A stretch of DNA of 64,000 nucleotides, from NCBI GenBank assembly GCA_964346275.1, contig CAYFUR010000001.1, forward strand, positions 11,793-75,792. Direction: 5' to 3'. Below the pieces are notes generated by a model. It was given only the letters and a program-made list of their open reading frames with translations, did no database searches and was not told where the DNA came from. The position numbers and the translations under genes were made by a program. Positions 1-64,000 of the stretch are shown one piece after another. The number at the start of each line of letters is the position of its first letter. Position 1 is the stretch's first letter. This DNA is from an uncultured Candidatus Sumerlaeota bacterium (GTDB lineage Bacteria; Sumerlaeota; Sumerlaeia; SLMS01).

Positions 1-1821
1 AATTTCGTTTTGCTGCCGGTGGCGGCCGATGTTGAGACCCCAGACATCTCCCGGCTCGGGCCCTTCTTCCAAGGCCAGGTCGCTCCAGGGGATTGCCATC
101 TCGAGAGCCCAGGAATCTTCTCCGATCTCGATTTCACTTCTGTAATCACTTTGGTAATACTTATTGGGGACCGTCCGGGGAAGAGAATTAAAGCGTGTTC
201 CCGCGGCATTCTGGAATAGGCGGATGTAATCCTTCTGCGTCTGTCCGGGATCGAAAAACAATTCGAAATCGTCGTCATTCCAGGTCATCGGTATGTCACC
301 GTGGGCTTTCGTGCGCAGTCCATCTGGATTTGGTTCCTCCAGTCGCGCTGCGACGTAAAGAAACTCTTCATCATAAAGCAGCCAAACCTGAGTCTCCAGC
401 TTCGCGGGATCCCCGTTTCTCAGCTTGAACGCATCGATGCTTCCCGCATGTTCCCAGGTTTTTTCTCCGAGTTTTCCATCGATGGTGATTTCTCCCTTTC
501 GTTTTGGAACCTCCACGGATGGGGGAACAAAGAGTGTGTATCGCGCCGAGAACGTCACCGGCTTGTCGAGTTCGATCTGGCTCGGGTACTCGACGGCGAT
601 CTCGCCTTCCTGTTCGGCACGGTAACGCTTCTCCCACTCCCGGGATACAACACCTGTTCTCAGCGTTTCTTCCGTTTCGATTTCCAGGTAGGGCATTTTC
701 TCTCGCGGCGGCGCACTATGCGATGTGATGCGAAAATTCTTTTCAATCATCTCGCCCGGAGGGACTTCGACCCAGGCGGAGTGGGGGGCAACGGACACGT
801 TGGATTGGTAGGGGAGATACCAGGCAAGGCGGTAGAGACGAGGCTGGTCAAGTTCATTGAGGATCGGCGCCATGATGGTGATATCCAGCGGACGTCCCGT
901 CTGCCATTCGTCGATCCGAATGGCCCGGTCGCTCAGCTGGAAACGGGGAATCGTGTCGCGATCCTCGGAATTGACTGTATCCAGGGGAAGAATCGACGCC
1001 GGTTTCATGACAGCGACATGGGAGTCGCCGGTCGGCTCTGCCGTGATATGCAGGTAAGAGTGGAAAAATCCGCCCCGTTCCAGCGCCTGCCGCCCGGCGG
1101 TGCTGTTGATTACAGCGTATTGGATTCCATCATGCTCTTCCCAGACGTATTCGTGGGTGTGGCCGGCGGCGACCAGGTGGACGGGATATTCTTTCAATAT
1201 GCCACGGACCTTGTTCCAGTCCTGCTTGCCGGGGTGGTCATCTGTATATCTCCAGAGTGGGCTATGCAGGAAGACAAAGATCGACTTCCGGGAGAACTCC
1301 TCTGATCCTTTGCCGCCGTTTCTCTCGGCGAAGGATTCCAGGTCCTTCCGGAGCCATTCGCGCTGCCATTCGGCAATGCGGTCGTCTTCTTCTCCATGCC
1401 AGGAATCCAGGATGATACAATGGGCCGGACCATCGGTGAAGGAATAGACGAGGCGCTCGCGCCCCCAGAGTTCCTGATAGACCTCTTCCGATTCTTTTGT
1501 CACCACGTCGTGATTTCCCGGGACCGGGAAAAAGGGCACTTCAAGGGCGGAGATTTGTTTGCGAAAGCGGCGCCATTCACCACGCAACTGGTGCTTGTCG
1601 TGGATATAGCCCTGAATCATATCACCAACCTGGATGACGAAATCCGGCCGGAGCAGGTTCATCTCGTGCATCAGGCGTTCATACATTCCTGGATTGGAAA
1701 ACTGGCTGTCGCCTAAGACAACGAAACGCACTTTCGATGGAGGGCGGCCCTGTGCCGGCAAAGACAGGCCTGATGTGGCCAGCGCAAAGACAGCGAGCCA
1801 CATATAGAGAAGGTTCCTCAT
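1..1821 (-). CDS. Secreted calcineurin-like metallophosphoesterase with C-terminal CBM9/DOMON-like sugar-binding domain (3' end truncated by window edge)
   Basis: Not in the ORF track because it runs off the edge; translated by hand from ATG at 1821. Signal peptide MRNLLYMWLAVFALATSGLSLPAQG. Metallophosphoesterase motifs VLGDSQ, VGDMI, PGNHD, FLHSP, AGHTH. C-terminal ITIDGKLGEKTW...LLYDEEFLYVAA...DDFELFFDP...WALEMAIPW is typical of CBM9/DOMON-like domains. Confidence 0.85.
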   Translation of the reverse strand, partial: MRNLLYMWLAVFALATSGLSLPAQGRPPSKVRFVVLGDSQFSNPGMYERLMHEMNLLRPDFVIQVGDMIQGYIHDKHQLRGEWRRFRKQISALEVPFFPVPGNHDVVTKESEEVYQELWGRERLVYSFTDGPAHCIILDSWHGEEDDRIAEWQREWLRKDLESFAERNGGKGSEEFSRKSIFVFLHSPLWRYTDDHPGKQDWNKVRGILKEYPVHLVAAGHTHEYVWEEHDGIQYAVINSTAGRQALERGGFFHSYLHITAEPTGDSHVAVMKPASILPLDTVNSEDRDTIPRFQLSDRAIRIDEWQTGRPLDITIMAPILNELDQPRLYRLAWYLPYQSNVSVAPHSAWVEVPPGEMIEKNFRITSHSAPPREKMPYLEIETEETLRTGVVSREWEKRYRAEQEGEIAVEYPSQIELDKPVTFSARYTLFVPPSVEVPKRKGEITIDGKLGEKTWEHAGSIDAFKLRNGDPAKLETQVWLLYDEEFLYVAARLEEPNPDGLRTKAHGDIPMTWNDDDFELFFDPGQTQKDYIRLFQNAAGTRFNSLPRTVPNKYYQSDYRSEIEIGEDSWALEMAIPWSDLALEEGPEPGDVWGLNIGRHRQQNEI

Positions 1822-1927
1822 AGCGCACTCTTTCAAAAAATGAAGAAAGAAGGTTTCACTCCGCATTCCTGTATGTGCCCTCCCTATTCGCCGAGACCTT
1901 TCCTGGCAAGTCCTTTGGCAATGGGAT

Positions 1928-1966
1928 AAAAAAATAACAGGCAGAGAGGAGTTCACCGCTCTGCCT
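1928..1966 (-). terminator. Rho-independent terminator after tpiA
   Basis: Stem AGGCAGAG/CTCTGCCT (1939-1946 with 1959-1966), followed on the - strand by GTTATTTTTTT. Confidence 0.7.
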
Positions 1967-1996
1967 TTCAACTTTAAATGAGGAATCCGCGGAGGC

Positions 1997-2776
1997 TTAG
2001 ATGCCGGCTTCGCAAATGGCGGCGAAGTCGGGTGCCTTCAAGGAGGCGCCACCAATCAGGCCTCCGTCGATATCCGGCTGGGAGAGCAGCTCCTTGGCGT
2101 TGCCAGGCTTCATCGAGCCGCCGTACTGAATGCGCATCGAGTCGGCCACGCCGGCGCCGAACATGTCCTTCAGGATGTTGCGAATCTGGGAATGGACTTC
2201 CTGCGCCTGCTCCGGGGATGCCGTCTTTCCTGTTCCGATGGCCCAAACCGGCTCGTAGGCGACCACCGATTCCTTCACCTTCTCGGCGGGCAGGCCCTTC
2301 AGGCAGGTGCGCACCTGGGAATCAATAATAGAAGCCGTTTTGTCGGCCTCGCGCTCCTGCAGGGTTTCGCCAACGCAAACGATCGGCTTGAGTCCGACGT
2401 CGTAACAGGCGCGAATCTTCGCGTTCACCTTTTCATCGGTCTCGCCGAAGTACTGGCGCCGTTCGCTGTGGCCGAGGATCACCCATTCACACCCGGCATC
2501 CTGGACCATTGCGGGAGAGACTTCGCCCGTGTAGGCGCCGCTCTGGACGAGCTTGCCGTCAACATCCGTCGAAAAAGCATTTTGCGCACCCAGCATGACT
2601 TTCGAGCCGGACAGCTTCTCTTTCACGGCGGGAATGCTGAGGAATGCCGGGCAAACCGCGATATCCACAGCGCCAAAGTCTTTAACCAGCGGGAGCAGTT
2701 CATCAACGAGCTGCACTGCCTCGCCGATGAGTTTGTTTTCTTTCCAATTACCGGCGATGAATTTCTTCCGAGCCAT
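1997..2776 (-). CDS. tpiA: Triosephosphate isomerase
   Basis: Motifs IAGNWK, GAYTGE, LGHSERR, AYEPVWAIGTG, YGGS, LIGGASL. Start set at MARKK (ATG 2776). Confidence 0.98.
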   Translation of the reverse strand: MARKKFIAGNWKENKLIGEAVQLVDELLPLVKDFGAVDIAVCPAFLSIPAVKEKLSGSKVMLGAQNAFSTDVDGKLVQSGAYTGEVSPAMVQDAGCEWVILGHSERRQYFGETDEKVNAKIRACYDVGLKPIVCVGETLQEREADKTASIIDSQVRTCLKGLPAEKVKESVVAYEPVWAIGTGKTASPEQAQEVHSQIRNILKDMFGAGVADSMRIQYGGSMKPGNAKELLSQPDIDGGLIGGASLKAPDFAAICEAGI

Positions 2777-2817
2777 ATCGTCCCCTTGTCTATACGGAGT
2801 TATCTGAAAATGAAAAT

Positions 2818-2857
2818 GGATAGGCACGGCGGGATGAGATCGTGCCCGTGCCTATCC
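2818..2857. other. Intercistronic 12-bp-stem hairpin between gap and tpiA
   Basis: GGATAGGCACGG (2818-2829) is the exact reverse complement of CCGTGCCTATCC (2846-2857). It is followed by ATTTTCATTTT on the - strand, so it may be a leaky terminator or mRNA stabiliser. Confidence 0.6.
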
Positions 2858-2897
2858 GTGATTTACCTGGTGTTACTCGATTCTCGGTTGGCTGGGT

Positions 2898-3890
2898 TTA
2901 TCCCATTTTGGTGACGAGATCGATACAGCGGCTGGCGTAGCCCCATTCGTTGTCGTACCAGGCGAGGACCTTCACCATGTTGCCAACGACATAGGTGCTG
3001 CCGGCGTCGAAGGTCGAGCTGGCGGGATCGTGGTTGAAGTCCGAGCTGACCAGCGGCTCGTCGGAGTAGTTGAAGAAGGGGGAAAGCGGGCCGGAATCGG
3101 CGGCAGCCTTCATGGCGGCGTTCACGTCGTCCTTGCCCACTTCGCTCTTCAACTCGGCCACGAAGTCGACCAGTGAGACGTTCATGGTGGGCACGCGGAC
3201 GGAAAGGCCGTCGAGCTTGCCCTTCATTTCGGGAATCACGAGGCCGATGGCCTTGGCGGCGCCGGTGGACGTGGGGATCATGTTCTGGGCTGCGGCGCGT
3301 GCGCGGCGCAGATCCTTGTGGAGAAGATCGAGGATCTGCTGGTCGTTGGTGTAGGAGTGAATGGTCGTCACCAGGCCCTTGGCGATGCCCCACTTGTCAT
3401 TGAGCACTTTAACGAGCGGCGCGAGACAGTTGGTGGTGCAGGAGGCGTTGGAGAGAATCTTCGCGTCGGCGGGAATTTCATCGTCGTTGACGCCCATGAC
3501 GACTGTATAGTCGACGTCTTTGCCCGGGGCGGAGATGATGACGCGCTTGACGTTGCCCTTGAGGTGCTTGCCAGCGCCCGCCTTGTCGCGGAAGACACCG
3601 GTGGATTCCAGCACATAGTCCGCTCCCACTTCGTCGTGGGGGAGGTTGGCGGGGTCCTTCTCCTGGGTCACCTTGATCTTCTTACCGTTCACGACCAGGT
3701 CGCCGCCTTCGATTTTCACATCACCGTTGAAGCGGCCATGCACCGTATCATATTTGAGCAGGTGAACATTGGTTTCCAGATCGGCGAGGTCGTTGATGGA
3801 GACGACTTCGACGCCGTCATTTTCCATGGCCGAGCGGAAAGCGAGGCGGCCAATACGTCCGAAACCGTTGATTGCGAGTTTAACTGCCAA
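2898..3890 (-). CDS. gap: Type I glyceraldehyde-3-phosphate dehydrogenase
   Basis: INGFGRIGR, catalytic ASCTTNCL, WYDNEWGY. TTG start with GGAGG SD upstream. Confidence 0.98.
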   Translation of the reverse strand: MAVKLAINGFGRIGRLAFRSAMENDGVEVVSINDLADLETNVHLLKYDTVHGRFNGDVKIEGGDLVVNGKKIKVTQEKDPANLPHDEVGADYVLESTGVFRDKAGAGKHLKGNVKRVIISAPGKDVDYTVVMGVNDDEIPADAKILSNASCTTNCLAPLVKVLNDKWGIAKGLVTTIHSYTNDQQILDLLHKDLRRARAAAQNMIPTSTGAAKAIGLVIPEMKGKLDGLSVRVPTMNVSLVDFVAELKSEVGKDDVNAAMKAAADSGPLSPFFNYSDEPLVSSDFNHDPASSTFDAGSTYVVGNMVKVLAWYDNEWGYASRCIDLVTKMG

Positions 3891-4106
3891 TTGAGAGTCC
3901 TCCAGAGACTAGAGTTTGATGGGTGAGAGAGATCCTGCAGTCGATTGGGTGCTGTCAGGCATGAGGGTGAATCACGAAGAAAGCCGGGAAACAGGGCTTT
4001 CGCCCAATCGGCTGAAGGTCATGGACTGTGACCGGTGTGGTGGTCAAGCGTTTCCGGGCACATTTGCCCATTCCAACCTTAACGCCAATAAAATGCCACG
4101 CAAGAT

Positions 4107-5780
4107 TTATTGGCCTGAACGGGTGGATTTTAATTCCTCGGGCAGGGGACCGGGGTCGCCACCCGGTGGGGGAACAGTTTCCACCAAACGCCCCATCATG
4201 ATATTCGCGGGGTGGAAGATCCGCGTGCTTCGCCCGTCGGGCATTGCCAATCCCCATGGCTCAAGAGTCGGAAACGGTGGTTCTGTCCGGAATTCCCACC
4301 AGCGTTCCTGCAGCTCCCGGGCAGGTGGGTTGAAGTCATGGCCGTGGGCCAGAAAACGCAGCGTGGCGGGGGCGTCAAAGGGCAGGCGCACGGGAAGGCG
4401 GTCGGGCTGCTTTCTCAGATAATCGCCCACATCGGCCCATTCCGCATTGAACTCGGTCGTCACCATGGGGTGGTGAGGCCAGCGAATCAGCCGGGATATC
4501 TCTGTTCCGGCAAATAGGAGAATCAATGCCCCTCCAAGAAGGAGATATTGCCAGCGGTGGATCAAAAGGCGGCGCATCACAAGCTCGGCGCCCAGGGAAA
4601 GAGCAATGGCGGCCGCGGGCGTCAGAATCAGCAAGCGGAGCATGTTTGGTGCGCCAAAGCTCAGTACGGACGCCAGCGAGCCGATCAGAATCCACGAGGA
4701 CAGGGCGAGGCCCTTTATATTTCGCGCGGGACGCCGGAATACGAGCAGGAAGAATCCGAGGTAGAAAAGCAGGCCGCCCACCGCGCCGAAGACGGGGACA
4801 CCCGTGCCGTGTGGGTCGTAAGGGGGCCGGCCTGCGGCATTCGCCACGGCTTTCTCAAGATTCCATCGCTCCAGGACATCTTCCGGGTTTTCTTCGAAGA
4901 ACTGGTTGAATCGAGGAGGGCCGGGAAGATTGTGCTTCCCGACGTGGTCGCCTCGAAGCAATGGCATGAGGGCGACATCGCGCGCCTGGCGGGCGATAAT
5001 TCTGGCGGTGTTTTCTCGCTCGAACAGGGAGACTTCTCCACTCCGGCCCGTGAAGTGGTCCGGGTTTTCCAAGTAATCCAGGCCGAGGGGAAGAAAGACG
5101 AGAAACGCGGCCGCAACGGCGGCCCCGAGTTGCTTCAAGCGCAGCTTGAGCGCGCGCGGCCCGATGCGTATATACTCGGAAGCGATGAACCAGCCTCCCG
5201 CGAGCAGGAGCATAACCGGCACCAGGCGGAAAGCGAGATACGTATAGGCGCCCAGTCCCAGGAAAACCCCGCACAACGCGGAGTCTGCGTATCCGCGTTT
5301 TCGGAGCATGCGAAAGAAGAAGAGGAAAACCAATGCGCAAAAAAGCGGTGCGAGAATGGTGCGAAAGGCGAGCGCGGAGAAATGGATATGCCAGCGCATG
5401 AGGGCGAAAAAGACAACGGCGAGAGCGGCGATATGCGCGCCGCGGAACTCCCGCGCCAGCAGCCAGACAACCGGGATCGTGATGGCACCAATGACGGCGC
5501 TCACGGCGCGAAGCGCGATCGCCGTCGTGCCGCCCGTGAGAACGCCAAGCGCCTCCAAATACATATAGAGAGGCTCGCGCATGTGGTTTTCCGTGGCGAA
5601 AAAGATCGGGAATCCGGGCTCATTCAGGATCTGAAGAGCATCGAGACCATTGATCGCCTCATCATACCAGAGCCCTGGCACGCGCGGCACCATCCAAAAG
5701 CGCAGCATGGCCCCAATTGCCGTCGCGATAAGGAGAAGGATCCATTCCCAGCGTTGTATCGGCCGCTTGATCGGTGTCAT
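4107..5780 (-). CDS. ArnT/PMT-like (GT39/GT83, GT-C fold) membrane glycosyltransferase
   Basis: LRF...PGLWYDEA acidic motif after TM1, REPLY, LRAVSA, many TM helices. Confidence 0.8.
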   Translation of the reverse strand: MTPIKRPIQRWEWILLLIATAIGAMLRFWMVPRVPGLWYDEAINGLDALQILNEPGFPIFFATENHMREPLYMYLEALGVLTGGTTAIALRAVSAVIGAITIPVVWLLAREFRGAHIAALAVVFFALMRWHIHFSALAFRTILAPLFCALVFLFFFRMLRKRGYADSALCGVFLGLGAYTYLAFRLVPVMLLLAGGWFIASEYIRIGPRALKLRLKQLGAAVAAAFLVFLPLGLDYLENPDHFTGRSGEVSLFERENTARIIARQARDVALMPLLRGDHVGKHNLPGPPRFNQFFEENPEDVLERWNLEKAVANAAGRPPYDPHGTGVPVFGAVGGLLFYLGFFLLVFRRPARNIKGLALSSWILIGSLASVLSFGAPNMLRLLILTPAAAIALSLGAELVMRRLLIHRWQYLLLGGALILLFAGTEISRLIRWPHHPMVTTEFNAEWADVGDYLRKQPDRLPVRLPFDAPATLRFLAHGHDFNPPARELQERWWEFRTEPPFPTLEPWGLAMPDGRSTRIFHPANIMMGRLVETVPPPGGDPGPLPEELKSTRSGQ

Positions 5781-7195
5781 GGAGTCACGCCTGGCCGAGC
5801 CAGAACGACGTATGTGCCGTCGTCATATTGGGTTGTAAATTCCTCGGAGTTGAGGCGCTCGAAGACGGCTTCCCGCTCCGCTTTCTTCTCCTCGCCGGCC
5901 AGGTTGGCAATGGATCCGGCCCGGCTGATGAAAACATAGTCCACCCGATCCAGGTTGGCCAGCCGCAATCCGAGAAGCGTTTCCCGGTTGGGCACCTGGC
6001 AATAAAGATCCCAGGCCGCGGCCATGCTGGCCTCATCCGGCAGAGAACGGGCGATTTCCCGCGCCTGTCGATGATAATCCGTCACTTGGAAGGGGCGGAA
6101 CGTATAGTTATCCGTTCTGGTGGGCAGAAAAAAAGAAATCGCGCCCGTGAGGAAGAGCAGGGCCGCCAGGATCAGTGAGGCTTGCTGGCGGCGATTGGGA
6201 ACTCGATCAAGGAGCCAGGCGCTGCCGCGGATGGCGGCATAAAAAAAGAACGGCATGGCCGCGTAGCTGTAATAATAACCGAGTTTCCCGACGATGGGAT
6301 CCCCCGTGCTCATGAAAAACCAGGCGCCGATGATCCCAATCCAGATGGTTCGCCAATCGATCAGGGCCAGGAAACCGACCGACGCAAAGAGGGCGATCAA
6401 TGTGGGATCAAACAGGCGCCCGGCGATGGCAAGGGGACCGGCTTGGAGGAGATCGAAGCGAGAGCCGGGATTCACGTTTGCCTCGTGGAAGGCTTCCATC
6501 CCGGAGACACGCATCATGAGAAAGGCGAAGCCGGTCCAGGCAACGCCTGCCGCCATGCTCCAAATGCCCCAGCGTCTCCGCGCGGGATCTTTCTCGAGAA
6601 ATTGTGCCGCTCCCAGGAGGAATACGTATCCCCCCAGGTCTTCCTTTACGGAAACGACCCAGAGCAGCCCAATCGCATACCACCAGGGCCTTTGGCTCTC
6701 CAGGGCCCAGAACGCCGTGAACCATCCGGCAAAGACAAGTATCTCCGGGTGCTGGGCGAGATGGATGGATGTGATAAAGTGATTGGTTGCGTAAAGAAGT
6801 GCAAACGAGAGGGCCAGGATTCGGCTGCCGGTGACTCGTAGGGCGAGAAGTCCGAGGGGGACGACCGCGGCGGCGGCGAAAAAGGCGTAGAAGCTCAGGA
6901 GCGTCATCACATGGTCCGCCAGCGTATAAAGCGCCATGATCAGGAGAAAGACCGGACGAAAATGGATCCCAAAGTAGTTTCCCTCTACCGTGGGAGCTAA
7001 CGGATGGCGAAGAAAGCCGGTGTCGTGGAGATAGCTGGAAAGAGCGGAGTTCATCACGCCCACGTCGGCCAGGTAAACACGGTGGGATGCCCACTGGCTC
7101 CAGGAGATCCACTGGTAGAAGCCGAATGAGGCCAGGGCCAGCGCGAACAGGATCCAGGGAAATGCGCGCCGCCAGTTTTCTCGTTTGGATGCCAT
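5777..7195 (-). CDS. DUF2079-like multi-pass membrane protein (probable GT-C fold)
   Basis: DVGV..SAL, NYFGIHFRP, HPE, VKED, YYY motifs and many TM segments. Start at MASKREN (7195). 4-bp overlap with the next gene. Confidence 0.7.
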   Translation of the reverse strand: MASKRENWRRAFPWILFALALASFGFYQWISWSQWASHRVYLADVGVMNSALSSYLHDTGFLRHPLAPTVEGNYFGIHFRPVFLLIMALYTLADHVMTLLSFYAFFAAAAVVPLGLLALRVTGSRILALSFALLYATNHFITSIHLAQHPEILVFAGWFTAFWALESQRPWWYAIGLLWVVSVKEDLGGYVFLLGAAQFLEKDPARRRWGIWSMAAGVAWTGFAFLMMRVSGMEAFHEANVNPGSRFDLLQAGPLAIAGRLFDPTLIALFASVGFLALIDWRTIWIGIIGAWFFMSTGDPIVGKLGYYYSYAAMPFFFYAAIRGSAWLLDRVPNRRQQASLILAALLFLTGAISFFLPTRTDNYTFRPFQVTDYHRQAREIARSLPDEASMAAAWDLYCQVPNRETLLGLRLANLDRVDYVFISRAGSIANLAGEEKKAEREAVFERLNSEEFTTQYDDGTYVVLARPGVTP

Positions 7196-7462
7196 GGTGC
7201 TCCGTCGAGGAAAAGCTCTCTCTGCCCTGTGGGTATGTTGTAAGGAGGGGTGTGGCACAAGGCGAGATTAGCCTGCCCCCTGCGCCACTTGGTTGACTCT
7301 TTGAACTGACTTCATGATCGCGCTTGACCCTTTCTCCGGGAATTGCAACATCACGTGCGGTCGAAAGGGATCCCTCCATCCTTCGACTCAGTGGCATTTG
7401 CTGAAATCCATGCTTTTTCAAAGAGCCGAAGACTGACAGGAAGGACATCAAGAACAGAGACT

Positions 7463-8584
7463 ATGGCATCTGTTACATTAACCAACATTTTCAAATACTA
7501 TCCGGGGTCGAAAGAACCCGCTGTTTGCGATGTAAGCCTCGAGGTTCAGGACCGGGAATTCCTGGTCCTCGTGGGACCGTCCGGCTGTGGCAAGTCGACC
7601 ACTCTTCGCATGGTGGCCGGCTTGGAAGATATTACCGACGGCACCATTCAGATCGAAGACCGGACGGTGAACGATGTCCCTCCGAAAGACCGCGACATCG
7701 CCATGGTCTTTCAGAATTACGCGCTCTACCCCCACATGACTGTCTATAAGAACATGGCTTTCGGCTTGAAACTGCGCAAGTTCAAGAAAGATGAAATTCA
7801 CCAGCGGGTCATGGAAGCGGCAAAACTTCTCAGCATTGAGGATTACCTCGACCGCAAACCGAAGGCCCTTTCCGGTGGCCAGCGCCAGCGAGTCGCGGTG
7901 GGCCGCGCCATTGTCCGCAAACCCAAAGTTTTCTTGTTTGACGAGCCTCTCTCCAACCTGGATGCCAAGCTTCGCGTCCAGATGCGCAATGAGATTTCCA
8001 AACTCCATGCCCGTCTCCAAACGACGATGATCTATGTCACCCACGACCAGGTTGAGGCGATGACCATGGGCGATCGCATCGTGGTGATGAAGGATGGCCT
8101 TATCCAACAGGTCGATGATCCGATTACTCTCTACGACCTTCCCGCCAATAAGTTTGTTGCGGGCTTCATTGGCTCACCTCCGATGAATTTCCTTCAGGGG
8201 TCGCTGGAAGAAGAGGATGGAAGGTTGTTCTTCAATGAAGGGAGCGCCCGCCTCGAAGTTCCCCAGGAGAAAGCCGCTCTGCTGCGCGAGGCGAATATCG
8301 ACAAGAACGATGTCACTTGTGGCATCCGCCCCGAAGATTTTTACGATCCCGAGTTCGTCCGCACGGACGACCGCGATCTCGTGCAGCCAGTTATGGCGAC
8401 GGTGGAAATCATCGAACCCATGGGCGCCGAGACGTATCTCTACCTGACCACGGACAAGTCCCCCTTCATTGCCCGCGTTGACTCTCACGTCCAGGCGGAA
8501 ATCGACGAGAAGAAGGAACTCGTGGCGAACATGAAGAAGGCCCACTTCTTTGAAGCGGGCGAGCTGGGACGGCGCGTCACCTGA
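7463..8584 (+). CDS. Sugar ABC transporter ATP-binding protein (MalK/UgpC/MsmX family), stand-alone
   Basis: [39 protein letters not shown]-terminal TOBE region. Start MASVTL (7463). Confidence 0.95.
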
Positions 8585-8626
8585 TCGCCGCTTTTGTTTG
8601 GCAGCCTTTTGCAAGCGCCGGTTCGG

Positions 8627-9592
8627 TCATTCCGAATCGGCGCTTCTTCCTTTGTCGAGAAACCCCGCCGCGCCCAGAGGGAAATAGCGCAAAATGGCTT
8701 TTCCTCTCAGATGATTCAGCGGAACATCTCCCCAATACCGGCCATCTGATGAGGAATTGGCATTGTCGCCGAGCATCAGGACCCCGTCCTCAGTCACTTC
8801 TTCCACATTGAAGGGATCATTTGGCGAAGGCATAAGCGAGCGTTTCCGCGGGTAATGGATCAGGTCTCCCAGAACGCCGTTTCGCAAGGGGTCTCCGTCG
8901 AAGAGAATCGGCTTAGGGAGGAGATGAACCTCCCTGCCGCCCCAACGCTCCGAATAGCGGTTGGGATCTCCGATTCCGAAGATTTCCAACTCCACGGGCT
9001 GAATCGTCACCGTCTCGTCAGGCAGGCCAATCACCCGTTTGATATAGACAGGCTTGTCAACCTCCCATGACTGATTGCGGCCCGGCCGGTATGGAACCTT
9101 GAAGACCGCAATGTCCGCCCGATCCGGTTCCGAGAACCAATAGGCGAACTTGTTGACGATGATCATATCACTCCGCCGGTGGCTTTCCGATACAAGGCGG
9201 ACGACCTCGCGCCGGGATACATCGGTGAGGAAGATCTGGTCCTTGTAAGTGGCATCCTCGTTCATGAGGAAGATTTGCAGGAGTTCGTCGGACCTTCGGG
9301 GGAATGCATAGATGACGTCTTTGACTCCGTCTCCGTCGTAATCCTCCATGGCCACTTCCCCTGCCTTGTCGCCGATCAGGGTGGGCGTCATCGAGCCCGT
9401 GGGGATGATAAAGAGTTCGAACACGTAGGTCCGGATGAACATCGCGAGGAGAAACGCGAAAACCAGCGCATCGAGATAGCCTCGGCTGCGCTGAAGAAAA
9501 GTCAGTCCGTCCGGGGGCGGGGCGGCCTTTTGCTGTTTCTTCTCTTCCAGGCGTTCCCGAGTTGTTTTCGATTTCTTCTTGTCGTCTGCCAC
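8627..9592 (-). CDS. lepB: Signal peptidase I
   Basis: IPTGSMTPTL (catalytic Ser), YIKRVIGLPDE (catalytic Lys), GDNANSSSDGRYWG. GTG start at 9592 behind a purine-rich SD. Confidence 0.9.
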   Translation of the reverse strand: MADDKKKSKTTRERLEEKKQQKAAPPPDGLTFLQRSRGYLDALVFAFLLAMFIRTYVFELFIIPTGSMTPTLIGDKAGEVAMEDYDGDGVKDVIYAFPRRSDELLQIFLMNEDATYKDQIFLTDVSRREVVRLVSESHRRSDMIIVNKFAYWFSEPDRADIAVFKVPYRPGRNQSWEVDKPVYIKRVIGLPDETVTIQPVELEIFGIGDPNRYSERWGGREVHLLPKPILFDGDPLRNGVLGDLIHYPRKRSLMPSPNDPFNVEEVTEDGVLMLGDNANSSSDGRYWGDVPLNHLRGKAILRYFPLGAAGFLDKGRSADSE

Positions 9593-9628
9593 AAAGTCCC
9601 TCTCTGAGTTCAGCGTGCACCCGGAACA

Positions 9629-9658
9629 GATTGGCGCCCCTGTCAAGAGGCGCCAATC
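9629..9658. other. 10-bp-stem hairpin between glgP and lepB
   Basis: GATTGGCGCC/GGCGCCAATC inverted repeat. No clear U-tract on the - strand. Confidence 0.45.
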
Positions 9659-9690
9659 GGAAAAACGGTGCAGAAGGGATGAAGCCGAAA

Positions 9691-12354
9691 TTACTTGATC
9701 GAGGTTTCCGTGAGAGCCCAGCGAACCAGGCCAAGCTCCTGGGGATGGAACAGGTCAGGATAGTTGGGAATCACGCGAACTGTGAAGCCATGTTCTCCCG
9801 ATTCTCCCATGGAGAACGCTCCCTTGTAGTAATGGACTGTCTCCCCGTTGTTATCTTCCTCGCCTTCCAGTTTCATGGGAAAGCGATTCACACCGGGCAG
9901 GTGTCCATTGCCCTGCGTGAGTTCTTCGGCGTAAATCTCGACGATGACTTCTTCCGGCTTCAATTCGCCCAGGATCACCTCGGCCTGCACGTTGATTTGA
10001 TCCTTGACCGGCGTGCTGTACATATCGGTGCCCGAGGGCATTTCCGACATCACCTTGGCGCTGCAACGGATCTGATTCCAATGTCTCCGCAGCTCTTCCT
10101 TGCGGCGCGACGACTCGATCGCCTTTGCGTAATTGTTGCCGATGAGTTCCAGGTAGCGCCGGGATCCCTTCAGGTAATACCGGTCGGTATACTGAGTGAC
10201 CATGCGATCCGTGTTGAAGACAGGACCGACGGTCTTCATCGCCTCTTTCACGCGGGTGAGCCAGTGGCGCGGCACTCCGTTCTCATCGCGTTCGTAGAAG
10301 AGCGGGGCCACTTCGTTTTCCAGGAGGCGGTAAAGCTGCTCGGCATCTTCCGCGTCCTGCTTCGCCTGGTCTTCATAGCGTTTTTCGAAGCCAAAAGCCC
10401 AGCCGATGTCCGGGTTCATTTTGTAGGCTTCCGGCCACCATCCATCGAGAATGGAACAGTTCATACCGCCATTGAGAGGCACCTTCATGCCAGAGGTTCC
10501 GGAGGCCTCATTGGGACGGCGGGGGTTGTTGAGCCAGAGGTCCACGCCGCTGGTCAGCCGGCGCCCGATGCTCATATCGTAATTCTCGAGGAAAACGAGC
10601 CGGTTCCGGAAAGGTGGCTGCTTGGAATATTCAATAATGTGGCGGATGAATTCCTGGCCGGGTTTATCGGCTGGGTGGGCTTTTCCGGCAAAGACCATCT
10701 GGATCGGGCGCTCCGGGTGGCTCATGATGCGGGCCAGGCGGTCAGGATCCTGGAACACCAGTGTTGCGCGCTTGTAGGTGGCAAAGCGGCGCGCGAACCC
10801 GATGGTCAGCGCATCGGCGGAGAAGACCTGGTTCAGCTTTTCGATCTCATCGGGCATCTCGCCAAATCGCTGGTACTGGCGGCGGAGGCGATCGTGAATG
10901 AATTCGATCAAGTCCTCCTTGAGATGGCTCATCACACTCCAGAGTTCCTCGTCGGGAATGGACTCGATGGCCTCTTCCCAAAGATCCGGATGGATGATGC
11001 GTTCGCGCCAGCTCGTGCCCACATGCTTGTCGAAAAGATCCTGCACGGGGAAACTCATCCATGTGCGCGTATGCACGCCGTTTGTGATATAGTCGATGGG
11101 CGTTTCAGAACTCGGCACATCGTGCCAGAAGGGGGACATCATCTCCTTGGAGACTTCGCCGTGGAGCTTGGAGACGCCATTGGCCATGGCGGAGAAGTGC
11201 AGGGCGAGAATGGTCATGGAGAAGAGCTGCTGGCCGTCGGGCATGGGCTCGATGCCGAAGTGGAGAAAGTCCGATCGGGAGATCGCCATGGTTTCATAGT
11301 AGCCACGGAAGTATTTATCCATCAGGCCGAGAGGAAAGCGGTCGTGGCCCGCCGGCACCGGGGTGTGCGTGGTAAAGATCGACGAGGCGCGGATCACCTC
11401 CGTGGCCTCCTCGATGCTCAGCTCTTCTTCCTCCATGTAGTTGCGGAGACGTTCCAGGCTCAGGAAAGCGGCGTGCCCCTCATTCATGTGGAACATGGTG
11501 GGCATCTGGTCGAGGGTGCCGGCTTCCTTGAGGGCTTTCAGGACCTTGATGCCGCCCATGCCCAGCAGAACTTCCTGCTGGATGCGCATTTCCTGGTCGC
11601 CGCCATACAGGCGCGACGTCAGATGGCGGTCTCCCTCCAGATTCTCGCTCAGGTCCGTATCCATCATATAGATGGGAATGCGGCCGACATGGATGACCCA
11701 GACTTTTGCCGTGACAAGGCGCCCGGGGTACTCGACACGAATCTTGATTTCCTTGCCGTCCTGGTCGGTTACTTCCTCAACAGGGAGTTCCTCCCACTTC
11801 TGGGATTCGTAGTGAGGAATCTGGTTTCCGTTCTGGTCGATGAGTTGCTGGAAATAGCCGTCTCTGTAAAGCAGCCCAACGGCGACCATGGGAATGCCCA
11901 AGTCCGAGGCGGATTTGCAATGATCACCGGCCAGGACGCCCAAGCCTCCAGAATAAGTCTGGAAAATCTCGTGCAGGCCGTATTCAGCGGAGAAGTAAGC
12001 GATCAAGGTGTCCTTGGACTTGTCGCCGTGATGCTGTGACCACCAGCTCTTGTCCGCGCTCATGTATTCGTCATAGAAACTCATCACTTCGCGGTAGCGC
12101 TTGAGGACGTTTTTGTCCCGGGCCGCTTCGTCAAGCTGGTGCTGGCTGACATTGCGCAGGAAGCGAACAGCATTTCCCCGGGCCTGGACCCAGGTTTCTT
12201 CGTCAATCATGCGAAAAAGAGCGCGGGCCTTCGGATTCCAGGTCCACCAGAGGTTGCGGGACAGTTCGCGCAGGCCCTTCAGCTCTTCAGGGATATTCGG
12301 GTAGAAGTGAACTTTGCCGAGGAACGATTCCGGAATCGATTCTCTCATTTCCAT
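9691..12354 (-). CDS. glgP: Alpha-glucan (glycogen) phosphorylase
   Basis: NLWWTW, YFSAEYG, YSGGLGVLAGDH, HMNEGH, FARRFATYKRA, PLP-lysine motif EASGTSGMK. Start at 12354 or 12378. Confidence 0.95.
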   Translation of the reverse strand: MEMRESIPESFLGKVHFYPNIPEELKGLRELSRNLWWTWNPKARALFRMIDEETWVQARGNAVRFLRNVSQHQLDEAARDKNVLKRYREVMSFYDEYMSADKSWWSQHHGDKSKDTLIAYFSAEYGLHEIFQTYSGGLGVLAGDHCKSASDLGIPMVAVGLLYRDGYFQQLIDQNGNQIPHYESQKWEELPVEEVTDQDGKEIKIRVEYPGRLVTAKVWVIHVGRIPIYMMDTDLSENLEGDRHLTSRLYGGDQEMRIQQEVLLGMGGIKVLKALKEAGTLDQMPTMFHMNEGHAAFLSLERLRNYMEEEELSIEEATEVIRASSIFTTHTPVPAGHDRFPLGLMDKYFRGYYETMAISRSDFLHFGIEPMPDGQQLFSMTILALHFSAMANGVSKLHGEVSKEMMSPFWHDVPSSETPIDYITNGVHTRTWMSFPVQDLFDKHVGTSWRERIIHPDLWEEAIESIPDEELWSVMSHLKEDLIEFIHDRLRRQYQRFGEMPDEIEKLNQVFSADALTIGFARRFATYKRATLVFQDPDRLARIMSHPERPIQMVFAGKAHPADKPGQEFIRHIIEYSKQPPFRNRLVFLENYDMSIGRRLTSGVDLWLNNPRRPNEASGTSGMKVPLNGGMNCSILDGWWPEAYKMNPDIGWAFGFEKRYEDQAKQDAEDAEQLYRLLENEVAPLFYERDENGVPRHWLTRVKEAMKTVGPVFNTDRMVTQYTDRYYLKGSRRYLELIGNNYAKAIESSRRKEELRRHWNQIRCSAKVMSEMPSGTDMYSTPVKDQINVQAEVILGELKPEEVIVEIYAEELTQGNGHLPGVNRFPMKLEGEEDNNGETVHYYKGAFSMGESGEHGFTVRVIPNYPDLFHPQELGLVRWALTETSIK

Positions 12355-12537
12355 GGATGCCTTTCTGTTCAAAAACATGCGGCTTGCTCAAAGTTTGCAC
12401 GCCTTGCATTCGGTGGCTTCAAAACCGCCGCGGATATTGCGGGCAATGGGGAAGACACTCAAATGTTTTTCCTCTTTTTGCTGCAATCTCTTAAGGTAAA
12501 GCCCCGAATCCCTTTTATAAGCGCAAAGGTATGCATG

Positions 12538-12567
12538 AAAAAAGGACCGGACATCCGCCCGGCCCCC
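12538..12567 (-). terminator. Rho-independent terminator after the aminotransferase
   Basis: On the - strand, GGGGCCGG...CCGGTCC stem followed by TTTTTT. Confidence 0.55.
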
Positions 12568-12597
12568 ATGTTGTTCGTCATTTGAGGACGGGGAGCA

Positions 12598-13809
12598 TCA
12601 GTCCGCCGGGATCAATTCCTTGATGGGTTCGTTGTCACGAGTGAAGACTTCCGCCGCGGACCAGCCCTTCTCGGGATCGTAGGCCCGCAGGACCTCCATG
12701 GCACCGGCAACCCCGCGGCCGAGAACGACATCGTGGCCAGCAGCGAGCAGTCCCATCTCGATGGCGCTGACGATCGTCACCACATCGAAAATGTTGTAGT
12801 AGCCCAGGGCTGCGAAGCGGAAAATCTTGCCCTTCATGTGATCCTGGCCCCCGGCAATCGTGATGCCGCGGGACTTAAGCTGCTTGTTAAACGCGCTGTA
12901 TTCGATCCCATCGGGCACATTCACCGCTGTCACGACAACCGAGGGGCGCTCGCTGAAGAGCGAAAGACCCAGATCCACCATGGCCTTGCGGGAGGCGCGG
13001 GACAGAACGCGGTGGCGCGCCCAGTTCTCCTCCATGCCCTCCTCGAGAATCATGTCCAGGGCTTCTTCCAGCGCATAGAACATATTCACGGCCGGTGTGA
13101 ACGGCGTGTCGTTCTTGCCGATGGATTTCAGATAAGCGCGAAGATCGAAATAGAACGTCGGGCACTTGGCGCTCTCCATGAGCTTCTCCGCCTTTGGGCT
13201 GACGGAGGCGAATCCGAGACCCGGCGGCATCATCAGGGCCTTCTGGGAGCCAGTGCAGACCATATCGATCTTCCAATCGTCCTGGGGCAGTTCCTCCGCG
13301 GCAAAGGAGGACACGCAATCCACGATGGAAATCGCGTCGGTCTTGCTGACGATTTCGCCCAGCTTCTTGATATCCGAGACGGTGCCCGTGGATGTTTCCG
13401 TCTGGGTGACGACCACAGCGCGCGTGTCGGGATTCTCCTTGAGAGTCTTTTCGAGGAGATCCATGTCCAGCGGCTTGCCCCAGTCGATGGAAAGCTCGAT
13501 GACATTCATGCCGTAGGCGTTTCCGACTTTGACCCAGCGCTCGCCGAATTTGCCTGCGTTATAGACAATCACTTTATCACCGGGGGAGCAGGTGGAGACC
13601 ATGGCGGCCTCGACCGCACCGGTGCCGGAGCTGGCGGTGATGGCGATGGGGTGGCTTGTTTTGTAAACCTTTTTCAGCTTTTCCTGGCACCGTGCAAAGA
13701 TGGGCGGGAAGTCCGCGCTCCGGTGGTGGATTGTGGGCCTGGCTCCGGCGAGAAGCACTTCCGCGGGAACCTCCGTCGGACCGGGGGAAAAGATGTAGTT
13801 TTTCTTCAT
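12598..13809 (-). CDS. Class V aminotransferase (alanine/serine-glyoxylate or serine-pyruvate type)
   Basis: FSPGPT, HHRS, SSGTGA, ETSTG, PLP-lysine motif GSQKALMMPPG. Confidence 0.9.
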   Translation of the reverse strand: MKKNYIFSPGPTEVPAEVLLAGARPTIHHRSADFPPIFARCQEKLKKVYKTSHPIAITASSGTGAVEAAMVSTCSPGDKVIVYNAGKFGERWVKVGNAYGMNVIELSIDWGKPLDMDLLEKTLKENPDTRAVVVTQTETSTGTVSDIKKLGEIVSKTDAISIVDCVSSFAAEELPQDDWKIDMVCTGSQKALMMPPGLGFASVSPKAEKLMESAKCPTFYFDLRAYLKSIGKNDTPFTPAVNMFYALEEALDMILEEGMEENWARHRVLSRASRKAMVDLGLSLFSERPSVVVTAVNVPDGIEYSAFNKQLKSRGITIAGGQDHMKGKIFRFAALGYYNIFDVVTIVSAIEMGLLAAGHDVVLGRGVAGAMEVLRAYDPEKGWSAAEVFTRDNEPIKELIPAD

Positions 13810-13889
13810 ATTGTCGACCTTCAGAAAAGAGTTACCGGCGCTTGCTCTTCAGCCATGGCGCCGCAGGCTGCTTTGTGCCGGGGAGAGAA

Positions 13890-15077
13890 TCACTTCTGAC
13901 CGCCGGATAGCAAGGGAACAATGCCGGCGGCACGAAGAAGCTCTTTCTTGCTGTCCGACCCGACGATGCCCGTGGTGCGCTGGTTGGTCGCTCCAACATC
14001 GCTGACGTTGAGAAGTGTTTCGAGGGAGGGAGACTCTTTCCGCGTATCGTACTGCCAGAAGTTCTCCACTCCGGTGCCGGACTGGTTGATTTCGATGACG
14101 ATCAGGGTGCCATCGCCGGAACCGATGACTCCGGCGAAGTTGTCGTTATCACCGATCACCGTTTTTTCGCCGGTGATAAAGTTGTAGTAGGAGGCTTCGC
14201 CGTTGGTCTTCAGGTAGGCGACATGCTGATCCGATATCCCGGCGGCGAAAACATCTTCCGCCTCAATCGTTGTTCCCGCAAAATCGTCCAGCGGCGTATA
14301 GGCGATCAGCTCTCCCTGGTCGATCACGACGGAGAAGGCTCCGTCGAACGCGAAGGAGACCGCCGCATCCTGTTGCGACCGGCGGTGGATTAGATCCCCC
14401 TCGCGCGACCCACCAACGAAGGCGTACACGTCCAGGTCATTCTGCATATACATCTCATTGATGAGTTCTTCCCGGGCGAAAGAGGAGTTGGATACGGTGG
14501 TGAAGAATTCGATGCTTTCGATGCGAATCTCCCATTCCGGGCTGATACTGCCCTGGTTGGGGACAGAGAGGAGGTCGATGAAGAGATGGAAGTCGGTTTC
14601 CTGCTCAAGGAGCGTGCGATCGAATTGCACGGAGGCGACGCCATCACCCTGGGCCAGTTGCTGGAAGCGATTGTTGGTGATGCCGCCGATGGCGTATTGC
14701 CCGAAGTCCGCGGTGTTCATGCGCAGGCGAATTTCCGGCGCCGGGCCGGGCTCGCCGTTGCTGAATGTGAAATGAACACGGAATCCGGCCAGGTTGCCGG
14801 GAAGGGAATCGGAGGCGGGTGGAACGGTTTGAACCGGGCCCTCGATCCAGCCAAAGCTGAAGTCCGGCTCATCGGCATTGGGTTGGAGAACCCATTCCTC
14901 TCCAACCAGGTTCGCCCGGATCGCGGCGAAGGGCTCTAGAGTCCCACTGGAGAAAAACCAGTCGCCAAGGGGCAGTTCATCGCTGCCTGCCGTCGATTTT
15001 TGAGCCGAGAGCGGGTTGTTTGCAAGGATCAGGATCGCCAGCGCCAGCAGGCCGCCGAGGACTCGGTGCGGATTCAT
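13890..15077 (-). CDS. Secreted hypothetical protein (beta-rich, two apparent domains)
   Basis: GAGGAG SD before ATG 15077. Signal peptide MNPHRVLGGLLALAILILANNPLSA. Acidic, beta-rich body with no family recognised. Confidence 0.7.
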   Translation of the reverse strand: MNPHRVLGGLLALAILILANNPLSAQKSTAGSDELPLGDWFFSSGTLEPFAAIRANLVGEEWVLQPNADEPDFSFGWIEGPVQTVPPASDSLPGNLAGFRVHFTFSNGEPGPAPEIRLRMNTADFGQYAIGGITNNRFQQLAQGDGVASVQFDRTLLEQETDFHLFIDLLSVPNQGSISPEWEIRIESIEFFTTVSNSSFAREELINEMYMQNDLDVYAFVGGSREGDLIHRRSQQDAAVSFAFDGAFSVVIDQGELIAYTPLDDFAGTTIEAEDVFAAGISDQHVAYLKTNGEASYYNFITGEKTVIGDNDNFAGVIGSGDGTLIVIEINQSGTGVENFWQYDTRKESPSLETLLNVSDVGATNQRTTGIVGSDSKKELLRAAGIVPLLSGGQK

Positions 15078-15105
15078 GGGGGTACTCCTCTCCCTGATGG
15101 GTATC

Positions 15106-15150
15106 AAAACACGCGGAATGGATGCGGTCATCCGCCATCCATCCCGCGTG
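15106..15150 (-). terminator. Rho-independent terminator after ilvD
   Basis: About 15-bp stem (15110-15124 with 15136-15150) followed by TTTT on the - strand. Confidence 0.65.
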
Positions 15151-15171
15151 CTCAAGGCCTTTTCGCCTGCG

Positions 15172-16893
15172 TTACTTCCGGATCTTCATGGACGAGACAT
15201 CGATGGGGCACTGGCCGCCGCGTCCCGTCACAGCCCCTTCGCTGGCCGGGCCGGCGAGCTGGCCATATTTCCAGAGGGCTCCATCATGGTATTTGGGATC
15301 GATTGGCTTCCATTTTTTCCGGCGCTCTTCCAAAACGGCGTCATCGATTTCCAGCTCAATCAGGCCCTTCTCCGCGTCGATCGTGATCATATCGCCGTCC
15401 TGAACCAGGCCGATGGGGCCGCCAACCATCGCTTCCGGCGTGACGTGGCCAACCATGAGGCCGCGCGTTGCGCCGCTGAACCGTCCATCGGTCACCATCG
15501 CGCAGTCATTTCCCAGGCCCTGGCCCACGAGGGCGGCGGTCGGAGCGAGCATCTCGCGCATGCCGGGCCCGCCTTTCGGACCCTCGTAGCGGATCACCAC
15601 CACGTCGCCCTTCTTGATTTTGAGGGAATCGATGGCGTCGAAGGCGTCTTCCTCGCAGTCGAAGACCCGGGCGGGGCCGTGGTGCTTGTAGGCTTTCACG
15701 CCGACCGTTTTGATGACGCATCCATCGGGCGCCAGGTTGCCGCGCAGGACGGTCAGGCCGCCGGTTGGACGGAAGGGCTTGGAAACGGGGGCGATCACAT
15801 CCTGGCCCGAGGGAATCTCCACGCCCTCGAGGTTCTCCGCCATGGTTTTTCCCGTGACCGTCATGATGTCGCCGTGGATTTTGCCGCCATCCAGCAGCGC
15901 TTTGAGTATTACGGGAATGCCGCCCACGTCGTGGACATCTTCGGCCAGGTACTTGCCGCCGGGCTTCAGGTCCGCGATGATGGGGGTCCGCTGGCTGACG
16001 CGATCCATATCGTCGATGGTGAATTTCACGCCGCACTCCGCCGCCATGGCGGGGAGGTGGAGCATGGCGTTGGTCGACCCGCCGGTGGCGGCGACAATGG
16101 CCGCGGCGTTTTCGAATGCTTCGAAGGTCATGATGTCGCGAGGGCGGATATCTTTTTCGACGAGATGCATGATGGCTTTGCCGATGCGCTCGCAAATCGC
16201 CTCGCGCCCTTTATCCTCGGCGGGGTAGGAGTTGCTTCCGGGAAGCGACATGCCGAGGGCCTCGCCGACACAGGCCATGGTGTTGGCGGTGAACTGGCCT
16301 CCGCAGGATCCTGCTCCGGGGCAGGCGTTGCATTCGATCTCGTGCAGATCCTCGTCGCTGATCTTGCCGGCCGAATGGGCCCCAACGCCTTCAAAGACTT
16401 CCAGCACGCTGATATCCTTGCCGCGAAGCGTTCCCTTCCGGATGGTTCCTCCGTATAGAAAGATAGACGGCAGATTGAGCCGGCCCATGACCATGAGCAT
16501 TCCGGGCAGCGATTTGTCGCACCCGGCAATTCCCACCAGCGCGTCATAGCAATGGCAGCGCATCATCAGCTCGACACTGTCGGCGATGACTTCGCGGGAA
16601 ACCAGCGAGGCCTTCATTCCCTCGTGTCCCATGCCGATGCCGTCGCTGACGGAAATCGTGGTAAAGCGCCTGGGCGTGCCTTCGGCGCCGTTCACACCGC
16701 GAGCGACGTCCGCCCCCTGGTCATCCAGGGTGGTATTACAGGGGGTGGCTTCGTTCCAGCAGGATGCAACGCCAACGAAGGGCTTGTTGATGTCCTGGTC
16801 TTCAAGCCCCATGGCCCGGAGGTAGGACCGGGCGGGAGCGCGGGCAAAACCCTTGGTCACGACGTGTGAATGCAGTTTTCGATCAATCTTCAT
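15172..16893 (-). CDS. ilvD: Dihydroxy-acid dehydratase
   Basis: [54 protein letters not shown]. Confidence 0.97.
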
Positions 16894-16977
16894 AATCCGA
16901 ACGGCCCCTTTCGTGATGCCGGTCCAGCAGTGGTTGAAACTCTCCGATTAAACGAATCAGGAGATGTGAAAGCAAAT

Positions 16978-17020
16978 GAAAGTCCCCCGAGCGGAATTTC
17001 CGAACGGGGGGCTGGTTTTT
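16978..17020. terminator. Hairpin downstream of acnA (probable terminator)
   Basis: AGTCCCCCG...CGGGGGGCT stem with an inner CGGAA/TTCCG stem and short T runs on both strands. Confidence 0.5.
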
Positions 17021-17035
17021 CGGATAAGCCGCGGC

Positions 17036-19729
17036 TTACTTCAGCTTGCGCAGAACCGTCTGCAGGATGCCGCCGTTGCGGTAATATTCGATCTCAACCG
17101 GCGTATCGATGCGGTTGATGGCTTCGAAGGTCTTTGTTTTTCCATCCTCGCCGGTGGCACGAACGGTGATTTTCTGGCCGGGCGCCAGCGAGTCATCGAC
17201 GTCGAAATCGAAGGTTTCCTTGCCGGTGAGGCCGAGTGTTTGACTCGATTCGCCTTTCTGAAACTGGAGCGGCAGGATGCCCATGCCGATGAGGTTGCTT
17301 CGGTGGATGCGCTCGTAGCTTTCGGCGATGACGGCCTTAACGCCCTGGAGCGCCGGGCCCTTTGCGGCCCAGTCGCGCGAGGAGCCCGAGCCATATTCCT
17401 TGCCCGCCAGAATCACGAGCGGGGTTCCGTCTTCACGGTATTTCTCCGAGGCGTCGAAGAAGGACATTTGTTCGCCGGTGGGGTGATACACGGTGGAGTT
17501 CCCCTCCACATCCGGCGTGAGCATGTTCTTGATGCGAATGTTGGCGAATGTGCCGCGCATCATGACCTCGTGGTTGCCACGGCGCGAGCCATAGCTGTTG
17601 AAATCCCGCGGTTCCACGCCCTTGCTCTGGAGATACCTGGCAGCCGGGGAATCCTTGGCGATGGCCCCCGCCGGGGAGATATGGTCGGTTGTCACCGAGT
17701 CGCCAAACATGCCGAAGACCCGGGCGCCCTTGATGGGCTGGATGGGCTCGGCTTCGGGCTTAAGCCCTTCGAAGAAGGGAGGATGGCGGACATAGGTGGA
17801 ATCATTCTGCCACTCGTAGAGGACGCTGCGGTTGGCCTCGATTTCACGCCAGGCATCCGAACCTTTCCACACATCCGCATAGCGGCGCAGGAACTGGTCG
17901 CGGGAGACGGCCTTCTTCATCATATCCTGGACTTCTTGCGTCGAGGGCCAGATGTCCTTCAGGTAAACCGGCTGGCCCTCCTTGTCGGTCCCGAGGGGTT
18001 CTCTCGTTATGTCAAAAGCGGTGGAACCCGCGAGGGCGAAAGCGACAACCAGCGGCGGCGAAGCGAGATAGTTCGTGCGCGTGAGGGGATTGACGCGGCC
18101 CTCGAAGTTGCGGTTGCCGGAAAGGACGGCAGAAACGACCAGGTCGTTCTCCTGGATGGCCTTCGCCACGGGCTCGGGCAGGGGCCCTGAATTGCCGATA
18201 CAGGTTGTGCAGCCATAGCCGACAAGGTTGAAGCCCAGTTTCTCCAGATAAGGCGTGAGCCCCGATTTCTCCAGGTATTCCGTTACGACGGTGGAGCCGG
18301 GGGCGAGGGAGGTTTTGACGTAGGACTTCACCTTCAGGCCGCGTTCGACTGCTTTCTTGGCCACCAGTCCGGCGCCAAGCATCACGGAAGGATTGCTGGT
18401 GTTCGTGCAGGACGTGATCGCGGCAATGACGACAGCGCCGTGGTCAATCTTTTCGCTGTGGCCGTTATCCTTCACTTCACCGGAACGCTGTAAGTCTTCT
18501 TCTTTGAGCCCCATGCCGCTCGGGCCGACCGGTGCGAGGAGTGTTTTCTTATATGTCGGGCCCACGTCGCTGAGATTGATGCGGTCGTGGGGGCGTTTGG
18601 GGCCGGCCATGGCGGGCTCGATGGTGGAAAGGTCGAGTTCCATGGAATCCGTGAATTCCGGGACTTCCTGGCCGAGATACATGCCCTGTTCCTTGGCATA
18701 GCGCTCGGTGAGATCGATCTGCTCTTCCGAGCGGCCGGTCAGGTGCATGTATTCGAGTGTCTTTTCATCGATGGGGAAGAAGCTGACGGTGCAGCCCTGC
18801 TCGGGCGCCATGTTGCCGATGGTGGCGCGGTCGGCGACGGACATGCTTCGGACGCCTTCGCCGTAGAATTCCAGGAACTTGCCAACGACGCCTTTCTGGC
18901 GCGCCATTTCCGTGATGCGCAGGACCAGATCGGTCGCCGTGGCGCCCTCGGGAAGCTGGCCCGTCAGTTTGAAACCGACGACGTCGGGCACGAGCATGTA
19001 AATGGGCTGGTTAAGCATGACCGCTTCCGCCTCGATACCGCCCACGCCCCAGGCGAGAACGCCCAGCCCATTGACCATCGGAGTGTGGGAGTCGGTTCCG
19101 ACACAGCTGTCGGGATAGACGACATTGCTTTGCTTATCGTGGAACGTGACCTGGGAGAGGTATTCCAGGTTCACCTGGTGGACAATGCCGGTGGAGGGGG
19201 GCACGACGCGGAAGTTATCGAAGGCGGTCTGGCCCCACTTGAGGAATTCGTATCGCTCGAGATTCCGCTCGAATTCCCGTTTCTCGTTCATCCGCAGGGC
19301 TTCCTGGATGCCGAAGTAATCAACCTGCACCGAGTGGTCGATGACGAGATCGCAGGGGATCTGGGGCCGGATTTTGGCCGGATCGCCTCCGAGCTGGCGC
19401 ATGGACTCGCGCATGGCGGCGAGGTCGACGATGGCGGGCACTCCGGTAAAGTCCTGCAGGACGACGCGGGCAGGCTTATAGGGCGTTTCCTCGCGTTGCC
19501 CCCCCTTGGCGCTCCAGCCAGCGAGCTTTTTCACGTGATCCTCGGTGATGGCGAAGTTATCGTAATTCCGCAACGCGGATTCCAAAAGCACCTTGATGGT
19601 GACGGGAAGTCTCGAAACCGGACCCAGACCCGCCTCCTCAAGCTTCGGCAGGCTGTAGTAGGTGGCCGTGTTGCCCGCGCCGAAAGAGATCTTCTTTTTT
19701 GCCCCAAAAGCATCGACCTTGGATGGCAT
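17036..19729 (-). CDS. acnA: Aconitate hydratase A (IRP-like)
   Basis: [51 protein letters not shown]. Start MPSKVD (19729) behind AAAGGAG. Confidence 0.97.
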
Positions 19730-19919
19730 ATACCGGCAGCTCCTTTGAGATAGCGTTTTGTTTTTTCTGAGATTGGAGAATCCCGCGCCCGTGCGGCACC
19801 GATTCGCGGCGCACCGCCAAGAGCCAGATAAGGAAAGCACAGCGGAGCCTCTTTCGCCAAGAGAGAAAACCCAATGGGATTCCCGGATTGGAATGGCCTC
19901 GTTTTCGCATAAAGTCTAG

Positions 19920-20130
19920 GCGCGGGATCGGGAAACTGGTCCTGAACCGCAGCAAAGGAGAGCAGGCCCCACAACTCCGCATTAGCTCAGCCTCGGCGCG
20001 AGCGCTCCGCCTTTCCGCACTTCGTGCGGGTTTCAGATCCCGGGCTCGATTCATTTCGGCCTGGCAATGAGCCACGATTCTGAAACGGCGTGACGCTCGC
20101 GCCACTTTGATTTTCCCGATTGTCTCGCGC
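19920..20130. ncRNA. Candidate structured RNA (nested stems, three-way junction) in the acnA/TlpA intergenic region; family unassigned
   Basis: Nested inverted repeats: ATCGGGAAA/TTTCCCGAT, GGCGCGAGCG/CGCTCGCGCC, CCGCAC/GTGCGG, GTTTCAGA/TCTGAAAC, GGCTC/GAGCC. Confidence 0.4.
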
Positions 20131-20203
20131 AGGGTCTCCGTCGGAAACTCCATGAAGACTGGCAGATATCTCATTTGCTCGCAGAATTTTTGAGGGAAGC
20201 TCC

Positions 20204-20743
20204 ATGCTGGAAAACCAACAAGATCAGTCCGAGATTTCAGAGGGAGCTTCGAACTGGCTACCCGTCATCGCCTCCCTGGCGGTTGTCCTCATTGGGGTGG
20301 CGGCATTGGGTATTCGGGTTGCGGTGGGTGGGGGGAGTGGGCCTTCACAGGGACCCGCTCTTCCCTTTTCCGGGAAGACGACAGGCGGGGCGGAAATCTC
20401 CCTGGGCGATTACGAGGGAGACGTCGTGCTGCTCGACTTCTGGGCAACGTGGTGTCCACCCTGCCGCGAATCCCTTCCGAAGGTCATGGCCTTGCAGGAG
20501 AGATATAAGGCGGATGGATTTCAAGTGATTGGCATCAGCGGCGATGATGAGCGCGAAAAACTTCGCGATTTTGAACTCTCCGCTGAGATCAACTACCCGA
20601 CGATCTTTGAAGGATCCGATGACATTTACCGGGCCTACGAGGTGCGCGCGATCCCCACGATGATCCTCATCAATCGCGAAGGGGAAATCGTCTATCGGAG
20701 CCATGGCCGCGGGCTGGAAAAGAGAATTCAAAACGCCCTCTGA
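20204..20743 (+). CDS. TlpA/ResA-family membrane-anchored thiol-disulfide oxidoreductase
   Basis: N-terminal TM helix, LDFWATWCPPC, YEVRAIPT. Confidence 0.9.
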   Translation: MLENQQDQSEISEGASNWLPVIASLAVVLIGVAALGIRVAVGGGSGPSQGPALPFSGKTTGGAEISLGDYEGDVVLLDFWATWCPPCRESLPKVMALQERYKADGFQVIGISGDDEREKLRDFELSAEINYPTIFEGSDDIYRAYEVRAIPTMILINREGEIVYRSHGRGLEKRIQNAL

Positions 20744-20790
20744 CGAATTTGCCAGAGGGCGATTGCCTTGCGCTTTCCCTCGAAACGAAC

Positions 20791-22368
20791 TTAATGGGTT
20801 CCGATCCAGCGGAATGTTGCCGACTTCGGGTGCTGGCCAGTCATTTCCACACCACGTTGATTGTGGGCCAGGTGTTGGAGAATCTTGAAAGTTGTCTCCG
20901 AATCCGCTTGCGCTTTCGAGGCCCAGCCTTCCGCCGTTTCGGAAACATCCGGGGTTTCGCTCAGTGTCTTGATTAAGTTCTTTTGCATGTCCAGTATAGA
21001 CGCAGCGGCTTTTTTCCCCGCCTCGACACCGGGCTGGTGATAGGCGTTGATGTTCACCAGTGAGGCGTAAAAGCCAACGGCCCGCTCGAAGAGCGCGATC
21101 AGCGCGCCGAGTGTATAGGCATTCACTTCCTCGATGGTGATGGTTGCGTTCAGGCGGTTTTTCTCGGAAAGAGCCTGGCGCGTTCCCTGGTAGAACCCTG
21201 ACAGATAATCGCCGCTGGTCACCAGGGGTTCGACCTCGAACAACGCGTTGCCGCCATCTTTCAAGACTTCGACAAAAATGAGAAAGAAATTATCGATGCC
21301 GTCTCGAAGCTGCTGGACGTAGGCGTGCTGGTCCGTCGATCCCTTGTTGCCATAGACGGTCATGCCCTGTTCCACAACACGGCCTTCCAGGTCTTTCTCC
21401 TTGCCGAGCGATTCCATCACGAGTTGCTGGAGATAGCGGCTGAAGAGTAAAAGGCGGTCCTTGTAGGGAAGGATCACCATGTCCTTTTCGCCGCGCCCAC
21501 CGGTGGCAAAATGCCAGAAAAGCGAGAGAAGCGCGGAGGGGTTGTCGCGTGTCTCGCGCGTTCGGGTCGCCTGGTCCATATCGCGCGCACCGGCCAGGAA
21601 GGATTGGATATCCACGCCTTGCAGCCCAGCGGGCAGCAAGCCAACCGCCGACATGATACTTGTCCGACCACCAACCCAGTCGTACATCGGCAGCCGATCG
21701 ATCCAGCCGTTTTCCCTGGCGTATTGATCCAGCTTGCTGCCCTCGCCGGTAATGGCGATGGCGTGCTTGCCGAATTCCAATTCAACCCGCCGATAGGCTT
21801 CCTCGGCGAGGAGCATCCCGTTCCGTGTTTCCGGCGTGCCGCCGGATTTGCTGATGACGAGACAGATTGTGCAGTGGAGTTCCCCCGCGAGTTGTCTCAA
21901 GGTGCGCTGAACGCCGTCGGGATCCGTGTTGTCCAGGAAGAAGGGCTTCAGGTGGTCTTTGTCGCCCTGGGATAATGCGTCGGCGACGAGTTGCGGGCCG
22001 AGAGCGCTCCCCCCGATTCCAATGACCAGCAGGTTCTTGAAACGCCCGCCGCCCGGCGGAGCGATGTCATTGTTTTTGACGGCGTTTACGAGGCCGAACA
22101 GCCGCTGATTGTCGGTCTTGACCTGCTCGCGAAGTTTTTCATCCGGGATGCGTTCCAGGTCGCGCAGCCAGTAATGGCCTACCATGCGATCTTCGTCGGG
22201 ATTGGCGATCGCCCCGCCCTCGAGAGCCTCCATGGCATCATAGGCCTTCTGCATGGCCGGTTCCATGCGGGCGAGGTATTCCTCGTCGAGGCCCGAACGG
22301 CTGTAATCAAAAGCGACCAGATACTCTTTCGGAACGCAGTAGTATTCAAAAAAACGGCTGGAAGCCAT
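20791..22368 (-). CDS. pgi: Glucose-6-phosphate isomerase
   Basis: [45 protein letters not shown]. Confidence 0.96.
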
Positions 22369-22399
22369 AGATTCACCTCTTGATTTCTAAACTGGAAAC

Positions 22400-23188
22400 T
22401 CAGTCTCCGGCGAGCATGTCGCCCAGGCCACCAAGCACGGAACCTTCGCCCTGGCGTTTTCCGCCTCCCTGGGGAGCCGCCTTATAGATGCGGCCGGCAA
22501 GGCGGGAGAAGGGAAGCGACTGAAGGAAAACGCGGCCGGGCCCCTTCAACACGGCAAAAAACAACCCTTCACCACCGAAAAGCGCACTCTTCAGCCCGCC
22601 AACGTATTGAATGTCATAGCCGACGTTCTGCTGGAAGGCGACGATGCAGCCGGTATCGACGCGCATCTGCTCGTTGGGGCCGAGATCGAAATAATGCACG
22701 GTTCCCCCCGCGTGGACAAAGGCGAGGCCATCGCCTTCCAACTTCTGGAGGATGAACCCTTCGCCGCCGAACAGGCCCGCGCCGAATCGTTTCGTGAACG
22801 CGACAGAGACGTCCACGCCCAGGGCGGAGCAAAGATAGCTATCTTTCTGGCAAAGCATCGTGCCGTATTGCGAAAGATCCAGAGGAATAATCTTGCCAGG
22901 GTAGGGAGCGGCGAATGCCACCGTGGATTTGTCGCCGGATCCCTTGTGCGTATAGTAGGTGAGAAACAGGGATTCGCCGGTGAGCATGCGTTTTCCCGCG
23001 CCCAGCAGCTTGCCCATGAAACCTTCATCGCCGCCGCTCATCTTTGTTTCCATTTCGATTCCCTGGCGCATATACATCATGGAGCCAGCTTCGGAAACCA
23101 CGGTTTCACCGGGGTCGAGGATGACCTCGACAAACTGCATATCATCGCCATGCATTGTGTATTCGACTTCATCGGCTTTATTGGCCAT
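22400..23188 (-). CDS. AIM24 / TIGR00266 family protein
   Basis: [41 protein letters not shown]. Confidence 0.9.
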
Positions 23189-23272
23189 TTGCGAACTCCT
23201 CTCGGGTTACAATCATGTCGGCCTATGATCTGCCGCGACCCTGGTGGAGTCCGCAAGAGTTTCCAGGAGAAA

Positions 23273-23662
23273 TCAAGCAGCTTCTGATTCGCGATTGCGG
23301 CGCGCCTGGATGAACGAATTGACGCAGAGGCCGAGAAAAGCCGCGGAGAGCACCAGCATGATGAACTGCGTCACCGCCGCACCGGGGCGGTCCACTTCTC
23401 CGCCGGAAAGCATCGCGATCACGCCCATGGTGCTTTTCGCGGTGCCCAGAATGGCAAGCAGCGCAAGCACCGAAGCCGCGTGCATGACGTGCTTCCGCCA
23501 GGTCTCTTTGATGCCCGCCAGGATTCCCAGGATCAGAAAGACGACGCCAAAGAAGGAAGGGATCAGGGCTGTAATGCTTTCCTGACCGGTTATCAAGTAG
23601 GCAGCCACACCCAGAATGATCAACAGAAGGGCATAGATGTTCGTGAGAGTCGGCATCGGCAT
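23273..23662 (-). CDS. Small 4-TM membrane protein
   Basis: Four hydrophobic helices with SITALIPSFFG and RKHVMH motifs. Confidence 0.75.
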   Translation of the reverse strand: MPMPTLTNIYALLLIILGVAAYLITGQESITALIPSFFGVVFLILGILAGIKETWRKHVMHAASVLALLAILGTAKSTMGVIAMLSGGEVDRPGAAVTQFIMLVLSAAFLGLCVNSFIQARRNRESEAA

Positions 23663-23738
23663 GAGTTTTTTCCTTTGAATCGAGATCTATTCTGAACCAT
23701 CGACTGTAAAAGGAGCCAGTTTCGTGCACCGTGGGACG

Positions 23739-23773
23739 AAAAAAAAGAAAAGGGGCTCCCGTGGAGGAGCCCC
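23739..23773 (-). terminator. Rho-independent terminator after metK
   Basis: GGGGCTCC/GGAGCCCC stem followed by TTTTCTTTTTTTT on the - strand. Confidence 0.85.
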
Positions 23774-23798
23774 AGAGCATTGCGGGTCGTTCCGTGCC

Positions 23799-24983
23799 TC
23801 AGCCCTTGCGGAGCTTCTTGGCCAAGTCGGTTTTCTCCCACGTGAATTCCTTCTCGTTACGGCCGAAGTGGCCATAGGCACTTGTCAGATGGAAAATCGG
23901 CCGGGTGAGTTTCAGGTATTCGATAATGGCGTAGGGACGCAGATCCATGTGCTTGGACAGGAGGCGCGAGATTTCCTGGTCGGTCAGACCCTCTTTCGCT
24001 GTGCCGAAGGTATCGACGCGAACCGAGGTCGGGTTGGCCACGCCAATGGCGTAGGAAAGCTGGACTTCGCAGCGCTTGGCAAAGCCGGCCGCCACGACAT
24101 TCTTGGCGAGGTAGCGCGCCATGTAAGTGGCTGAGCGGTCGACCTTGGAGGCGTCCTTTCCAGAGAAGGCGCCACCGCCATGGCGTCCCATGCCCCCATA
24201 GGTATCCACGATAATCTTGCGGCCGGTGAGGCCGGAATCGCCGTGAGGGCCGCCGATGACGAACCGCCCGGTGGGGTTCACGTGAATCTTCATCTTGTTG
24301 TCGACGAGATCGGAGGGCAGGACCTTCCTGATGATTTCCTCGGTAATGCCTTCGGTGATCTCTTTGCTCTTCACTTCCGGGTCGTGCTGGGTGGAAACGA
24401 CAACGGTGTCCACGCGCACGGGTTGGTGATTCTCATCATACTCCAGAGTGACCTGGCTTTTGCCATCGGGGCGCAGCCACTTGAGCGTTCCCTTGCGGCG
24501 CGCGTCGGCCAGGCGCTTGGTCAGCTTGTGGGCATACTCGATGGGGGCGGGCATCAGTTCTTTTGTTTCGTCGCAGGCATAGCCGAACATCATGCCCTGG
24601 TCCCCGGCGCCCTGAGCTTTCGGGTTCTTGCGGTCGACCCCTCGCCCGATGTCTTTGCTCTGAGCGTGGAGGGCGTTGAGCACGCCGCAGGAATTGTAGT
24701 CAAAACGATATTCCGGCTTGTTGTAGCCAATCCGCTTAATCGCGTCGCGGACAGTGTTTTCGACTTTTTCCATATCCAGCGGAATGGAGGTCTTGACCTC
24801 GCCGCCGACGACAACCAGGCCGGTGGTGACAAAGGTTTCGCAGGCCACGCGGCTTCGGTTGGCGTTCTTGCCATCTTCTGTTAAGATGAGATCAAGGACC
24901 GCATCGCTGATCGCATCGCTGACTTTGTCCGGGTGGCCTTCGGTCACGGACTCTGACGTGAAAAGACTTACGTTTTTCTTCAT
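23799..24983 (-). CDS. metK: S-adenosylmethionine synthetase
   Basis: [42 protein letters not shown]. True start MKKNVSLF (24983) behind AAGGA. Confidence 0.97.
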
Positions 24984-25190
24984 AGGCTCATCCTTGTTAG
25001 TTTCTGGCTGGCTTTTTAAAGCTCGTTTAAAAAACCGCACTGTTTGACCGTGGCGATTGAGCAGAGGGGGGCCCCTTGGTGCAAGGAATTTAAGCCTCTC
25101 CTTGCGACTTCGCTGGTAAAACGATATGTGGAGATGCGCCGACTCGTGCGGTTCTTCTCTCCATTCGCCGGGATCGTACCTACAAAAGAC

Positions 25191-25943
25191 ATGATGAAAT
25201 CCAACTCCTCGCTCTATGCGAATCCATCCCTTTACGGTCTTGTTTTTCCAAGTGATCAGGAGCCTGCCGATTTCTATTCCAAAATAATAGACGGAACGAA
25301 AGGGCCAGTTATCGACCTTGGATGCGGGAACGGAGAGTTGTCGTTCCAATTGAGCCGGCGCAGCCGCCGCTTCACCGCAGGAGTCGATCTTTCGCTCGAA
25401 TTGCTTCGCGGCCGGCCGGCGGACTTTCCCTGCATTCAGGGGGATATCATGTCGCTCCCGTTCCAATGTTCTTCCGCGGGAGTCCTGATCTCTTGCTTGT
25501 TTGCGCCTTCCTATGCCGTCGCTTCAAAGCCCGAAAAAGCCGCGGACCGCCTGGAAGTTTTAGCCAGTGAAATCAGGCGTGTCCTGAAAGGCGATGGCCG
25601 CGTGGCAGCGGAGTTGCCGCTGGCTTATCGCCCGCGCCGCTTGCAGGGAATCGAAGAACGCGCGACACTCTCTGAAACGGTTCACTACCGCTTTGAATAT
25701 TTGGACGTGATCCTGAAAACGAAGTTTGGGGCGGTGTTGAGTTCACACATTGAAGTCACCACCGACGATGGAGTCTGGGAAGTCGATGATCCGCTTCACG
25801 TATTTACGCCGGAGGGCGCTCGCCGGTGGTTCGAGAAGATGGGCCTCTCGGATGTTCACTTTTGCGCATCCTACGATTTGTCCACCAGGACGAGAACTCC
25901 GCCGGACGATTGCCTACGTGCTGTGGCCATCGCTCAACCTTGA
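25191..25943 (+). CDS. Class I SAM-dependent methyltransferase
   Basis: [30 protein letters not shown]. Divergent from metK. Confidence 0.8.
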
Positions 25944-27658
25944 GTCCCCGGCGGGGGAGGAGCGGCCGCGCCGTCGATGGTGGCGAATGGGAAATCGGAG
26001 CGATCAATGCGCGGGATCTTTTCCGGAGCTTTCCAAAAAGCTCCGGCGATAAGAACTCCCGCGATCCCGAAAAAGAAAAGATAGCCGCCAAGGGCGCGCC
26101 CCGTTTCATCCGTCTCACTCCAGATTTGAAGCTTTTGTAGCGGATGCATTCCGAAGCCGATTTCTCCCGTTGCTCGCCAGTCTTTCAGCCGAGAGGGGGG
26201 CCAAAGATCCAGCCTGCCGGAGTAAAAGGCCCGGTGTGCCTGCCAGTGGGGGACATAGAGATCCGTGCTGAAGGACGCTTTCGCCAAAACCGAGTCCGGA
26301 TTGCTTTGGGGAATCTGGGGGTCGTAGAGCGAAAGGGGGAGGGACAGCGCCAGGCTGAGCACGCCAGCAGCGAGAGTCGCGGGCCAGAGCAGTTTCGCGG
26401 GAACTTTTCGCTCGCCTCTTCTCCTTTTCAGAGGCCGCGCCATTTCTCCCAGTCCCAGAAGAACAAAGGGGAGCATGGGAATCATCAGCCGCGGCCCCAT
26501 GGCCCAGCCGCCCCACCACATATAATACCCTGCATTGAAAACCAGGTAGGCGGTAAAGCACCAGATTCCCAGCCAGCCGGCCAGGCGCCGCTTGCCGTGC
26601 TCGCGGGTTGCTTTCACGCAGCCAGCCAACCCAAACAAAACGATTGGTGACCAAAAAAGAAGTCCGCGAAATGGATGCAAAGTCATGTAATACAGCGGCG
26701 CCAGTTCCGGCGCCTGGACGCCCATGAATCCCTGGGCCATGCCTTCGCGGAATCGCTGGCTCGCCTCGTATTCATAGGGAATCGTGAATTCGCCAAAAAT
26801 CACGAAACAATAAGCGAAAAAGAAGGAGAGTGGAAGCAGGACACCGGCCCAGAAAGTGGTGGCGTGAATCGAAAGGCGGCGAATCGGCGTCCGGTGTCCC
26901 GTCATTTCCGCGAATGCCCGCGAGCCGAACAGGCCGCCCTGGTCTGCGAGCCGGAGGAGCCAGATCACCCCGATCCCGAAAACGGCGAGCCCGAAGGTCA
27001 AATCGCAAAGCAGGCTGTAGCCCAAAAGCAAACCGATCGCAAAGCAGTTGAGCGGCGTCATCCGCCGGGCGGGCGGAAAAAAGATGAGCCAGAGCGCGGC
27101 GAGCGCCGAGGCGAGGCCGGGCATGTAGGGATAGAAGACCGTTCCGTAGCCGAACCACATGGTGCCAAAGACGGAAAATGCCGTCAGTGCGACGGCCCGC
27201 CGAGGGGGACAGCCAAGGCGGGCAAGGAGAAGGAAAAACAGCGCGGCGGCAAACGCGCCGGGAGCCGCGACGGCAGCCGTTTTCATTAAGGCGTGGCCGC
27301 CCGCAAAACCCAGTGTGTCGGGAGTCACCAGATTGCCAAGCCAGTAGAAAGGAAGGGCGAGCAGGGAGACGCCGAAGATTTTGTCGCTGTAATACGTTCC
27401 TTTGAAAAGTGCTTTGTCTCCCGTGGCGTAAGGCGCCCTGTCATGGTATTGATCAAGAGAGAGTGTCCCATCACGGACGACTGCGAAGACAAGGTCGAGC
27501 CGGGTATTGACGTTCCAACCCGTTTCCGGGTGATAGACGAAGGCCATGGTGAAAAAGACGGCGAGAAAAAGGCACACCGCCGCCCACGGGAGCGAGGGTT
27601 TTCGCTGCCAACCGCCTGCTGCTGATGTTTTGTTTTTTCGAGACGAGTCTTCCGCCAC
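25934..27658 (-). CDS. Multi-pass membrane protein, possible GT-C-fold glycosyltransferase
   Basis: Ten or more TM segments, first loop GDKA..KGTYYSDK, late WWGGWAMGPRL motif. Confidence 0.65.
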   Translation of the reverse strand: MAEDSSRKNKTSAAGGWQRKPSLPWAAVCLFLAVFFTMAFVYHPETGWNVNTRLDLVFAVVRDGTLSLDQYHDRAPYATGDKALFKGTYYSDKIFGVSLLALPFYWLGNLVTPDTLGFAGGHALMKTAAVAAPGAFAAALFFLLLARLGCPPRRAVALTAFSVFGTMWFGYGTVFYPYMPGLASALAALWLIFFPPARRMTPLNCFAIGLLLGYSLLCDLTFGLAVFGIGVIWLLRLADQGGLFGSRAFAEMTGHRTPIRRLSIHATTFWAGVLLPLSFFFAYCFVIFGEFTIPYEYEASQRFREGMAQGFMGVQAPELAPLYYMTLHPFRGLLFWSPIVLFGLAGCVKATREHGKRRLAGWLGIWCFTAYLVFNAGYYMWWGGWAMGPRLMIPMLPFVLLGLGEMARPLKRRRGERKVPAKLLWPATLAAGVLSLALSLPLSLYDPQIPQSNPDSVLAKASFSTDLYVPHWQAHRAFYSGRLDLWPPSRLKDWRATGEIGFGMHPLQKLQIWSETDETGRALGGYLFFFGIAGVLIAGAFWKAPEKIPRIDRSDFPFATIDGAAAPPPPGTQG

Positions 27659-27760
27659 GATATCTCAATCCACGAAAGTGGCCCGGCTGATTGCCGGGCG
27701 GCTCATGCCCTTGCCTTGCAGGGCGTCACAGGTCAATCCGGTTTGAAAGAAATCTGGGAG

Positions 27761-27816
27761 AATAAGAAAAGCCGGCCCGCAAAAGGTGTCTTATTCAAGA
27801 CTTATGCGGGCCGGCT
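27761..27816 (-). terminator. Rho-independent terminator after the RHH/H1-like gene
   Basis: 12-bp stem AGCCGGCCCGCA/TGCGGGCCGGCT followed by TTTCTTATT on the - strand. Confidence 0.75.
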
Positions 27817-27850
27817 GGGTGATTCAGGGAATTCTGATTTCCTCAAGGCC

Positions 27851-28375
27851 TTACTTCTTGCCCTTCTTGGTCTTTTTGGCGCGGGAAGCCGTTGTGGTTT
27901 TCTTGCTTCCACGAGCCCGGGATTTGGCCGCGGGCTTTGTCGACTTCTTGGCGGTTGCCCGGGCGGTCTTCGGTGCAGCCTTGCGGGCTGTGGTCTTCTT
28001 GGTTGCGGCTTTCTTAGCCGGTGCGCGCTTGGCTGTGGTCTTCTTGGCAGTGGTTTTCTTAGCCGGAGACTTCTTGGCGGTCGTCTTTTTGGCTGTGGTC
28101 TTCTTGGTTGCGGCTTTCTTAGCCGGTGCGCGCTTGGCTGTGGTCTTCTTGGCAGTGGTTTTCTTGGCGGTTGTGCGCTTCTTGGGCGCGGCCGCTTTCT
28201 TGGCTTTGGCTTTCGCCTTTGCCTTTGCTTTGGCCTTGGAAGGTGGATTCTTCTTTACGTAATCGCGCAGGGCGCCGCGAACGACGTCGGCGATCGTTGT
28301 TTCCTCGGCCACAGTGGAGACCTTCACCTTCTGCAGAAGGTCCTGGTCGATTCGGACAGTGAGGAGCTTGTCCAT
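27851..28375 (-). CDS. Ribbon-helix-helix domain fused to a Lys/Ala/Thr-rich histone H1-like tail
   Basis: N-terminus [15 protein letters not shown]...[15 protein letters not shown] fits the RHH pattern. About 130 aa of [15 protein letters not shown] repeats follow. Perfect SD AAGGAGGTGA. Confidence 0.85.
27986..28165. repeat. Exact 75-bp direct repeat (27986-28060 and 28091-28165) inside a 15-bp-unit tandem array
   Basis: The two copies, starting GGCTGTGGTCTTCTTGGTTG and ending GGCAGTGGTTTTCTT, are identical with a 105-bp period. They encode the pentapeptide repeats. Confidence 0.9.
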
Positions 28376-28408
28376 TTAAATCACCTCCTTATCGTGAGTA
28401 AAGATATA

Positions 28409-28436
28409 AATATAGCGATCTATACCGCTCCGTCAA
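28409..28436 (-). promoter_or_regulatory. Sigma70-type promoter of the RHH/H1-like gene
   Basis: TTGACG (28436-28431), 16-bp spacer, TATATT (28414-28409), in an AT-rich patch. Confidence 0.6.
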
Positions 28437-28461
28437 CGATTTTTTCTGTTCCGAGGGAAAT

Positions 28462-28470
28462 TGTGGATAA
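28462..28470 (-). promoter_or_regulatory. Perfect DnaA box TTATCCACA
   Basis: TGTGGATAA on the + strand, 25 bp upstream of the predicted -35. Confidence 0.45.
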
Positions 28471-28579
28471 ATGGCGGGCGGACTTAATTAAATGTATCAG
28501 CACAGAAAAGTAGGGCTTTTCTCGCTTTGAGAAGCGCGGATTCCACCTCTGAAATGAAGAGAATTGCGTCTACACAGCG

Positions 28580-29710
28580 CTATTTGGCGAGTTTACGGCA
28601 GATGGTTTCATGCATATCGCGAGCCGTTTCTTCCCAGGTGCGGCTTTGCTCGGGTTTGCGTGCCGAGCCAGTTCCAGCCGTCAAAGCACGCGCACATTGA
28701 TCGATAAAAGATTCCGGAGTTTCGGCAATATATGCCTCGTCGCGGTAGTCCTGTGCCACATCAGGAATCGGTGTGGAGACGACAGGGCGGCCGGCGGCGA
28801 GATATTCCGGCGTCTTCGTGGGGCTCATAAACCGCGTGAGCTCATTCACAAGCCAGGGGATCAAGCAGACATCGAATCCCCGGAGATATGCGGGCAGGAG
28901 ATCGTAAGACTTGGGGCCCAGCCAATGGAAGTTGGGTTCGCTGATCGGGATGCGATCAATCAGGACGAGCGGCCCGAGAAAAACGATCTGCCAGTGGCGC
29001 CGTTTCCGGCAGACCTCGGAAATCAGATCCCAGTCGATCCGCTCGTCCACCGCACCAAAATATCCAAGCCGCGGTCCCTCGATTTTCTCCAGATCCCGGG
29101 GGATTTCTCCCTCTTCGGCTCCTCTCGCAAAATGGTGAAAGTCAATTCCGCTGGGAAAGCAGAAGGCTTCATTATGCTTTCCTTCCACTTGGGAATGCAG
29201 GCTGCGGCCACCGGTGAAGACGAGGTCGGCTTTTTCCAGGACTTTTCTTTCCCGTTCCTCAACGCGGGGGTCAGAGCTTCGGAAGGATTTGAACGGGTCC
29301 ATGACATCATAGACGACGAGGTCGTGGGGAAGGCGGTCGATCTCGTCGACATAGGCGGGATTCTGGAGCCAAAGAACGCGCCGTCCTTCGGCGTCGTTTG
29401 CAAGGTGTGGACGGGCTTTCGCACGCAGGAGCGACATGGTCACCTTTCGCGGGAATTCCGCTCTTTTCGTAAAAGGCATGAAGGGGAGATTTTGCGCAAG
29501 GAGCGTTGCTTTCTTCGCGGTATAGATGCGTTCCTGCAGGCGCATGGTCATATAGCGCCGGAATCCCACCAGGGCGAAGTAGACCACCTCGTCGCCGAGT
29601 CGCGCGAACTGCGTCATCAACTGCTGGGGACGCTGGAAAAGGTTTCGCTCCCAGGCAAGATGCGACAAAGCCACGATTCGCAACGGCTGGGAAGGTGTGG
29701 ATTCATTCAT
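28580..29710 (-). CDS. GT-B fold glycosyltransferase (GT4-like)
   Basis: FQRPQQL, VYDVMD, GYFGAVDERID, PTKTPEYLAAGRPVVST. Confidence 0.88.
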   Translation of the reverse strand: MNESTPSQPLRIVALSHLAWERNLFQRPQQLMTQFARLGDEVVYFALVGFRRYMTMRLQERIYTAKKATLLAQNLPFMPFTKRAEFPRKVTMSLLRAKARPHLANDAEGRRVLWLQNPAYVDEIDRLPHDLVVYDVMDPFKSFRSSDPRVEERERKVLEKADLVFTGGRSLHSQVEGKHNEAFCFPSGIDFHHFARGAEEGEIPRDLEKIEGPRLGYFGAVDERIDWDLISEVCRKRRHWQIVFLGPLVLIDRIPISEPNFHWLGPKSYDLLPAYLRGFDVCLIPWLVNELTRFMSPTKTPEYLAAGRPVVSTPIPDVAQDYRDEAYIAETPESFIDQCARALTAGTGSARKPEQSRTWEETARDMHETICRKLAK

Positions 29711-31589
29711 GGGCCTTGCCGGCACCTTCGATCATGTAAGTGAAAAGGGCTGTTCCTTCGGAAACGTGGAGCGTCCACCAGGACGGGCCGAGGAGGGAAT
29801 CGACGTCCGGCGCGTCCGGCTGTTCCCCGCGCAGTTCTTTCAATTGCCGTCCGAGCCGCGTTTTCGCCATGTAGTTTTCCACCACAGCCTTTGGCGGCAT
29901 ATAAACGAAGCCTCGGAGCCCATCAGTTTCCACGTCTTGAAGCCGCTTTCGATAGCTCTCATTCTCCAGGATACTGCCATTCTCAGAACCCGCCAGGCGG
30001 CGAAGCAGGGCGCGCAATTCCGCTCCGGTGGAGGCGAGGGCCACACCGTTCGGCGTCGCCGCCAGGTGAAGCCCCGGCGGGCGTCTTTTTGTCACCGCTG
30101 GCGCGGGGGTCTCCCAAACCGTGTGTCCCTGGTAATCGCTCTTTTCCAGATCGACCAGCTTCAAATCGTTTTCCGTAATCTGTCGCAAAAGCCGGTTCAA
30201 CGCTTCGGGAGCTTCTTTTCCACCGGTCAGTGGAAAGCAAAAAGCCGAGACCTTGTTCAACTCATGCTCGGGATTCCCTTCCCCGGGGCGCGCATAGGCG
30301 ATCAGCTCGCCGGTACTGCGCGCTAGCAGATCCTGCTCGATATCCATCCCGGCGGTTTTTTCGATCTGGCGAAAGGCGGTTTCGATGAACTGCTGGCTGC
30401 CGGGATAGAGAACGCTCATGACCCGGCGGTATTGAACATACAGCTTTTGCATATCCACACTGACCGAGGCGGCGAGGTCCGCATCCGACGGAACGAGGTT
30501 GAGGCGTTTAAGCGGGTTTTCCGGAAACTCGGTCAGAAGGCTGAAGATTCCGCCAGGAGAGGAAGGCATCCCAACGGACGCCAGCAGGCGGGCGTGTTCT
30601 TCATTCAAATCAAGGCGGGCAAGAACGGGTCCTCCCTGGTGCAAATCGAGAGACTTCAGCAGTTCGGTGTTTTGTTTCTGCGAGGGAAAGTCTCCCAGTT
30701 CACGAACGTGATGGCTCAAATCATAATAGAGATAGATCGCCTCGTTGGAATCACCAATCTCTCTGAGCGGCGCTCTCATCCGTTCCTGCTCCGATAAACG
30801 AAGGGGTTTCCCTTCGTCTTTCAACGCGCGGATGGCGCGCTTGAGCGGTTCCCCTCGGCCTTCCGCCAGAAGGAAGACTCCGTCAACAAAGCCATACTCG
30901 ACGATGACGGGAATCTCCTGCACCAGCCCCAGGTCGAGATTGTCCCGGTTGTCGCCGGGGAGAGGGGCCTCCTCGTCAAGGTAGTAAGTCAGGTGATAGA
31001 CATCTTCCCCATAGTAGGACACTTTCTTTTTCCGCGCCTCGTCGGGAATCCTCGCCAGCGTGTTTTCCAGAAACCGCTCCACTCGTTCCTTTTCCGAGGC
31101 TTTGAAATCCGCGGCGAGGATGACATCCCACTCCACAATCTCGATATTGTTTTGAACGTAGAGATCATACATTGTGGAGTAGATAGCAAGGGAGCCGCTG
31201 AAGGTCTCTTGCAGGTCCATCGCGGTGAACTGGAAGACGGAAGTGGCGGAATCCGCGCTTTGCCGCAGACCTTGGTCGACCATGGGCAGCACCGTCGCCC
31301 AGAAAGAGAAGAGCGGATCCGCACCGGAGATGGGAAGCCTGCGCATCACGTGGCCAACGGTGCGCTGCTCCAACTCTTCGCCCGAATGTTCTTTCACCAG
31401 AAGCTGGAAGAAGGGATTGGCCTCCAGTTGCTCGCGCGCGGCTTCGATATCGTGGCACCAAACGGCCATGTGTGCCTGCTGTGGGATTCGATAGCCAACG
31501 GCTGAGCCGCTTGCCTCGCTCGCTGTGGAACTCAGCCCGAACACCGCCGCAGCGCAGGCCACCAGGACTTTTCTCCGAAAACGGGACAT
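29703..31589 (-). CDS. Secreted hypothetical protein, DUF3352-like
   Basis: Signal peptide MSRFRRKVLVACAAAVFGLSSTASEA. LNLVPSDA...GMDIEQDLL...GEL pattern. Start placed at 31589, downstream of the hairpin at 31612-31640. Confidence 0.65.
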   Translation of the reverse strand: MSRFRRKVLVACAAAVFGLSSTASEASGSAVGYRIPQQAHMAVWCHDIEAAREQLEANPFFQLLVKEHSGEELEQRTVGHVMRRLPISGADPLFSFWATVLPMVDQGLRQSADSATSVFQFTAMDLQETFSGSLAIYSTMYDLYVQNNIEIVEWDVILAADFKASEKERVERFLENTLARIPDEARKKKVSYYGEDVYHLTYYLDEEAPLPGDNRDNLDLGLVQEIPVIVEYGFVDGVFLLAEGRGEPLKRAIRALKDEGKPLRLSEQERMRAPLREIGDSNEAIYLYYDLSHHVRELGDFPSQKQNTELLKSLDLHQGGPVLARLDLNEEHARLLASVGMPSSPGGIFSLLTEFPENPLKRLNLVPSDADLAASVSVDMQKLYVQYRRVMSVLYPGSQQFIETAFRQIEKTAGMDIEQDLLARSTGELIAYARPGEGNPEHELNKVSAFCFPLTGGKEAPEALNRLLRQITENDLKLVDLEKSDYQGHTVWETPAPAVTKRRPPGLHLAATPNGVALASTGAELRALLRRLAGSENGSILENESYRKRLQDVETDGLRGFVYMPPKAVVENYMAKTRLGRQLKELRGEQPDAPDVDSLLGPSWWTLHVSEGTALFTYMIEGAGKAHE

Positions 31590-31605
31590 CGTCTGCTCCA
31601 GATGT

Positions 31606-31640
31606 GAAAAGAAACGGCCGCCGATAGGGCCGGGCCGTTT
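31606..31640 (-). terminator. Terminator-like hairpin after the S1C protease
   Basis: AAACGGCC/GGCCGTTT stem followed by CTTTTC on the - strand. Confidence 0.5.
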
Positions 31641-31673
31641 CATTGGTCGATCTCACTCTTTCAATCGCTCGGC

Positions 31674-32735
31674 TTATTGCGGGCGATGGTAACGAAAACC
31701 ATCCGGTTGCGTGGTTTCCGAAATAGCAAAGGCGTTGGAATGGCGAATGAAATGGTGTATATAAAAAACAGGAAGTGCAAAAGCGACGCCTTCCTGGAAC
31801 ATGGCTTTCAGAGTGACCAGCCCCACGACCTCGCCCCGGCGATTCACGAGCGGACCGCCGGAATTCCCCGGGTTCACCGGCGCCGTTGTCTGCAAATAAA
31901 GGACGTCATTAAAATTACGCGACAGGGAAGAAACGATTCCTTCGCTGATGGTGTGATCAAGCACCATGCGGCCCATGCCGGGGTTGCCAATCGCATAGAC
32001 GACGTCGCCTGCCTCCAATGCCCCCGCCTCGGCAACCGGCAGAGGCTCGATCTGAATCCCTTTTTCGCGGACCTGTTCCATATCGAGCTGCACGATGGCG
32101 ATGTCCAGGAGAGTGCTGTATGCCTCGACTTCGCAATTCTCAATTCTCTCTTTCTCCCACTGGTCCCCCCGTTTCACGAAAAGGGTCACAGTCTGATAAA
32201 GGTTATCACCGGTGACATGGCGATTGGTTACCAGCCGGCCGTCGTTATCGATAATCCATCCCGTGCCGAGGCCGCCGGGATTGGAGACGAGCACCACACT
32301 GCGCTTCACCTCCTCCAGAATTCCCTGCTGCGAGAGCACTTCACCGGTGTCCTGGCGCGAGCGAAAAACCAGAGAGCCGGTTTCCTCGTCATAGCTTCCC
32401 GTTCCCAGTCCCGCTCGGCTCTCCGGAGCGGTCTCCTTGATTTCCGACAGAGGCTGGCGGTTGAGCACGTCGCCGGTAGGAAAGCTGATAATACTCGGTC
32501 CGATATCGACAAAAACTTCCGCAGGCGTTTCTTTAACCAATTCTCCGACGATTTCTCCGCCGCCCTGAAGCCGCCACAAGATCGCTTCGTCGACAGGAAC
32601 AGCAGCTTCCGCGCTGGCGGAGTCTTTCTGTGTGGGGGGGGCTTCGGATTGAGAAGGCTCATTCTGTGCGAAGAGAGAGGCAGGAAAGAACCCCAAAAGA
32701 ACAAAAATGGAGGAAAAAAGCAGGTTTTTGCGCAT
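31674..32735 (-). CDS. Secreted trypsin-like serine protease (S1C/HtrA-like, no PDZ)
   Basis: Signal peptide. Catalytic triad VTNRHV, DIAIV, NPGNSGGPL; also AIGNPG. Confidence 0.88.
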   Translation of the reverse strand: MRKNLLFSSIFVLLGFFPASLFAQNEPSQSEAPPTQKDSASAEAAVPVDEAILWRLQGGGEIVGELVKETPAEVFVDIGPSIISFPTGDVLNRQPLSEIKETAPESRAGLGTGSYDEETGSLVFRSRQDTGEVLSQQGILEEVKRSVVLVSNPGGLGTGWIIDNDGRLVTNRHVTGDNLYQTVTLFVKRGDQWEKERIENCEVEAYSTLLDIAIVQLDMEQVREKGIQIEPLPVAEAGALEAGDVVYAIGNPGMGRMVLDHTISEGIVSSLSRNFNDVLYLQTTAPVNPGNSGGPLVNRRGEVVGLVTLKAMFQEGVAFALPVFYIHHFIRHSNAFAISETTQPDGFRYHRPQ

Positions 32736-32847
32736 TCGTCATCCTTGTGCACGATTGGTCACCCGCCAGTTAGACTGGCCGGGCACTCGGTGAAGTTAGG
32801 CGCTGCGGGGCGGAAATCGCAAGAGAAGAGCCGCACGGAAAGAGCCC

Positions 32848-34011
32848 TTACAGCCCGACAAAGGTGAATCGCCGGGAGGAAACATTCAGCACAAGGCCGA
32901 AGAGGACGAATGTTGTCACAAGGAAGGACCCCCCGTAGCTGAGAAATGGCAGGGGAATACCCGTCACCGGAAGCAAGCCGATCGTCATGGCGATATTCAG
33001 AACTATATGGCCCGAGAAAATGGCGAAGAGCCCCGCCACCACGATTCCTCCAAACCGGTCGCGGGCATGATCCATGGCAAGAATCATCCGCCAGCCGATC
33101 AGAAAAAAAGCCCCCAGCAGCAAAATACCGCCGAGAAGCCCGAGCTGCTCCACGGCGCTGGCAAAAATGAAGTCTGTGTGGTGTTCGGGGAGGAAGCGAT
33201 GGATGCCCTGGGAGCCTTCGCCCCAGCCTTGGCCAAGGAGTCCGCCGGCGCCGACAGCGGTTTTCGACTGGATGACATTGTAGCCCGATCCGGCCGCGTC
33301 CGACGCTGGATTGAGAAAGCTGGTCAGGCGCGCCTGCTGGTAAGGCTTGAGGAAGGGAAAGGCGCAGATGACGCCAATGGCCGCGGCAGCGCCGATGAGA
33401 GCGAGTTTTCTCAGAGGCGCACCCGCCATGATCATGATCGAAACAAAAATCAGAAAGAAAAGCGAGGCGGTGCCGAGATCGGGCTGGAGCAGCACGAGCA
33501 AGGCCGGAACGCCGCAAATCATCCCGGGCAGGAAGATGCCCTTCCAGGTTGTCAGTTTCTCGGGATAAAGTGCGACCCATTGGGCACAAACAAGCACCGT
33601 TGCGACCTTCATCGTTTCGCTTGGCTGCCAGTTGATGGGGCCCAGGGAAATCCAGGATCGCGCGCCATTGATGCGGGTCCCCAGAGCGAGCACAAAGATC
33701 AGAGCCCCAAGATTCAGCACATAAATTCCCAGAGCGGCGCGGTTGATCCATCGGTAATCGACGAGAAAGACGCCAATCATCCCCGCCACTGCGATCGCCA
33801 GATAGGCAAGCTGGCGCTCGGCGCCGGCCTCCAGAAAAGGAATGTTATTCACGGCGCCGCGCAGGATCCAGATCCCCGCCGCGGCCATCGCGATCACCGA
33901 AAAAGCGAGCGAATAATCCAAGTGGCGAAAAACGACAAACCAATCGGAAAGCCGTTTCTCGTTGGGAACGGCCAGGCTCTCGCGCGCTGACAAATACCTG
34001 GCTGCATTCAT
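32848..34011 (-). CDS. rodA: Rod shape-determining SEDS protein RodA
   Basis: GARSWI, QPSE, LQPDLGT, YQQARL, LPEHHTDFIF, PFLSYGGS. Downstream of mreC. Confidence 0.92.
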   Translation of the reverse strand: MNAARYLSARESLAVPNEKRLSDWFVVFRHLDYSLAFSVIAMAAAGIWILRGAVNNIPFLEAGAERQLAYLAIAVAGMIGVFLVDYRWINRAALGIYVLNLGALIFVLALGTRINGARSWISLGPINWQPSETMKVATVLVCAQWVALYPEKLTTWKGIFLPGMICGVPALLVLLQPDLGTASLFFLIFVSIMIMAGAPLRKLALIGAAAAIGVICAFPFLKPYQQARLTSFLNPASDAAGSGYNVIQSKTAVGAGGLLGQGWGEGSQGIHRFLPEHHTDFIFASAVEQLGLLGGILLLGAFFLIGWRMILAMDHARDRFGGIVVAGLFAIFSGHIVLNIAMTIGLLPVTGIPLPFLSYGGSFLVTTFVLFGLVLNVSSRRFTFVGL

Positions 34012-34520
34012 CGCCGCAGACCTCTTGCTGGTGACTCGGCGGCCGGTTCCCTCAGCAACTCATGAGCAAACCGGCAGGCAATTGCAACCACGGCGGAAAA
34101 GCCGAGGAAAAAGAGCGTCGCCAAAGCCTCCTGGCCCAATCCATTGATACCCCGTGTGAGGCCGAGGATGCCGAAAAACGAAATGAAGCAGGCCAGGCCA
34201 AACCCCACATGATCAATAGTCCACGGGGAGGAGGATTCTGTCTTGATCAGGAGATTGCCCGCGGCGAGGGCGGTGCACGAAGGAAGAAACAACGGCATGG
34301 CCGGCATCGAATGCAGCGCGGCGAGACCCGTGCAAAGGGGCAGAAGGAGAGAAGCCTGAAACATCGGGGGCCCGGCAAAGCCGATCAGAATCAGCGCGGC
34401 CAGCGGCCATGAGATGGCTGTCCAGCCAAGAGAGGCGGCCAGGAAGCTCACCCCCCAGAGCGCCAGAACGCCCATGGCGATTCCCGAAAGGACCGGCCGG
34501 TGGTGGAAGATCTCCTTCAT
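34008..34520 (-). CDS. Multi-pass membrane protein in the MreD position (possible divergent MreD)
   Basis: 170 aa, about 5 TM helices, overlaps mreC and rodA. No recognisable MreD motif. Confidence 0.55.
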   Translation of the reverse strand: MKEIFHHRPVLSGIAMGVLALWGVSFLAASLGWTAISWPLAALILIGFAGPPMFQASLLLPLCTGLAALHSMPAMPLFLPSCTALAAGNLLIKTESSSPWTIDHVGFGLACFISFFGILGLTRGINGLGQEALATLFFLGFSAVVAIACRFAHELLREPAAESPARGLRR

Positions 34521-35386
34521 CAGAACGCGCCTTCCTTTTTCGGTCCGAAAGGAATCCGGCCGTGGGGGAGAAGGAATAGCGTGCGGAGTTCTCCCGGCGC
34601 TTCGGGCAGGCGCAGCACAGCTATGGGCTCGCCTTTCTTGCTGATGCGGATCTCTTCGATCTCTCCGAAGGGCACTCCTCCGGGAGCGATGGACCCGGCC
34701 ATTCCAGAGGAAACAACGATATCGGCCGGCTTGGCATCGAAGGTCGTGCGGTCAAAGTGAAATTCAACGGAATCTCCGTGGCCCGTCCCCTTAACCAGGC
34801 CTTTCTCTGCCCACTGGTCCACCTCGGCCCCCCAGACGGCACCTTTGTCCGTGACGAGTTCCACCAGTGATGTCTCCATATACACTTCGATGACCTCGCC
34901 GACGACCCCTCGCGTTCCGAGCGCGACCATCCCTTTTTCCACACCATCCTCTTTGCCGGCATTGATCCAGGCCACTTGGCGCCCCGTGGGCGGGGGAGGA
35001 GCGAGAATGGAAACGGGCATCAGGTCGTAAGTGCCCGGGGGGACATGAGTCGAGATTTCCTGGCTCAGCGAGGCAAGATTCTCGTGCGACCGCCGGGCCG
35101 CCGTGTCTATGCGCGAAGCGATGAGTTCCTTGCGCAGCTCTTCATTTTCTTCTTGGAGGTTCTTTGCGGAAAAAAGAGCTGTCCAGAAGGATCCCAGAGC
35201 GTCGTGTGCCGCACTGCCCGCTTTGAAAACGGGGGCGGTGATAAAGACGATGGTGGTGGAGATTGGATCGTCGGAGCCGTCACGGCGGCCATCGATTGCC
35301 TGGACAAAGAGTCCGGCAAGAATGAGCGCCACCAGGGCCTTGATCAATTTGTCGTAGCGAGTTTTTCGTCGCCCGAGCGTGGCCAT
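34520..35386 (-). CDS. mreC: Rod shape-determining protein MreC
   Basis: N-terminal TM, coiled coil LQEENEELRKEL, INAGKEDGVEKGMVAL...GVVGEV, VVSSG...PGGVPFG. Confidence 0.88.
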   Translation of the reverse strand: MATLGRRKTRYDKLIKALVALILAGLFVQAIDGRRDGSDDPISTTIVFITAPVFKAGSAAHDALGSFWTALFSAKNLQEENEELRKELIASRIDTAARRSHENLASLSQEISTHVPPGTYDLMPVSILAPPPPTGRQVAWINAGKEDGVEKGMVALGTRGVVGEVIEVYMETSLVELVTDKGAVWGAEVDQWAEKGLVKGTGHGDSVEFHFDRTTFDAKPADIVVSSGMAGSIAPGGVPFGEIEEIRISKKGEPIAVLRLPEAPGELRTLFLLPHGRIPFGPKKEGAF

Positions 35387-35499
35387 CAGCAGGCCTCAAC
35401 TGGAGTTTAATGTACCTTTATCACGCAAGGCAGCATCCAGAACGGAGCAAGCCTCCCTACACCGTCAAGATAAGAAAGCTGGGGAAAAAGAGTTTCAAC

Positions 35500-38400
35500 T
35501 CATCGGTATTCCGGCAGCAAGTCGCCCCATTGGGTCTCCGGTGACACGCGAGCGCGGCGCTTCCAAAGCTCGATGCGATGTTCCAGGGGCTTTGTCTCTC
35601 CACCGGGATACTCCTCCATATTCCATGGAAAGGCCTCCAGGATTTCCAGCTCCCCGATGCGGGTTGGGATCAAGATGGCCATTCCGTCGTTTGTGAACCG
35701 GGCGCCCAGTGGACGCTCATCTTGCTCGCGCTCGATCAGTGTCATGATTTCCCGCCCATCGCGCACGCTCCAAAGCCGTGAGGAATTGTCGGCGGAGGTA
35801 GTAAGGAGGCGCCGGCCGTCGGGGCTGAAATCAACATCGATGACTGTGCGGCGATGGCCTGTGAACTCACTCATGAGTTCGCCGGTTTCCAAATCCCAGA
35901 TCACGGCTGTGTCGGCGGTGGTGCCCGATGCGAGCAGCCGTCCGTCGTGGGAATAATCCAGGGCGATTCCAGCCCCTTCCACGCCGGTCAACTTTGAGAT
36001 GGCTTTCCCTTCTTCCACGGACCAGATCCAGACTTCTCCGTTCAGATAACCAACGGCCATGGTCTCCCCGTTGGGACTGAACTGCAGATCGTTGATGCTG
36101 TATTGCTTTCTCATGTGCAGCGATTCGTCGCTCGGGTTGGCATCGAGAACGCGCACGAGTTCCCAGGTTTTCGTGTCGAAGAGATGGACATTGTCGACGA
36201 ATTCAGCGACGGCGAGATAGCGTCCATCCGGGCTGAAGGCGCTGTCGATGATCAATCCGGGTTCAATGGTGCGTATCAGATCCCCCGTTTCCACGTTTCT
36301 GACTTCTCCATCCAATTCATCCTTATCGAAGGAGAACCCGTATTTCCGGTCTGGTGAGAAGCTCGAAAAGCGGGTTTCGATCAGAAAATTTCCGCCCCGG
36401 GGCTGTGCGAGCGTCGCCCCGGATGGAACAATCCAGTGATCCGCTTCGTCTCCCCAGGCGACGTGCCGGTCGGGAGGAAGTCCATAGGCTTCCACAACGC
36501 CAGAGCTGTTTTGCATCGCCCGGCGGGAGGGATTCTTATCAAACTCGACCTCTTCCAGGATGCGCGCCCGCGATGTCAGCCGCACCGAACGGCGCGAAGT
36601 CGATAGCACCTTCTGGCCATCGGGCGAAAAATTGATGCGCCACATGGGGTCGTCGGCCAGGAAATCTCCCAGCACATTTCCGCTTTCCATACTCCAAAAA
36701 CGCGCGTATCCGCGGTCGTCCGCGGAGACAAGGACGTCCTTTGCCGGGCTGAAATCGGCGCTGTGAAGATAGTCTGTCGGATTCCGGAGTTCGTGGACGA
36801 CTTCACCCTCCCTTGTGTAAACAAGAAGGCCATCTTCATTGGTCGTTGCGATAATATGGTCTCCGGACTGATCCCACTTCGCGCTGGTGATTCCGTCTTC
36901 GTGGCTCTCGTAACTGCGAATCGTTTCTCCAGTCCGTGGATTGATCATCAAAAGCTGGCCATCGAGCAGGCCGATGATGAGGCCTTCTCCTTTCGGGTCG
37001 AATTCGCCTGTATAGACGATGCCATCCATGATAAAGCGGCGCAGGAAGTTGCCGGTTTCGCGATCGTATATCCGGACAGTGGTATCCCCGCTGCCAGTGA
37101 AAACGAGGGAACTGTCCGCGCTGAACCCTCCAGTGCGCAAGATCTCCGAGTGGCCCGTGAGGCGATGCTGCAACTCGCCCGTTTGTGCGTCGATGATGAC
37201 TCCTGTCTTGTCGAAACTTGCCCCAAAGATCCACTTGCCATCCCGGCTGAAATCGACGCTCCAGATCAGCCGGTCGTTGGTTTTCTGGTGCCAGAGCCGG
37301 CGGCCTGATTCCGCTTCCCAGAGCGCCATGCCGGTCAAGTCGCCGGTAGCAATGTGCGACCCGTCAGGTGAATAGACGGCGTGGAACATTTGCTCGTCGT
37401 TTAAAAGGCGCATGTCTTCGGGATAGAGTTGAGCCAGCAAATACCCCCACTCCCATTGGCGATAGGCTGGGAGAGAGCCTTCCATCAGGATTTCCCGGGT
37501 TTTTTCGATCTCGCCGCGTTCCAGGCTGACTTCGGCAATGCCGATGGAGGAGTAATATTGCTCCCGCTCGGCGACTTGCCGTGCCTGCTCGGCCTGCCGG
37601 TGCGCCGTTTCCGCGGCCTCTTTTTGCAGCACCGCCTCAGCTTCGGCTTTCTCTGCTTCCAGGGCGGCCGCTTCCGCCCGGTCGCGCTGGCCGGCCAGGC
37701 TTTGCGACAACTGCTTTTGGTCCAGGCTGTACTTGATGGCTCCGATGACAAGAAGGAGGCCAAGAACCAAGGCGCCCGCCAGCGCCAGGCGCCGCTGTTT
37801 TTCCTGGCGGCGGTGCAGAGCTTCGGCCTCGGTGATCGCCGAGAGGATCCTGCTCTGTTCCTCGCTGTCCTTTTCGAGACGTCCGGCCTGGATTCTTGCC
37901 ATGACAAGATCGCCATTGCGCAATGCGGCGGACGCATAGCGGGCTCGTGCCTCTTCAGCCAGTGGAGCCGTAACCGGGTTCTGGGGCCAGAGGATCTGCG
38001 CTTTGCGCAGATCCTCTAAAACCTCTCCGTATCCCGCGTAGCTTTCGCCGATCTTTTTCAGGTCTTCCCTGGCCCTGGCCACGAGTTCCTTGGATTCACG
38101 CCGCCTTTTGGTGCCCGTGATATAGTCCTTTAAGGCTGTGGCGAATTCATCGGCGCTGCGAATTCGATCCGTGATGTCTCGTTGGAGAGCCCGCAGGCAA
38201 AGGTCTGCCAAATCCCCCGGAATACTTCGGAAAGGGGCTCTTTCCTGGGGAGCAACGACCTCGTCATATCGAGCCCGGTGAAAGGCGGCCTCCGACGTTG
38301 GAGCCTCGTTCGGCCCTTCGCCGGTCAGCAGGTAATAGAGGATTCCACCGAGAAGATAGACGTCTGTCCACGGTCCCAGTTCCCCGGTGTTTTTCCTTGT

Positions 38401-39261
38401 CTGTTCCGGCGCCATGTAGGCGGGGGTTCCCGCGGGATTCGTCGCTGTTCCCCTCACCCCCAGAGGCGGATCATGGATCGGCTCTGCCACAGCCGAAGCG
38501 AAGGCGGATTGCCTGTCGTAAACGAAGGCAATCCCCCAATCCATCAGGAGCACCTCGCCGTATTTGCCGAGCATCACCTGCGAAGGCTTGACATCGCGAT
38601 GGACGATGCCCCGCGAGTGGGCGAATGCAACGGCGTGGCTGACCTGGATGAGTGTCGGAAGGTGTTTCCCGAGAAGTTCATCGGTGGAGAGTTCTTCGAA
38701 ATCCCGGCTGATGACATCACTCCATGGCTCGCCGCGAACGAGTTTCATGGCCAGCAGGGGGCGGCCGTCCTGGTCTATGCCCAGGTCATAGACGGGAACG
38801 ATGTTGGGATGATCCAGTTTGGCGGAAATCAGGGCTTCATGGCGAAACCCGGATTCCAGGACTCGAATTTCTTTTCGAGATCGCTTTTCGTAAAGATCCT
38901 GGCGCAGGCGTTTGACTGCAATCACCCGGGAAAGGGAAGTCTGCATCGATTGCCAGACCTCTCCGTATCCTCCCTTCGCCACGAGGCGGCAGAGAAGATA
39001 GGCTTCGGATTGCTCTGCCGGCCGGCCGGGCTGTGTTTCCGCCTCACTTGGTTCGAGCCGCGCCACGGAAAAGGTCTGAAGCCCCTCCTGTGGATTTTCG
39101 TGGGAGGACTCTCGATGCCTCTGTTCCTCTTCCGAGTCGATGCGGTCGAGCAGGTGATCGATAATGCCGCGGGTTCGAAATGGGTCGTAGGATGCTGCCG
39201 GGTCCTCTGGAAGATCCTTTGGAATGTCCTCTTTGTCCCTGGAGTCCTGCATTAGAGCCAC
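35500..39261 (-). CDS. Hanks-type Ser/Thr protein kinase with hydrophobic helix, coiled coil and WD40 repeats
   Basis: KGGYGEV, IAVK, HRDVKPSQ, DWG, GTPAYMAPEQ. LALAGALVLGLLLVIGA helix, many FSPDG/GH..WD repeats. Start 39261 (GTG) or 39252 (ATG). Confidence 0.92.
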   Translation of the reverse strand: MALMQDSRDKEDIPKDLPEDPAASYDPFRTRGIIDHLLDRIDSEEEQRHRESSHENPQEGLQTFSVARLEPSEAETQPGRPAEQSEAYLLCRLVAKGGYGEVWQSMQTSLSRVIAVKRLRQDLYEKRSRKEIRVLESGFRHEALISAKLDHPNIVPVYDLGIDQDGRPLLAMKLVRGEPWSDVISRDFEELSTDELLGKHLPTLIQVSHAVAFAHSRGIVHRDVKPSQVMLGKYGEVLLMDWGIAFVYDRQSAFASAVAEPIHDPPLGVRGTATNPAGTPAYMAPEQTRKNTGELGPWTDVYLLGGILYYLLTGEGPNEAPTSEAAFHRARYDEVVAPQERAPFRSIPGDLADLCLRALQRDITDRIRSADEFATALKDYITGTKRRRESKELVARAREDLKKIGESYAGYGEVLEDLRKAQILWPQNPVTAPLAEEARARYASAALRNGDLVMARIQAGRLEKDSEEQSRILSAITEAEALHRRQEKQRRLALAGALVLGLLLVIGAIKYSLDQKQLSQSLAGQRDRAEAAALEAEKAEAEAVLQKEAAETAHRQAEQARQVAEREQYYSSIGIAEVSLERGEIEKTREILMEGSLPAYRQWEWGYLLAQLYPEDMRLLNDEQMFHAVYSPDGSHIATGDLTGMALWEAESGRRLWHQKTNDRLIWSVDFSRDGKWIFGASFDKTGVIIDAQTGELQHRLTGHSEILRTGGFSADSSLVFTGSGDTTVRIYDRETGNFLRRFIMDGIVYTGEFDPKGEGLIIGLLDGQLLMINPRTGETIRSYESHEDGITSAKWDQSGDHIIATTNEDGLLVYTREGEVVHELRNPTDYLHSADFSPAKDVLVSADDRGYARFWSMESGNVLGDFLADDPMWRINFSPDGQKVLSTSRRSVRLTSRARILEEVEFDKNPSRRAMQNSSGVVEAYGLPPDRHVAWGDEADHWIVPSGATLAQPRGGNFLIETRFSSFSPDRKYGFSFDKDELDGEVRNVETGDLIRTIEPGLIIDSAFSPDGRYLAVAEFVDNVHLFDTKTWELVRVLDANPSDESLHMRKQYSINDLQFSPNGETMAVGYLNGEVWIWSVEEGKAISKLTGVEGAGIALDYSHDGRLLASGTTADTAVIWDLETGELMSEFTGHRRTVIDVDFSPDGRRLLTTSADNSSRLWSVRDGREIMTLIEREQDERPLGARFTNDGMAILIPTRIGELEILEAFPWNMEEYPGGETKPLEHRIELWKRRARVSPETQWGDLLPEYR

Positions 39262-39367
39262 TTAATTTGAATTTGATCCGGCACAACCACTGAATATTTC
39301 AGAGTGGTCCCTGCTTCTGTTAACTGGCAACCGGAAGATTTATGAAATGAGCAAGGATTTGGAGAGC

Positions 39368-39886
39368 TTATTCTGCCAGGCCCCGGCCATCGGAGGAATT
39401 CTGGCCGCCTGGCTTTTTCCCCCAGCCAAGCGAGGCATTCCGAAAATCATTCGCCTGCTGCTCGTCCTGTTTCTCTTCCTCCGTGTCCACAATAAGCCGC
39501 GGCAAAGCGATCGGGCGGTTCTTTTCGTCGCGTGCTGCCATGGCAAACCAATCCCTGGTAGCCAAAACGGGCGGATCTTCCGAATAAGGATGTTCGCGAT
39601 AGACCTCAACCTTCACCACCAGGCTGGTCCGCCCCACGCAAGCCACCCGGGCGCGCGTCTCAATGATGTCACCGACTTGAACAGGCTCGACGAATTGGAT
39701 CCCGTCGCTACTGATCGTGATAAAGGGGACGCGCGCGTATCTCACCGCTGCAAGAAAGGCGGCCTTGTCCATGAGCGCCATGGCTTTTCCGCCGAACATG
39801 GTCCCAAGAGTATTGGCGTCGCCGGGAAAGACGATATCGGTCATGACGACAGTGGAAGCGCGCTTGGCCGGTGGGGTTCCTGTCAT
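39368..39886 (-). CDS. Acyl-CoA thioesterase (HotDog, YciA-like)
   Basis: VFPGDANTLGTMFGG..MALMD, FVEPVQVGD, GRTSL. Start MTGTPP (39886). Confidence 0.9.
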   Translation of the reverse strand: MTGTPPAKRASTVVMTDIVFPGDANTLGTMFGGKAMALMDKAAFLAAVRYARVPFITISSDGIQFVEPVQVGDIIETRARVACVGRTSLVVKVEVYREHPYSEDPPVLATRDWFAMAARDEKNRPIALPRLIVDTEEEKQDEQQANDFRNASLGWGKKPGGQNSSDGRGLAE

Positions 39887-40031
39887 GCAATCCTCACAAA
39901 AAATGCTTGGGAAAATACTTGCGGTGGCGACACGATCGTCAAAAGTGTTCGGGAAAGTAAGATGGGAAGTCGAGCGTTTTCCCCAAGGACCATCCGATTC
40001 GCTGAAACTCTTCAAAATCAAGGACTATGAT

Positions 40032-41891
40032 ATGCGTCACACGATGAAGGTCTCGACAATTGCAGTGACACTGATCGCGGCGGGCCTCCCAGCTCAGCAA
40101 GCGATACAAGAGGATCGCCCTCAGGTCGGCGCCTCGATGCAACGGCCCGAGGACGCCCAGGAGGTGACGCGCCAATACGGATTCCTCGTGGACCACCCGG
40201 CGGCGAGGGTCATTTCGCCTGGAACCATCGAGATCGAATTCGAAACCGTCGAGCCAACACCGCCCGCAATGGTTTACTATGGGCTGAACACGCTCGACGA
40301 AGAATTGAATTTCCCCCGTTTCCGATCGAGCCTTCGAGAGAAGGGAAGCCTCGACGAGTGGGATACGGAACATCGGGTCGAGATCGCCTTCGAGTCGTTG
40401 CTGGATATCATCCCCAATACTCCATACGAATCAAAGATCAGCTATCGCCTCGCGGTTTGGATTCCCGGCAAGGGGGAGCGTTTCTACGACAGCCGCGTCT
40501 TTTTCGATTCGGAGACGCTTGGCGACACTACGAATATCCTTTTCGGTCCCGTCGTGGACCAGGTGACCGGGAATTCCGCAGTCGTTTCCTGGGAGACAGA
40601 TCGACCCTCCGAAGGGACCGTCACAGTCGGGAAGAAGAGTTTCAAAAGCTCCTCGGATGGATTGAAACACGAAGTGGCTGTCTCGGGCCTCAATCCGGGA
40701 ACGACCTACGACTACTTCGTCGACGCGGACGAGACGCGGACACGGGATTATTCCTTCCGGACTCAGGCCGGCGACGAATTCTCTTTCATCGCCATGGTCG
40801 ACAGCCGGGAAGGTGTCGGCGGGGGAGAGCGCGCATTTGGTGGAATCCAGGGTCTTTCCGTGAAGCAGATTATCTCCGACGCCTACTACAAGGATGTGGA
40901 TTTTATCCTGTTTCCGGGAGATCTCGTAAATGGCTATGTGACAGGCGTGGATGATTTCCGCCTCCAGTTGGATTCTTTCCGGCGGATGATGGAACCAGTT
41001 CATGCCCGAATCCCCGTCTACGAAGGCATGGGCAATCACGAGGCGTTGATTGACATGTGGCGGGATCCTTCCTTCGGGACGCTTTACCTGGACAAGCAGG
41101 GCGACGAGAGCGCCGAGGCGATCTTTGCCGAACGGTTTGTCAATCCCCTCGACGGACCGGAACCGGAAGGTCCCGGAGCGCCGCCCTACGCGGAAAATGT
41201 CTATACTTTCGACTGGGGAAATGCGCGATTCATCATGCTCAACAACAACTACTGGTGGTCCAGCCAGCCAGCAGAATTCGGGGGCAACCTGGAAGGCTAC
41301 ATCCTTCCCAACCAGATCCAATGGCTGCGCCAGGAAGTCGAGAAAGCCAATGCCAACGCCGAGATCGACCATCTCTTCGTTGCGGCCCAGGAGCCTCCTT
41401 ACCCCAATGGCGGGCACACGGCGGATGCGATGTGGTATAATGGAGGGGATACGAATCGCGATGGTGTCGTTGACGGGAGCGATATCGATATCGTGGAAAA
41501 CCGCAACACCATGTGGGATATCATTTCCAGCTCTCCCAAGACCGTTGCCTTCATTACCGGAGACGAGCACGCTTACAGCCGTGTCTTGATCAGCCAGCAA
41601 ACGGATGTCGGGCATCGCCGGAAGCAGAATGGCGAGGTCGCGGAATTCGACTATCCCGTCTGGCAGATCACCAGCGGCGGCGCCGGCGCGCCCTGGTATG
41701 ATAAAGAGTTGGACCTTCCCTGGTCGCCAGAACTGCGCAAGCACTCGACCCAGCCCCACGGAGCTATGATCCGGGTGCAAGACGGGAACATCGTTCTGGA
41801 GGTCTACAGCCAGACCGGGCAGCAGATCGATTCGGCCGTGCTGCGCCGTAACGGAGAGAACGTGGATATGATGCCGGCGTCTCTCGATTAA
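40032..41891 (+). CDS. Secreted purple-acid-phosphatase-like metallophosphoesterase with FN3-like domain(s)
   Basis: Signal peptide. FN3-like VSWETD...HEVAVSGLNPGTTYDY. Motifs VDSR, PGDLV, GNHE, GDEH, SGGAGAP. Confidence 0.85.
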   Translation: MRHTMKVSTIAVTLIAAGLPAQQAIQEDRPQVGASMQRPEDAQEVTRQYGFLVDHPAARVISPGTIEIEFETVEPTPPAMVYYGLNTLDEELNFPRFRSSLREKGSLDEWDTEHRVEIAFESLLDIIPNTPYESKISYRLAVWIPGKGERFYDSRVFFDSETLGDTTNILFGPVVDQVTGNSAVVSWETDRPSEGTVTVGKKSFKSSSDGLKHEVAVSGLNPGTTYDYFVDADETRTRDYSFRTQAGDEFSFIAMVDSREGVGGGERAFGGIQGLSVKQIISDAYYKDVDFILFPGDLVNGYVTGVDDFRLQLDSFRRMMEPVHARIPVYEGMGNHEALIDMWRDPSFGTLYLDKQGDESAEAIFAERFVNPLDGPEPEGPGAPPYAENVYTFDWGNARFIMLNNNYWWSSQPAEFGGNLEGYILPNQIQWLRQEVEKANANAEIDHLFVAAQEPPYPNGGHTADAMWYNGGDTNRDGVVDGSDIDIVENRNTMWDIISSSPKTVAFITGDEHAYSRVLISQQTDVGHRRKQNGEVAEFDYPVWQITSGGAGAPWYDKELDLPWSPELRKHSTQPHGAMIRVQDGNIVLEVYSQTGQQIDSAVLRRNGENVDMMPASLD

Positions 41892-41958
41892 ATCGCAGGC
41901 CCTCTTTTCTCAGTTTCCCTTGCTTGACCGCGTCCCCGAATTGAGAGACGCTGGTTCA

Positions 41959-42861
41959 ATGAGTTACGACTGGCGAAAAGAAGATGCGGTTCGAAAGCTT
42001 GTGCGCAGCGGCTATACAGCCTTGCCTCTGGAACGCGATCCGGTCGGGTTGCTGGCCTCTGCTGTGGGTCTGGACAGAGATCGATGTGTCCAGGTTCTCC
42101 GAGAGCTTCATGACCAGGGGTTATTGCTGGGAATCCGTGGCGAACCCAATCCAGCCCTCGGCAGTATGCACGAGACGCTAGTCTGCTCCGCGAAGGATTT
42201 TCCTCCCGTGGGAGAGAGTGGCGCGGCAATTCGCTGGTATGGAAAGACAACGGATGGATCCTGGTGCTTCAGTGCCATGTGGGCTCGCCAGCCAGCGGAG
42301 GAGGGGTCCAGGGGGCATGATTTCACAAAACTTGGCCTGCCGCTTCACGAAGGGCCGCTCCTTGTGCCCTCGGCCGACAGGACCTATCTCGTCCGGGACG
42401 AGGAGGGGGATCTCCCCATGTTGGCGGATTCAGAATCCCAACTGGCCGACCGGCTCTTCTCGCCGATGCTCATTGATCCGGAAAAGGATTTCTGGCTCCA
42501 GGTTGGCGAAGGGATTGAACTGCCTTCCGGCGCAGTGCGCGAAGCCGTTCGAAAGTTGCTTCGCGAGCGGGTCTGGAGGCGCTTTTCGTTCCGATTCGAT
42601 ATGGCGGCCCTTGGATACAATGGATGCGGACTTGCTTTTTGGGATCTGGAAGAGGAGAACCTGTCCGACGCGGCACGGGCATTGGCGGCCCTCGGGGGCA
42701 CCGGTGACGTCTGCGTCCGGCAATCATGCGATCCAGCCCGCGGGAACCTGATGGGGCTTTTCCTTGGCCGTGAGGCTGGCGAAGGGGAAAACGCCGCGGA
42801 GAGCGTCTCCCGGCAATGGGGGCGCCCACTCTCCGGCTGGTTCGATTTAGAACTTCACTAA
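41959..42861 (+). CDS. Degenerate fused AhbA/AhbB (NirDL-like, Lrp/AsnC-related) protein
   Basis: Two wHTH-like halves: LPLERDPVGLLASAVGL...LRELHDQG and FWLQVGEGIEL...VRKLLRERVWRRF...ALGY. Then LAFWDL...AARALAA...NLMGLFLGR, resembling the AhbB C-domain. Start 41959 or 41920. Confidence 0.6.
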   Translation: MSYDWRKEDAVRKLVRSGYTALPLERDPVGLLASAVGLDRDRCVQVLRELHDQGLLLGIRGEPNPALGSMHETLVCSAKDFPPVGESGAAIRWYGKTTDGSWCFSAMWARQPAEEGSRGHDFTKLGLPLHEGPLLVPSADRTYLVRDEEGDLPMLADSESQLADRLFSPMLIDPEKDFWLQVGEGIELPSGAVREAVRKLLRERVWRRFSFRFDMAALGYNGCGLAFWDLEEENLSDAARALAALGGTGDVCVRQSCDPARGNLMGLFLGREAGEGENAAESVSRQWGRPLSGWFDLELH

Positions 42862-42893
42862 AAGCGGAATGTAACCGAGAGCGAAAACGGTTC

Positions 42894-45800
42894 ATGGGAA
42901 CATACGGCGATAAACCTCTCTCCCGTTTCAAAACCTGGCGTCTGAAAAGGCGTTTCTATTGGATCACAGGCGTGATTCTCTTTGTAACGGGGGCGCTGCT
43001 GCTGGCGGCCATTCTGGCCTTCAAATCGGAAACCTTCTGGCGCAAATTTGTCATCCCCCGTTATTTTGGTCCATATTGGGAAACCGCCATTTCCTGGGAC
43101 AGTTTCGATCCTCACCTTGTCCCGCCGGGGATTTACATTGAAGGGCTCAATCTCCACGAACCAAATGCCCCAACGAAAAGCGTACTCCGTGTCGAAAAGC
43201 TGGATCTTCTCGCGACGATCGATTCCCTTGTCGCGGATATAGACATCCGGGAAGTCGATATTGAAGGCGTTTCAGCCAACGTCGTTCAGTATGGGCCCGA
43301 GGACACCAACCTGAGCCGTTTCGTGGAAAGAGTCTATCAGGGGCTTCCTCCTCCGGCTGCCGGAACGGAACTCCCCGGGCCCCACAGGGTGATTCCGGAG
43401 ATCAAGACTCCGGCTCAGATCAAGCTCCCTGGTGTGTCCCTTCGATACGAGAATCGCGTGGACCCCCATCGCGTCGTTTCATTCGGATACGTCGTGAATC
43501 AGGACGTTCTCATCGACGTTTACAGCCCGGATGACGAAGAAGACGGCCTCTTTCATGAGCAATTCGCAATTCGATCGGAGGGAGAGCTGGCCCTGGCCGT
43601 CGATGGAACCCGTATTCAAAACAACCTGCGGCTCAATATTGTTGCGGATTCCTTGAAGGACTTTCCCGATTGTGATCTCCAGGTTGCGGCGACTCTTTTC
43701 CCCATTGAAGCAGGCGACGCCACGCCCGCGGTCGAAGCGGAATTTCGAACCCCGCTTGTCCGCACCCCGATTCGACTGGCCGCGGTGCCCATCGAGGACC
43801 TGAGTCTTCGTTTCCACCGCGATCGGGATGCCCGTGCCATCGCCAGCCTTGAAGCAGAAATCTTCGATCCTCTCACAGGGGAAATCCGAGGCGACTTCCT
43901 CCTCGATGGGAATTCGCGCGACATCGTTTCGACAATCGGCCGGTTTTTGCCGGAAGACCTCCGGCGCGACTTTGAAACTTATATCAAGACGTCCGCATTC
44001 GATTACTATGTGCCCGAGGAAAGCGGCGGCGCCCATTTCCAGTCAGAGATTTCCCTGGATGCCAAAGGCATGCTTCAGTACGCCATCGTTGATGAGGAAG
44101 AAGACCTCCCTCTTGAGCTCACGACGTCAGGATGGATACGCGCCTTCGGAATGGAGTTTGGTACGCGCCAGGAATTGCGCGCGAACCTTCTTTCCGGCGT
44201 GCAGGAGAAAGACGTCGACGGAAAAACCGTCACCGGCGATGCCGATATTCGATGGCATTTAAACCTGAACGACAAACAGAAGAAGGGGTCCGGCTGGCTC
44301 CTCTCGGACTGGGCCCCAACAAGCTCCGACGAGGGACAGACGACGCTCACGCTTTCATTGAAAAAGCAGGGAACCGAAAGAGAGCCCGTGGATTTCAGCT
44401 ATGCGGGCCCGGTGAGTTGGCAAGCGATCAAGGAAATGCTGAGAGGGTTTCCTCCCGATCTGCCGATGTTCGCCATCCTCCCCTCTCCGAAAGGCTACGA
44501 TGAAGGTTACGGCGAGACGCTCGCTTCATTCTTTGAAACGTTTCAGGCCGTCTTTACCTCGAATGCCGAGTTGAAGCAGGACCTCACTGTCCATGACAGC
44601 AGCCTGCTGGAATATCTTCTTCAGCCAGGTGTCGTTGGAAACTTTCAGGTTGAGAAGGGCGAATTCGACTTCTTTCTGGCCCATGATCCCGCCGAGGGGT
44701 TTACGCAGATCGGGGAGGCCATCGCTGTCGAGGGAATCGCTCTCGAGGGCGTTTCTGCCCCCGTCGATATCGACGTTTCGATCGAAGCTCTCGCAAACGA
44801 TTCCCGCCTTTATGCGAGCCAGTTCGAGTCGAGTATACGTCCTGCTTCCGCCCTCGGCGAGAGAGGCCGGCTTTTTTCCATGAAGCTCGCCCGCAGCGGA
44901 CCCAATGAGGAGCTGGGGCCGCTGCCGCCAACCTATTTGAATTACCGCACGGGCGAAGGCCAATTCGCCATTCGGATGGAGGATATCCAGCAGGAAGCCC
45001 TCGACGTCCTCACACGATTAAAGGTTCTCGGGTTGTCTGAACGCCTGAGCGGGAAAGCCTATACGGACCTCCAGAGGCTTCTCGATGCAGCCAGGGAAAA
45101 GAATCGCAAGAATGGGGAGGCCGATCTCTTTCTCAGCGGGAAAATAGGCGAGGACCTTCAGCTCTCCTCGGTGATTCTCCTTCGTGATATCCCCCTCGTC
45201 GAAATTCTCAGGCTTCCTTGGGATCAAGAATCAGCCGCGAAGCGGTATATGAGCCGCGTTGAAAACGAGCTTCTTTACAACCTTGAGCAAGAATCAATCG
45301 GGCTCCGCCGGCTTGCCTTCGATATCTTTCCCGACGGAGATGATCAGCTTCTTTTTCGCTCTCGCCTGGAGAGTTCCGAGGAACTTCTCATCGGTGTCAG
45401 GGACATGGAAGAGTTCCTGGATGAGCAGATTTTGTCTATCAGTTCCGGTGAGCTTTCCGACTTATCCCTCGAGCAGGCTTTGGCCCTCGCCTTCACGAGG
45501 GCGGAGGAATTGCGTTCCGAGCTGAGAGGCGGCGATGCCAGTGTGGTCTTGCTTCTTCCCGATATCTCAGTCCCTGCTTTGCGCGGGATCATTCCGGCAT
45601 CGCATATCCCGGTGACGGCCGGCACGGGAAATGTCTATCTCGAAATCCCCGTCAATCGGCAGGAAGCCCCGTTAGAAGCTCGCGGACGTTTTTCGATAAC
45701 CCGAATGAGACTGGAAGGGTTGAAAGAGCCTGTTCCACAGATTCGCGGTGAGTTCAAACTTTCCCTGGAAGAGGGATATCTCCAACTGGAAGAGCTTGTC

Positions 45801-48353
45801 ACGACGCTTCCCTTCTCGGAAGGCGAAGGAGAAACGCATATACGTTTCAGCTCGCGCCACCATTTGGAAAGTGACCGTTTTTTAGCGGACCTGGAAGTGG
45901 ATCTTGTTGGAAAACCGGCTCTCGCGGTCCTTGAGAACATTGGTTCGGGGGTCGGTGAGGCGACTGAACTCTTTCAATTTCTTCCGACGATCCAGCTCGG
46001 CGATTTGGCTTCTCCCCAGGGGCAGATGCGCCTGAAATATGAAATCGAGCGCCAGGAAGCCGGAGGGCCCGTCGTCGTCAGCTCCCTCCAGGAGGGGCGG
46101 AACTTCAGCATCCTGCCCGCCTTGTTCGGCCCCTTTCATTTTCGCGTCAGCCAGGAGCTGGTTTACCAGAATGACGGATCATTTGTTCTCTCGCGGTTAG
46201 ACGGAAAAGTCTCCGAAATGGCTCCCGAGCCTTTAGTCTGTGAGTTTGATCTGAAAGAAGCTGTCCCTTTTAACAGCGAGGGCGGTGCTTTGAACTCTTC
46301 CTCGATCCAAATCGATTTGACAAAGAACCTGACGGCGCTTTCCGGCCGCTCGGCACAGGTCTTTTTCGATCTGATGGATATTCACCTGGAGAGCGGCTGG
46401 CTTGAAGGGCATTTCGACATTGCCGTCTCTGCGACAAAGGAGGGCCGAGCATCGACGGCGCGTCGCCTGGAAAACTCCTTCTCACTGAACTTGAGGAATC
46501 TTCGACTGCGCGGCGCAAATCAACCGCTCGAGGGTGTCTTCACGGGCCTTCTTGTGACTGAGGGACAGCGCTTTGCAGCGCGCGATCTCATGCTCTCGTT
46601 GAAAGGCGGGGAAGAAGAGGCCGGGAGGCTTGAGGGCGCGTTGGCGCTGGACACAAACAGCAACGAACTGGACTTCCGCCTCGATGTGGCGGACTTCCAG
46701 GGTCCACTTCTCAAGGCTCTCCCTTTTCCCGTTTCTGTGCTCGGGGATGATCCTCAAACGCGTCTCCACGGGCGCGCCGATATCAGCACCGACCTGGATG
46801 AATCTCGAGGGCGCATGGATCTCGCGTTAAGGCTTCGTGATTTTTCCCCCCGGCGAGCCGCGCTGGAAGAGGAGACAGATGACTCACCCGAGGAACCCGT
46901 TCAGTTGGATATCAACGTTGCATCCACTTTTGATCGGGCAACATCCACTGTCCTTCTCCAGGATATTTCCGCACAAGCCGTTTCGGGCCGCATCAACGCG
47001 CCCGGCCAGAACATTCCCATTTCCTCTGATCTCCCCCGGTTCCTGACAATTGATGAACTGGGAGCTATTTCCTTCGACCTCGGGTCTTTGGGATTCACCG
47101 GCACGGAAGCGGAGGAGTCGGGAATCAAAGTCGTACTGGGCCCGATCGATATAGAACCTTATTCCCCCCTGCTCATGAGGTTGGCCGGAATACCTCTCGA
47201 GCAGGGAATCCTTTCTGGTGAAGGAACGGTCGTGGGAATGGGGCCAGAGACGCAGCCGACCATCGCCGTGGATTGGCGCGCCAATCTGGAAAATGGGCTA
47301 TGGAAAGAGAGCAGCGGGCGCCAGGTTCCCCTGAATGCCTTTTTCCAGCTACGTGGAGAGACGCGTCCCGGCATCTTCCGCATCGAAGAATTTGATGCGG
47401 ATCTTGTTTACAACCAGGGCGTGCCAAGGGGGCGTGACCACCTGGGCGCCACGGGCTTCTATGAAACAAGTGGCGGCAAGCACTCTCTCGTGGCGAATGT
47501 GGAATCGGATGAATTGGTTCTTTCCAGGGTGCTCAGACGAGTCAGCGAGATCCAGGAGAACCTCAAACCCACAGAGACAAAGGAACAATCAGGGCGCACA
47601 AAAGACGTCTGGACGATGCCCTCCAATTTTGAAGCTTCAGTTTCGGGAGCGCTTCAAAATATTTATTTTCGTGAACTCTGGCTCCCCCTGTCACGCTTTC
47701 AGGCGGACATCGAGAATCAGCACGTTTACCTTCGCGAAGCCTTTTTCCGTCCTGAGGAGGGGGTCATTCAGGCCGCCGGCACATTGGACTTTTCGTCTTC
47801 CCGAAATCCCTGGACCCTTCATCTCGACATGGAGCGCCTGAATGCCAGGGCCTGGGTGAACAGCCTGGCGCCCGCCGCCTATTACGGCGACATCAGCGGG
47901 AGTCTTTCCGCAACCGCCGATCTCGCAGCCGAGGGCCTTCATTCCGTGGACCTGCGTGAAAGCCTGAACGGCAGAATCTCTTTCCAGATGAAGGGAGTTC
48001 AGTTCCGTGAAGGCAAAGTGGTTGATCTTCTGGACGAAACGATTCCCCTCGATGCCGATGGAGTGATTACTGTCCGCAACAACAGGGCGCAATTCGAAAT
48101 GGGAACACCCTGGAATCCCGCCCGGACTCTTTTTCTCCAGGGAACGGCGCGGCCGATCATTCCGCCCCCAGGGCAATCGCCGCACTATCGCGCCTTGATC
48201 GATTACCGCCGCACCTCGACTGTCGGGCCGGAATACCGTCGCGAAGAAGGAAAGGCAGCGCGTCAGGAACTCTATGGCATGTTGCTCGAGGTAGAGGGCA
48301 TCCTTCGTTCCGGTGATGAACCGCGGGTCAATCTCCGGACGATGGCCTATTAG
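42894..48353 (+). CDS. Very large AsmA-like (repeating beta-groove) envelope protein
   Basis: Single N-terminal TM anchor. AsmA-like N-terminus GIYIEGLNLHEP...VLRVEKLDL...IREVDIEG...TNL. About 1800 aa of beta-rich sequence. AsmA-like C-terminus GVIQAAGTLDF...ISGSLSATADL...LNGRISF. Confidence 0.72.
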   Translation: MGTYGDKPLSRFKTWRLKRRFYWITGVILFVTGALLLAAILAFKSETFWRKFVIPRYFGPYWETAISWDSFDPHLVPPGIYIEGLNLHEPNAPTKSVLRVEKLDLLATIDSLVADIDIREVDIEGVSANVVQYGPEDTNLSRFVERVYQGLPPPAAGTELPGPHRVIPEIKTPAQIKLPGVSLRYENRVDPHRVVSFGYVVNQDVLIDVYSPDDEEDGLFHEQFAIRSEGELALAVDGTRIQNNLRLNIVADSLKDFPDCDLQVAATLFPIEAGDATPAVEAEFRTPLVRTPIRLAAVPIEDLSLRFHRDRDARAIASLEAEIFDPLTGEIRGDFLLDGNSRDIVSTIGRFLPEDLRRDFETYIKTSAFDYYVPEESGGAHFQSEISLDAKGMLQYAIVDEEEDLPLELTTSGWIRAFGMEFGTRQELRANLLSGVQEKDVDGKTVTGDADIRWHLNLNDKQKKGSGWLLSDWAPTSSDEGQTTLTLSLKKQGTEREPVDFSYAGPVSWQAIKEMLRGFPPDLPMFAILPSPKGYDEGYGETLASFFETFQAVFTSNAELKQDLTVHDSSLLEYLLQPGVVGNFQVEKGEFDFFLAHDPAEGFTQIGEAIAVEGIALEGVSAPVDIDVSIEALANDSRLYASQFESSIRPASALGERGRLFSMKLARSGPNEELGPLPPTYLNYRTGEGQFAIRMEDIQQEALDVLTRLKVLGLSERLSGKAYTDLQRLLDAAREKNRKNGEADLFLSGKIGEDLQLSSVILLRDIPLVEILRLPWDQESAAKRYMSRVENELLYNLEQESIGLRRLAFDIFPDGDDQLLFRSRLESSEELLIGVRDMEEFLDEQILSISSGELSDLSLEQALALAFTRAEELRSELRGGDASVVLLLPDISVPALRGIIPASHIPVTAGTGNVYLEIPVNRQEAPLEARGRFSITRMRLEGLKEPVPQIRGEFKLSLEEGYLQLEELVTTLPFSEGEGETHIRFSSRHHLESDRFLADLEVDLVGKPALAVLENIGSGVGEATELFQFLPTIQLGDLASPQGQMRLKYEIERQEAGGPVVVSSLQEGRNFSILPALFGPFHFRVSQELVYQNDGSFVLSRLDGKVSEMAPEPLVCEFDLKEAVPFNSEGGALNSSSIQIDLTKNLTALSGRSAQVFFDLMDIHLESGWLEGHFDIAVSATKEGRASTARRLENSFSLNLRNLRLRGANQPLEGVFTGLLVTEGQRFAARDLMLSLKGGEEEAGRLEGALALDTNSNELDFRLDVADFQGPLLKALPFPVSVLGDDPQTRLHGRADISTDLDESRGRMDLALRLRDFSPRRAALEEETDDSPEEPVQLDINVASTFDRATSTVLLQDISAQAVSGRINAPGQNIPISSDLPRFLTIDELGAISFDLGSLGFTGTEAEESGIKVVLGPIDIEPYSPLLMRLAGIPLEQGILSGEGTVVGMGPETQPTIAVDWRANLENGLWKESSGRQVPLNAFFQLRGETRPGIFRIEEFDADLVYNQGVPRGRDHLGATGFYETSGGKHSLVANVESDELVLSRVLRRVSEIQENLKPTETKEQSGRTKDVWTMPSNFEASVSGALQNIYFRELWLPLSRFQADIENQHVYLREAFFRPEEGVIQAAGTLDFSSSRNPWTLHLDMERLNARAWVNSLAPAAYYGDISGSLSATADLAAEGLHSVDLRESLNGRISFQMKGVQFREGKVVDLLDETIPLDADGVITVRNNRAQFEMGTPWNPARTLFLQGTARPIIPPPGQSPHYRALIDYRRTSTVGPEYRREEGKAARQELYGMLLEVEGILRSGDEPRVNLRTMAY

Positions 48354-48568
48354 GAGTTTTCTTCAGATGGCTCGAAAAAAAGCACTTGGAGGGCGAGAAT
48401 CTTTTGACCACCGGGTGCCTTGCGGCTGATCTTTCGCTTGAGGGACACGGGCGCCGCTGTTTGAATCCTCGCCAGGAACGAATGAGTTGCGCCCTCTTTT
48501 TTTTTCTGAATGACTGCCTTAACTGAGTTGAAACGAAACAGATTCTCAATCGCCATAGCGTGCTGCCA

Positions 48569-50836
48569 ATGAAAGCCGAGCAAGCGACAAAGGCCGTTTT
48601 CTCATCTCTCTGTGTCATGGTCTTCCTGGGCCTTGCGGCACTTGCCGCAGCCCAGCAGGGAGTCTGGCGCGTGGAAGTCCTCTCCGGGATGAGTGAGCAG
48701 GAGGCGGAAGCCCGAGTCCAAAGCCTCGCGGGAATCGAAGACGTTCAGATTCTTCCCTACCAGGGTGACTATGGAATCTTCATCGGCGAATATGCGACGG
48801 AGGCAGAAGCCCGCGAGGCCGCACGGCAATTAACGGAGAATGAGGGGGTCATTCCCCAGGGGCAGGCCTTCTTTCCAGGTGAATCACTGGCTTCCCAGGA
48901 TGATACAGAGCCAACGGGCGCAGAGGATGGCCGATACCGCGTTCTTGTCGATTCCTTTACAACACAGAGCGCCGCCCAGAGCCGGAGAACAGAATTGGAA
49001 CGGCAGGGGGTCTTCCCTGTTGATATCCTCCAGCGCGGAGACTTTTTCCAGGTCTTCGCTGGCTACGAATACGCGAGTCGATCTCAGGCGGAGAATTATT
49101 ATCAAAGCCTGAGGGAAGATCCGAGCCTGAATACGGCGGGTTTCACGGGAGTGGAAGACCTGACGCAGCCGGTGCAAACTCCCGAGACGGACCCCGATCA
49201 ACTCCGTCAATACGCGAGCTGGGTCGAAGAAGCCCTCCAGCAAGGCAACCTCAATCGCGCCGAGCAGTTGCTCGATGAATGGGAAGAGGCGGAACCGGGG
49301 AACGTGATTGCCAATGAACTGCGCCAGGACCTGCAGGAGAGGCGCGCAGAACAGCAATCCGCGGAGGCTGAGGCAAGCCGCTACGAAGAAATGAAAACGG
49401 AAGCCCAGCAGGCGGAACAAGCCCGGAACTATGATGAAGCCATTCGCCTCTGGCAGGAAATTGCCCGCCTGCCGAATGTCCGCCCGGAGCAGCGCCTGGA
49501 GGCCCGTCAAAACATCGAACGGATCAATGACGTGCGATTTGAGCCCACAGGCACTCCAGTCACCACGGACGACGGCCAGGAGGGTGGCGGGGCAATGAGC
49601 CCCGGGGTATTGATTGCGGTTCTTGCTGGCGGCCTTTTGCTCGTCGCCGGCGGAGTTTTCTTTTTCCTGCGCTCGAGAGGCTCCAAGCCCGCGCCGCGCC
49701 CGGCAGCCGCGGGCACTCCGTCCGCAAGCTCCCTTGGCGGACTCGAAAGCGGCGGTGGGATGGCCTTGCCCTCGGCATCCCCGCCGACAGAAAAGGAAAA
49801 ACCGGCTCAGCAGAAAAAAGAACAAAAGAGGGCCGCCCCAACTCCGAAAAAAGAAAAACGCAAAGAGAAACCTGGGCCCACACCCGCGACCGAAGTAGAT
49901 GAGGACGACAGCGTCTCGCTGGAAATGGAAGAGGTGGAAGAAGCGCCCAGGACAGAACCGGAGTCTGCTCCCGCGGGCGCTGAGGCGCCTTCAGAGGGAG
50001 AAGGCGTGGCGTTGGAAGAATTTGAGCCCGAAACGGAAAAAGAGCCCGAGCCCGCGCCATCGGAGCCGGCAAAAGCCGAGCAGGAGCCTTCAGGCGCGCC
50101 GCGGCGTGACAGCACCGATCAAAAGCGTATTCCGATTATGCGGGAGGGTTCGGAGTCCGAAGAAACGGCAGCGGAGAAGGAAGCTCCAGCCGCAACTCAG
50201 CAGCAACCAGCGCCCGGAGAGCAGAAGCCCGAGCCCAAACAGCAAGTCCTTTCCCGTCCTGGCCACGTTGTCTTTTACGAGCAGAATTTCAACGAAGAGA
50301 ACGCCGGCGAGATGCCCAAGAACTGGAAGGGGTCCTACGACTATGCCTCCCTTTCGATCGTGGATCGGGAGGATGAAGTCGGCGGCCGATGCATGAAGTT
50401 CGATAAGGAAAAGGGCACCGGCAGCGCCTATTATTCCTGCCGTTTCCCTGATGCATCCGGAAGAATCGCCATCGAGTTCGATCTTCGCTGTGACCACAAA
50501 AACAAGTATCTTCTCGGCTTCTATATCGAGAAAGACGAGGACTTCCGACAGTCCGTCCATACCGTCGTTCATCGGGACATTTCCAAAGCCGACAAGGTGA
50601 CTCTGCGCGTCCAGAATGAGCCAACAGCTTACGAATTGGGCAAGTGGGTCCATATCCGCATGCTGATCGATTTGCCGCGAAATATGATCGATGGCCACGT
50701 CAACGGAGAGGCAGTGGCTATGGGCGTACGCCTGGCCTCGCGCCCCAAGGTCCTCAACACGCTCTCGATTCGAGACAACCTCGCCACCGAAGGAACGCTC
50801 CTCATCGATAATATCCGGATTTATCAGGATCGCTGA
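48569..50836 (+). CDS. Bitopic protein: signal peptide, 2 SPOR-like domains, TPR-like helices, TM, Pro/Glu-rich linker, C-terminal concanavalin A/LamG-like jelly roll
   Basis: WRVEVLSGMSEQEAEA...YGIFIGEYATEAEAREA and YRVLVDSFTTQSAAQ...FQVFAGYEYASRSQA (SPOR-like). TM GVLIAVLAGGLLLVAGGVFFFL followed by RSR. C-terminal FYEQNF...IEFD...GKWVHI...GHVNG...IDNIRI. Confidence 0.75.
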   Translation: MKAEQATKAVFSSLCVMVFLGLAALAAAQQGVWRVEVLSGMSEQEAEARVQSLAGIEDVQILPYQGDYGIFIGEYATEAEAREAARQLTENEGVIPQGQAFFPGESLASQDDTEPTGAEDGRYRVLVDSFTTQSAAQSRRTELERQGVFPVDILQRGDFFQVFAGYEYASRSQAENYYQSLREDPSLNTAGFTGVEDLTQPVQTPETDPDQLRQYASWVEEALQQGNLNRAEQLLDEWEEAEPGNVIANELRQDLQERRAEQQSAEAEASRYEEMKTEAQQAEQARNYDEAIRLWQEIARLPNVRPEQRLEARQNIERINDVRFEPTGTPVTTDDGQEGGGAMSPGVLIAVLAGGLLLVAGGVFFFLRSRGSKPAPRPAAAGTPSASSLGGLESGGGMALPSASPPTEKEKPAQQKKEQKRAAPTPKKEKRKEKPGPTPATEVDEDDSVSLEMEEVEEAPRTEPESAPAGAEAPSEGEGVALEEFEPETEKEPEPAPSEPAKAEQEPSGAPRRDSTDQKRIPIMREGSESEETAAEKEAPAATQQQPAPGEQKPEPKQQVLSRPGHVVFYEQNFNEENAGEMPKNWKGSYDYASLSIVDREDEVGGRCMKFDKEKGTGSAYYSCRFPDASGRIAIEFDLRCDHKNKYLLGFYIEKDEDFRQSVHTVVHRDISKADKVTLRVQNEPTAYELGKWVHIRMLIDLPRNMIDGHVNGEAVAMGVRLASRPKVLNTLSIRDNLATEGTLLIDNIRIYQDR

Positions 50837-50870
50837 TCGAGGAATTCAGGGGCGGAGAGCCACGTAATTG

Positions 50871-50899
50871 TAGACAACAGAGCCGCCCCTTTCGATACT
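50871..50899 (+). promoter_or_regulatory. Possible sigma70 promoter of the giant TPR gene
   Basis: TAGACA, 17-bp spacer, GATACT. Confidence 0.3.
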
Positions 50900-50991
50900 A
50901 CTCTCAGTAGGCGAGGCATTCTTTTTGGACTCGCTTCCCTCATTGTATTGAATTCGATTTTTCTCGGGCAAATGATGGCCCTGGATGATTT

Positions 50992-53900
50992 ATGGGCAAT
51001 GCCTTTCAAGACCTGACAAGCTGGGTGAACGATTCGCTCAAGGCGCAGTCGCTGCTCCAATACCTCATTGGGTCGGATGACGACATCTCAACCTTCGGCG
51101 AAGGCCTGCGCACTTACTGCCCCCTCCACTCCCGGTCCGGCTTCAAATCCCTCCAGGTTGATCCGGCGGAAAACCGCGCGGAGTGCATCCTTCGCCAGTG
51201 TCCGGCCCACGATTCCGTTTCTCTCGTCGAACTCTTTGCCCAGGCGCGGTCTGTGTCCGATCTGGAGGCCGCCCTGGCTATTACACGCATGCAGGACCTG
51301 GATCCCCCGCCCCATCTTCTTGATGGCGTCGCGGAAGAAATGACTTCCAAAGCCCACGATTCCTGGGCAAAGGAAGATCTTCCGGAGTCCCGCCAGCTTA
51401 TACGCGTCGCTCTGATGGCTTCACCGGAATGGCCCGGCGCCCTCGTGCTTCGCGGCAAGCTGGAAGAAGAAGATCAGGACACCCAAAGTGCCGCGGCGAG
51501 TTATCACTCTGCCGCGCAATCCTGCATCGAGAAGAACCTTTTACCCCAGGCGCGGAATATCGTGGAAAAAGACCTTCTTCGCCTGTGTCCCGATGATCCC
51601 GCCGGTCTGGAATTACTGGGGGTCGTCCAACGCCGGGAAGACCCGGAAGGCGGCCAGTCCAGTGCGACGTATCGCAAGCTGGCCCAGATCTACACAGAAA
51701 ATGCAGAAAGCGGCAAAGCCCTCGAAGCGCTTGAGAAAGCAGCTGCCAGTCAGAACGATTCCCCGGAAATACAGCAGGAACTGGCCGACGCACTGACGGA
51801 GGCAGGCCGCAAAGATGAGGCGGAACAGCATTACCGCGCCGCTGCCCACCTCTGGCAAGAGGCGGACAGGCCTCGCAAAGCGCTCCGGTGTCTTTCTCCT
51901 CTCATCCGCGCTCATCCTGCCGACCTGGAGTTGAGAGTCACTTCCGCGCGGCTGAGAGAGACCGTCTCAGACAAAGAAGGGGCAGTTCGGGACCTGGAAG
52001 CCCTGGCTCGAGACGCCATCGCCCGTGAAGATGACGAAACGGCGCAGGATTATCTGAACCGGCTTTTAAATCTGGCGCCCAATCATCTGTATGGGCGGGA
52101 GGCAAGCGCCGAGCTTTGTGGCCGCCAGGCCCGCGTCCAGGCGCAGGTCGACCACTTGTTCGCCGCGATCGAAGCCTTGCTGGAACTGGAACTCTTCGAT
52201 CGCATTCTCGAAATTCTGGAAAAGATCTCGGCCCTGGCCCCCAAGACACTCGAGCAGTCGGAGCGCCTTGGCCATCATTTGGAGAACCTGGGCCGGAATC
52301 CAGAAGCCGCAAACCAATACCTCGCCGTCGCCGAAGGCGAAATAGCCGGTGGACAAGAAGAGAAGGCTCTCGAATTCGCGAAACGAGCCGTGGAGTTGGA
52401 TCCCCTTGATCAGGATCTTGTGCGGCGTTGCGCTGCCCTCCTGTCCGGTGCGGGCCTCCAGGAGCAGTCGTTCTTCCTCATGGAGAGACATACACGCGCG
52501 CTCTTTGAATTTGGCGAAACGGACGGAGCGGAGCGAATGCTTCGCGGCATCACCTCGCAATTTGGTGAACGCGGTGAACTCTCAGACATTCGAATCGCGA
52601 TTCTTCTCGAACAGAGGGATGAAGAAGGCGCTGTTCCGCTGCTGAAGAAAAAACTCGAAGAATCCAATGTGCCAGACGAGACACTCCGCGAACAACTCTT
52701 CCAGGCTGTCGACTTCTTCCCGGAGAATAGAAAGCTCGCCGATGCGTTTCTCGCAGCCGCGCCGGATCTCCCCCAGGGAGAGGCACTCTGTGACCGGCTT
52801 CTGGCCGTCGGGCGTCTAGACGCCCATCCCGTTTCTTTTTGCCTGGACGCCATCGGCCGCGCAATGCACATCCGCTCAGAGGATCCAGAGATCGTCTATA
52901 CAAAGGGCAGTCTTCTGAACGAAAGCAGCAATCCGGCGGAAGCCATCCCGGCTTTCAAGCAGGCGGCTTTTCTCTTTTGGAGAAACGGTGATCCGAAGCG
53001 GGCTGGCGAGGCCGTGGAGGAAGCGCAAAAGGCTGGCGCGAAAGACAAGGAACTGCGGGAGATTCGGGGGTTGATTGCGCTGAAGGCCGGCCGGACAGAA
53101 GAGGGGCGCCAACTGCTCGTTCAATCCATCGAGGACATGATGGAACAAAACCGCCACGGGGAGGTCGCTGAGACCATTGAACGGAGCCGCCGGGAGGTCC
53201 ACTTCGATTCCGAGTATCTTCAGAGGGTGGGGGAGTGGCTTCTCAAACACGAGGAAAAGCAGTCGGCGCTGAATGTCTATATGGCAATCGCCCAGTCGGC
53301 CTGTGATGAAGGCGACTGGGAGGAGGCGGTCGAGAAGCTCGATCATTGCCTGTCGCTGGATTCGGATTCGATCGAAGCGCGCAGGCTGAGGGGGGACGCC
53401 TATCTCTTTCTCGGCGAGGAAGAAAGTGCTGCTCGAGACCTGTCCCATGCCGCATCCGTTTCCCTCGGGGCGGGAAGAAAAGAAGAAGCGGTTTCATGCT
53501 TTGAGATTCTCGAAGCCCATGGGCGGATCGATCCCGAGCAGCGCCTGGAGCTTGCCAGTGCCTATCGGGACCTCAGCCGGATCGATGATGCGAAACGCGT
53601 CCTTAAAGACGCCTTGGAGGAAGCGGCGCCGGAATCGGCCGGAGCCTCCATCGAGCCGATCATTCGCCCGCTTCTCGAACTGGCGAGAGACGACCCCGGG
53701 TTGGTTCACTTTGCTGCGAAAAGGGCTGAGGCGCTGGGAGAATCTGCGCTTGCAGTGGAGGCCTGGAGTATCAAGGCGGATCGTGAACTCCAGGTCGGAA
53801 ACCACGCAGCGTGTATAGAAGCGCTTCGCGAGGCCTGCCGTCTTGCTCCCGAAGAGATAGAGTGCCGAAAGAAACTGATTCGGGAACTGGCAGCCCAATC

Positions 53901-56900
53901 CAATTGGATCGAACTTCGAGAGGCGCTGCAAGGGGACCTGGATTCCAGGCCAGTGGAAGAAGCGGCTGGAATCTATGATGCCTTGGACGAGGAAAGCAAG
54001 AAACGGCCTGAGATCCTGGAAATCCTTGGCGAACTGGAAAACCTCCGCGGAAATTCAAGCCGTGCTATCGAGATTTGGGAGAGCGCCCTTCGGTTTTCGC
54101 AGGATGAGGAAGAGGAAGAAAGGCCCGCCGATCTTTCTTTGCTCCGCCGGCTTGCCGCTGCGGCAGGGAATGACATAACGCATCAGAAAAGATATCTCGA
54201 TGCCCTCGAAAAAGAGGAGGATCGAGAAGCCTGGATTGAACAGGCCTTGCTGGTGCTCAAATTGTATTTCGACAAAGGGCAGAACGAAGAGGGAGAGCGG
54301 CTGGCGGAAAAGATCCAATCCGCGCTTGGCCGTGGATGGTCTCAAATGAAAAGATTGGCAATGGCGCTCTCCGGGTCTGGACGGCCGAAACACGCCGCGG
54401 GCCTCGCCAGTAAGGCGCTTGATCAGGAAGGCATTTCCACGGAAGACACGATCGAAGCCTGCGAATTTCAGATCGCGCAGGGAGCCGCCTCCGAGGTTGT
54501 TTACCGGCGTTTGTCCCAGGCTCAGGAGAATGCTGGGAATCTGGAAGCTGCCGCGGAAGCGATGCTTCGTGCTATAGAGTATCTGTATAGACAAGGCGAC
54601 TCTGCTGAAGCCGTTGCCCTGAGCAGGGAAGGTTTCGAGAAATATCCCTCAAGCCGCGAGATGGAAAAAGTCCTCTTCGATGGCCTTTTGCTGGAAGGTG
54701 ATCTGGAGGCAGCCTCATTCCGCGCGGATTCACTTTGCGAAGCACATTGCGAGGAAGAAAAGTGGGAAGACGCAGAGTCAATCGCTTGCCTGATGGCCGA
54801 GGCGAGCCCAGCAAATCTGAAAGATCGGCGCCGCCTCGCCGACATTCAGAGGAAAGCCGGAAAAACCAATGACGCCGTGTCCGGTTTGCTGGAATTCGCT
54901 GATCTAACCTCGGACAAAGAGGAGGAAGATAGCCGGGAAGCTCTCGAACTGGCGTGCGAATACGCTCCCGAAAGCGGACCTGCTCACGAGTCCCTGGCCC
55001 AGCTTCTGGAAAGGGCGGGCGAACGGGGCAGGGCGTTGCAGCATTACCGCAAGGCTTTCGACTGTCTCGGAGATGAACATGAGGAAGAAAAAACCGAGAG
55101 CTTGCTCAAATCCATCTTGAATCTCGATCCGGAAGACACGGAATCAAGAGAGCGATTGGCTCGTCATTACTTGGATAAGAAGAAAAAAATTCGTGCTCTG
55201 GAGCAGTTCCAGATACTCGCGAGAGCGTTCGAGGAAAAGGAGGAACCGGCCGCCAGGCGCACTGATCTTTACGAAGAGATCCTTCGAATCGATCATGAGG
55301 ATCTCGAAAATCGCAAGAAACTCGCTATCCTCCTCAGCGAATCGAATGATGCCCCCCGTGCCATTCCTCACTGGGTCGAGGTGGTGGAGCTTCGCCTGGA
55401 GAAGGAGGAGGATCCCTCGCAGGCGCTGGCTGAAACAGTCGAGGCTCTTTCCCACTTTCCAGAAAGCCCGGAACTGCGGACCCTGAAAGCCGATCAGCAC
55501 TTTAACTACCACGAATATGAAGAATACATTCAAGAAATCACAGGGCTGATTCACGACCAGCTTGGCAAGGCGGGAAGCGAGGAAGCTTTTGAGCTACTGC
55601 GCCACAGCTGCTCTCAGCTCATCAGGGAAAAACGCTTTGAGGAAACGTGGTCTCTTCTCGGCGAGTTCCCCCAGTTGTTAAAGGATTTTCCTGACCTGGA
55701 ACGTTTTACGGCCCTGGCGCTGGAAGGCTGCGGCAAGGAGGCGGAGGCTGCCGTCTCATGGCTGGTTCTGGCCGATTTCCATCTGGAGAAGAATCGCCCC
55801 GAGGAAGAAATTACGGCACTGCGCCGCTCCGTTGCCCTGAAACCCCGAGACGCCTCCTTGCGGCGCCGGCTGATCGAAGCCCTCGAACGCCAGGAAGAAA
55901 GCCCTGGAGAAGCGCTTCTGGGAGAATATCGCGAGCTTGCCGAACTCCTTGAAAGCTCCGAACCATCGGAGGCGATCAGTCTTTACCAAGAGATTCTGGA
56001 GAGAGACGATCAGAACGCGGATGTTTTGGGCCGGACTGGCCGTCTTCTTGATCAGGAAGGGCGTATAGACGAGGCCGCGGATTACTATCTGCGTCTTGGC
56101 AGAGTTTGCGAAGAATCAGGACATCTGGAAACCGCGGAACGGACCTATCGCCAGGTTTTTGAAAAAGCTCCCGATGATCTCGAGGTGTCCCGTTCCCTTC
56201 TGGAAATCTATGAAAAGTCGCAAAAGCGCGAAGATTATCTGGCATTGGCCCCTCGTGTAGCCCGGCTTCTGGATGAGCAGGGCGACAAGCGGGAAGCGCT
56301 TGAAATCTGGAAACAGATTGCCTGGAGAGAAGATCAAAATCGGGAGGCGCGCCAGCATATCGCCAATCTCTATCAGGAACTTGGGAAAATCAGCGAGGCC
56401 TGCGCGGCGCTGCGGGAATACGTGCGCATCGCCTCCGATGAAGGGGCGAATGACGAGGCTTTCAAGGCCTTGGACCAATTGGAGGATCTCTGCGCGGAAA
56501 ATGCCGAAGGCCTGGTCGAAACCGCCCGGCATCACGAGGAGCGCGACTCTCTGGTCCGGGCCGCGGCATGCCGAATAAAGGCTGCCCGCCTTTACAGCCA
56601 GGAAGGAGAAAAGGCCAGTGCTCTGCGAGAAGCCGCCCTGGCGCAGGAACTTGATTCCTGGTCAGCGGACCTTCTTCAAGAGGCTGCCGGGATATACGGG
56701 CTTCTTGATGAACACGAGTCCGCGGCGCAGGCCTGGTTTGCTGCCGCCGAGCGATACAAAGAGGCTGGAGAAACTCAGGATGAAGCGAATGCCCTGGCAG
56801 AGGGCCTGGAATTCGCGCTGCTTCCCGATAAGCTGCATCGCCGCGCCGAGTTGCTGGAACTGGATGAACAGCACTCGGAGGCAGCGAGCCTCTATGCGCA

Positions 56901-59502
56901 GGCGGCGGATGCCTGGATCGCCGAGGGGAGCTTCGACAAAGCAGAGGCCGCGGCGGAGAAGTCCCAGGCCTTGGCGCCCGGGTCCATTCCCGTATGTCAA
57001 ACTCTGATCAATGTCTATCTCACCTTGCAAAAGTGGGAAGATGCGGTTTCACCAGCGCTTTTCCTGGGCGAGCATTACGTCGAGAAGGGTGAACGGGATC
57101 GAGCGATCGACACGGTGAAGTGGGTCGTCGAACGAATCTCGGGAGCGGAAGCCCTCGTTGGCGCTGGAAGGATTTTGCGCCAGGCGGAGGAATCTTCTGC
57201 GGCGACAGCCGCTTACGTGGAGGCGGAAAAGCGCGCAAAGAACGAAGAGCGGGAGGACTTGCTGGAAGAGAGCCTTCTCGCCCTGGCGGAGTTGAATCCG
57301 AACGATCCCAATGCTCTTTCAAAGGCGGGCCAGTCTCTTCACAAACAGGGTCATGACGAGCGGGCCAGCGCTCTTTATTTAGCCCGGTTCGAGCACTTCC
57401 TCGAAGCAGCGGAAATTCAAACCGCACGGCAAGTGTTTGATGAAGGCCTTGAGCTTGTGGAGGACAAACTCCCCCTGCGGCGCGAGGGGGCGCGGCTTTA
57501 CAAGGAACATGAAATCCCCGAGTTGGCCGCCAAAGAGCTTCGGGCCATTGCCACCGAGCTTGTGCGTCGTGGCGAAAAAGCGGAAGCGCTCGGAGTCGTG
57601 ACTGAAGCGCAATCCCTGCGGCCCAATGATCTCGGGCTCACAGAGCTTTACTTCGAACTCAGCGCGGATCTGGGACACGACGAAACGGCACTTCAGATTG
57701 CGGATCAATTGACGGCTGTCTATCTCGGCCAGGATGAACGGGGCAAAGCCCTTGATCTCTTGAGAAAGCTCATCGAACTGCGCCCTGACGATCCCCAGCC
57801 GCGTGCTCGATTGGTGCGGATTCTCCAGTCGGAAGGAGGGGAAACTCTTCTGGCGCGGGAATACCGCGACCTGGCGGAGCTTTATATACAGTTGGAACAT
57901 GATGAAGAGGCCGCCCAAGCCCTCCGCGATCTGCTTGATGTCACACCGGGAGACACCGCGGCACGCAAGCTGTATATCGAAACTTATCGAAAGTTTGGCC
58001 CGGAAGAGGATCTGGTCGGGGATTATCTGACGCTGGCGGAAAGCCAGGCGCGTTTAAATCGAATGGATGACGCCCGGTCGAATTTCGATCGGGCCGTTGA
58101 GATCTCCTCGGAAAAGAGCGAGCCCCTTTCCCGCTTTCTGGAGTTTCTCGTCAGCCAGGGGGAAGCCGATGAAGCCGTTCAAGTCGCCTTGCGGCTGATC
58201 GATGCCTTACTCGCGGAAGGCCATCCTCAGAGGGCGCGGGAAGTGGTTTCTCGATTGGATTCTTTCGGAAAAGCCTCCGCGGATTTCCAGCTCGCGGCAG
58301 CCCGCGTGTATCGGGAAGTCAAATCGCTCGGCAATGCCTCCCGGGCTCTTCAGAGGGCCGCCTCGCTTTTCTCAGAATATGCCGACCACGCGCGGGAGGC
58401 GAAAGCCTATGGCCAGTTGGCAGAAATCGATCCGCAGAACCTTGAGAACCGGAGGATGCTTGTCGAGGCACTCCAGCGTGCGCGGATGGAAGAAGAAGCA
58501 CTCGAAGAGAGTAAGAAGCTCGCTCGTGTCTATGCAGAGCGGGGCATGTTTGACCTTGCAGAAACCCAATACCGCGAAATTCTGCAGCGAGCACCCGGGG
58601 AAGAGGAAATCTGGAAAGCTCTCTTTTCGATGCAAACGGAACAGGACCGCATGGCGGAAATGATCCCCGATTATCTGGACTACGCCGACATGCTGGCCCA
58701 GAAGGGGGAGGCGGGAAAGGCGATCGAGTATTATTTAAATGTTCTCGAACTGGATCCACGAAATCTCCGCGCTCACCGTGGCTACGTCACCCAGTATCCG
58801 AAAATCGGCAAGCAACGCGATATAATCGACGTGATTCTCACCTTTGCCCAACTCCTCCTCGAGGAGGGAGAGGTCGACGAGGGAATCAGGTATTTTGAAC
58901 TGATTATGGCGATCGATCCGCAGAACACGGTCGCTCGAGACATGCTGTCGTCCACTCAATCCCGTGGCAAACCGGCAGGAAAACCAGACGAGAAAGAGGA
59001 GGGCGAGGACGACAAGCTCGCTCTGGACGAGCTGGATATTTCTGGTACGCAGCAGAAAATGATTTCTTCGTCGGGGATCTCGCCGTCGGATTTTCTCATG
59101 GGCGCCATCGATGAAATGGAGCGGAACGAAAGCGAGCAAACGCTCAAACAGATCGAGCAGAATTATCGAGATATCCTTGCCGTGAACCCCAATAATGCAG
59201 GGGTCCGTCTCAAGCTGGCCGATGTTCTCAGCCAGATGAAACGCTCCCCGGAAATGATGGACCAACTCGACCAGGCAGCGGAGATGTTTTTTAATAAGGG
59301 CGAGCTTCGCCAGTGCATTTCGACCTGCGAAAGAATCCTCAAGCACAACCCCAGTGCCGGCAAAGCCCGCAAACGGATGAACGAAGCCATTCTGAAACAG
59401 GACGCATTTAAGGCTCTGGAGTCCGCAATTCTCTTCAGTGATCAGCCGGAAACAGATCCGCCCAAGTCATCGGGAGGAGGCTCCCAGAAGACGACGGACT
59501 AG
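50992..59502 (+). CDS. Giant (2836 aa) TPR-repeat protein with N-terminal CHC2-type zinc finger
   Basis: CPLH-x18-C-x4-C at aa 43-70, followed by SLVELF...SDLEAALAI helices. The rest is helical repeats with frequent A..Y...L.LDP.. TPR signatures. No signal peptide or TM segment. Confidence 0.85.
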   Translation: MGNAFQDLTSWVNDSLKAQSLLQYLIGSDDDISTFGEGLRTYCPLHSRSGFKSLQVDPAENRAECILRQCPAHDSVSLVELFAQARSVSDLEAALAITRMQDLDPPPHLLDGVAEEMTSKAHDSWAKEDLPESRQLIRVALMASPEWPGALVLRGKLEEEDQDTQSAAASYHSAAQSCIEKNLLPQARNIVEKDLLRLCPDDPAGLELLGVVQRREDPEGGQSSATYRKLAQIYTENAESGKALEALEKAAASQNDSPEIQQELADALTEAGRKDEAEQHYRAAAHLWQEADRPRKALRCLSPLIRAHPADLELRVTSARLRETVSDKEGAVRDLEALARDAIAREDDETAQDYLNRLLNLAPNHLYGREASAELCGRQARVQAQVDHLFAAIEALLELELFDRILEILEKISALAPKTLEQSERLGHHLENLGRNPEAANQYLAVAEGEIAGGQEEKALEFAKRAVELDPLDQDLVRRCAALLSGAGLQEQSFFLMERHTRALFEFGETDGAERMLRGITSQFGERGELSDIRIAILLEQRDEEGAVPLLKKKLEESNVPDETLREQLFQAVDFFPENRKLADAFLAAAPDLPQGEALCDRLLAVGRLDAHPVSFCLDAIGRAMHIRSEDPEIVYTKGSLLNESSNPAEAIPAFKQAAFLFWRNGDPKRAGEAVEEAQKAGAKDKELREIRGLIALKAGRTEEGRQLLVQSIEDMMEQNRHGEVAETIERSRREVHFDSEYLQRVGEWLLKHEEKQSALNVYMAIAQSACDEGDWEEAVEKLDHCLSLDSDSIEARRLRGDAYLFLGEEESAARDLSHAASVSLGAGRKEEAVSCFEILEAHGRIDPEQRLELASAYRDLSRIDDAKRVLKDALEEAAPESAGASIEPIIRPLLELARDDPGLVHFAAKRAEALGESALAVEAWSIKADRELQVGNHAACIEALREACRLAPEEIECRKKLIRELAAQSNWIELREALQGDLDSRPVEEAAGIYDALDEESKKRPEILEILGELENLRGNSSRAIEIWESALRFSQDEEEEERPADLSLLRRLAAAAGNDITHQKRYLDALEKEEDREAWIEQALLVLKLYFDKGQNEEGERLAEKIQSALGRGWSQMKRLAMALSGSGRPKHAAGLASKALDQEGISTEDTIEACEFQIAQGAASEVVYRRLSQAQENAGNLEAAAEAMLRAIEYLYRQGDSAEAVALSREGFEKYPSSREMEKVLFDGLLLEGDLEAASFRADSLCEAHCEEEKWEDAESIACLMAEASPANLKDRRRLADIQRKAGKTNDAVSGLLEFADLTSDKEEEDSREALELACEYAPESGPAHESLAQLLERAGERGRALQHYRKAFDCLGDEHEEEKTESLLKSILNLDPEDTESRERLARHYLDKKKKIRALEQFQILARAFEEKEEPAARRTDLYEEILRIDHEDLENRKKLAILLSESNDAPRAIPHWVEVVELRLEKEEDPSQALAETVEALSHFPESPELRTLKADQHFNYHEYEEYIQEITGLIHDQLGKAGSEEAFELLRHSCSQLIREKRFEETWSLLGEFPQLLKDFPDLERFTALALEGCGKEAEAAVSWLVLADFHLEKNRPEEEITALRRSVALKPRDASLRRRLIEALERQEESPGEALLGEYRELAELLESSEPSEAISLYQEILERDDQNADVLGRTGRLLDQEGRIDEAADYYLRLGRVCEESGHLETAERTYRQVFEKAPDDLEVSRSLLEIYEKSQKREDYLALAPRVARLLDEQGDKREALEIWKQIAWREDQNREARQHIANLYQELGKISEACAALREYVRIASDEGANDEAFKALDQLEDLCAENAEGLVETARHHEERDSLVRAAACRIKAARLYSQEGEKASALREAALAQELDSWSADLLQEAAGIYGLLDEHESAAQAWFAAAERYKEAGETQDEANALAEGLEFALLPDKLHRRAELLELDEQHSEAASLYAQAADAWIAEGSFDKAEAAAEKSQALAPGSIPVCQTLINVYLTLQKWEDAVSPALFLGEHYVEKGERDRAIDTVKWVVERISGAEALVGAGRILRQAEESSAATAAYVEAEKRAKNEEREDLLEESLLALAELNPNDPNALSKAGQSLHKQGHDERASALYLARFEHFLEAAEIQTARQVFDEGLELVEDKLPLRREGARLYKEHEIPELAAKELRAIATELVRRGEKAEALGVVTEAQSLRPNDLGLTELYFELSADLGHDETALQIADQLTAVYLGQDERGKALDLLRKLIELRPDDPQPRARLVRILQSEGGETLLAREYRDLAELYIQLEHDEEAAQALRDLLDVTPGDTAARKLYIETYRKFGPEEDLVGDYLTLAESQARLNRMDDARSNFDRAVEISSEKSEPLSRFLEFLVSQGEADEAVQVALRLIDALLAEGHPQRAREVVSRLDSFGKASADFQLAAARVYREVKSLGNASRALQRAASLFSEYADHAREAKAYGQLAEIDPQNLENRRMLVEALQRARMEEEALEESKKLARVYAERGMFDLAETQYREILQRAPGEEEIWKALFSMQTEQDRMAEMIPDYLDYADMLAQKGEAGKAIEYYLNVLELDPRNLRAHRGYVTQYPKIGKQRDIIDVILTFAQLLLEEGEVDEGIRYFELIMAIDPQNTVARDMLSSTQSRGKPAGKPDEKEEGEDDKLALDELDISGTQQKMISSSGISPSDFLMGAIDEMERNESEQTLKQIEQNYRDILAVNPNNAGVRLKLADVLSQMKRSPEMMDQLDQAAEMFFNKGELRQCISTCERILKHNPSAGKARKRMNEAILKQDAFKALESAILFSDQPETDPPKSSGGGSQKTTD

Positions 59503-61340
59503 CTCGCAAGTTGCTCTTTATATTGAAGGTCGTATAGACGCCGATACAGGCCGCCCGCCGCCAGCAATTCCTGGTGTGTTCCTTCTTCGACCAGGTGGCC
59601 GTGGTGAAGAACGAGGATTTTCGAAGCGCGCTGGATCGTGGATAGCCGGTGAGCAATCACGATTGACGTGCGTCCAGAACAAAGCGTCTCCACGGCGCGC
59701 TGGAGCTGATGTTCCGTTTCTGTGTCGACATTCGAGGTCGCTTCGTCCAGGATGAGAATTTCCGGATCGTAGGCGAGCGCCCGCGCGAAGCTGAGAAGCT
59801 GTTTCTGCCCGGTGCTGAGGGTCGCTCCTCGTTCCTTCACCCCAGTGTCGTAGCCCTTCGCTGTGTTTTCGATGAAACGGTGGAACCCGGTTTCCAGGCC
59901 AACCTGCTCGATTTTGTCGCGGCTGATCCCTTCCTTCCCGAGGCCGATGTTCTCCGCCACGGTTCCGTGGAAAAGGAAAACATCCTGGAGCACGAGAGCG
60001 ATCTTCTCGCGCAAGTCCGCTTGCCGGATTTCGCGGATATCCACTCCATCGATCAGGATCTGCCCCTCCTGGATATCATAGAATCGACAGAGGAGGGATA
60101 TAATTGTTGTTTTCCCGCTGCCGGTTGGGCCCACGATGGCCACGGTCTGGCCTTTCTCGACTTTGAAACTCACGCCACGAAGCACCCATTCATCTTCATT
60201 GTAGCAGAACCAGACGTCGCGGAATTCTATGGAATGGGAAAAGGGGCCGATTTCCCGGGGTTCTTCCGGATCATTGATCTGCGGCTTGGTATCCAGCAGG
60301 GCGAAGAGGCGCTCCGCGGCGGCAATTGCCGCCTGGACAATATTGTATTTCTCGGAAAGGTCCTTGATCGGCTGGAAGAACCGCTCAAGTGCCTGGATAA
60401 ACAGGGCCAGCTCGCCGACGGTTATGGCCTGGCTGGCACCCGGAGTGATATATTGAATGCCGCCGCGCCAGAGGATCAGAGCGAGCCCGAGCGTCGAAAT
60501 GATCTCGATCAGTGGAAAGAACAGCGCGTACTGAAAAACAATATGCAGGTGGGCGGCGCGGTTGGCTCCATTCAACTCATCAAATAACTCGTATTGCGAA
60601 TCCTCGCGCGTATTCGCCTGGGCGGTTCTCATTCCTGTAATGTTTTCCTGCATGAAGGAATTCATGCGGGAGAGCCGCACACGGGAGAGGCGGTAGCCGT
60701 AGAAGACGCTGTTGCGGAAATTCCAGGAGGCGAGCGCGATGAGCGGAAAAACGGGGAGGAGCCAAAGCGTGAGCTGCCAGTTGAAATAGAGCAAGACCCC
60801 GATGATGACGACCAGCGAGAAGATCTGCTGGAAAATGCCCACCACGCCCTGGGCGAAAAGCTCGTTCAACACATTGACATCGCTGGTGATGCGCGTGATC
60901 AGCCGGCCGACGGGGTTTTTGTCAAAAAAGCGCAGCGGCTGGGACTGAAGATGCCGGAAAATCTCCTGCCGCAGGTCTCTCATGGAATACTGGCCGATCT
61001 TTGTGATCAGCAGCACGGAGGTCCTTTCGAGTAAAAACAAGAGCCCCTGTGCGATAAACAGGAACAGGGTCATCGCGATCACACCCTCGAAGACGCCAGG
61101 GGTGATAAATGTGTCGATGGTATATTTGATGAGAATCATCGGCATCGGTGTCAGGAAGGCGATGCCGATAGACAGAAGGACCGCCAGGGCGACCTTCTTC
61201 TTTCGTGGAGCGAGATACTTCGCAAGCCTCTTAACCTGGCGTATGTCCCCCTTGCGCTCGAGGGATTCGCGCTCTTCGGCCCGGTGGCGTTCCTCTCGTG
61301 CCTTGCGGGTCACTTCGGCGGGGGAGAGCTGCTGGCTCAT
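59499..61340 (-). CDS. ABC exporter, fused TMD-NBD (MdlB/YheH-like half)
   Basis: TM domain, GPTGSGKT, LSTGQKQ, ILDEATS, IAHRLST. Confidence 0.93.
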   Translation of the reverse strand: MSQQLSPAEVTRKAREERHRAEERESLERKGDIRQVKRLAKYLAPRKKKVALAVLLSIGIAFLTPMPMILIKYTIDTFITPGVFEGVIAMTLFLFIAQGLLFLLERTSVLLITKIGQYSMRDLRQEIFRHLQSQPLRFFDKNPVGRLITRITSDVNVLNELFAQGVVGIFQQIFSLVVIIGVLLYFNWQLTLWLLPVFPLIALASWNFRNSVFYGYRLSRVRLSRMNSFMQENITGMRTAQANTREDSQYELFDELNGANRAAHLHIVFQYALFFPLIEIISTLGLALILWRGGIQYITPGASQAITVGELALFIQALERFFQPIKDLSEKYNIVQAAIAAAERLFALLDTKPQINDPEEPREIGPFSHSIEFRDVWFCYNEDEWVLRGVSFKVEKGQTVAIVGPTGSGKTTIISLLCRFYDIQEGQILIDGVDIREIRQADLREKIALVLQDVFLFHGTVAENIGLGKEGISRDKIEQVGLETGFHRFIENTAKGYDTGVKERGATLSTGQKQLLSFARALAYDPEILILDEATSNVDTETEHQLQRAVETLCSGRTSIVIAHRLSTIQRASKILVLHHGHLVEEGTHQELLAAGGLYRRLYDLQYKEQLAS

Positions 61341-63133
61341 TGATGCAGCCCCCTTTCCGCTTCCGAGTCCTCTTCTTCTTCTTCGAATTTCTCGTCCAGG
61401 ACAGATTCAGAGAGCTGTTTTCGATAAAGGTCGGCATAGAGGCCGGTCTGGGCGACCAATTCCTCATGCGTGCCGCGCTCCGTCACGCGTCCCTCTTCCA
61501 GAACGAGAATCTCGTCACACATGGACACGGTGGAGATTCGGTGTGATATGAGGAATGTCGTCCTGCCCGCCATGACCTGCTTCAAGTCCTTGAGAATCGC
61601 TTCTTCTGTATGTGTATCCACCGCCGAAAGCGCGTCGTCGAGAACGAGGACCTCCGCCTTGCGGAGCAACGCCCGGGCAATTGCGATGCGCTGCTTCTGC
61701 CCGCCGGAGATATTCACGCCCCGCTCGCCCAGAACGGTTTCGTAATTCTTCGGAAACTCGATGATATCGTCATGCACGTGGCTCATCCTGGCGACGCGTT
61801 CGACTTCCGATTGGGGCGTGTTATCGCCGGCGCCAAAGCGGATATTCCATCCAATCGTGTCGGAGAAGAGAAAGCTCTCCTGGAAAACAAAGGCAATGCG
61901 CCGCCTCAATTCCCTGAGCGGCCAATCATTGATATCCCGCCCGCTGATTTCGATCATGCCACGTTCCACGGGATAGAATCGAGCAAGCAGATGAACCAGG
62001 GTGCTTTTGCCAGAGCCAACGGGGCCAACGAGGCCGACCATCCTCCCCGCGGGAGCGTTCAGGTCGATATCGTGGAGTTGTGGTTCATTGGTTCCATCAT
62101 GCCGAAATGTCAGTCCATGAAACCGGATATCGATCGGTGAGGGAAAATCCTGATCTCTGGAGCCCTTGTCTTTCACAAGTGGCTCGGCCTCGAAGATGAG
62201 ATTGATACGCTCGAGCGAGGCGAGGCCGCGCTGGATCAGGTTGACGACCCATCCGGCGGCGATCAGAGGCCACACCACCATCCCCAAAAGCATCAGGAAA
62301 CTGACCAGCGTGCCGACATTCATCTCCCCCTGGATAATCCGATAGCCGCCGTACATGAGAAGGATCAGGTATCCCAGGCCAACGATGAGGCGGATCGACG
62401 GAAAGAAAGAGGAGTGGAGTTCCGCCAGGCGCAATGAGGCGTCTATATAACGGTCGTTTTCCTTCAGGAATTTCTCTTCTTCATACTTCTCCTGCTGATA
62501 GGCTTTCACCACGCGGATGCCGGAGAAATTCTCCTGCACCATGGTCGAAAGGTCGCCAAAGGCATCCTGCTGTTCGCGGGAAACGCGAAAGGTGCGGCTG
62601 CTGAAGTATTTTACCAGCGGAGGAAGGGCCACCATGGGCATGAGCGCCAGGAGAGTCAGCTTCCAATCGAGCACAAGCATCCAGAACATGGTCAGGGGGA
62701 AGCTGAAAATCGTGTTGGCGGAATACATGACCGCCGGACCCATCAGCATGCGGAGCAGATCCATGTCGTTTGTGGCCCTGCTCATCAGGTCGCCGGTGTT
62801 GCGCGCATCAAAGAAGGAGGGGTCCAGGGACTGGAGCTTGCGGAAGAAATCGTTGCGGATTTCGTATTCCACGTGGCGCGACGTATCGATGATGGTGCGC
62901 CGCATCAGAAAACGAAAGGCTGCCGCCAGACCCGCCACGGAAAGAGCCAGCCCGGCAAAGAGCAACAGGCCCTGCTCATCGACTCGGCGATTCTCCGCGA
63001 GGCTCACCCCCTGGCCGATTATGGTCGGGACAAGGGGCGTGAGAGCATTGGCGGCAAAGACGAATAATACGCCAATGAGCAAGCTCCAGCGGTGCCGTTT
63101 CGCGTATGGCCAAAGTCTTTTCAGCGCTTTCAA
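61337..63133 (-). CDS. ABC exporter, fused TMD-NBD (MdlA/YheI-like half, degenerate site)
   Basis: TGDLMSRATND, GPVGSGKST, ISGGQKQR, VLDDALS (Asp instead of catalytic Glu). Probable TTG start at 63133 behind GGAG. Heterodimer partner of the next gene. Confidence 0.9.
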   Translation of the reverse strand: MKALKRLWPYAKRHRWSLLIGVLFVFAANALTPLVPTIIGQGVSLAENRRVDEQGLLLFAGLALSVAGLAAAFRFLMRRTIIDTSRHVEYEIRNDFFRKLQSLDPSFFDARNTGDLMSRATNDMDLLRMLMGPAVMYSANTIFSFPLTMFWMLVLDWKLTLLALMPMVALPPLVKYFSSRTFRVSREQQDAFGDLSTMVQENFSGIRVVKAYQQEKYEEEKFLKENDRYIDASLRLAELHSSFFPSIRLIVGLGYLILLMYGGYRIIQGEMNVGTLVSFLMLLGMVVWPLIAAGWVVNLIQRGLASLERINLIFEAEPLVKDKGSRDQDFPSPIDIRFHGLTFRHDGTNEPQLHDIDLNAPAGRMVGLVGPVGSGKSTLVHLLARFYPVERGMIEISGRDINDWPLRELRRRIAFVFQESFLFSDTIGWNIRFGAGDNTPQSEVERVARMSHVHDDIIEFPKNYETVLGERGVNISGGQKQRIAIARALLRKAEVLVLDDALSAVDTHTEEAILKDLKQVMAGRTTFLISHRISTVSMCDEILVLEEGRVTERGTHEELVAQTGLYADLYRKQLSESVLDEKFEEEEEDSEAERGLHQ

Positions 63134-63215
63134 AACGCCCTGCTCTCCACTTCGCTTCCGGCCAGTTGAAACGACCGGAGAAGAGTTTTCCTTCGCTTGA
63201 ATATCAGGCAGATTG

Positions 63216-64000
63216 TCACGGGCCGCGCCGACGGCGCGAAAACCTAAGCAGGCAAAAGACAGCAAAAGCAACACCAGACAGGTAGGACCGCACCGTGGCG
63301 ATTCGATAGCCTTTTGCGAATGGGCCGAAAAACCAGCGCGCTTCAAAGGGGAGAAATTCGGTCAGACATTCGCCGAGGGTGTAATTCTTCACCACAAACC
63401 GCATCCGGCTTCGATAGCTTGTGCGGACGAATTTCGGCGAAAGCTTTTCCAGCCCCGGCGATTCGTAGTGATAGGCGATGGCGTCCGCCACGTAGCGGAT
63501 GCGGCGCCCCTCTTTCAGGAGGCGCCGGCAGAGGTCGGTTTCCTCATAATAAGCGGGCCAGTATTCCTCGTCAAAGCCGCCCAGGCGCTCTAAATCGCGC
63601 CGCTGGAACGCGATCAGCGCCCCCGTGACGTAGCGCACGTCTTTGCTTTCGTGGAACTCTTCCGAGTCGTTCTGCCCCATGCCGTAATGCTCGCACATCC
63701 CGTTAGGATGGAGAATCCCTCCGGCATGCTGGATCTTTCGGGAATTGGGATAGTAAAGGAGCGCCCCGCAAACCGCGATTTCCGGATCGTCTTCCATCGG
63801 GCGGACGAGATGGGCCAGCGTATCGGGCAGGACGCGGCAATCCGGATTGATGAAAACGACAAACGGGGCCGAGCCGGCGCGCCAGCCCAGGTTGTTCCCT
63901 CCCGAATAACCGAGATTCTTGTCCGAGCGGATCGCCTTGCTCGTCGCGGGGTGCTTTTCGGCAATTTCGTGGCTGTTGTCGTGCGAGGCGTTGTCCACGC
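63216..64000 (-). CDS. GT2 family glycosyltransferase (5' end truncated by window edge)
   Basis: VDNASHD, NLGYSGGNN, FINPD, GGFDE.Y..YYEETDLC. Confidence 0.9.
   Translation of the reverse strand, partial: VDNASHDNSHEIAEKHPATSKAIRSDKNLGYSGGNNLGWRAGSAPFVVFINPDCRVLPDTLAHLVRPMEDDPEIAVCGALLYYPNSRKIQHAGGILHPNGMCEHYGMGQNDSEEFHESKDVRYVTGALIAFQRRDLERLGGFDEEYWPAYYEETDLCRRLLKEGRRIRYVADAIAYHYESPGLEKLSPKFVRTSYRSRMRFVVKNYTLGECLTEFLPFEARWFFGPFAKGYRIATVRSYLSGVAFAVFCLLRFSRRRRGP

Follow-up and report, generated by a model that had tools for sequence, protein, structure and literature searches.

The genes in this report lie in a metagenome-assembled genome (MAG) of a member of the Sumerlaeota (BRC1). We analyzed a 64,000-nucleotide stretch of that genome, referred to here as the window, in which an ORF scan gives four successive frames on the + strand, at 41920-42861, 42816-48353, 48560-50836, and 50992-59502. 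Orthologue alignments begin inside the first three of these frames, at residues 14-27 (gene 1 ORF), ~26 (gene 2 ORF), and ~17-19 (gene 3 ORF), and for this reason starts at 41959, 42894, and 48569 fit; the resulting gaps are 32, 215, and 155 nt. The original prediction, which described four adjacent co-directional genes, is confirmed on these points. A fifth + strand ORF (39717-41891) is located just ahead of the four-gene block. The features are listed below with the basis for each.

41959..42861, + strand: gene 1, 300-aa two-unit Lrp/AsnC-type, NirDL/AhbAB-like protein (ORF, NCBIfam, and PDB)
42894..48353, + strand: gene 2, ~1,820-aa AsmA-like protein with an N-terminal transmembrane (TM) anchor (Pfam, hydrophobicity, and orthologues)
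48449..48507, + strand: terminator-like hairpin, then a run of nine U, between genes 2 and 3
48569..50836, + strand: gene 3, bitopic SPOR protein, core part 1 (in 59/61 related genomes)
48656..48835, + strand: SPOR domain, predicted periplasmic, ORF residues 33-92 (PF05036, 43.6 bits with the cut-off at 21, E 3.9e-11)
49607..49663, + strand: single TM helix, residues 350-368 (Kyte-Doolittle scan)
49664..50272, + strand: predicted cytoplasmic low-complexity linker, Pro/Ala/Glu-rich (orthologue comparison)
50273..50827, + strand: conserved C-terminal domain, ~185 aa, residues 572-756, predicted cytoplasmic (57% mean column identity)
50992..59502, + strand: gene 4, 2,836-aa soluble acidic TPR protein, core part 2 (TPR families match throughout)
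50992..51291, + strand: N-terminal divergent CHC2 (DnaG-type) zinc ribbon, C43-x2-H46-x18-C65-x4-C70 (13 orthologues)

The hairpin between genes 2 and 3 folds at -23.5 kcal/mol (z -1.57), and 13 of 200 shuffles fold equally well; the consensus terminator scan did not pick it up, and the corresponding spacers of genomes G001 and G008 have no such structure. Another hairpin, GC-rich, starts ~10 nt past the gene 3 stop codon (z -0.35 in one fold and -1.48 in another). Folds of whole spacers were not better than those of shuffles (z 0.00 and -0.35), and the consensus promoter/terminator scan gave six promoter-like sites against 4.6 expected, none of them in the spacers.

Two sets were used for comparison: 61 related genomes in 16 families (G and f numbers below denote these genomes and families) and a separate species-representative collection with 54 loci.

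The product of gene 3 is predicted to be a type I membrane protein, with a signal peptide, a periplasmic SPOR domain, one TM helix, and a cytoplasmic tail. A hydrophobic, signal-like segment occupies residues 12-30, and the SPOR domain behind it was found in all 18 orthologues scanned, in 17 of them above the cut-off; a second, weaker SPOR stretch is also present. In each of 21 orthologues a Lys/Arg cluster comes after a single internal hydrophobic helix, and the position of this cluster after the helix at residues 350-368 argues for a cytoplasmic C terminus. Gene 3 had originally been described as a bitopic SPOR/TPR protein; its SPOR domain and single TM helix bear out the first part of that name, but the periplasmic TPR is insignificant (TPR_14, E 0.44). 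Many orthologues additionally carry a CBM66-like periplasmic domain. A phmmer search of the PDB with the SPOR region gave no match. The linker beyond the TM helix varies from 168 to 414 aa among 21 orthologues, 16 of which have it net negatively charged, and no conserved short motif was found in it across 167 tails. Gene 3 is the only SPOR match in the window's own genome, which encodes FtsZ and gives five Amidase_3 matches. Some sources attach the automatic names FtsN or DedD to some members of the family.

The best-conserved part of gene 3 is its C-terminal domain. In an alignment of 19 sequences (whose mean column identity is that listed above), 23 columns are invariant, with D88, K94, N95, E104, D106, R185, D186, and N198 (domain numbering) as invariant polar residues. 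The domain was matched at E<=1e-30 in 158 representatives, sits at the C terminus in all 150 of those listed, and is single-copy in the window's own genome. We consider it probably a beta sandwich, without an assigned family; for the jelly roll of the original prediction the sequence matches are weak. Laminin_G_3 matches in 6 of 19 members (best E 0.0027) and CBM_4_9 in 2 of 19, none above cut-off, and a profile search of the PDB gave a chance-level match only (SAHS4, E 0.31). No catalytic family matches it in Pfam or in PDB profile searches. Aligned by hhalign with the CBM66-like periplasmic domain of the orthologues, it gave a probability of 10% over 19 columns, which is no evidence that one duplicates the other.

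Gene 4 encodes a giant protein in which 20% of residues are Asp or Glu and in which there is no hydrophobic segment, TM helix, or signal peptide; lengths in the family range from 2,400 to 3,800 aa. By the criteria of the family, its N terminus is a divergent DnaG-type CHC2 zinc ribbon. C43, H46, C65, and C70 are invariant across 13 orthologues, and the ligands are degenerate in the giant of G008. The ribbon profile matches the genome's own DnaG (E 2.9e-5) and DnaG zinc-binding domains in the PDB (2au3_A, E 0.024), and PF01807 is matched by 7 of 11 orthologues (best E 2.1e-6). The resemblance to the DnaG CHC2 domain (PF01807) includes the CP-x-H ... C ... C pattern as well as the profile matches; the differences are a second cysteine pair spaced C-x4-C instead of C-x2-C and the presence of TPR arrays where DnaG has its primase core. 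The description of gene 4 as a giant cytoplasmic CHC2-TPR protein stands for the TPR arrays, the lack of hydrophobic segments, and the family-level PF01807 matches, but the window copy of the finger itself has no Pfam match at E<=10. A protein search with residues 1-120 returned only the query; the same search with the ribbon alignment returned eight matches.

The zinc ribbon is not confined to the giant. Its profile finds four paralogues in addition to DnaG in the window's own genome and gives one to four matches per genome in 60 of the 61 relatives. Besides the giant TPR protein, the Sumerlaeota proteins with this ribbon are a ~500-aa TPR protein, a stand-alone ~140-aa protein, and a fusion of TPR with a DnaA (AAA+) module. 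The fusion, which is the closest paralogue of the giant, bears a DnaA domain III that shares 46% identity with the DnaA of the genome and retains the Walker A and B motifs; it has no domain IV, and its zinc ligands are degenerate in G000. A second DnaA-domain match within a frame of at least 900 aa occurs in 53 of 61 genomes, and the CHC2-TPR-DnaA(AAA+) paralogue is phylum-wide, being found in nearly every Sumerlaeota genome searched. In G005 and three f13 genomes the SPOR protein is present and no separate giant was found; there, the TPR profile of the giant matches only the DnaA-fused paralogue. No ribbon paralogue other than the giant adjoins the SPOR gene in the genomes inspected. We found no literature on a CHC2 zinc finger with tetratricopeptide repeats, or on a DnaA AAA+ module with tetratricopeptide repeats and a zinc ribbon.

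Among the 59 genomes with gene 3, 30 carry gene 4 immediately after it in the same orientation, and these come from 11 of the 16 families: f1 (8/10 genomes), f2, f4 (1/2), f5, f6 (1/2), f7 (7/7), f9, f10, f12, f14, and f16. The species-representative collection gives the same adjacency in 26 of 54 loci, with the zinc-ribbon start 35-293 nt downstream. The pair is apart in the other 29 genomes, and adjacency is zero in f3 (0/11), f11 (0/3), f13 (0/7), and f15 (0/4). The genes upstream of the SPOR gene differ among families (Memo, NADH dehydrogenase, MqnA-like, methyltransferases, GT1/GT4, S13 peptidase, PMT_2, deacetylase, and BamA), which indicates that the pair outlasts local rearrangement. 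Mapped onto a C-terminal-domain tree, adjacency can be explained by as few as five changes of state, and well-supported branches require only two, so that much of this conservation is inheritance. To judge from these searches, the cassette of genes 3 and 4 appears so far almost only in Sumerlaeota.

The other two genes behave differently. Gene 2 is probably a member of the AsmA-like family, as judged from its relatives, and is a lineage-specific neighbor of the SPOR cassette. The window copy scores 18 bits against AsmA (PF05170; cut-off 29.8) and 14.4 bits against DUF748, also below cut-off, and four of seven orthologues pass the AsmA cut-off (39.2, 38.5, 32.8, and 31.5 bits), with one more at 29.5. 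A TM helix at residues 50-68 follows a basic stretch and agrees with the inner-membrane anchor originally predicted. YhdP, TamB, and YdbH have been described as AsmA-like intermembrane lipid bridges. Gene 2 shares with them the N-terminal TM anchor, a length of ~1,800 aa, and, in the four orthologues that pass, a C-terminal AsmA match, and it differs from them in the subthreshold score of the window copy, in its fast evolution (23-30% identity within one family of genomes), and in having no Omp85 or lipoprotein partner gene adjoining it within the window. A phmmer search of the PDB with the protein gave no match. Queried with gene 2, 10 of the 61 genomes yield orthologues, of which five adjoin the SPOR gene, lying immediately upstream of it in G000, G001, G006, G008, and G009; in G004, G005, G007, and G015 the orthologue is on a contig other than that of the SPOR gene.

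Gene 1 scores 34.7 bits against the NCBIfam model for AhbB (cut-off 125) and 30 bits against that for AhbA (cut-off 140), and its closest solved structure is the NirD-like protein 4ch7_A (E 6.8e-6). These weak scores match the degenerate Ahb-like character first ascribed to it. Assignment as a siroheme decarboxylase AhbA/AhbB is rejected, since the scores are far under the equivalog cut-offs and the kinship to 4ch7_A is at the level of the fold only. Orthologues occur in 21 of the 61 genomes, in families f1, f3, and f4 only, and mostly have neighbors other than the SPOR gene. Genes 1 and 2 adjoin in five of the six genomes that carry both. Gene 1 is, by its distribution, a neighbor outside the conserved core that travels mainly with the AsmA-like gene.

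The full four-gene order is found in only 2 of the 61 genomes, G000 and G008. A check of synteny and co-occurrence had been proposed for the block; genes 3 and 4 come through it, with the adjacency given above, but the block as a whole does not, and the inclusion of the AsmA-like and Ahb-like genes in one unit, at 10/61 and 21/61 genomes, did not survive. Our best reading of the gene orders is that the block would consist of two modules, a core of genes 3 and 4 and a separate, looser pair of genes 1 and 2 that stands beside the cassette only in some members of f1. In G057 a 1,873-aa ORF precedes the SPOR gene; considered as a hidden AsmA-like gene, it proved to be an alpha-2-macroglobulin.

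The layout of gene 3 invites comparison with FimV, HubP, and TspA, and the comparison covers the polar organizers of Pseudomonas, Vibrio, and Shewanella. In the published accounts, as far as they describe the layout, FimV and HubP have a periplasmic peptidoglycan-binding LysM domain, one TM helix, an acidic disordered region, and a client-binding TPR (PMC12918733, PMC5285504). Gene 3 has the same order of signal peptide, peptidoglycan-binding domain, TM helix, long, poorly conserved, mostly acidic region, and conserved C-terminal module. The parts are different: SPOR takes the place of LysM and a beta-rich C-terminal domain that of the FimV TPR motif, and the TPR, carried in FimV/HubP by the same protein, is here in a separate zinc-ribbon-headed giant of the length range given above. 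No LysM family is among the Pfam matches of gene 3 at E<=0.01, and the FimV TPR motif (TIGR03504) is absent from gene 3 in NCBIfam and has no match above cut-off in the window's own genome. Membership of gene 3 in the FimV/HubP family was therefore rejected: it has no LysM, no FimV_Cterm match, and no sequence relationship, and architecture alone agrees.

FtsN, DedD, and DamX are bitopic, with a cytoplasmic N terminus and a C-terminal periplasmic SPOR domain. Gene 3 has in common with these proteins and RlpA of E. coli a Pfam SPOR match above cut-off. The topology of FtsN, DedD, and DamX is reversed in gene 3, which has the SPOR domain N-terminal, after the signal peptide, and the C terminus in the predicted cytoplasm in 21 of 21 orthologues; a FtsN/DedD/DamX-type assignment by layout was rejected on this ground. 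It also goes beyond the E. coli SPOR proteins in its large conserved cytoplasmic domain and, in many orthologues, in the CBM66-like domain.

We tentatively favor, with a little less than even confidence, a reading in which gene 3 is a transmembrane adaptor anchored on peptidoglycan, built like FimV/HubP, and gene 4 the giant TPR scaffold that docks on it, genes 1 and 2 being a separate module. The SPOR domains characterized so far all bind denuded septal glycan, according to the portions of the literature that treat the point (PMC6895207, 10.1101/2022.07.01.498525). By extension from SPOR domains generally, the periplasmic SPOR domain or domains of gene 3 would recognize glycan that amidases have denuded, at the septum or the new pole. 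The TM helix and the long, flexible, mostly acidic linker would carry the beta-rich C-terminal domain into the cytoplasm, where it would dock the CHC2-TPR giant, a step suggested by the conserved adjacency only, and the docked giant may then serve as a scaffold for further clients. The TPR is the client-binding surface in FimV/HubP, and the same role is proposed for the TPR giant here. Several points count against this reading: 29 of 59 genomes have the two genes apart, the domain tree ascribes much of the adjacency to inheritance, G005 and three f13 genomes have the SPOR protein but no separate giant, the GC-rich hairpin comes just after the gene 3 stop codon, in G006 the SPOR gene has kept its AsmA-like neighbor and not the giant, and the C-terminal domain is far better conserved (36-69% identity to the window copy) than the TPR protein (20-40%). 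The conservation of this domain and its invariant polar residues would be explained no worse by an enzymatic role or by a better-conserved partner.

Some of these observations are shared by a reading that we regard as rather unlikely, in which gene 3, as the only SPOR protein of the phylum, would work by itself as a division or cell-wall factor in a niche like that of FtsN, DedD, or DamX, its tail acting on the divisome or another conserved partner or being itself an enzyme, and the giant is a mere long-standing or co-regulated neighbor. Being the only SPOR match in a genome with FtsZ and amidases would suit gene 3 to such a role, as would its persistence where the genes are apart or a separate giant was not found, the many invariant polar residues of its better-conserved C-terminal domain, and the FtsN or DedD auto-names on some family members. 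What speaks against self-sufficiency is a topology the reverse of that of FtsN, DedD, and DamX, the failure of any catalytic family to match the C-terminal domain, and the giant, which stays adjacent across 11 families while other neighbors turn over freely. Persistence of a gene pair amid turnover of its neighbors is generally taken as a sign of functional coupling. This last consideration also weighs on the improbable case that there is no functional link at all and that independent proteins have kept an inherited gene order in a little-sampled phylum: the few adjacency changes on the domain tree and the separation of the genes in about half of the genomes are as expected from inheritance, but all other neighbors have turned over between families while the pair kept to one strand and to a spacing of 35-293 nt.

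Two further explanations join more proteins to the pair. One, which we judge a long shot, is a hub with clients and a link to DNA: several proteins would use their shared DnaG-type ribbon either to dock on the cytoplasmic domain of gene 3 or to attach to single-stranded DNA, which in both cases would couple replication control or chromosome position to the division site. It draws on the ribbon paralogues, the DnaA domain III of one of them with its counterparts in 53 genomes, the best match of the giant's TPR profile to the DnaA-fused paralogue where the giant is missing, and the near-universal presence of both the zinc ribbon (60/61) and the C-terminal domain (59/61) in the genomes searched. 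Its basis is domain sharing and co-occurrence, and near-universal presence is not discriminating; moreover, the inspected genomes show no other paralogue next to the SPOR gene, and zinc ligands are degenerate in the giant of G008 and the DnaA fusion of G000. The other explanation is that of the original prediction, in which all four proteins form one trans-envelope chain, with an AsmA bridge from the outer membrane, SPOR on the peptidoglycan, the inner membrane, the TPR, and the nucleoid. The tight co-directional spacing in G000 and G008 fits such a chain, as do the AsmA-like genes immediately ahead of the SPOR gene in the five genomes named above, one of which (G006) has kept this link though the giant TPR gene has moved away, and the Ahb-like gene of G003 and BamA-like Omp85 gene of G004, each located upstream of the SPOR gene (immediately so in G003). 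We nonetheless think the chain very unlikely: the full array is confined to two genomes, four AsmA-like orthologues are on other contigs, and, although 45 of 61 genomes have Pfam AsmA matches, none of these adjoins the SPOR gene outside a subset of f1. The Ahb-like gene usually has other neighbors in its 21 genomes, and the hairpin and run of nine U stand between genes 2 and 3 in the window. For the chromosome end of the chain there is an indirect hint, in the DnaG-type ribbon and the DnaA AAA+ module of the giant's closest paralogue.

Sumerlaeota are uncultured, and literature on the phylum with SPOR or cell division consisted, in our search, of survey and genome papers only. If the preferred reading of genes 3 and 4 as a docking adaptor and scaffold is correct, the pair would be an independent invention of the FimV/HubP principle, in which a TPR hub in the cytoplasm receives a peptidoglycan cue through the inner membrane, with different parts in use: SPOR, a new beta domain, and a zinc-ribbon-headed giant TPR protein. 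The SPOR protein would then signal inward rather than act in the periplasm, and there would be a testable way in to the CHC2-TPR-DnaA proteins of the phylum. A more speculative extension, to which we give only a small chance, is that Sumerlaeota have a trans-membrane landmark of their own, in which a SPOR reader of septal peptidoglycan would, through its beta domain, recruit ribbon-bearing proteins (the giant TPR protein, the smaller TPR proteins, and TPR-DnaA(AAA+)), and so link the division site with replication control or the position of the chromosome. If the preferred reading is wrong, what is left is an ordinary conserved gene pair of unassigned function beside an ordinary AsmA-like gene. 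No RNA run is among the sequencing runs listed for this organism's DNA; matching DNA occurs in five runs from two studies, of microbial mat metagenomes.

The window occupies C1:11793-75792 of its source MAG (3.9 Mb, 181 contigs, 87.65% complete), and the block under study comprises four open reading frames, at these window positions:

41920-42861, + strand, gene 1, NirDL/Ahb-like (start first placed at 41959)
42816-48353, + strand, gene 2, AsmA-like (start first placed at 42894)
48560-50836, + strand, gene 3, SPOR membrane protein (start first placed at 48569)
50992-59502, + strand, gene 4, giant CHC2-TPR protein

Alignments of relatives begin at residues 14-27 of the gene 1 ORF, ~26 of gene 2 and ~17-19 of gene 3, which agrees with the starts first placed and with gaps of 32, 215 and 155 nt. 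The four adjacent + strand genes stand as originally described. The domains assigned to them are mostly upheld as well: this holds for SPOR in gene 3 and TPR in gene 4, but the AsmA and Ahb likenesses of the window's copies are below cut-off, and the periplasmic TPR proposed for gene 3 falls short of significance (E 0.44). Immediately 5' of the block lies a fifth co-directional gene, a 724-aa ORF (39717-41891, + strand) with weak purple-acid-phosphatase N-terminal, DUF7800 and metallophosphoesterase matches, overlapped by a 449-aa opposite-strand ORF without a family match. At its 3' end, gene 4 faces a tandem pair of convergent ABC exporter genes (ABC_membrane plus ABC_tran; 59499-63346, - strand).

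The original prediction joined all four genes in one trans-envelope system. Synteny was compared in 61 genomes of a single class and 16 families, namely the window's own (G000) and 60 relatives. The SPOR protein is present in 59 of them; in G028 (72% complete) and G034 (93% complete) neither it nor, by profile, its C-terminal domain (residues 572-756) was found. The complete four-gene order occurs only in G000 and G008, 2 of the 61, but, by hand count, 30 of the 59 SPOR-holding genomes have the giant, or its zinc-ribbon start, immediately 3' of the SPOR gene and co-directional with it. This adjacency is seen in families f1 (8/10 relatives), f2, f4 (1/2), f6 (1/2), f7 (7/7), f9, f10, f12 (2/2), f14 (3/3) and f16 (2/2) and in both f5 genomes having the SPOR gene, and is absent from f3 (0/11), f11 (0/3), f13 (0/7) and f15 (0/4). 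A zinc-ribbon-TPR ORF lies 35-293 nt downstream in 26 of the 54 species-representative loci encoding the full C-terminal domain. Three of the 54 loci have <1 kb of downstream sequence, and the profile used for this count missed the giant of G008, whose ribbon is degenerate. The evidence supports a two-gene cassette of genes 3 and 4, not a four-gene system.

When ORFs from 20 loci were clustered, the SPOR gene and the giant were the only genes widely common to the loci. The genes 5' of the SPOR gene vary from family to family, examples being Memo-like, NADH dehydrogenase, epimerase, radical SAM, MqnA-like, methyltransferase, GT1/GT4, S13 peptidase, PMT_2, SAM synthetase and polysaccharide deacetylase genes, and a BamA-like gene together with AcrB. 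When mapped onto the C-terminal domain's tree (45 of 54 rows, with nine dropped for envelopes of <170 aa, and three unlabeled), the adjacency label needs five changes, just two of them forced by well-supported branches; none of 500 shuffles was as low as five. Adjacency is therefore mostly inherited by clade, and the argument for selection on the pair comes from how scrambled the flanks are by comparison, rather than from the adjacency count. In relative G004, a BamA/TamA-like Omp85 gene with five POTRA domains (L024:9042-11417, - strand) is directly upstream of the SPOR gene and is itself preceded by an AcrB-type pump gene.

Genes 1 and 2 are looser neighbors. The likeness of gene 1 to AhbB (34.7 bits; cut-off, 125) and AhbA (30 bits; cut-off, 140) is weak, and its closest solved relative is a fused NirD-like protein (4ch7_A, E 6.8e-6). 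The product of gene 2 has a transmembrane helix near its N terminus (residues 50-68); its AsmA (18 bits) and DUF748 matches are both under cut-off, and the AsmA cut-off is passed by four of seven orthologues. Orthologues of gene 2, 23-30% identical, occur in 10 of the 61 genomes, adjoining the SPOR gene in G000, G001, G006, G008 and G009 and lying on other contigs in G004 (the genome with the Omp85 gene), G005, G007 and G015; a weak match in G011 is likewise away from it. Pfam AsmA matches are found in 45/61 genomes, none adjoining the SPOR gene beyond that first subset. The Ahb-like gene, present in 21/61 genomes (f1, 7/10; f3, 11/11; f4, 2/2), is immediately 5' of the AsmA-like gene in five of the six genomes having both and immediately upstream of the SPOR gene in G003, and is flanked by unrelated genes in six further genomes inspected.

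Gene 3 encodes the sole SPOR match of the window's genome (43.6 bits), and the domain was found in all 18 orthologues scanned. All 21 orthologues compared share one layout, in which a single internal hydrophobic helix is followed by a Lys/Arg cluster, a Pro/Ala/Glu-rich linker of 168-414 aa (net negative in 16/21) and the conserved C-terminal domain. Since SPOR, periplasmic by function, precedes the helix, the protein is predicted to be type I, its C terminus lying in the cytoplasm. In eight orthologues the N terminus bears a further periplasmic domain, which by profile matches the levanase CBM66 domain 4azz_A (E 3.4e-9), and one of the eight exceeds the 3-keto-disaccharide-hydrolase cut-off; this beta-sandwich domain is lacking from the window's protein:

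N-terminal ~205 aa, before the SPOR domains, CBM66-like domain, loci L015, L016, L017, L018, L023, L024, L025 and L028

Across 167 tails, no conserved linker motif was found, and residues 572-756 are strongly conserved: over 19 sequences, mean column identity is 57% and 23 columns are invariant. The C-terminal domain is single copy in the window's genome. A search of 1.84 billion proteins yielded 158 representatives at E<=1e-30, and among the matches listed the domain is C-terminal in 150/150, in proteins of <=1,382 aa or fragments. These are named "hypothetical," "SPOR domain-containing" or, automatically, FtsN, DedD or TPR, and the named organisms are Sumerlaeota except for one partial "Poribacteria" record. 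Family searches gave weak matches only (Laminin_G_3, 6/19 members; CBM_4_9, 2/19), and the PDB search gave nothing meaningful. About a dozen short alternating-hydrophobic stretches, read by eye, suggest a beta sandwich, and the jelly roll first named for the domain is putative.

The giant has TPR along its whole length, lacks any hydrophobic segment, contains acidic residues at 20% and is most conserved at residues 1-100, 2300-2400 and 2600-2650. The first of these contains C43-x2-H46-x18-C65-x4-C70, invariant in 13 orthologues. The zinc finger first assigned here has no Pfam match in the window's copy, but 7 of 11 orthologous N termini match PF01807 (best E 2.1e-6); the ribbon profile matches the genome's own DnaG (E 2.9e-5), and its top two PDB matches are DnaG zinc-binding domains (2au3_A, E 0.024; 1d0q_A, E 1.4). 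Together the DnaG and PF01807 matches identify the N terminus as a divergent CHC2 zinc ribbon. No separate giant was found in G005 and three f13 genomes. In its usual place, directly after the SPOR gene, G005 has two ORFs similar in size (~600 aa each) to the window's ABC exporter genes.

The zinc-ribbon profile detects one to four paralogues per genome in 60/61 genomes; those in the window's genome are as follows:

C4, L102:5252-6778, 508-aa ribbon-TPR paralogue
C10, L103:4855-5280, 141-aa stand-alone ribbon
C37, L104:3990-8180, + strand, 1,396-aa ribbon-TPR protein with a C-terminal DnaA ATPase (AAA+) domain

A Na/H exchanger-TrkA_N-PTS_EIIA gene is directly downstream of the 141-aa ribbon gene. 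The ATPase domain of the 1,396-aa protein (PF00308, 213 bits) shares 46% identity with the genome's canonical DnaA over 236 aa, retains Walker A and B and is without the DNA-binding domain IV. A second DnaA-domain match in an open frame of at least 900 aa occurs in 53/61 genomes, and in genomes without the giant its TPR profile best matches the TPR-DnaA paralogue. The protein appears to be an Hda-like paralogue of DnaA, phylum-wide and built on a TPR scaffold, and the chromosome link first proposed for the block gains indirect footing, no more, from these paralogues. Literature searches on CHC2, tetratricopeptide and zinc finger and on DnaA, tetratricopeptide, AAA+ and zinc ribbon found nothing, and those on Sumerlaeota with SPOR or cell division found surveys and genome papers only.

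The architecture of gene 3 parallels that of the polar organizers FimV/HubP, described as having a signal peptide, a peptidoglycan-binding domain required for polar/septal placement, a transmembrane helix, a variable, acidic stretch and, at the C terminus, a client-binding TPR (PMC12918733, PMC5285504). It differs in having SPOR where FimV/HubP has LysM and in that a separate gene, gene 4, supplies the TPR; gene 3 has neither of the domains that define FimV/HubP and is not a member. The FimV C-terminal motif had no match over cut-off in the window's genome. SPOR domains are established to target denuded septal glycan (PMC6895207, 10.1101/2022.07.01.498525), and that of gene 3 would do the same. 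By analogy, the cassette may be a variant of a peptidoglycan-anchored transmembrane hub.

In such a hub the C-terminal domain might dock the giant, a step suggested solely by adjacency. Against docking count the separation of the genes in about half of the genomes, the genomes without a separate giant, and the much better conservation of the C-terminal domain, with its many invariant polar residues, than of the TPR protein. This last feature suits an enzyme, or a domain that binds a more conserved partner than the giant.

As transcription signals, the spacers on either side of gene 3 are not decisive. Gene 3 is followed by a GC-rich stem that has a large loop and a short U tract (z -1.48), and the other spacer contains this feature:

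48449-48507, spacer between gene 2 and gene 3, hairpin with nine consecutive U 3' of it

The hairpin (-23.5 kcal/mol, z -1.57) was equaled by 13 of 200 shuffles, and no similar one was found in the corresponding spacers of G001 and G008.

The window's genome has FtsZ and five Amidase_3 matches, and type IV pilus genes are reported for every Sumerlaeota MAG studied in PMC8092238. MreC and a SEDS protein are encoded 7-9 kb upstream of the block:

34520-35386, opposite strand to the block, mreC
32848-34011, opposite strand to the block, SEDS RodA/FtsW gene

Adjoining mreC is a gene for a 1,253-aa fusion of a Ser/Thr protein kinase and WD40 beta-propellers (35500-39261, - strand).
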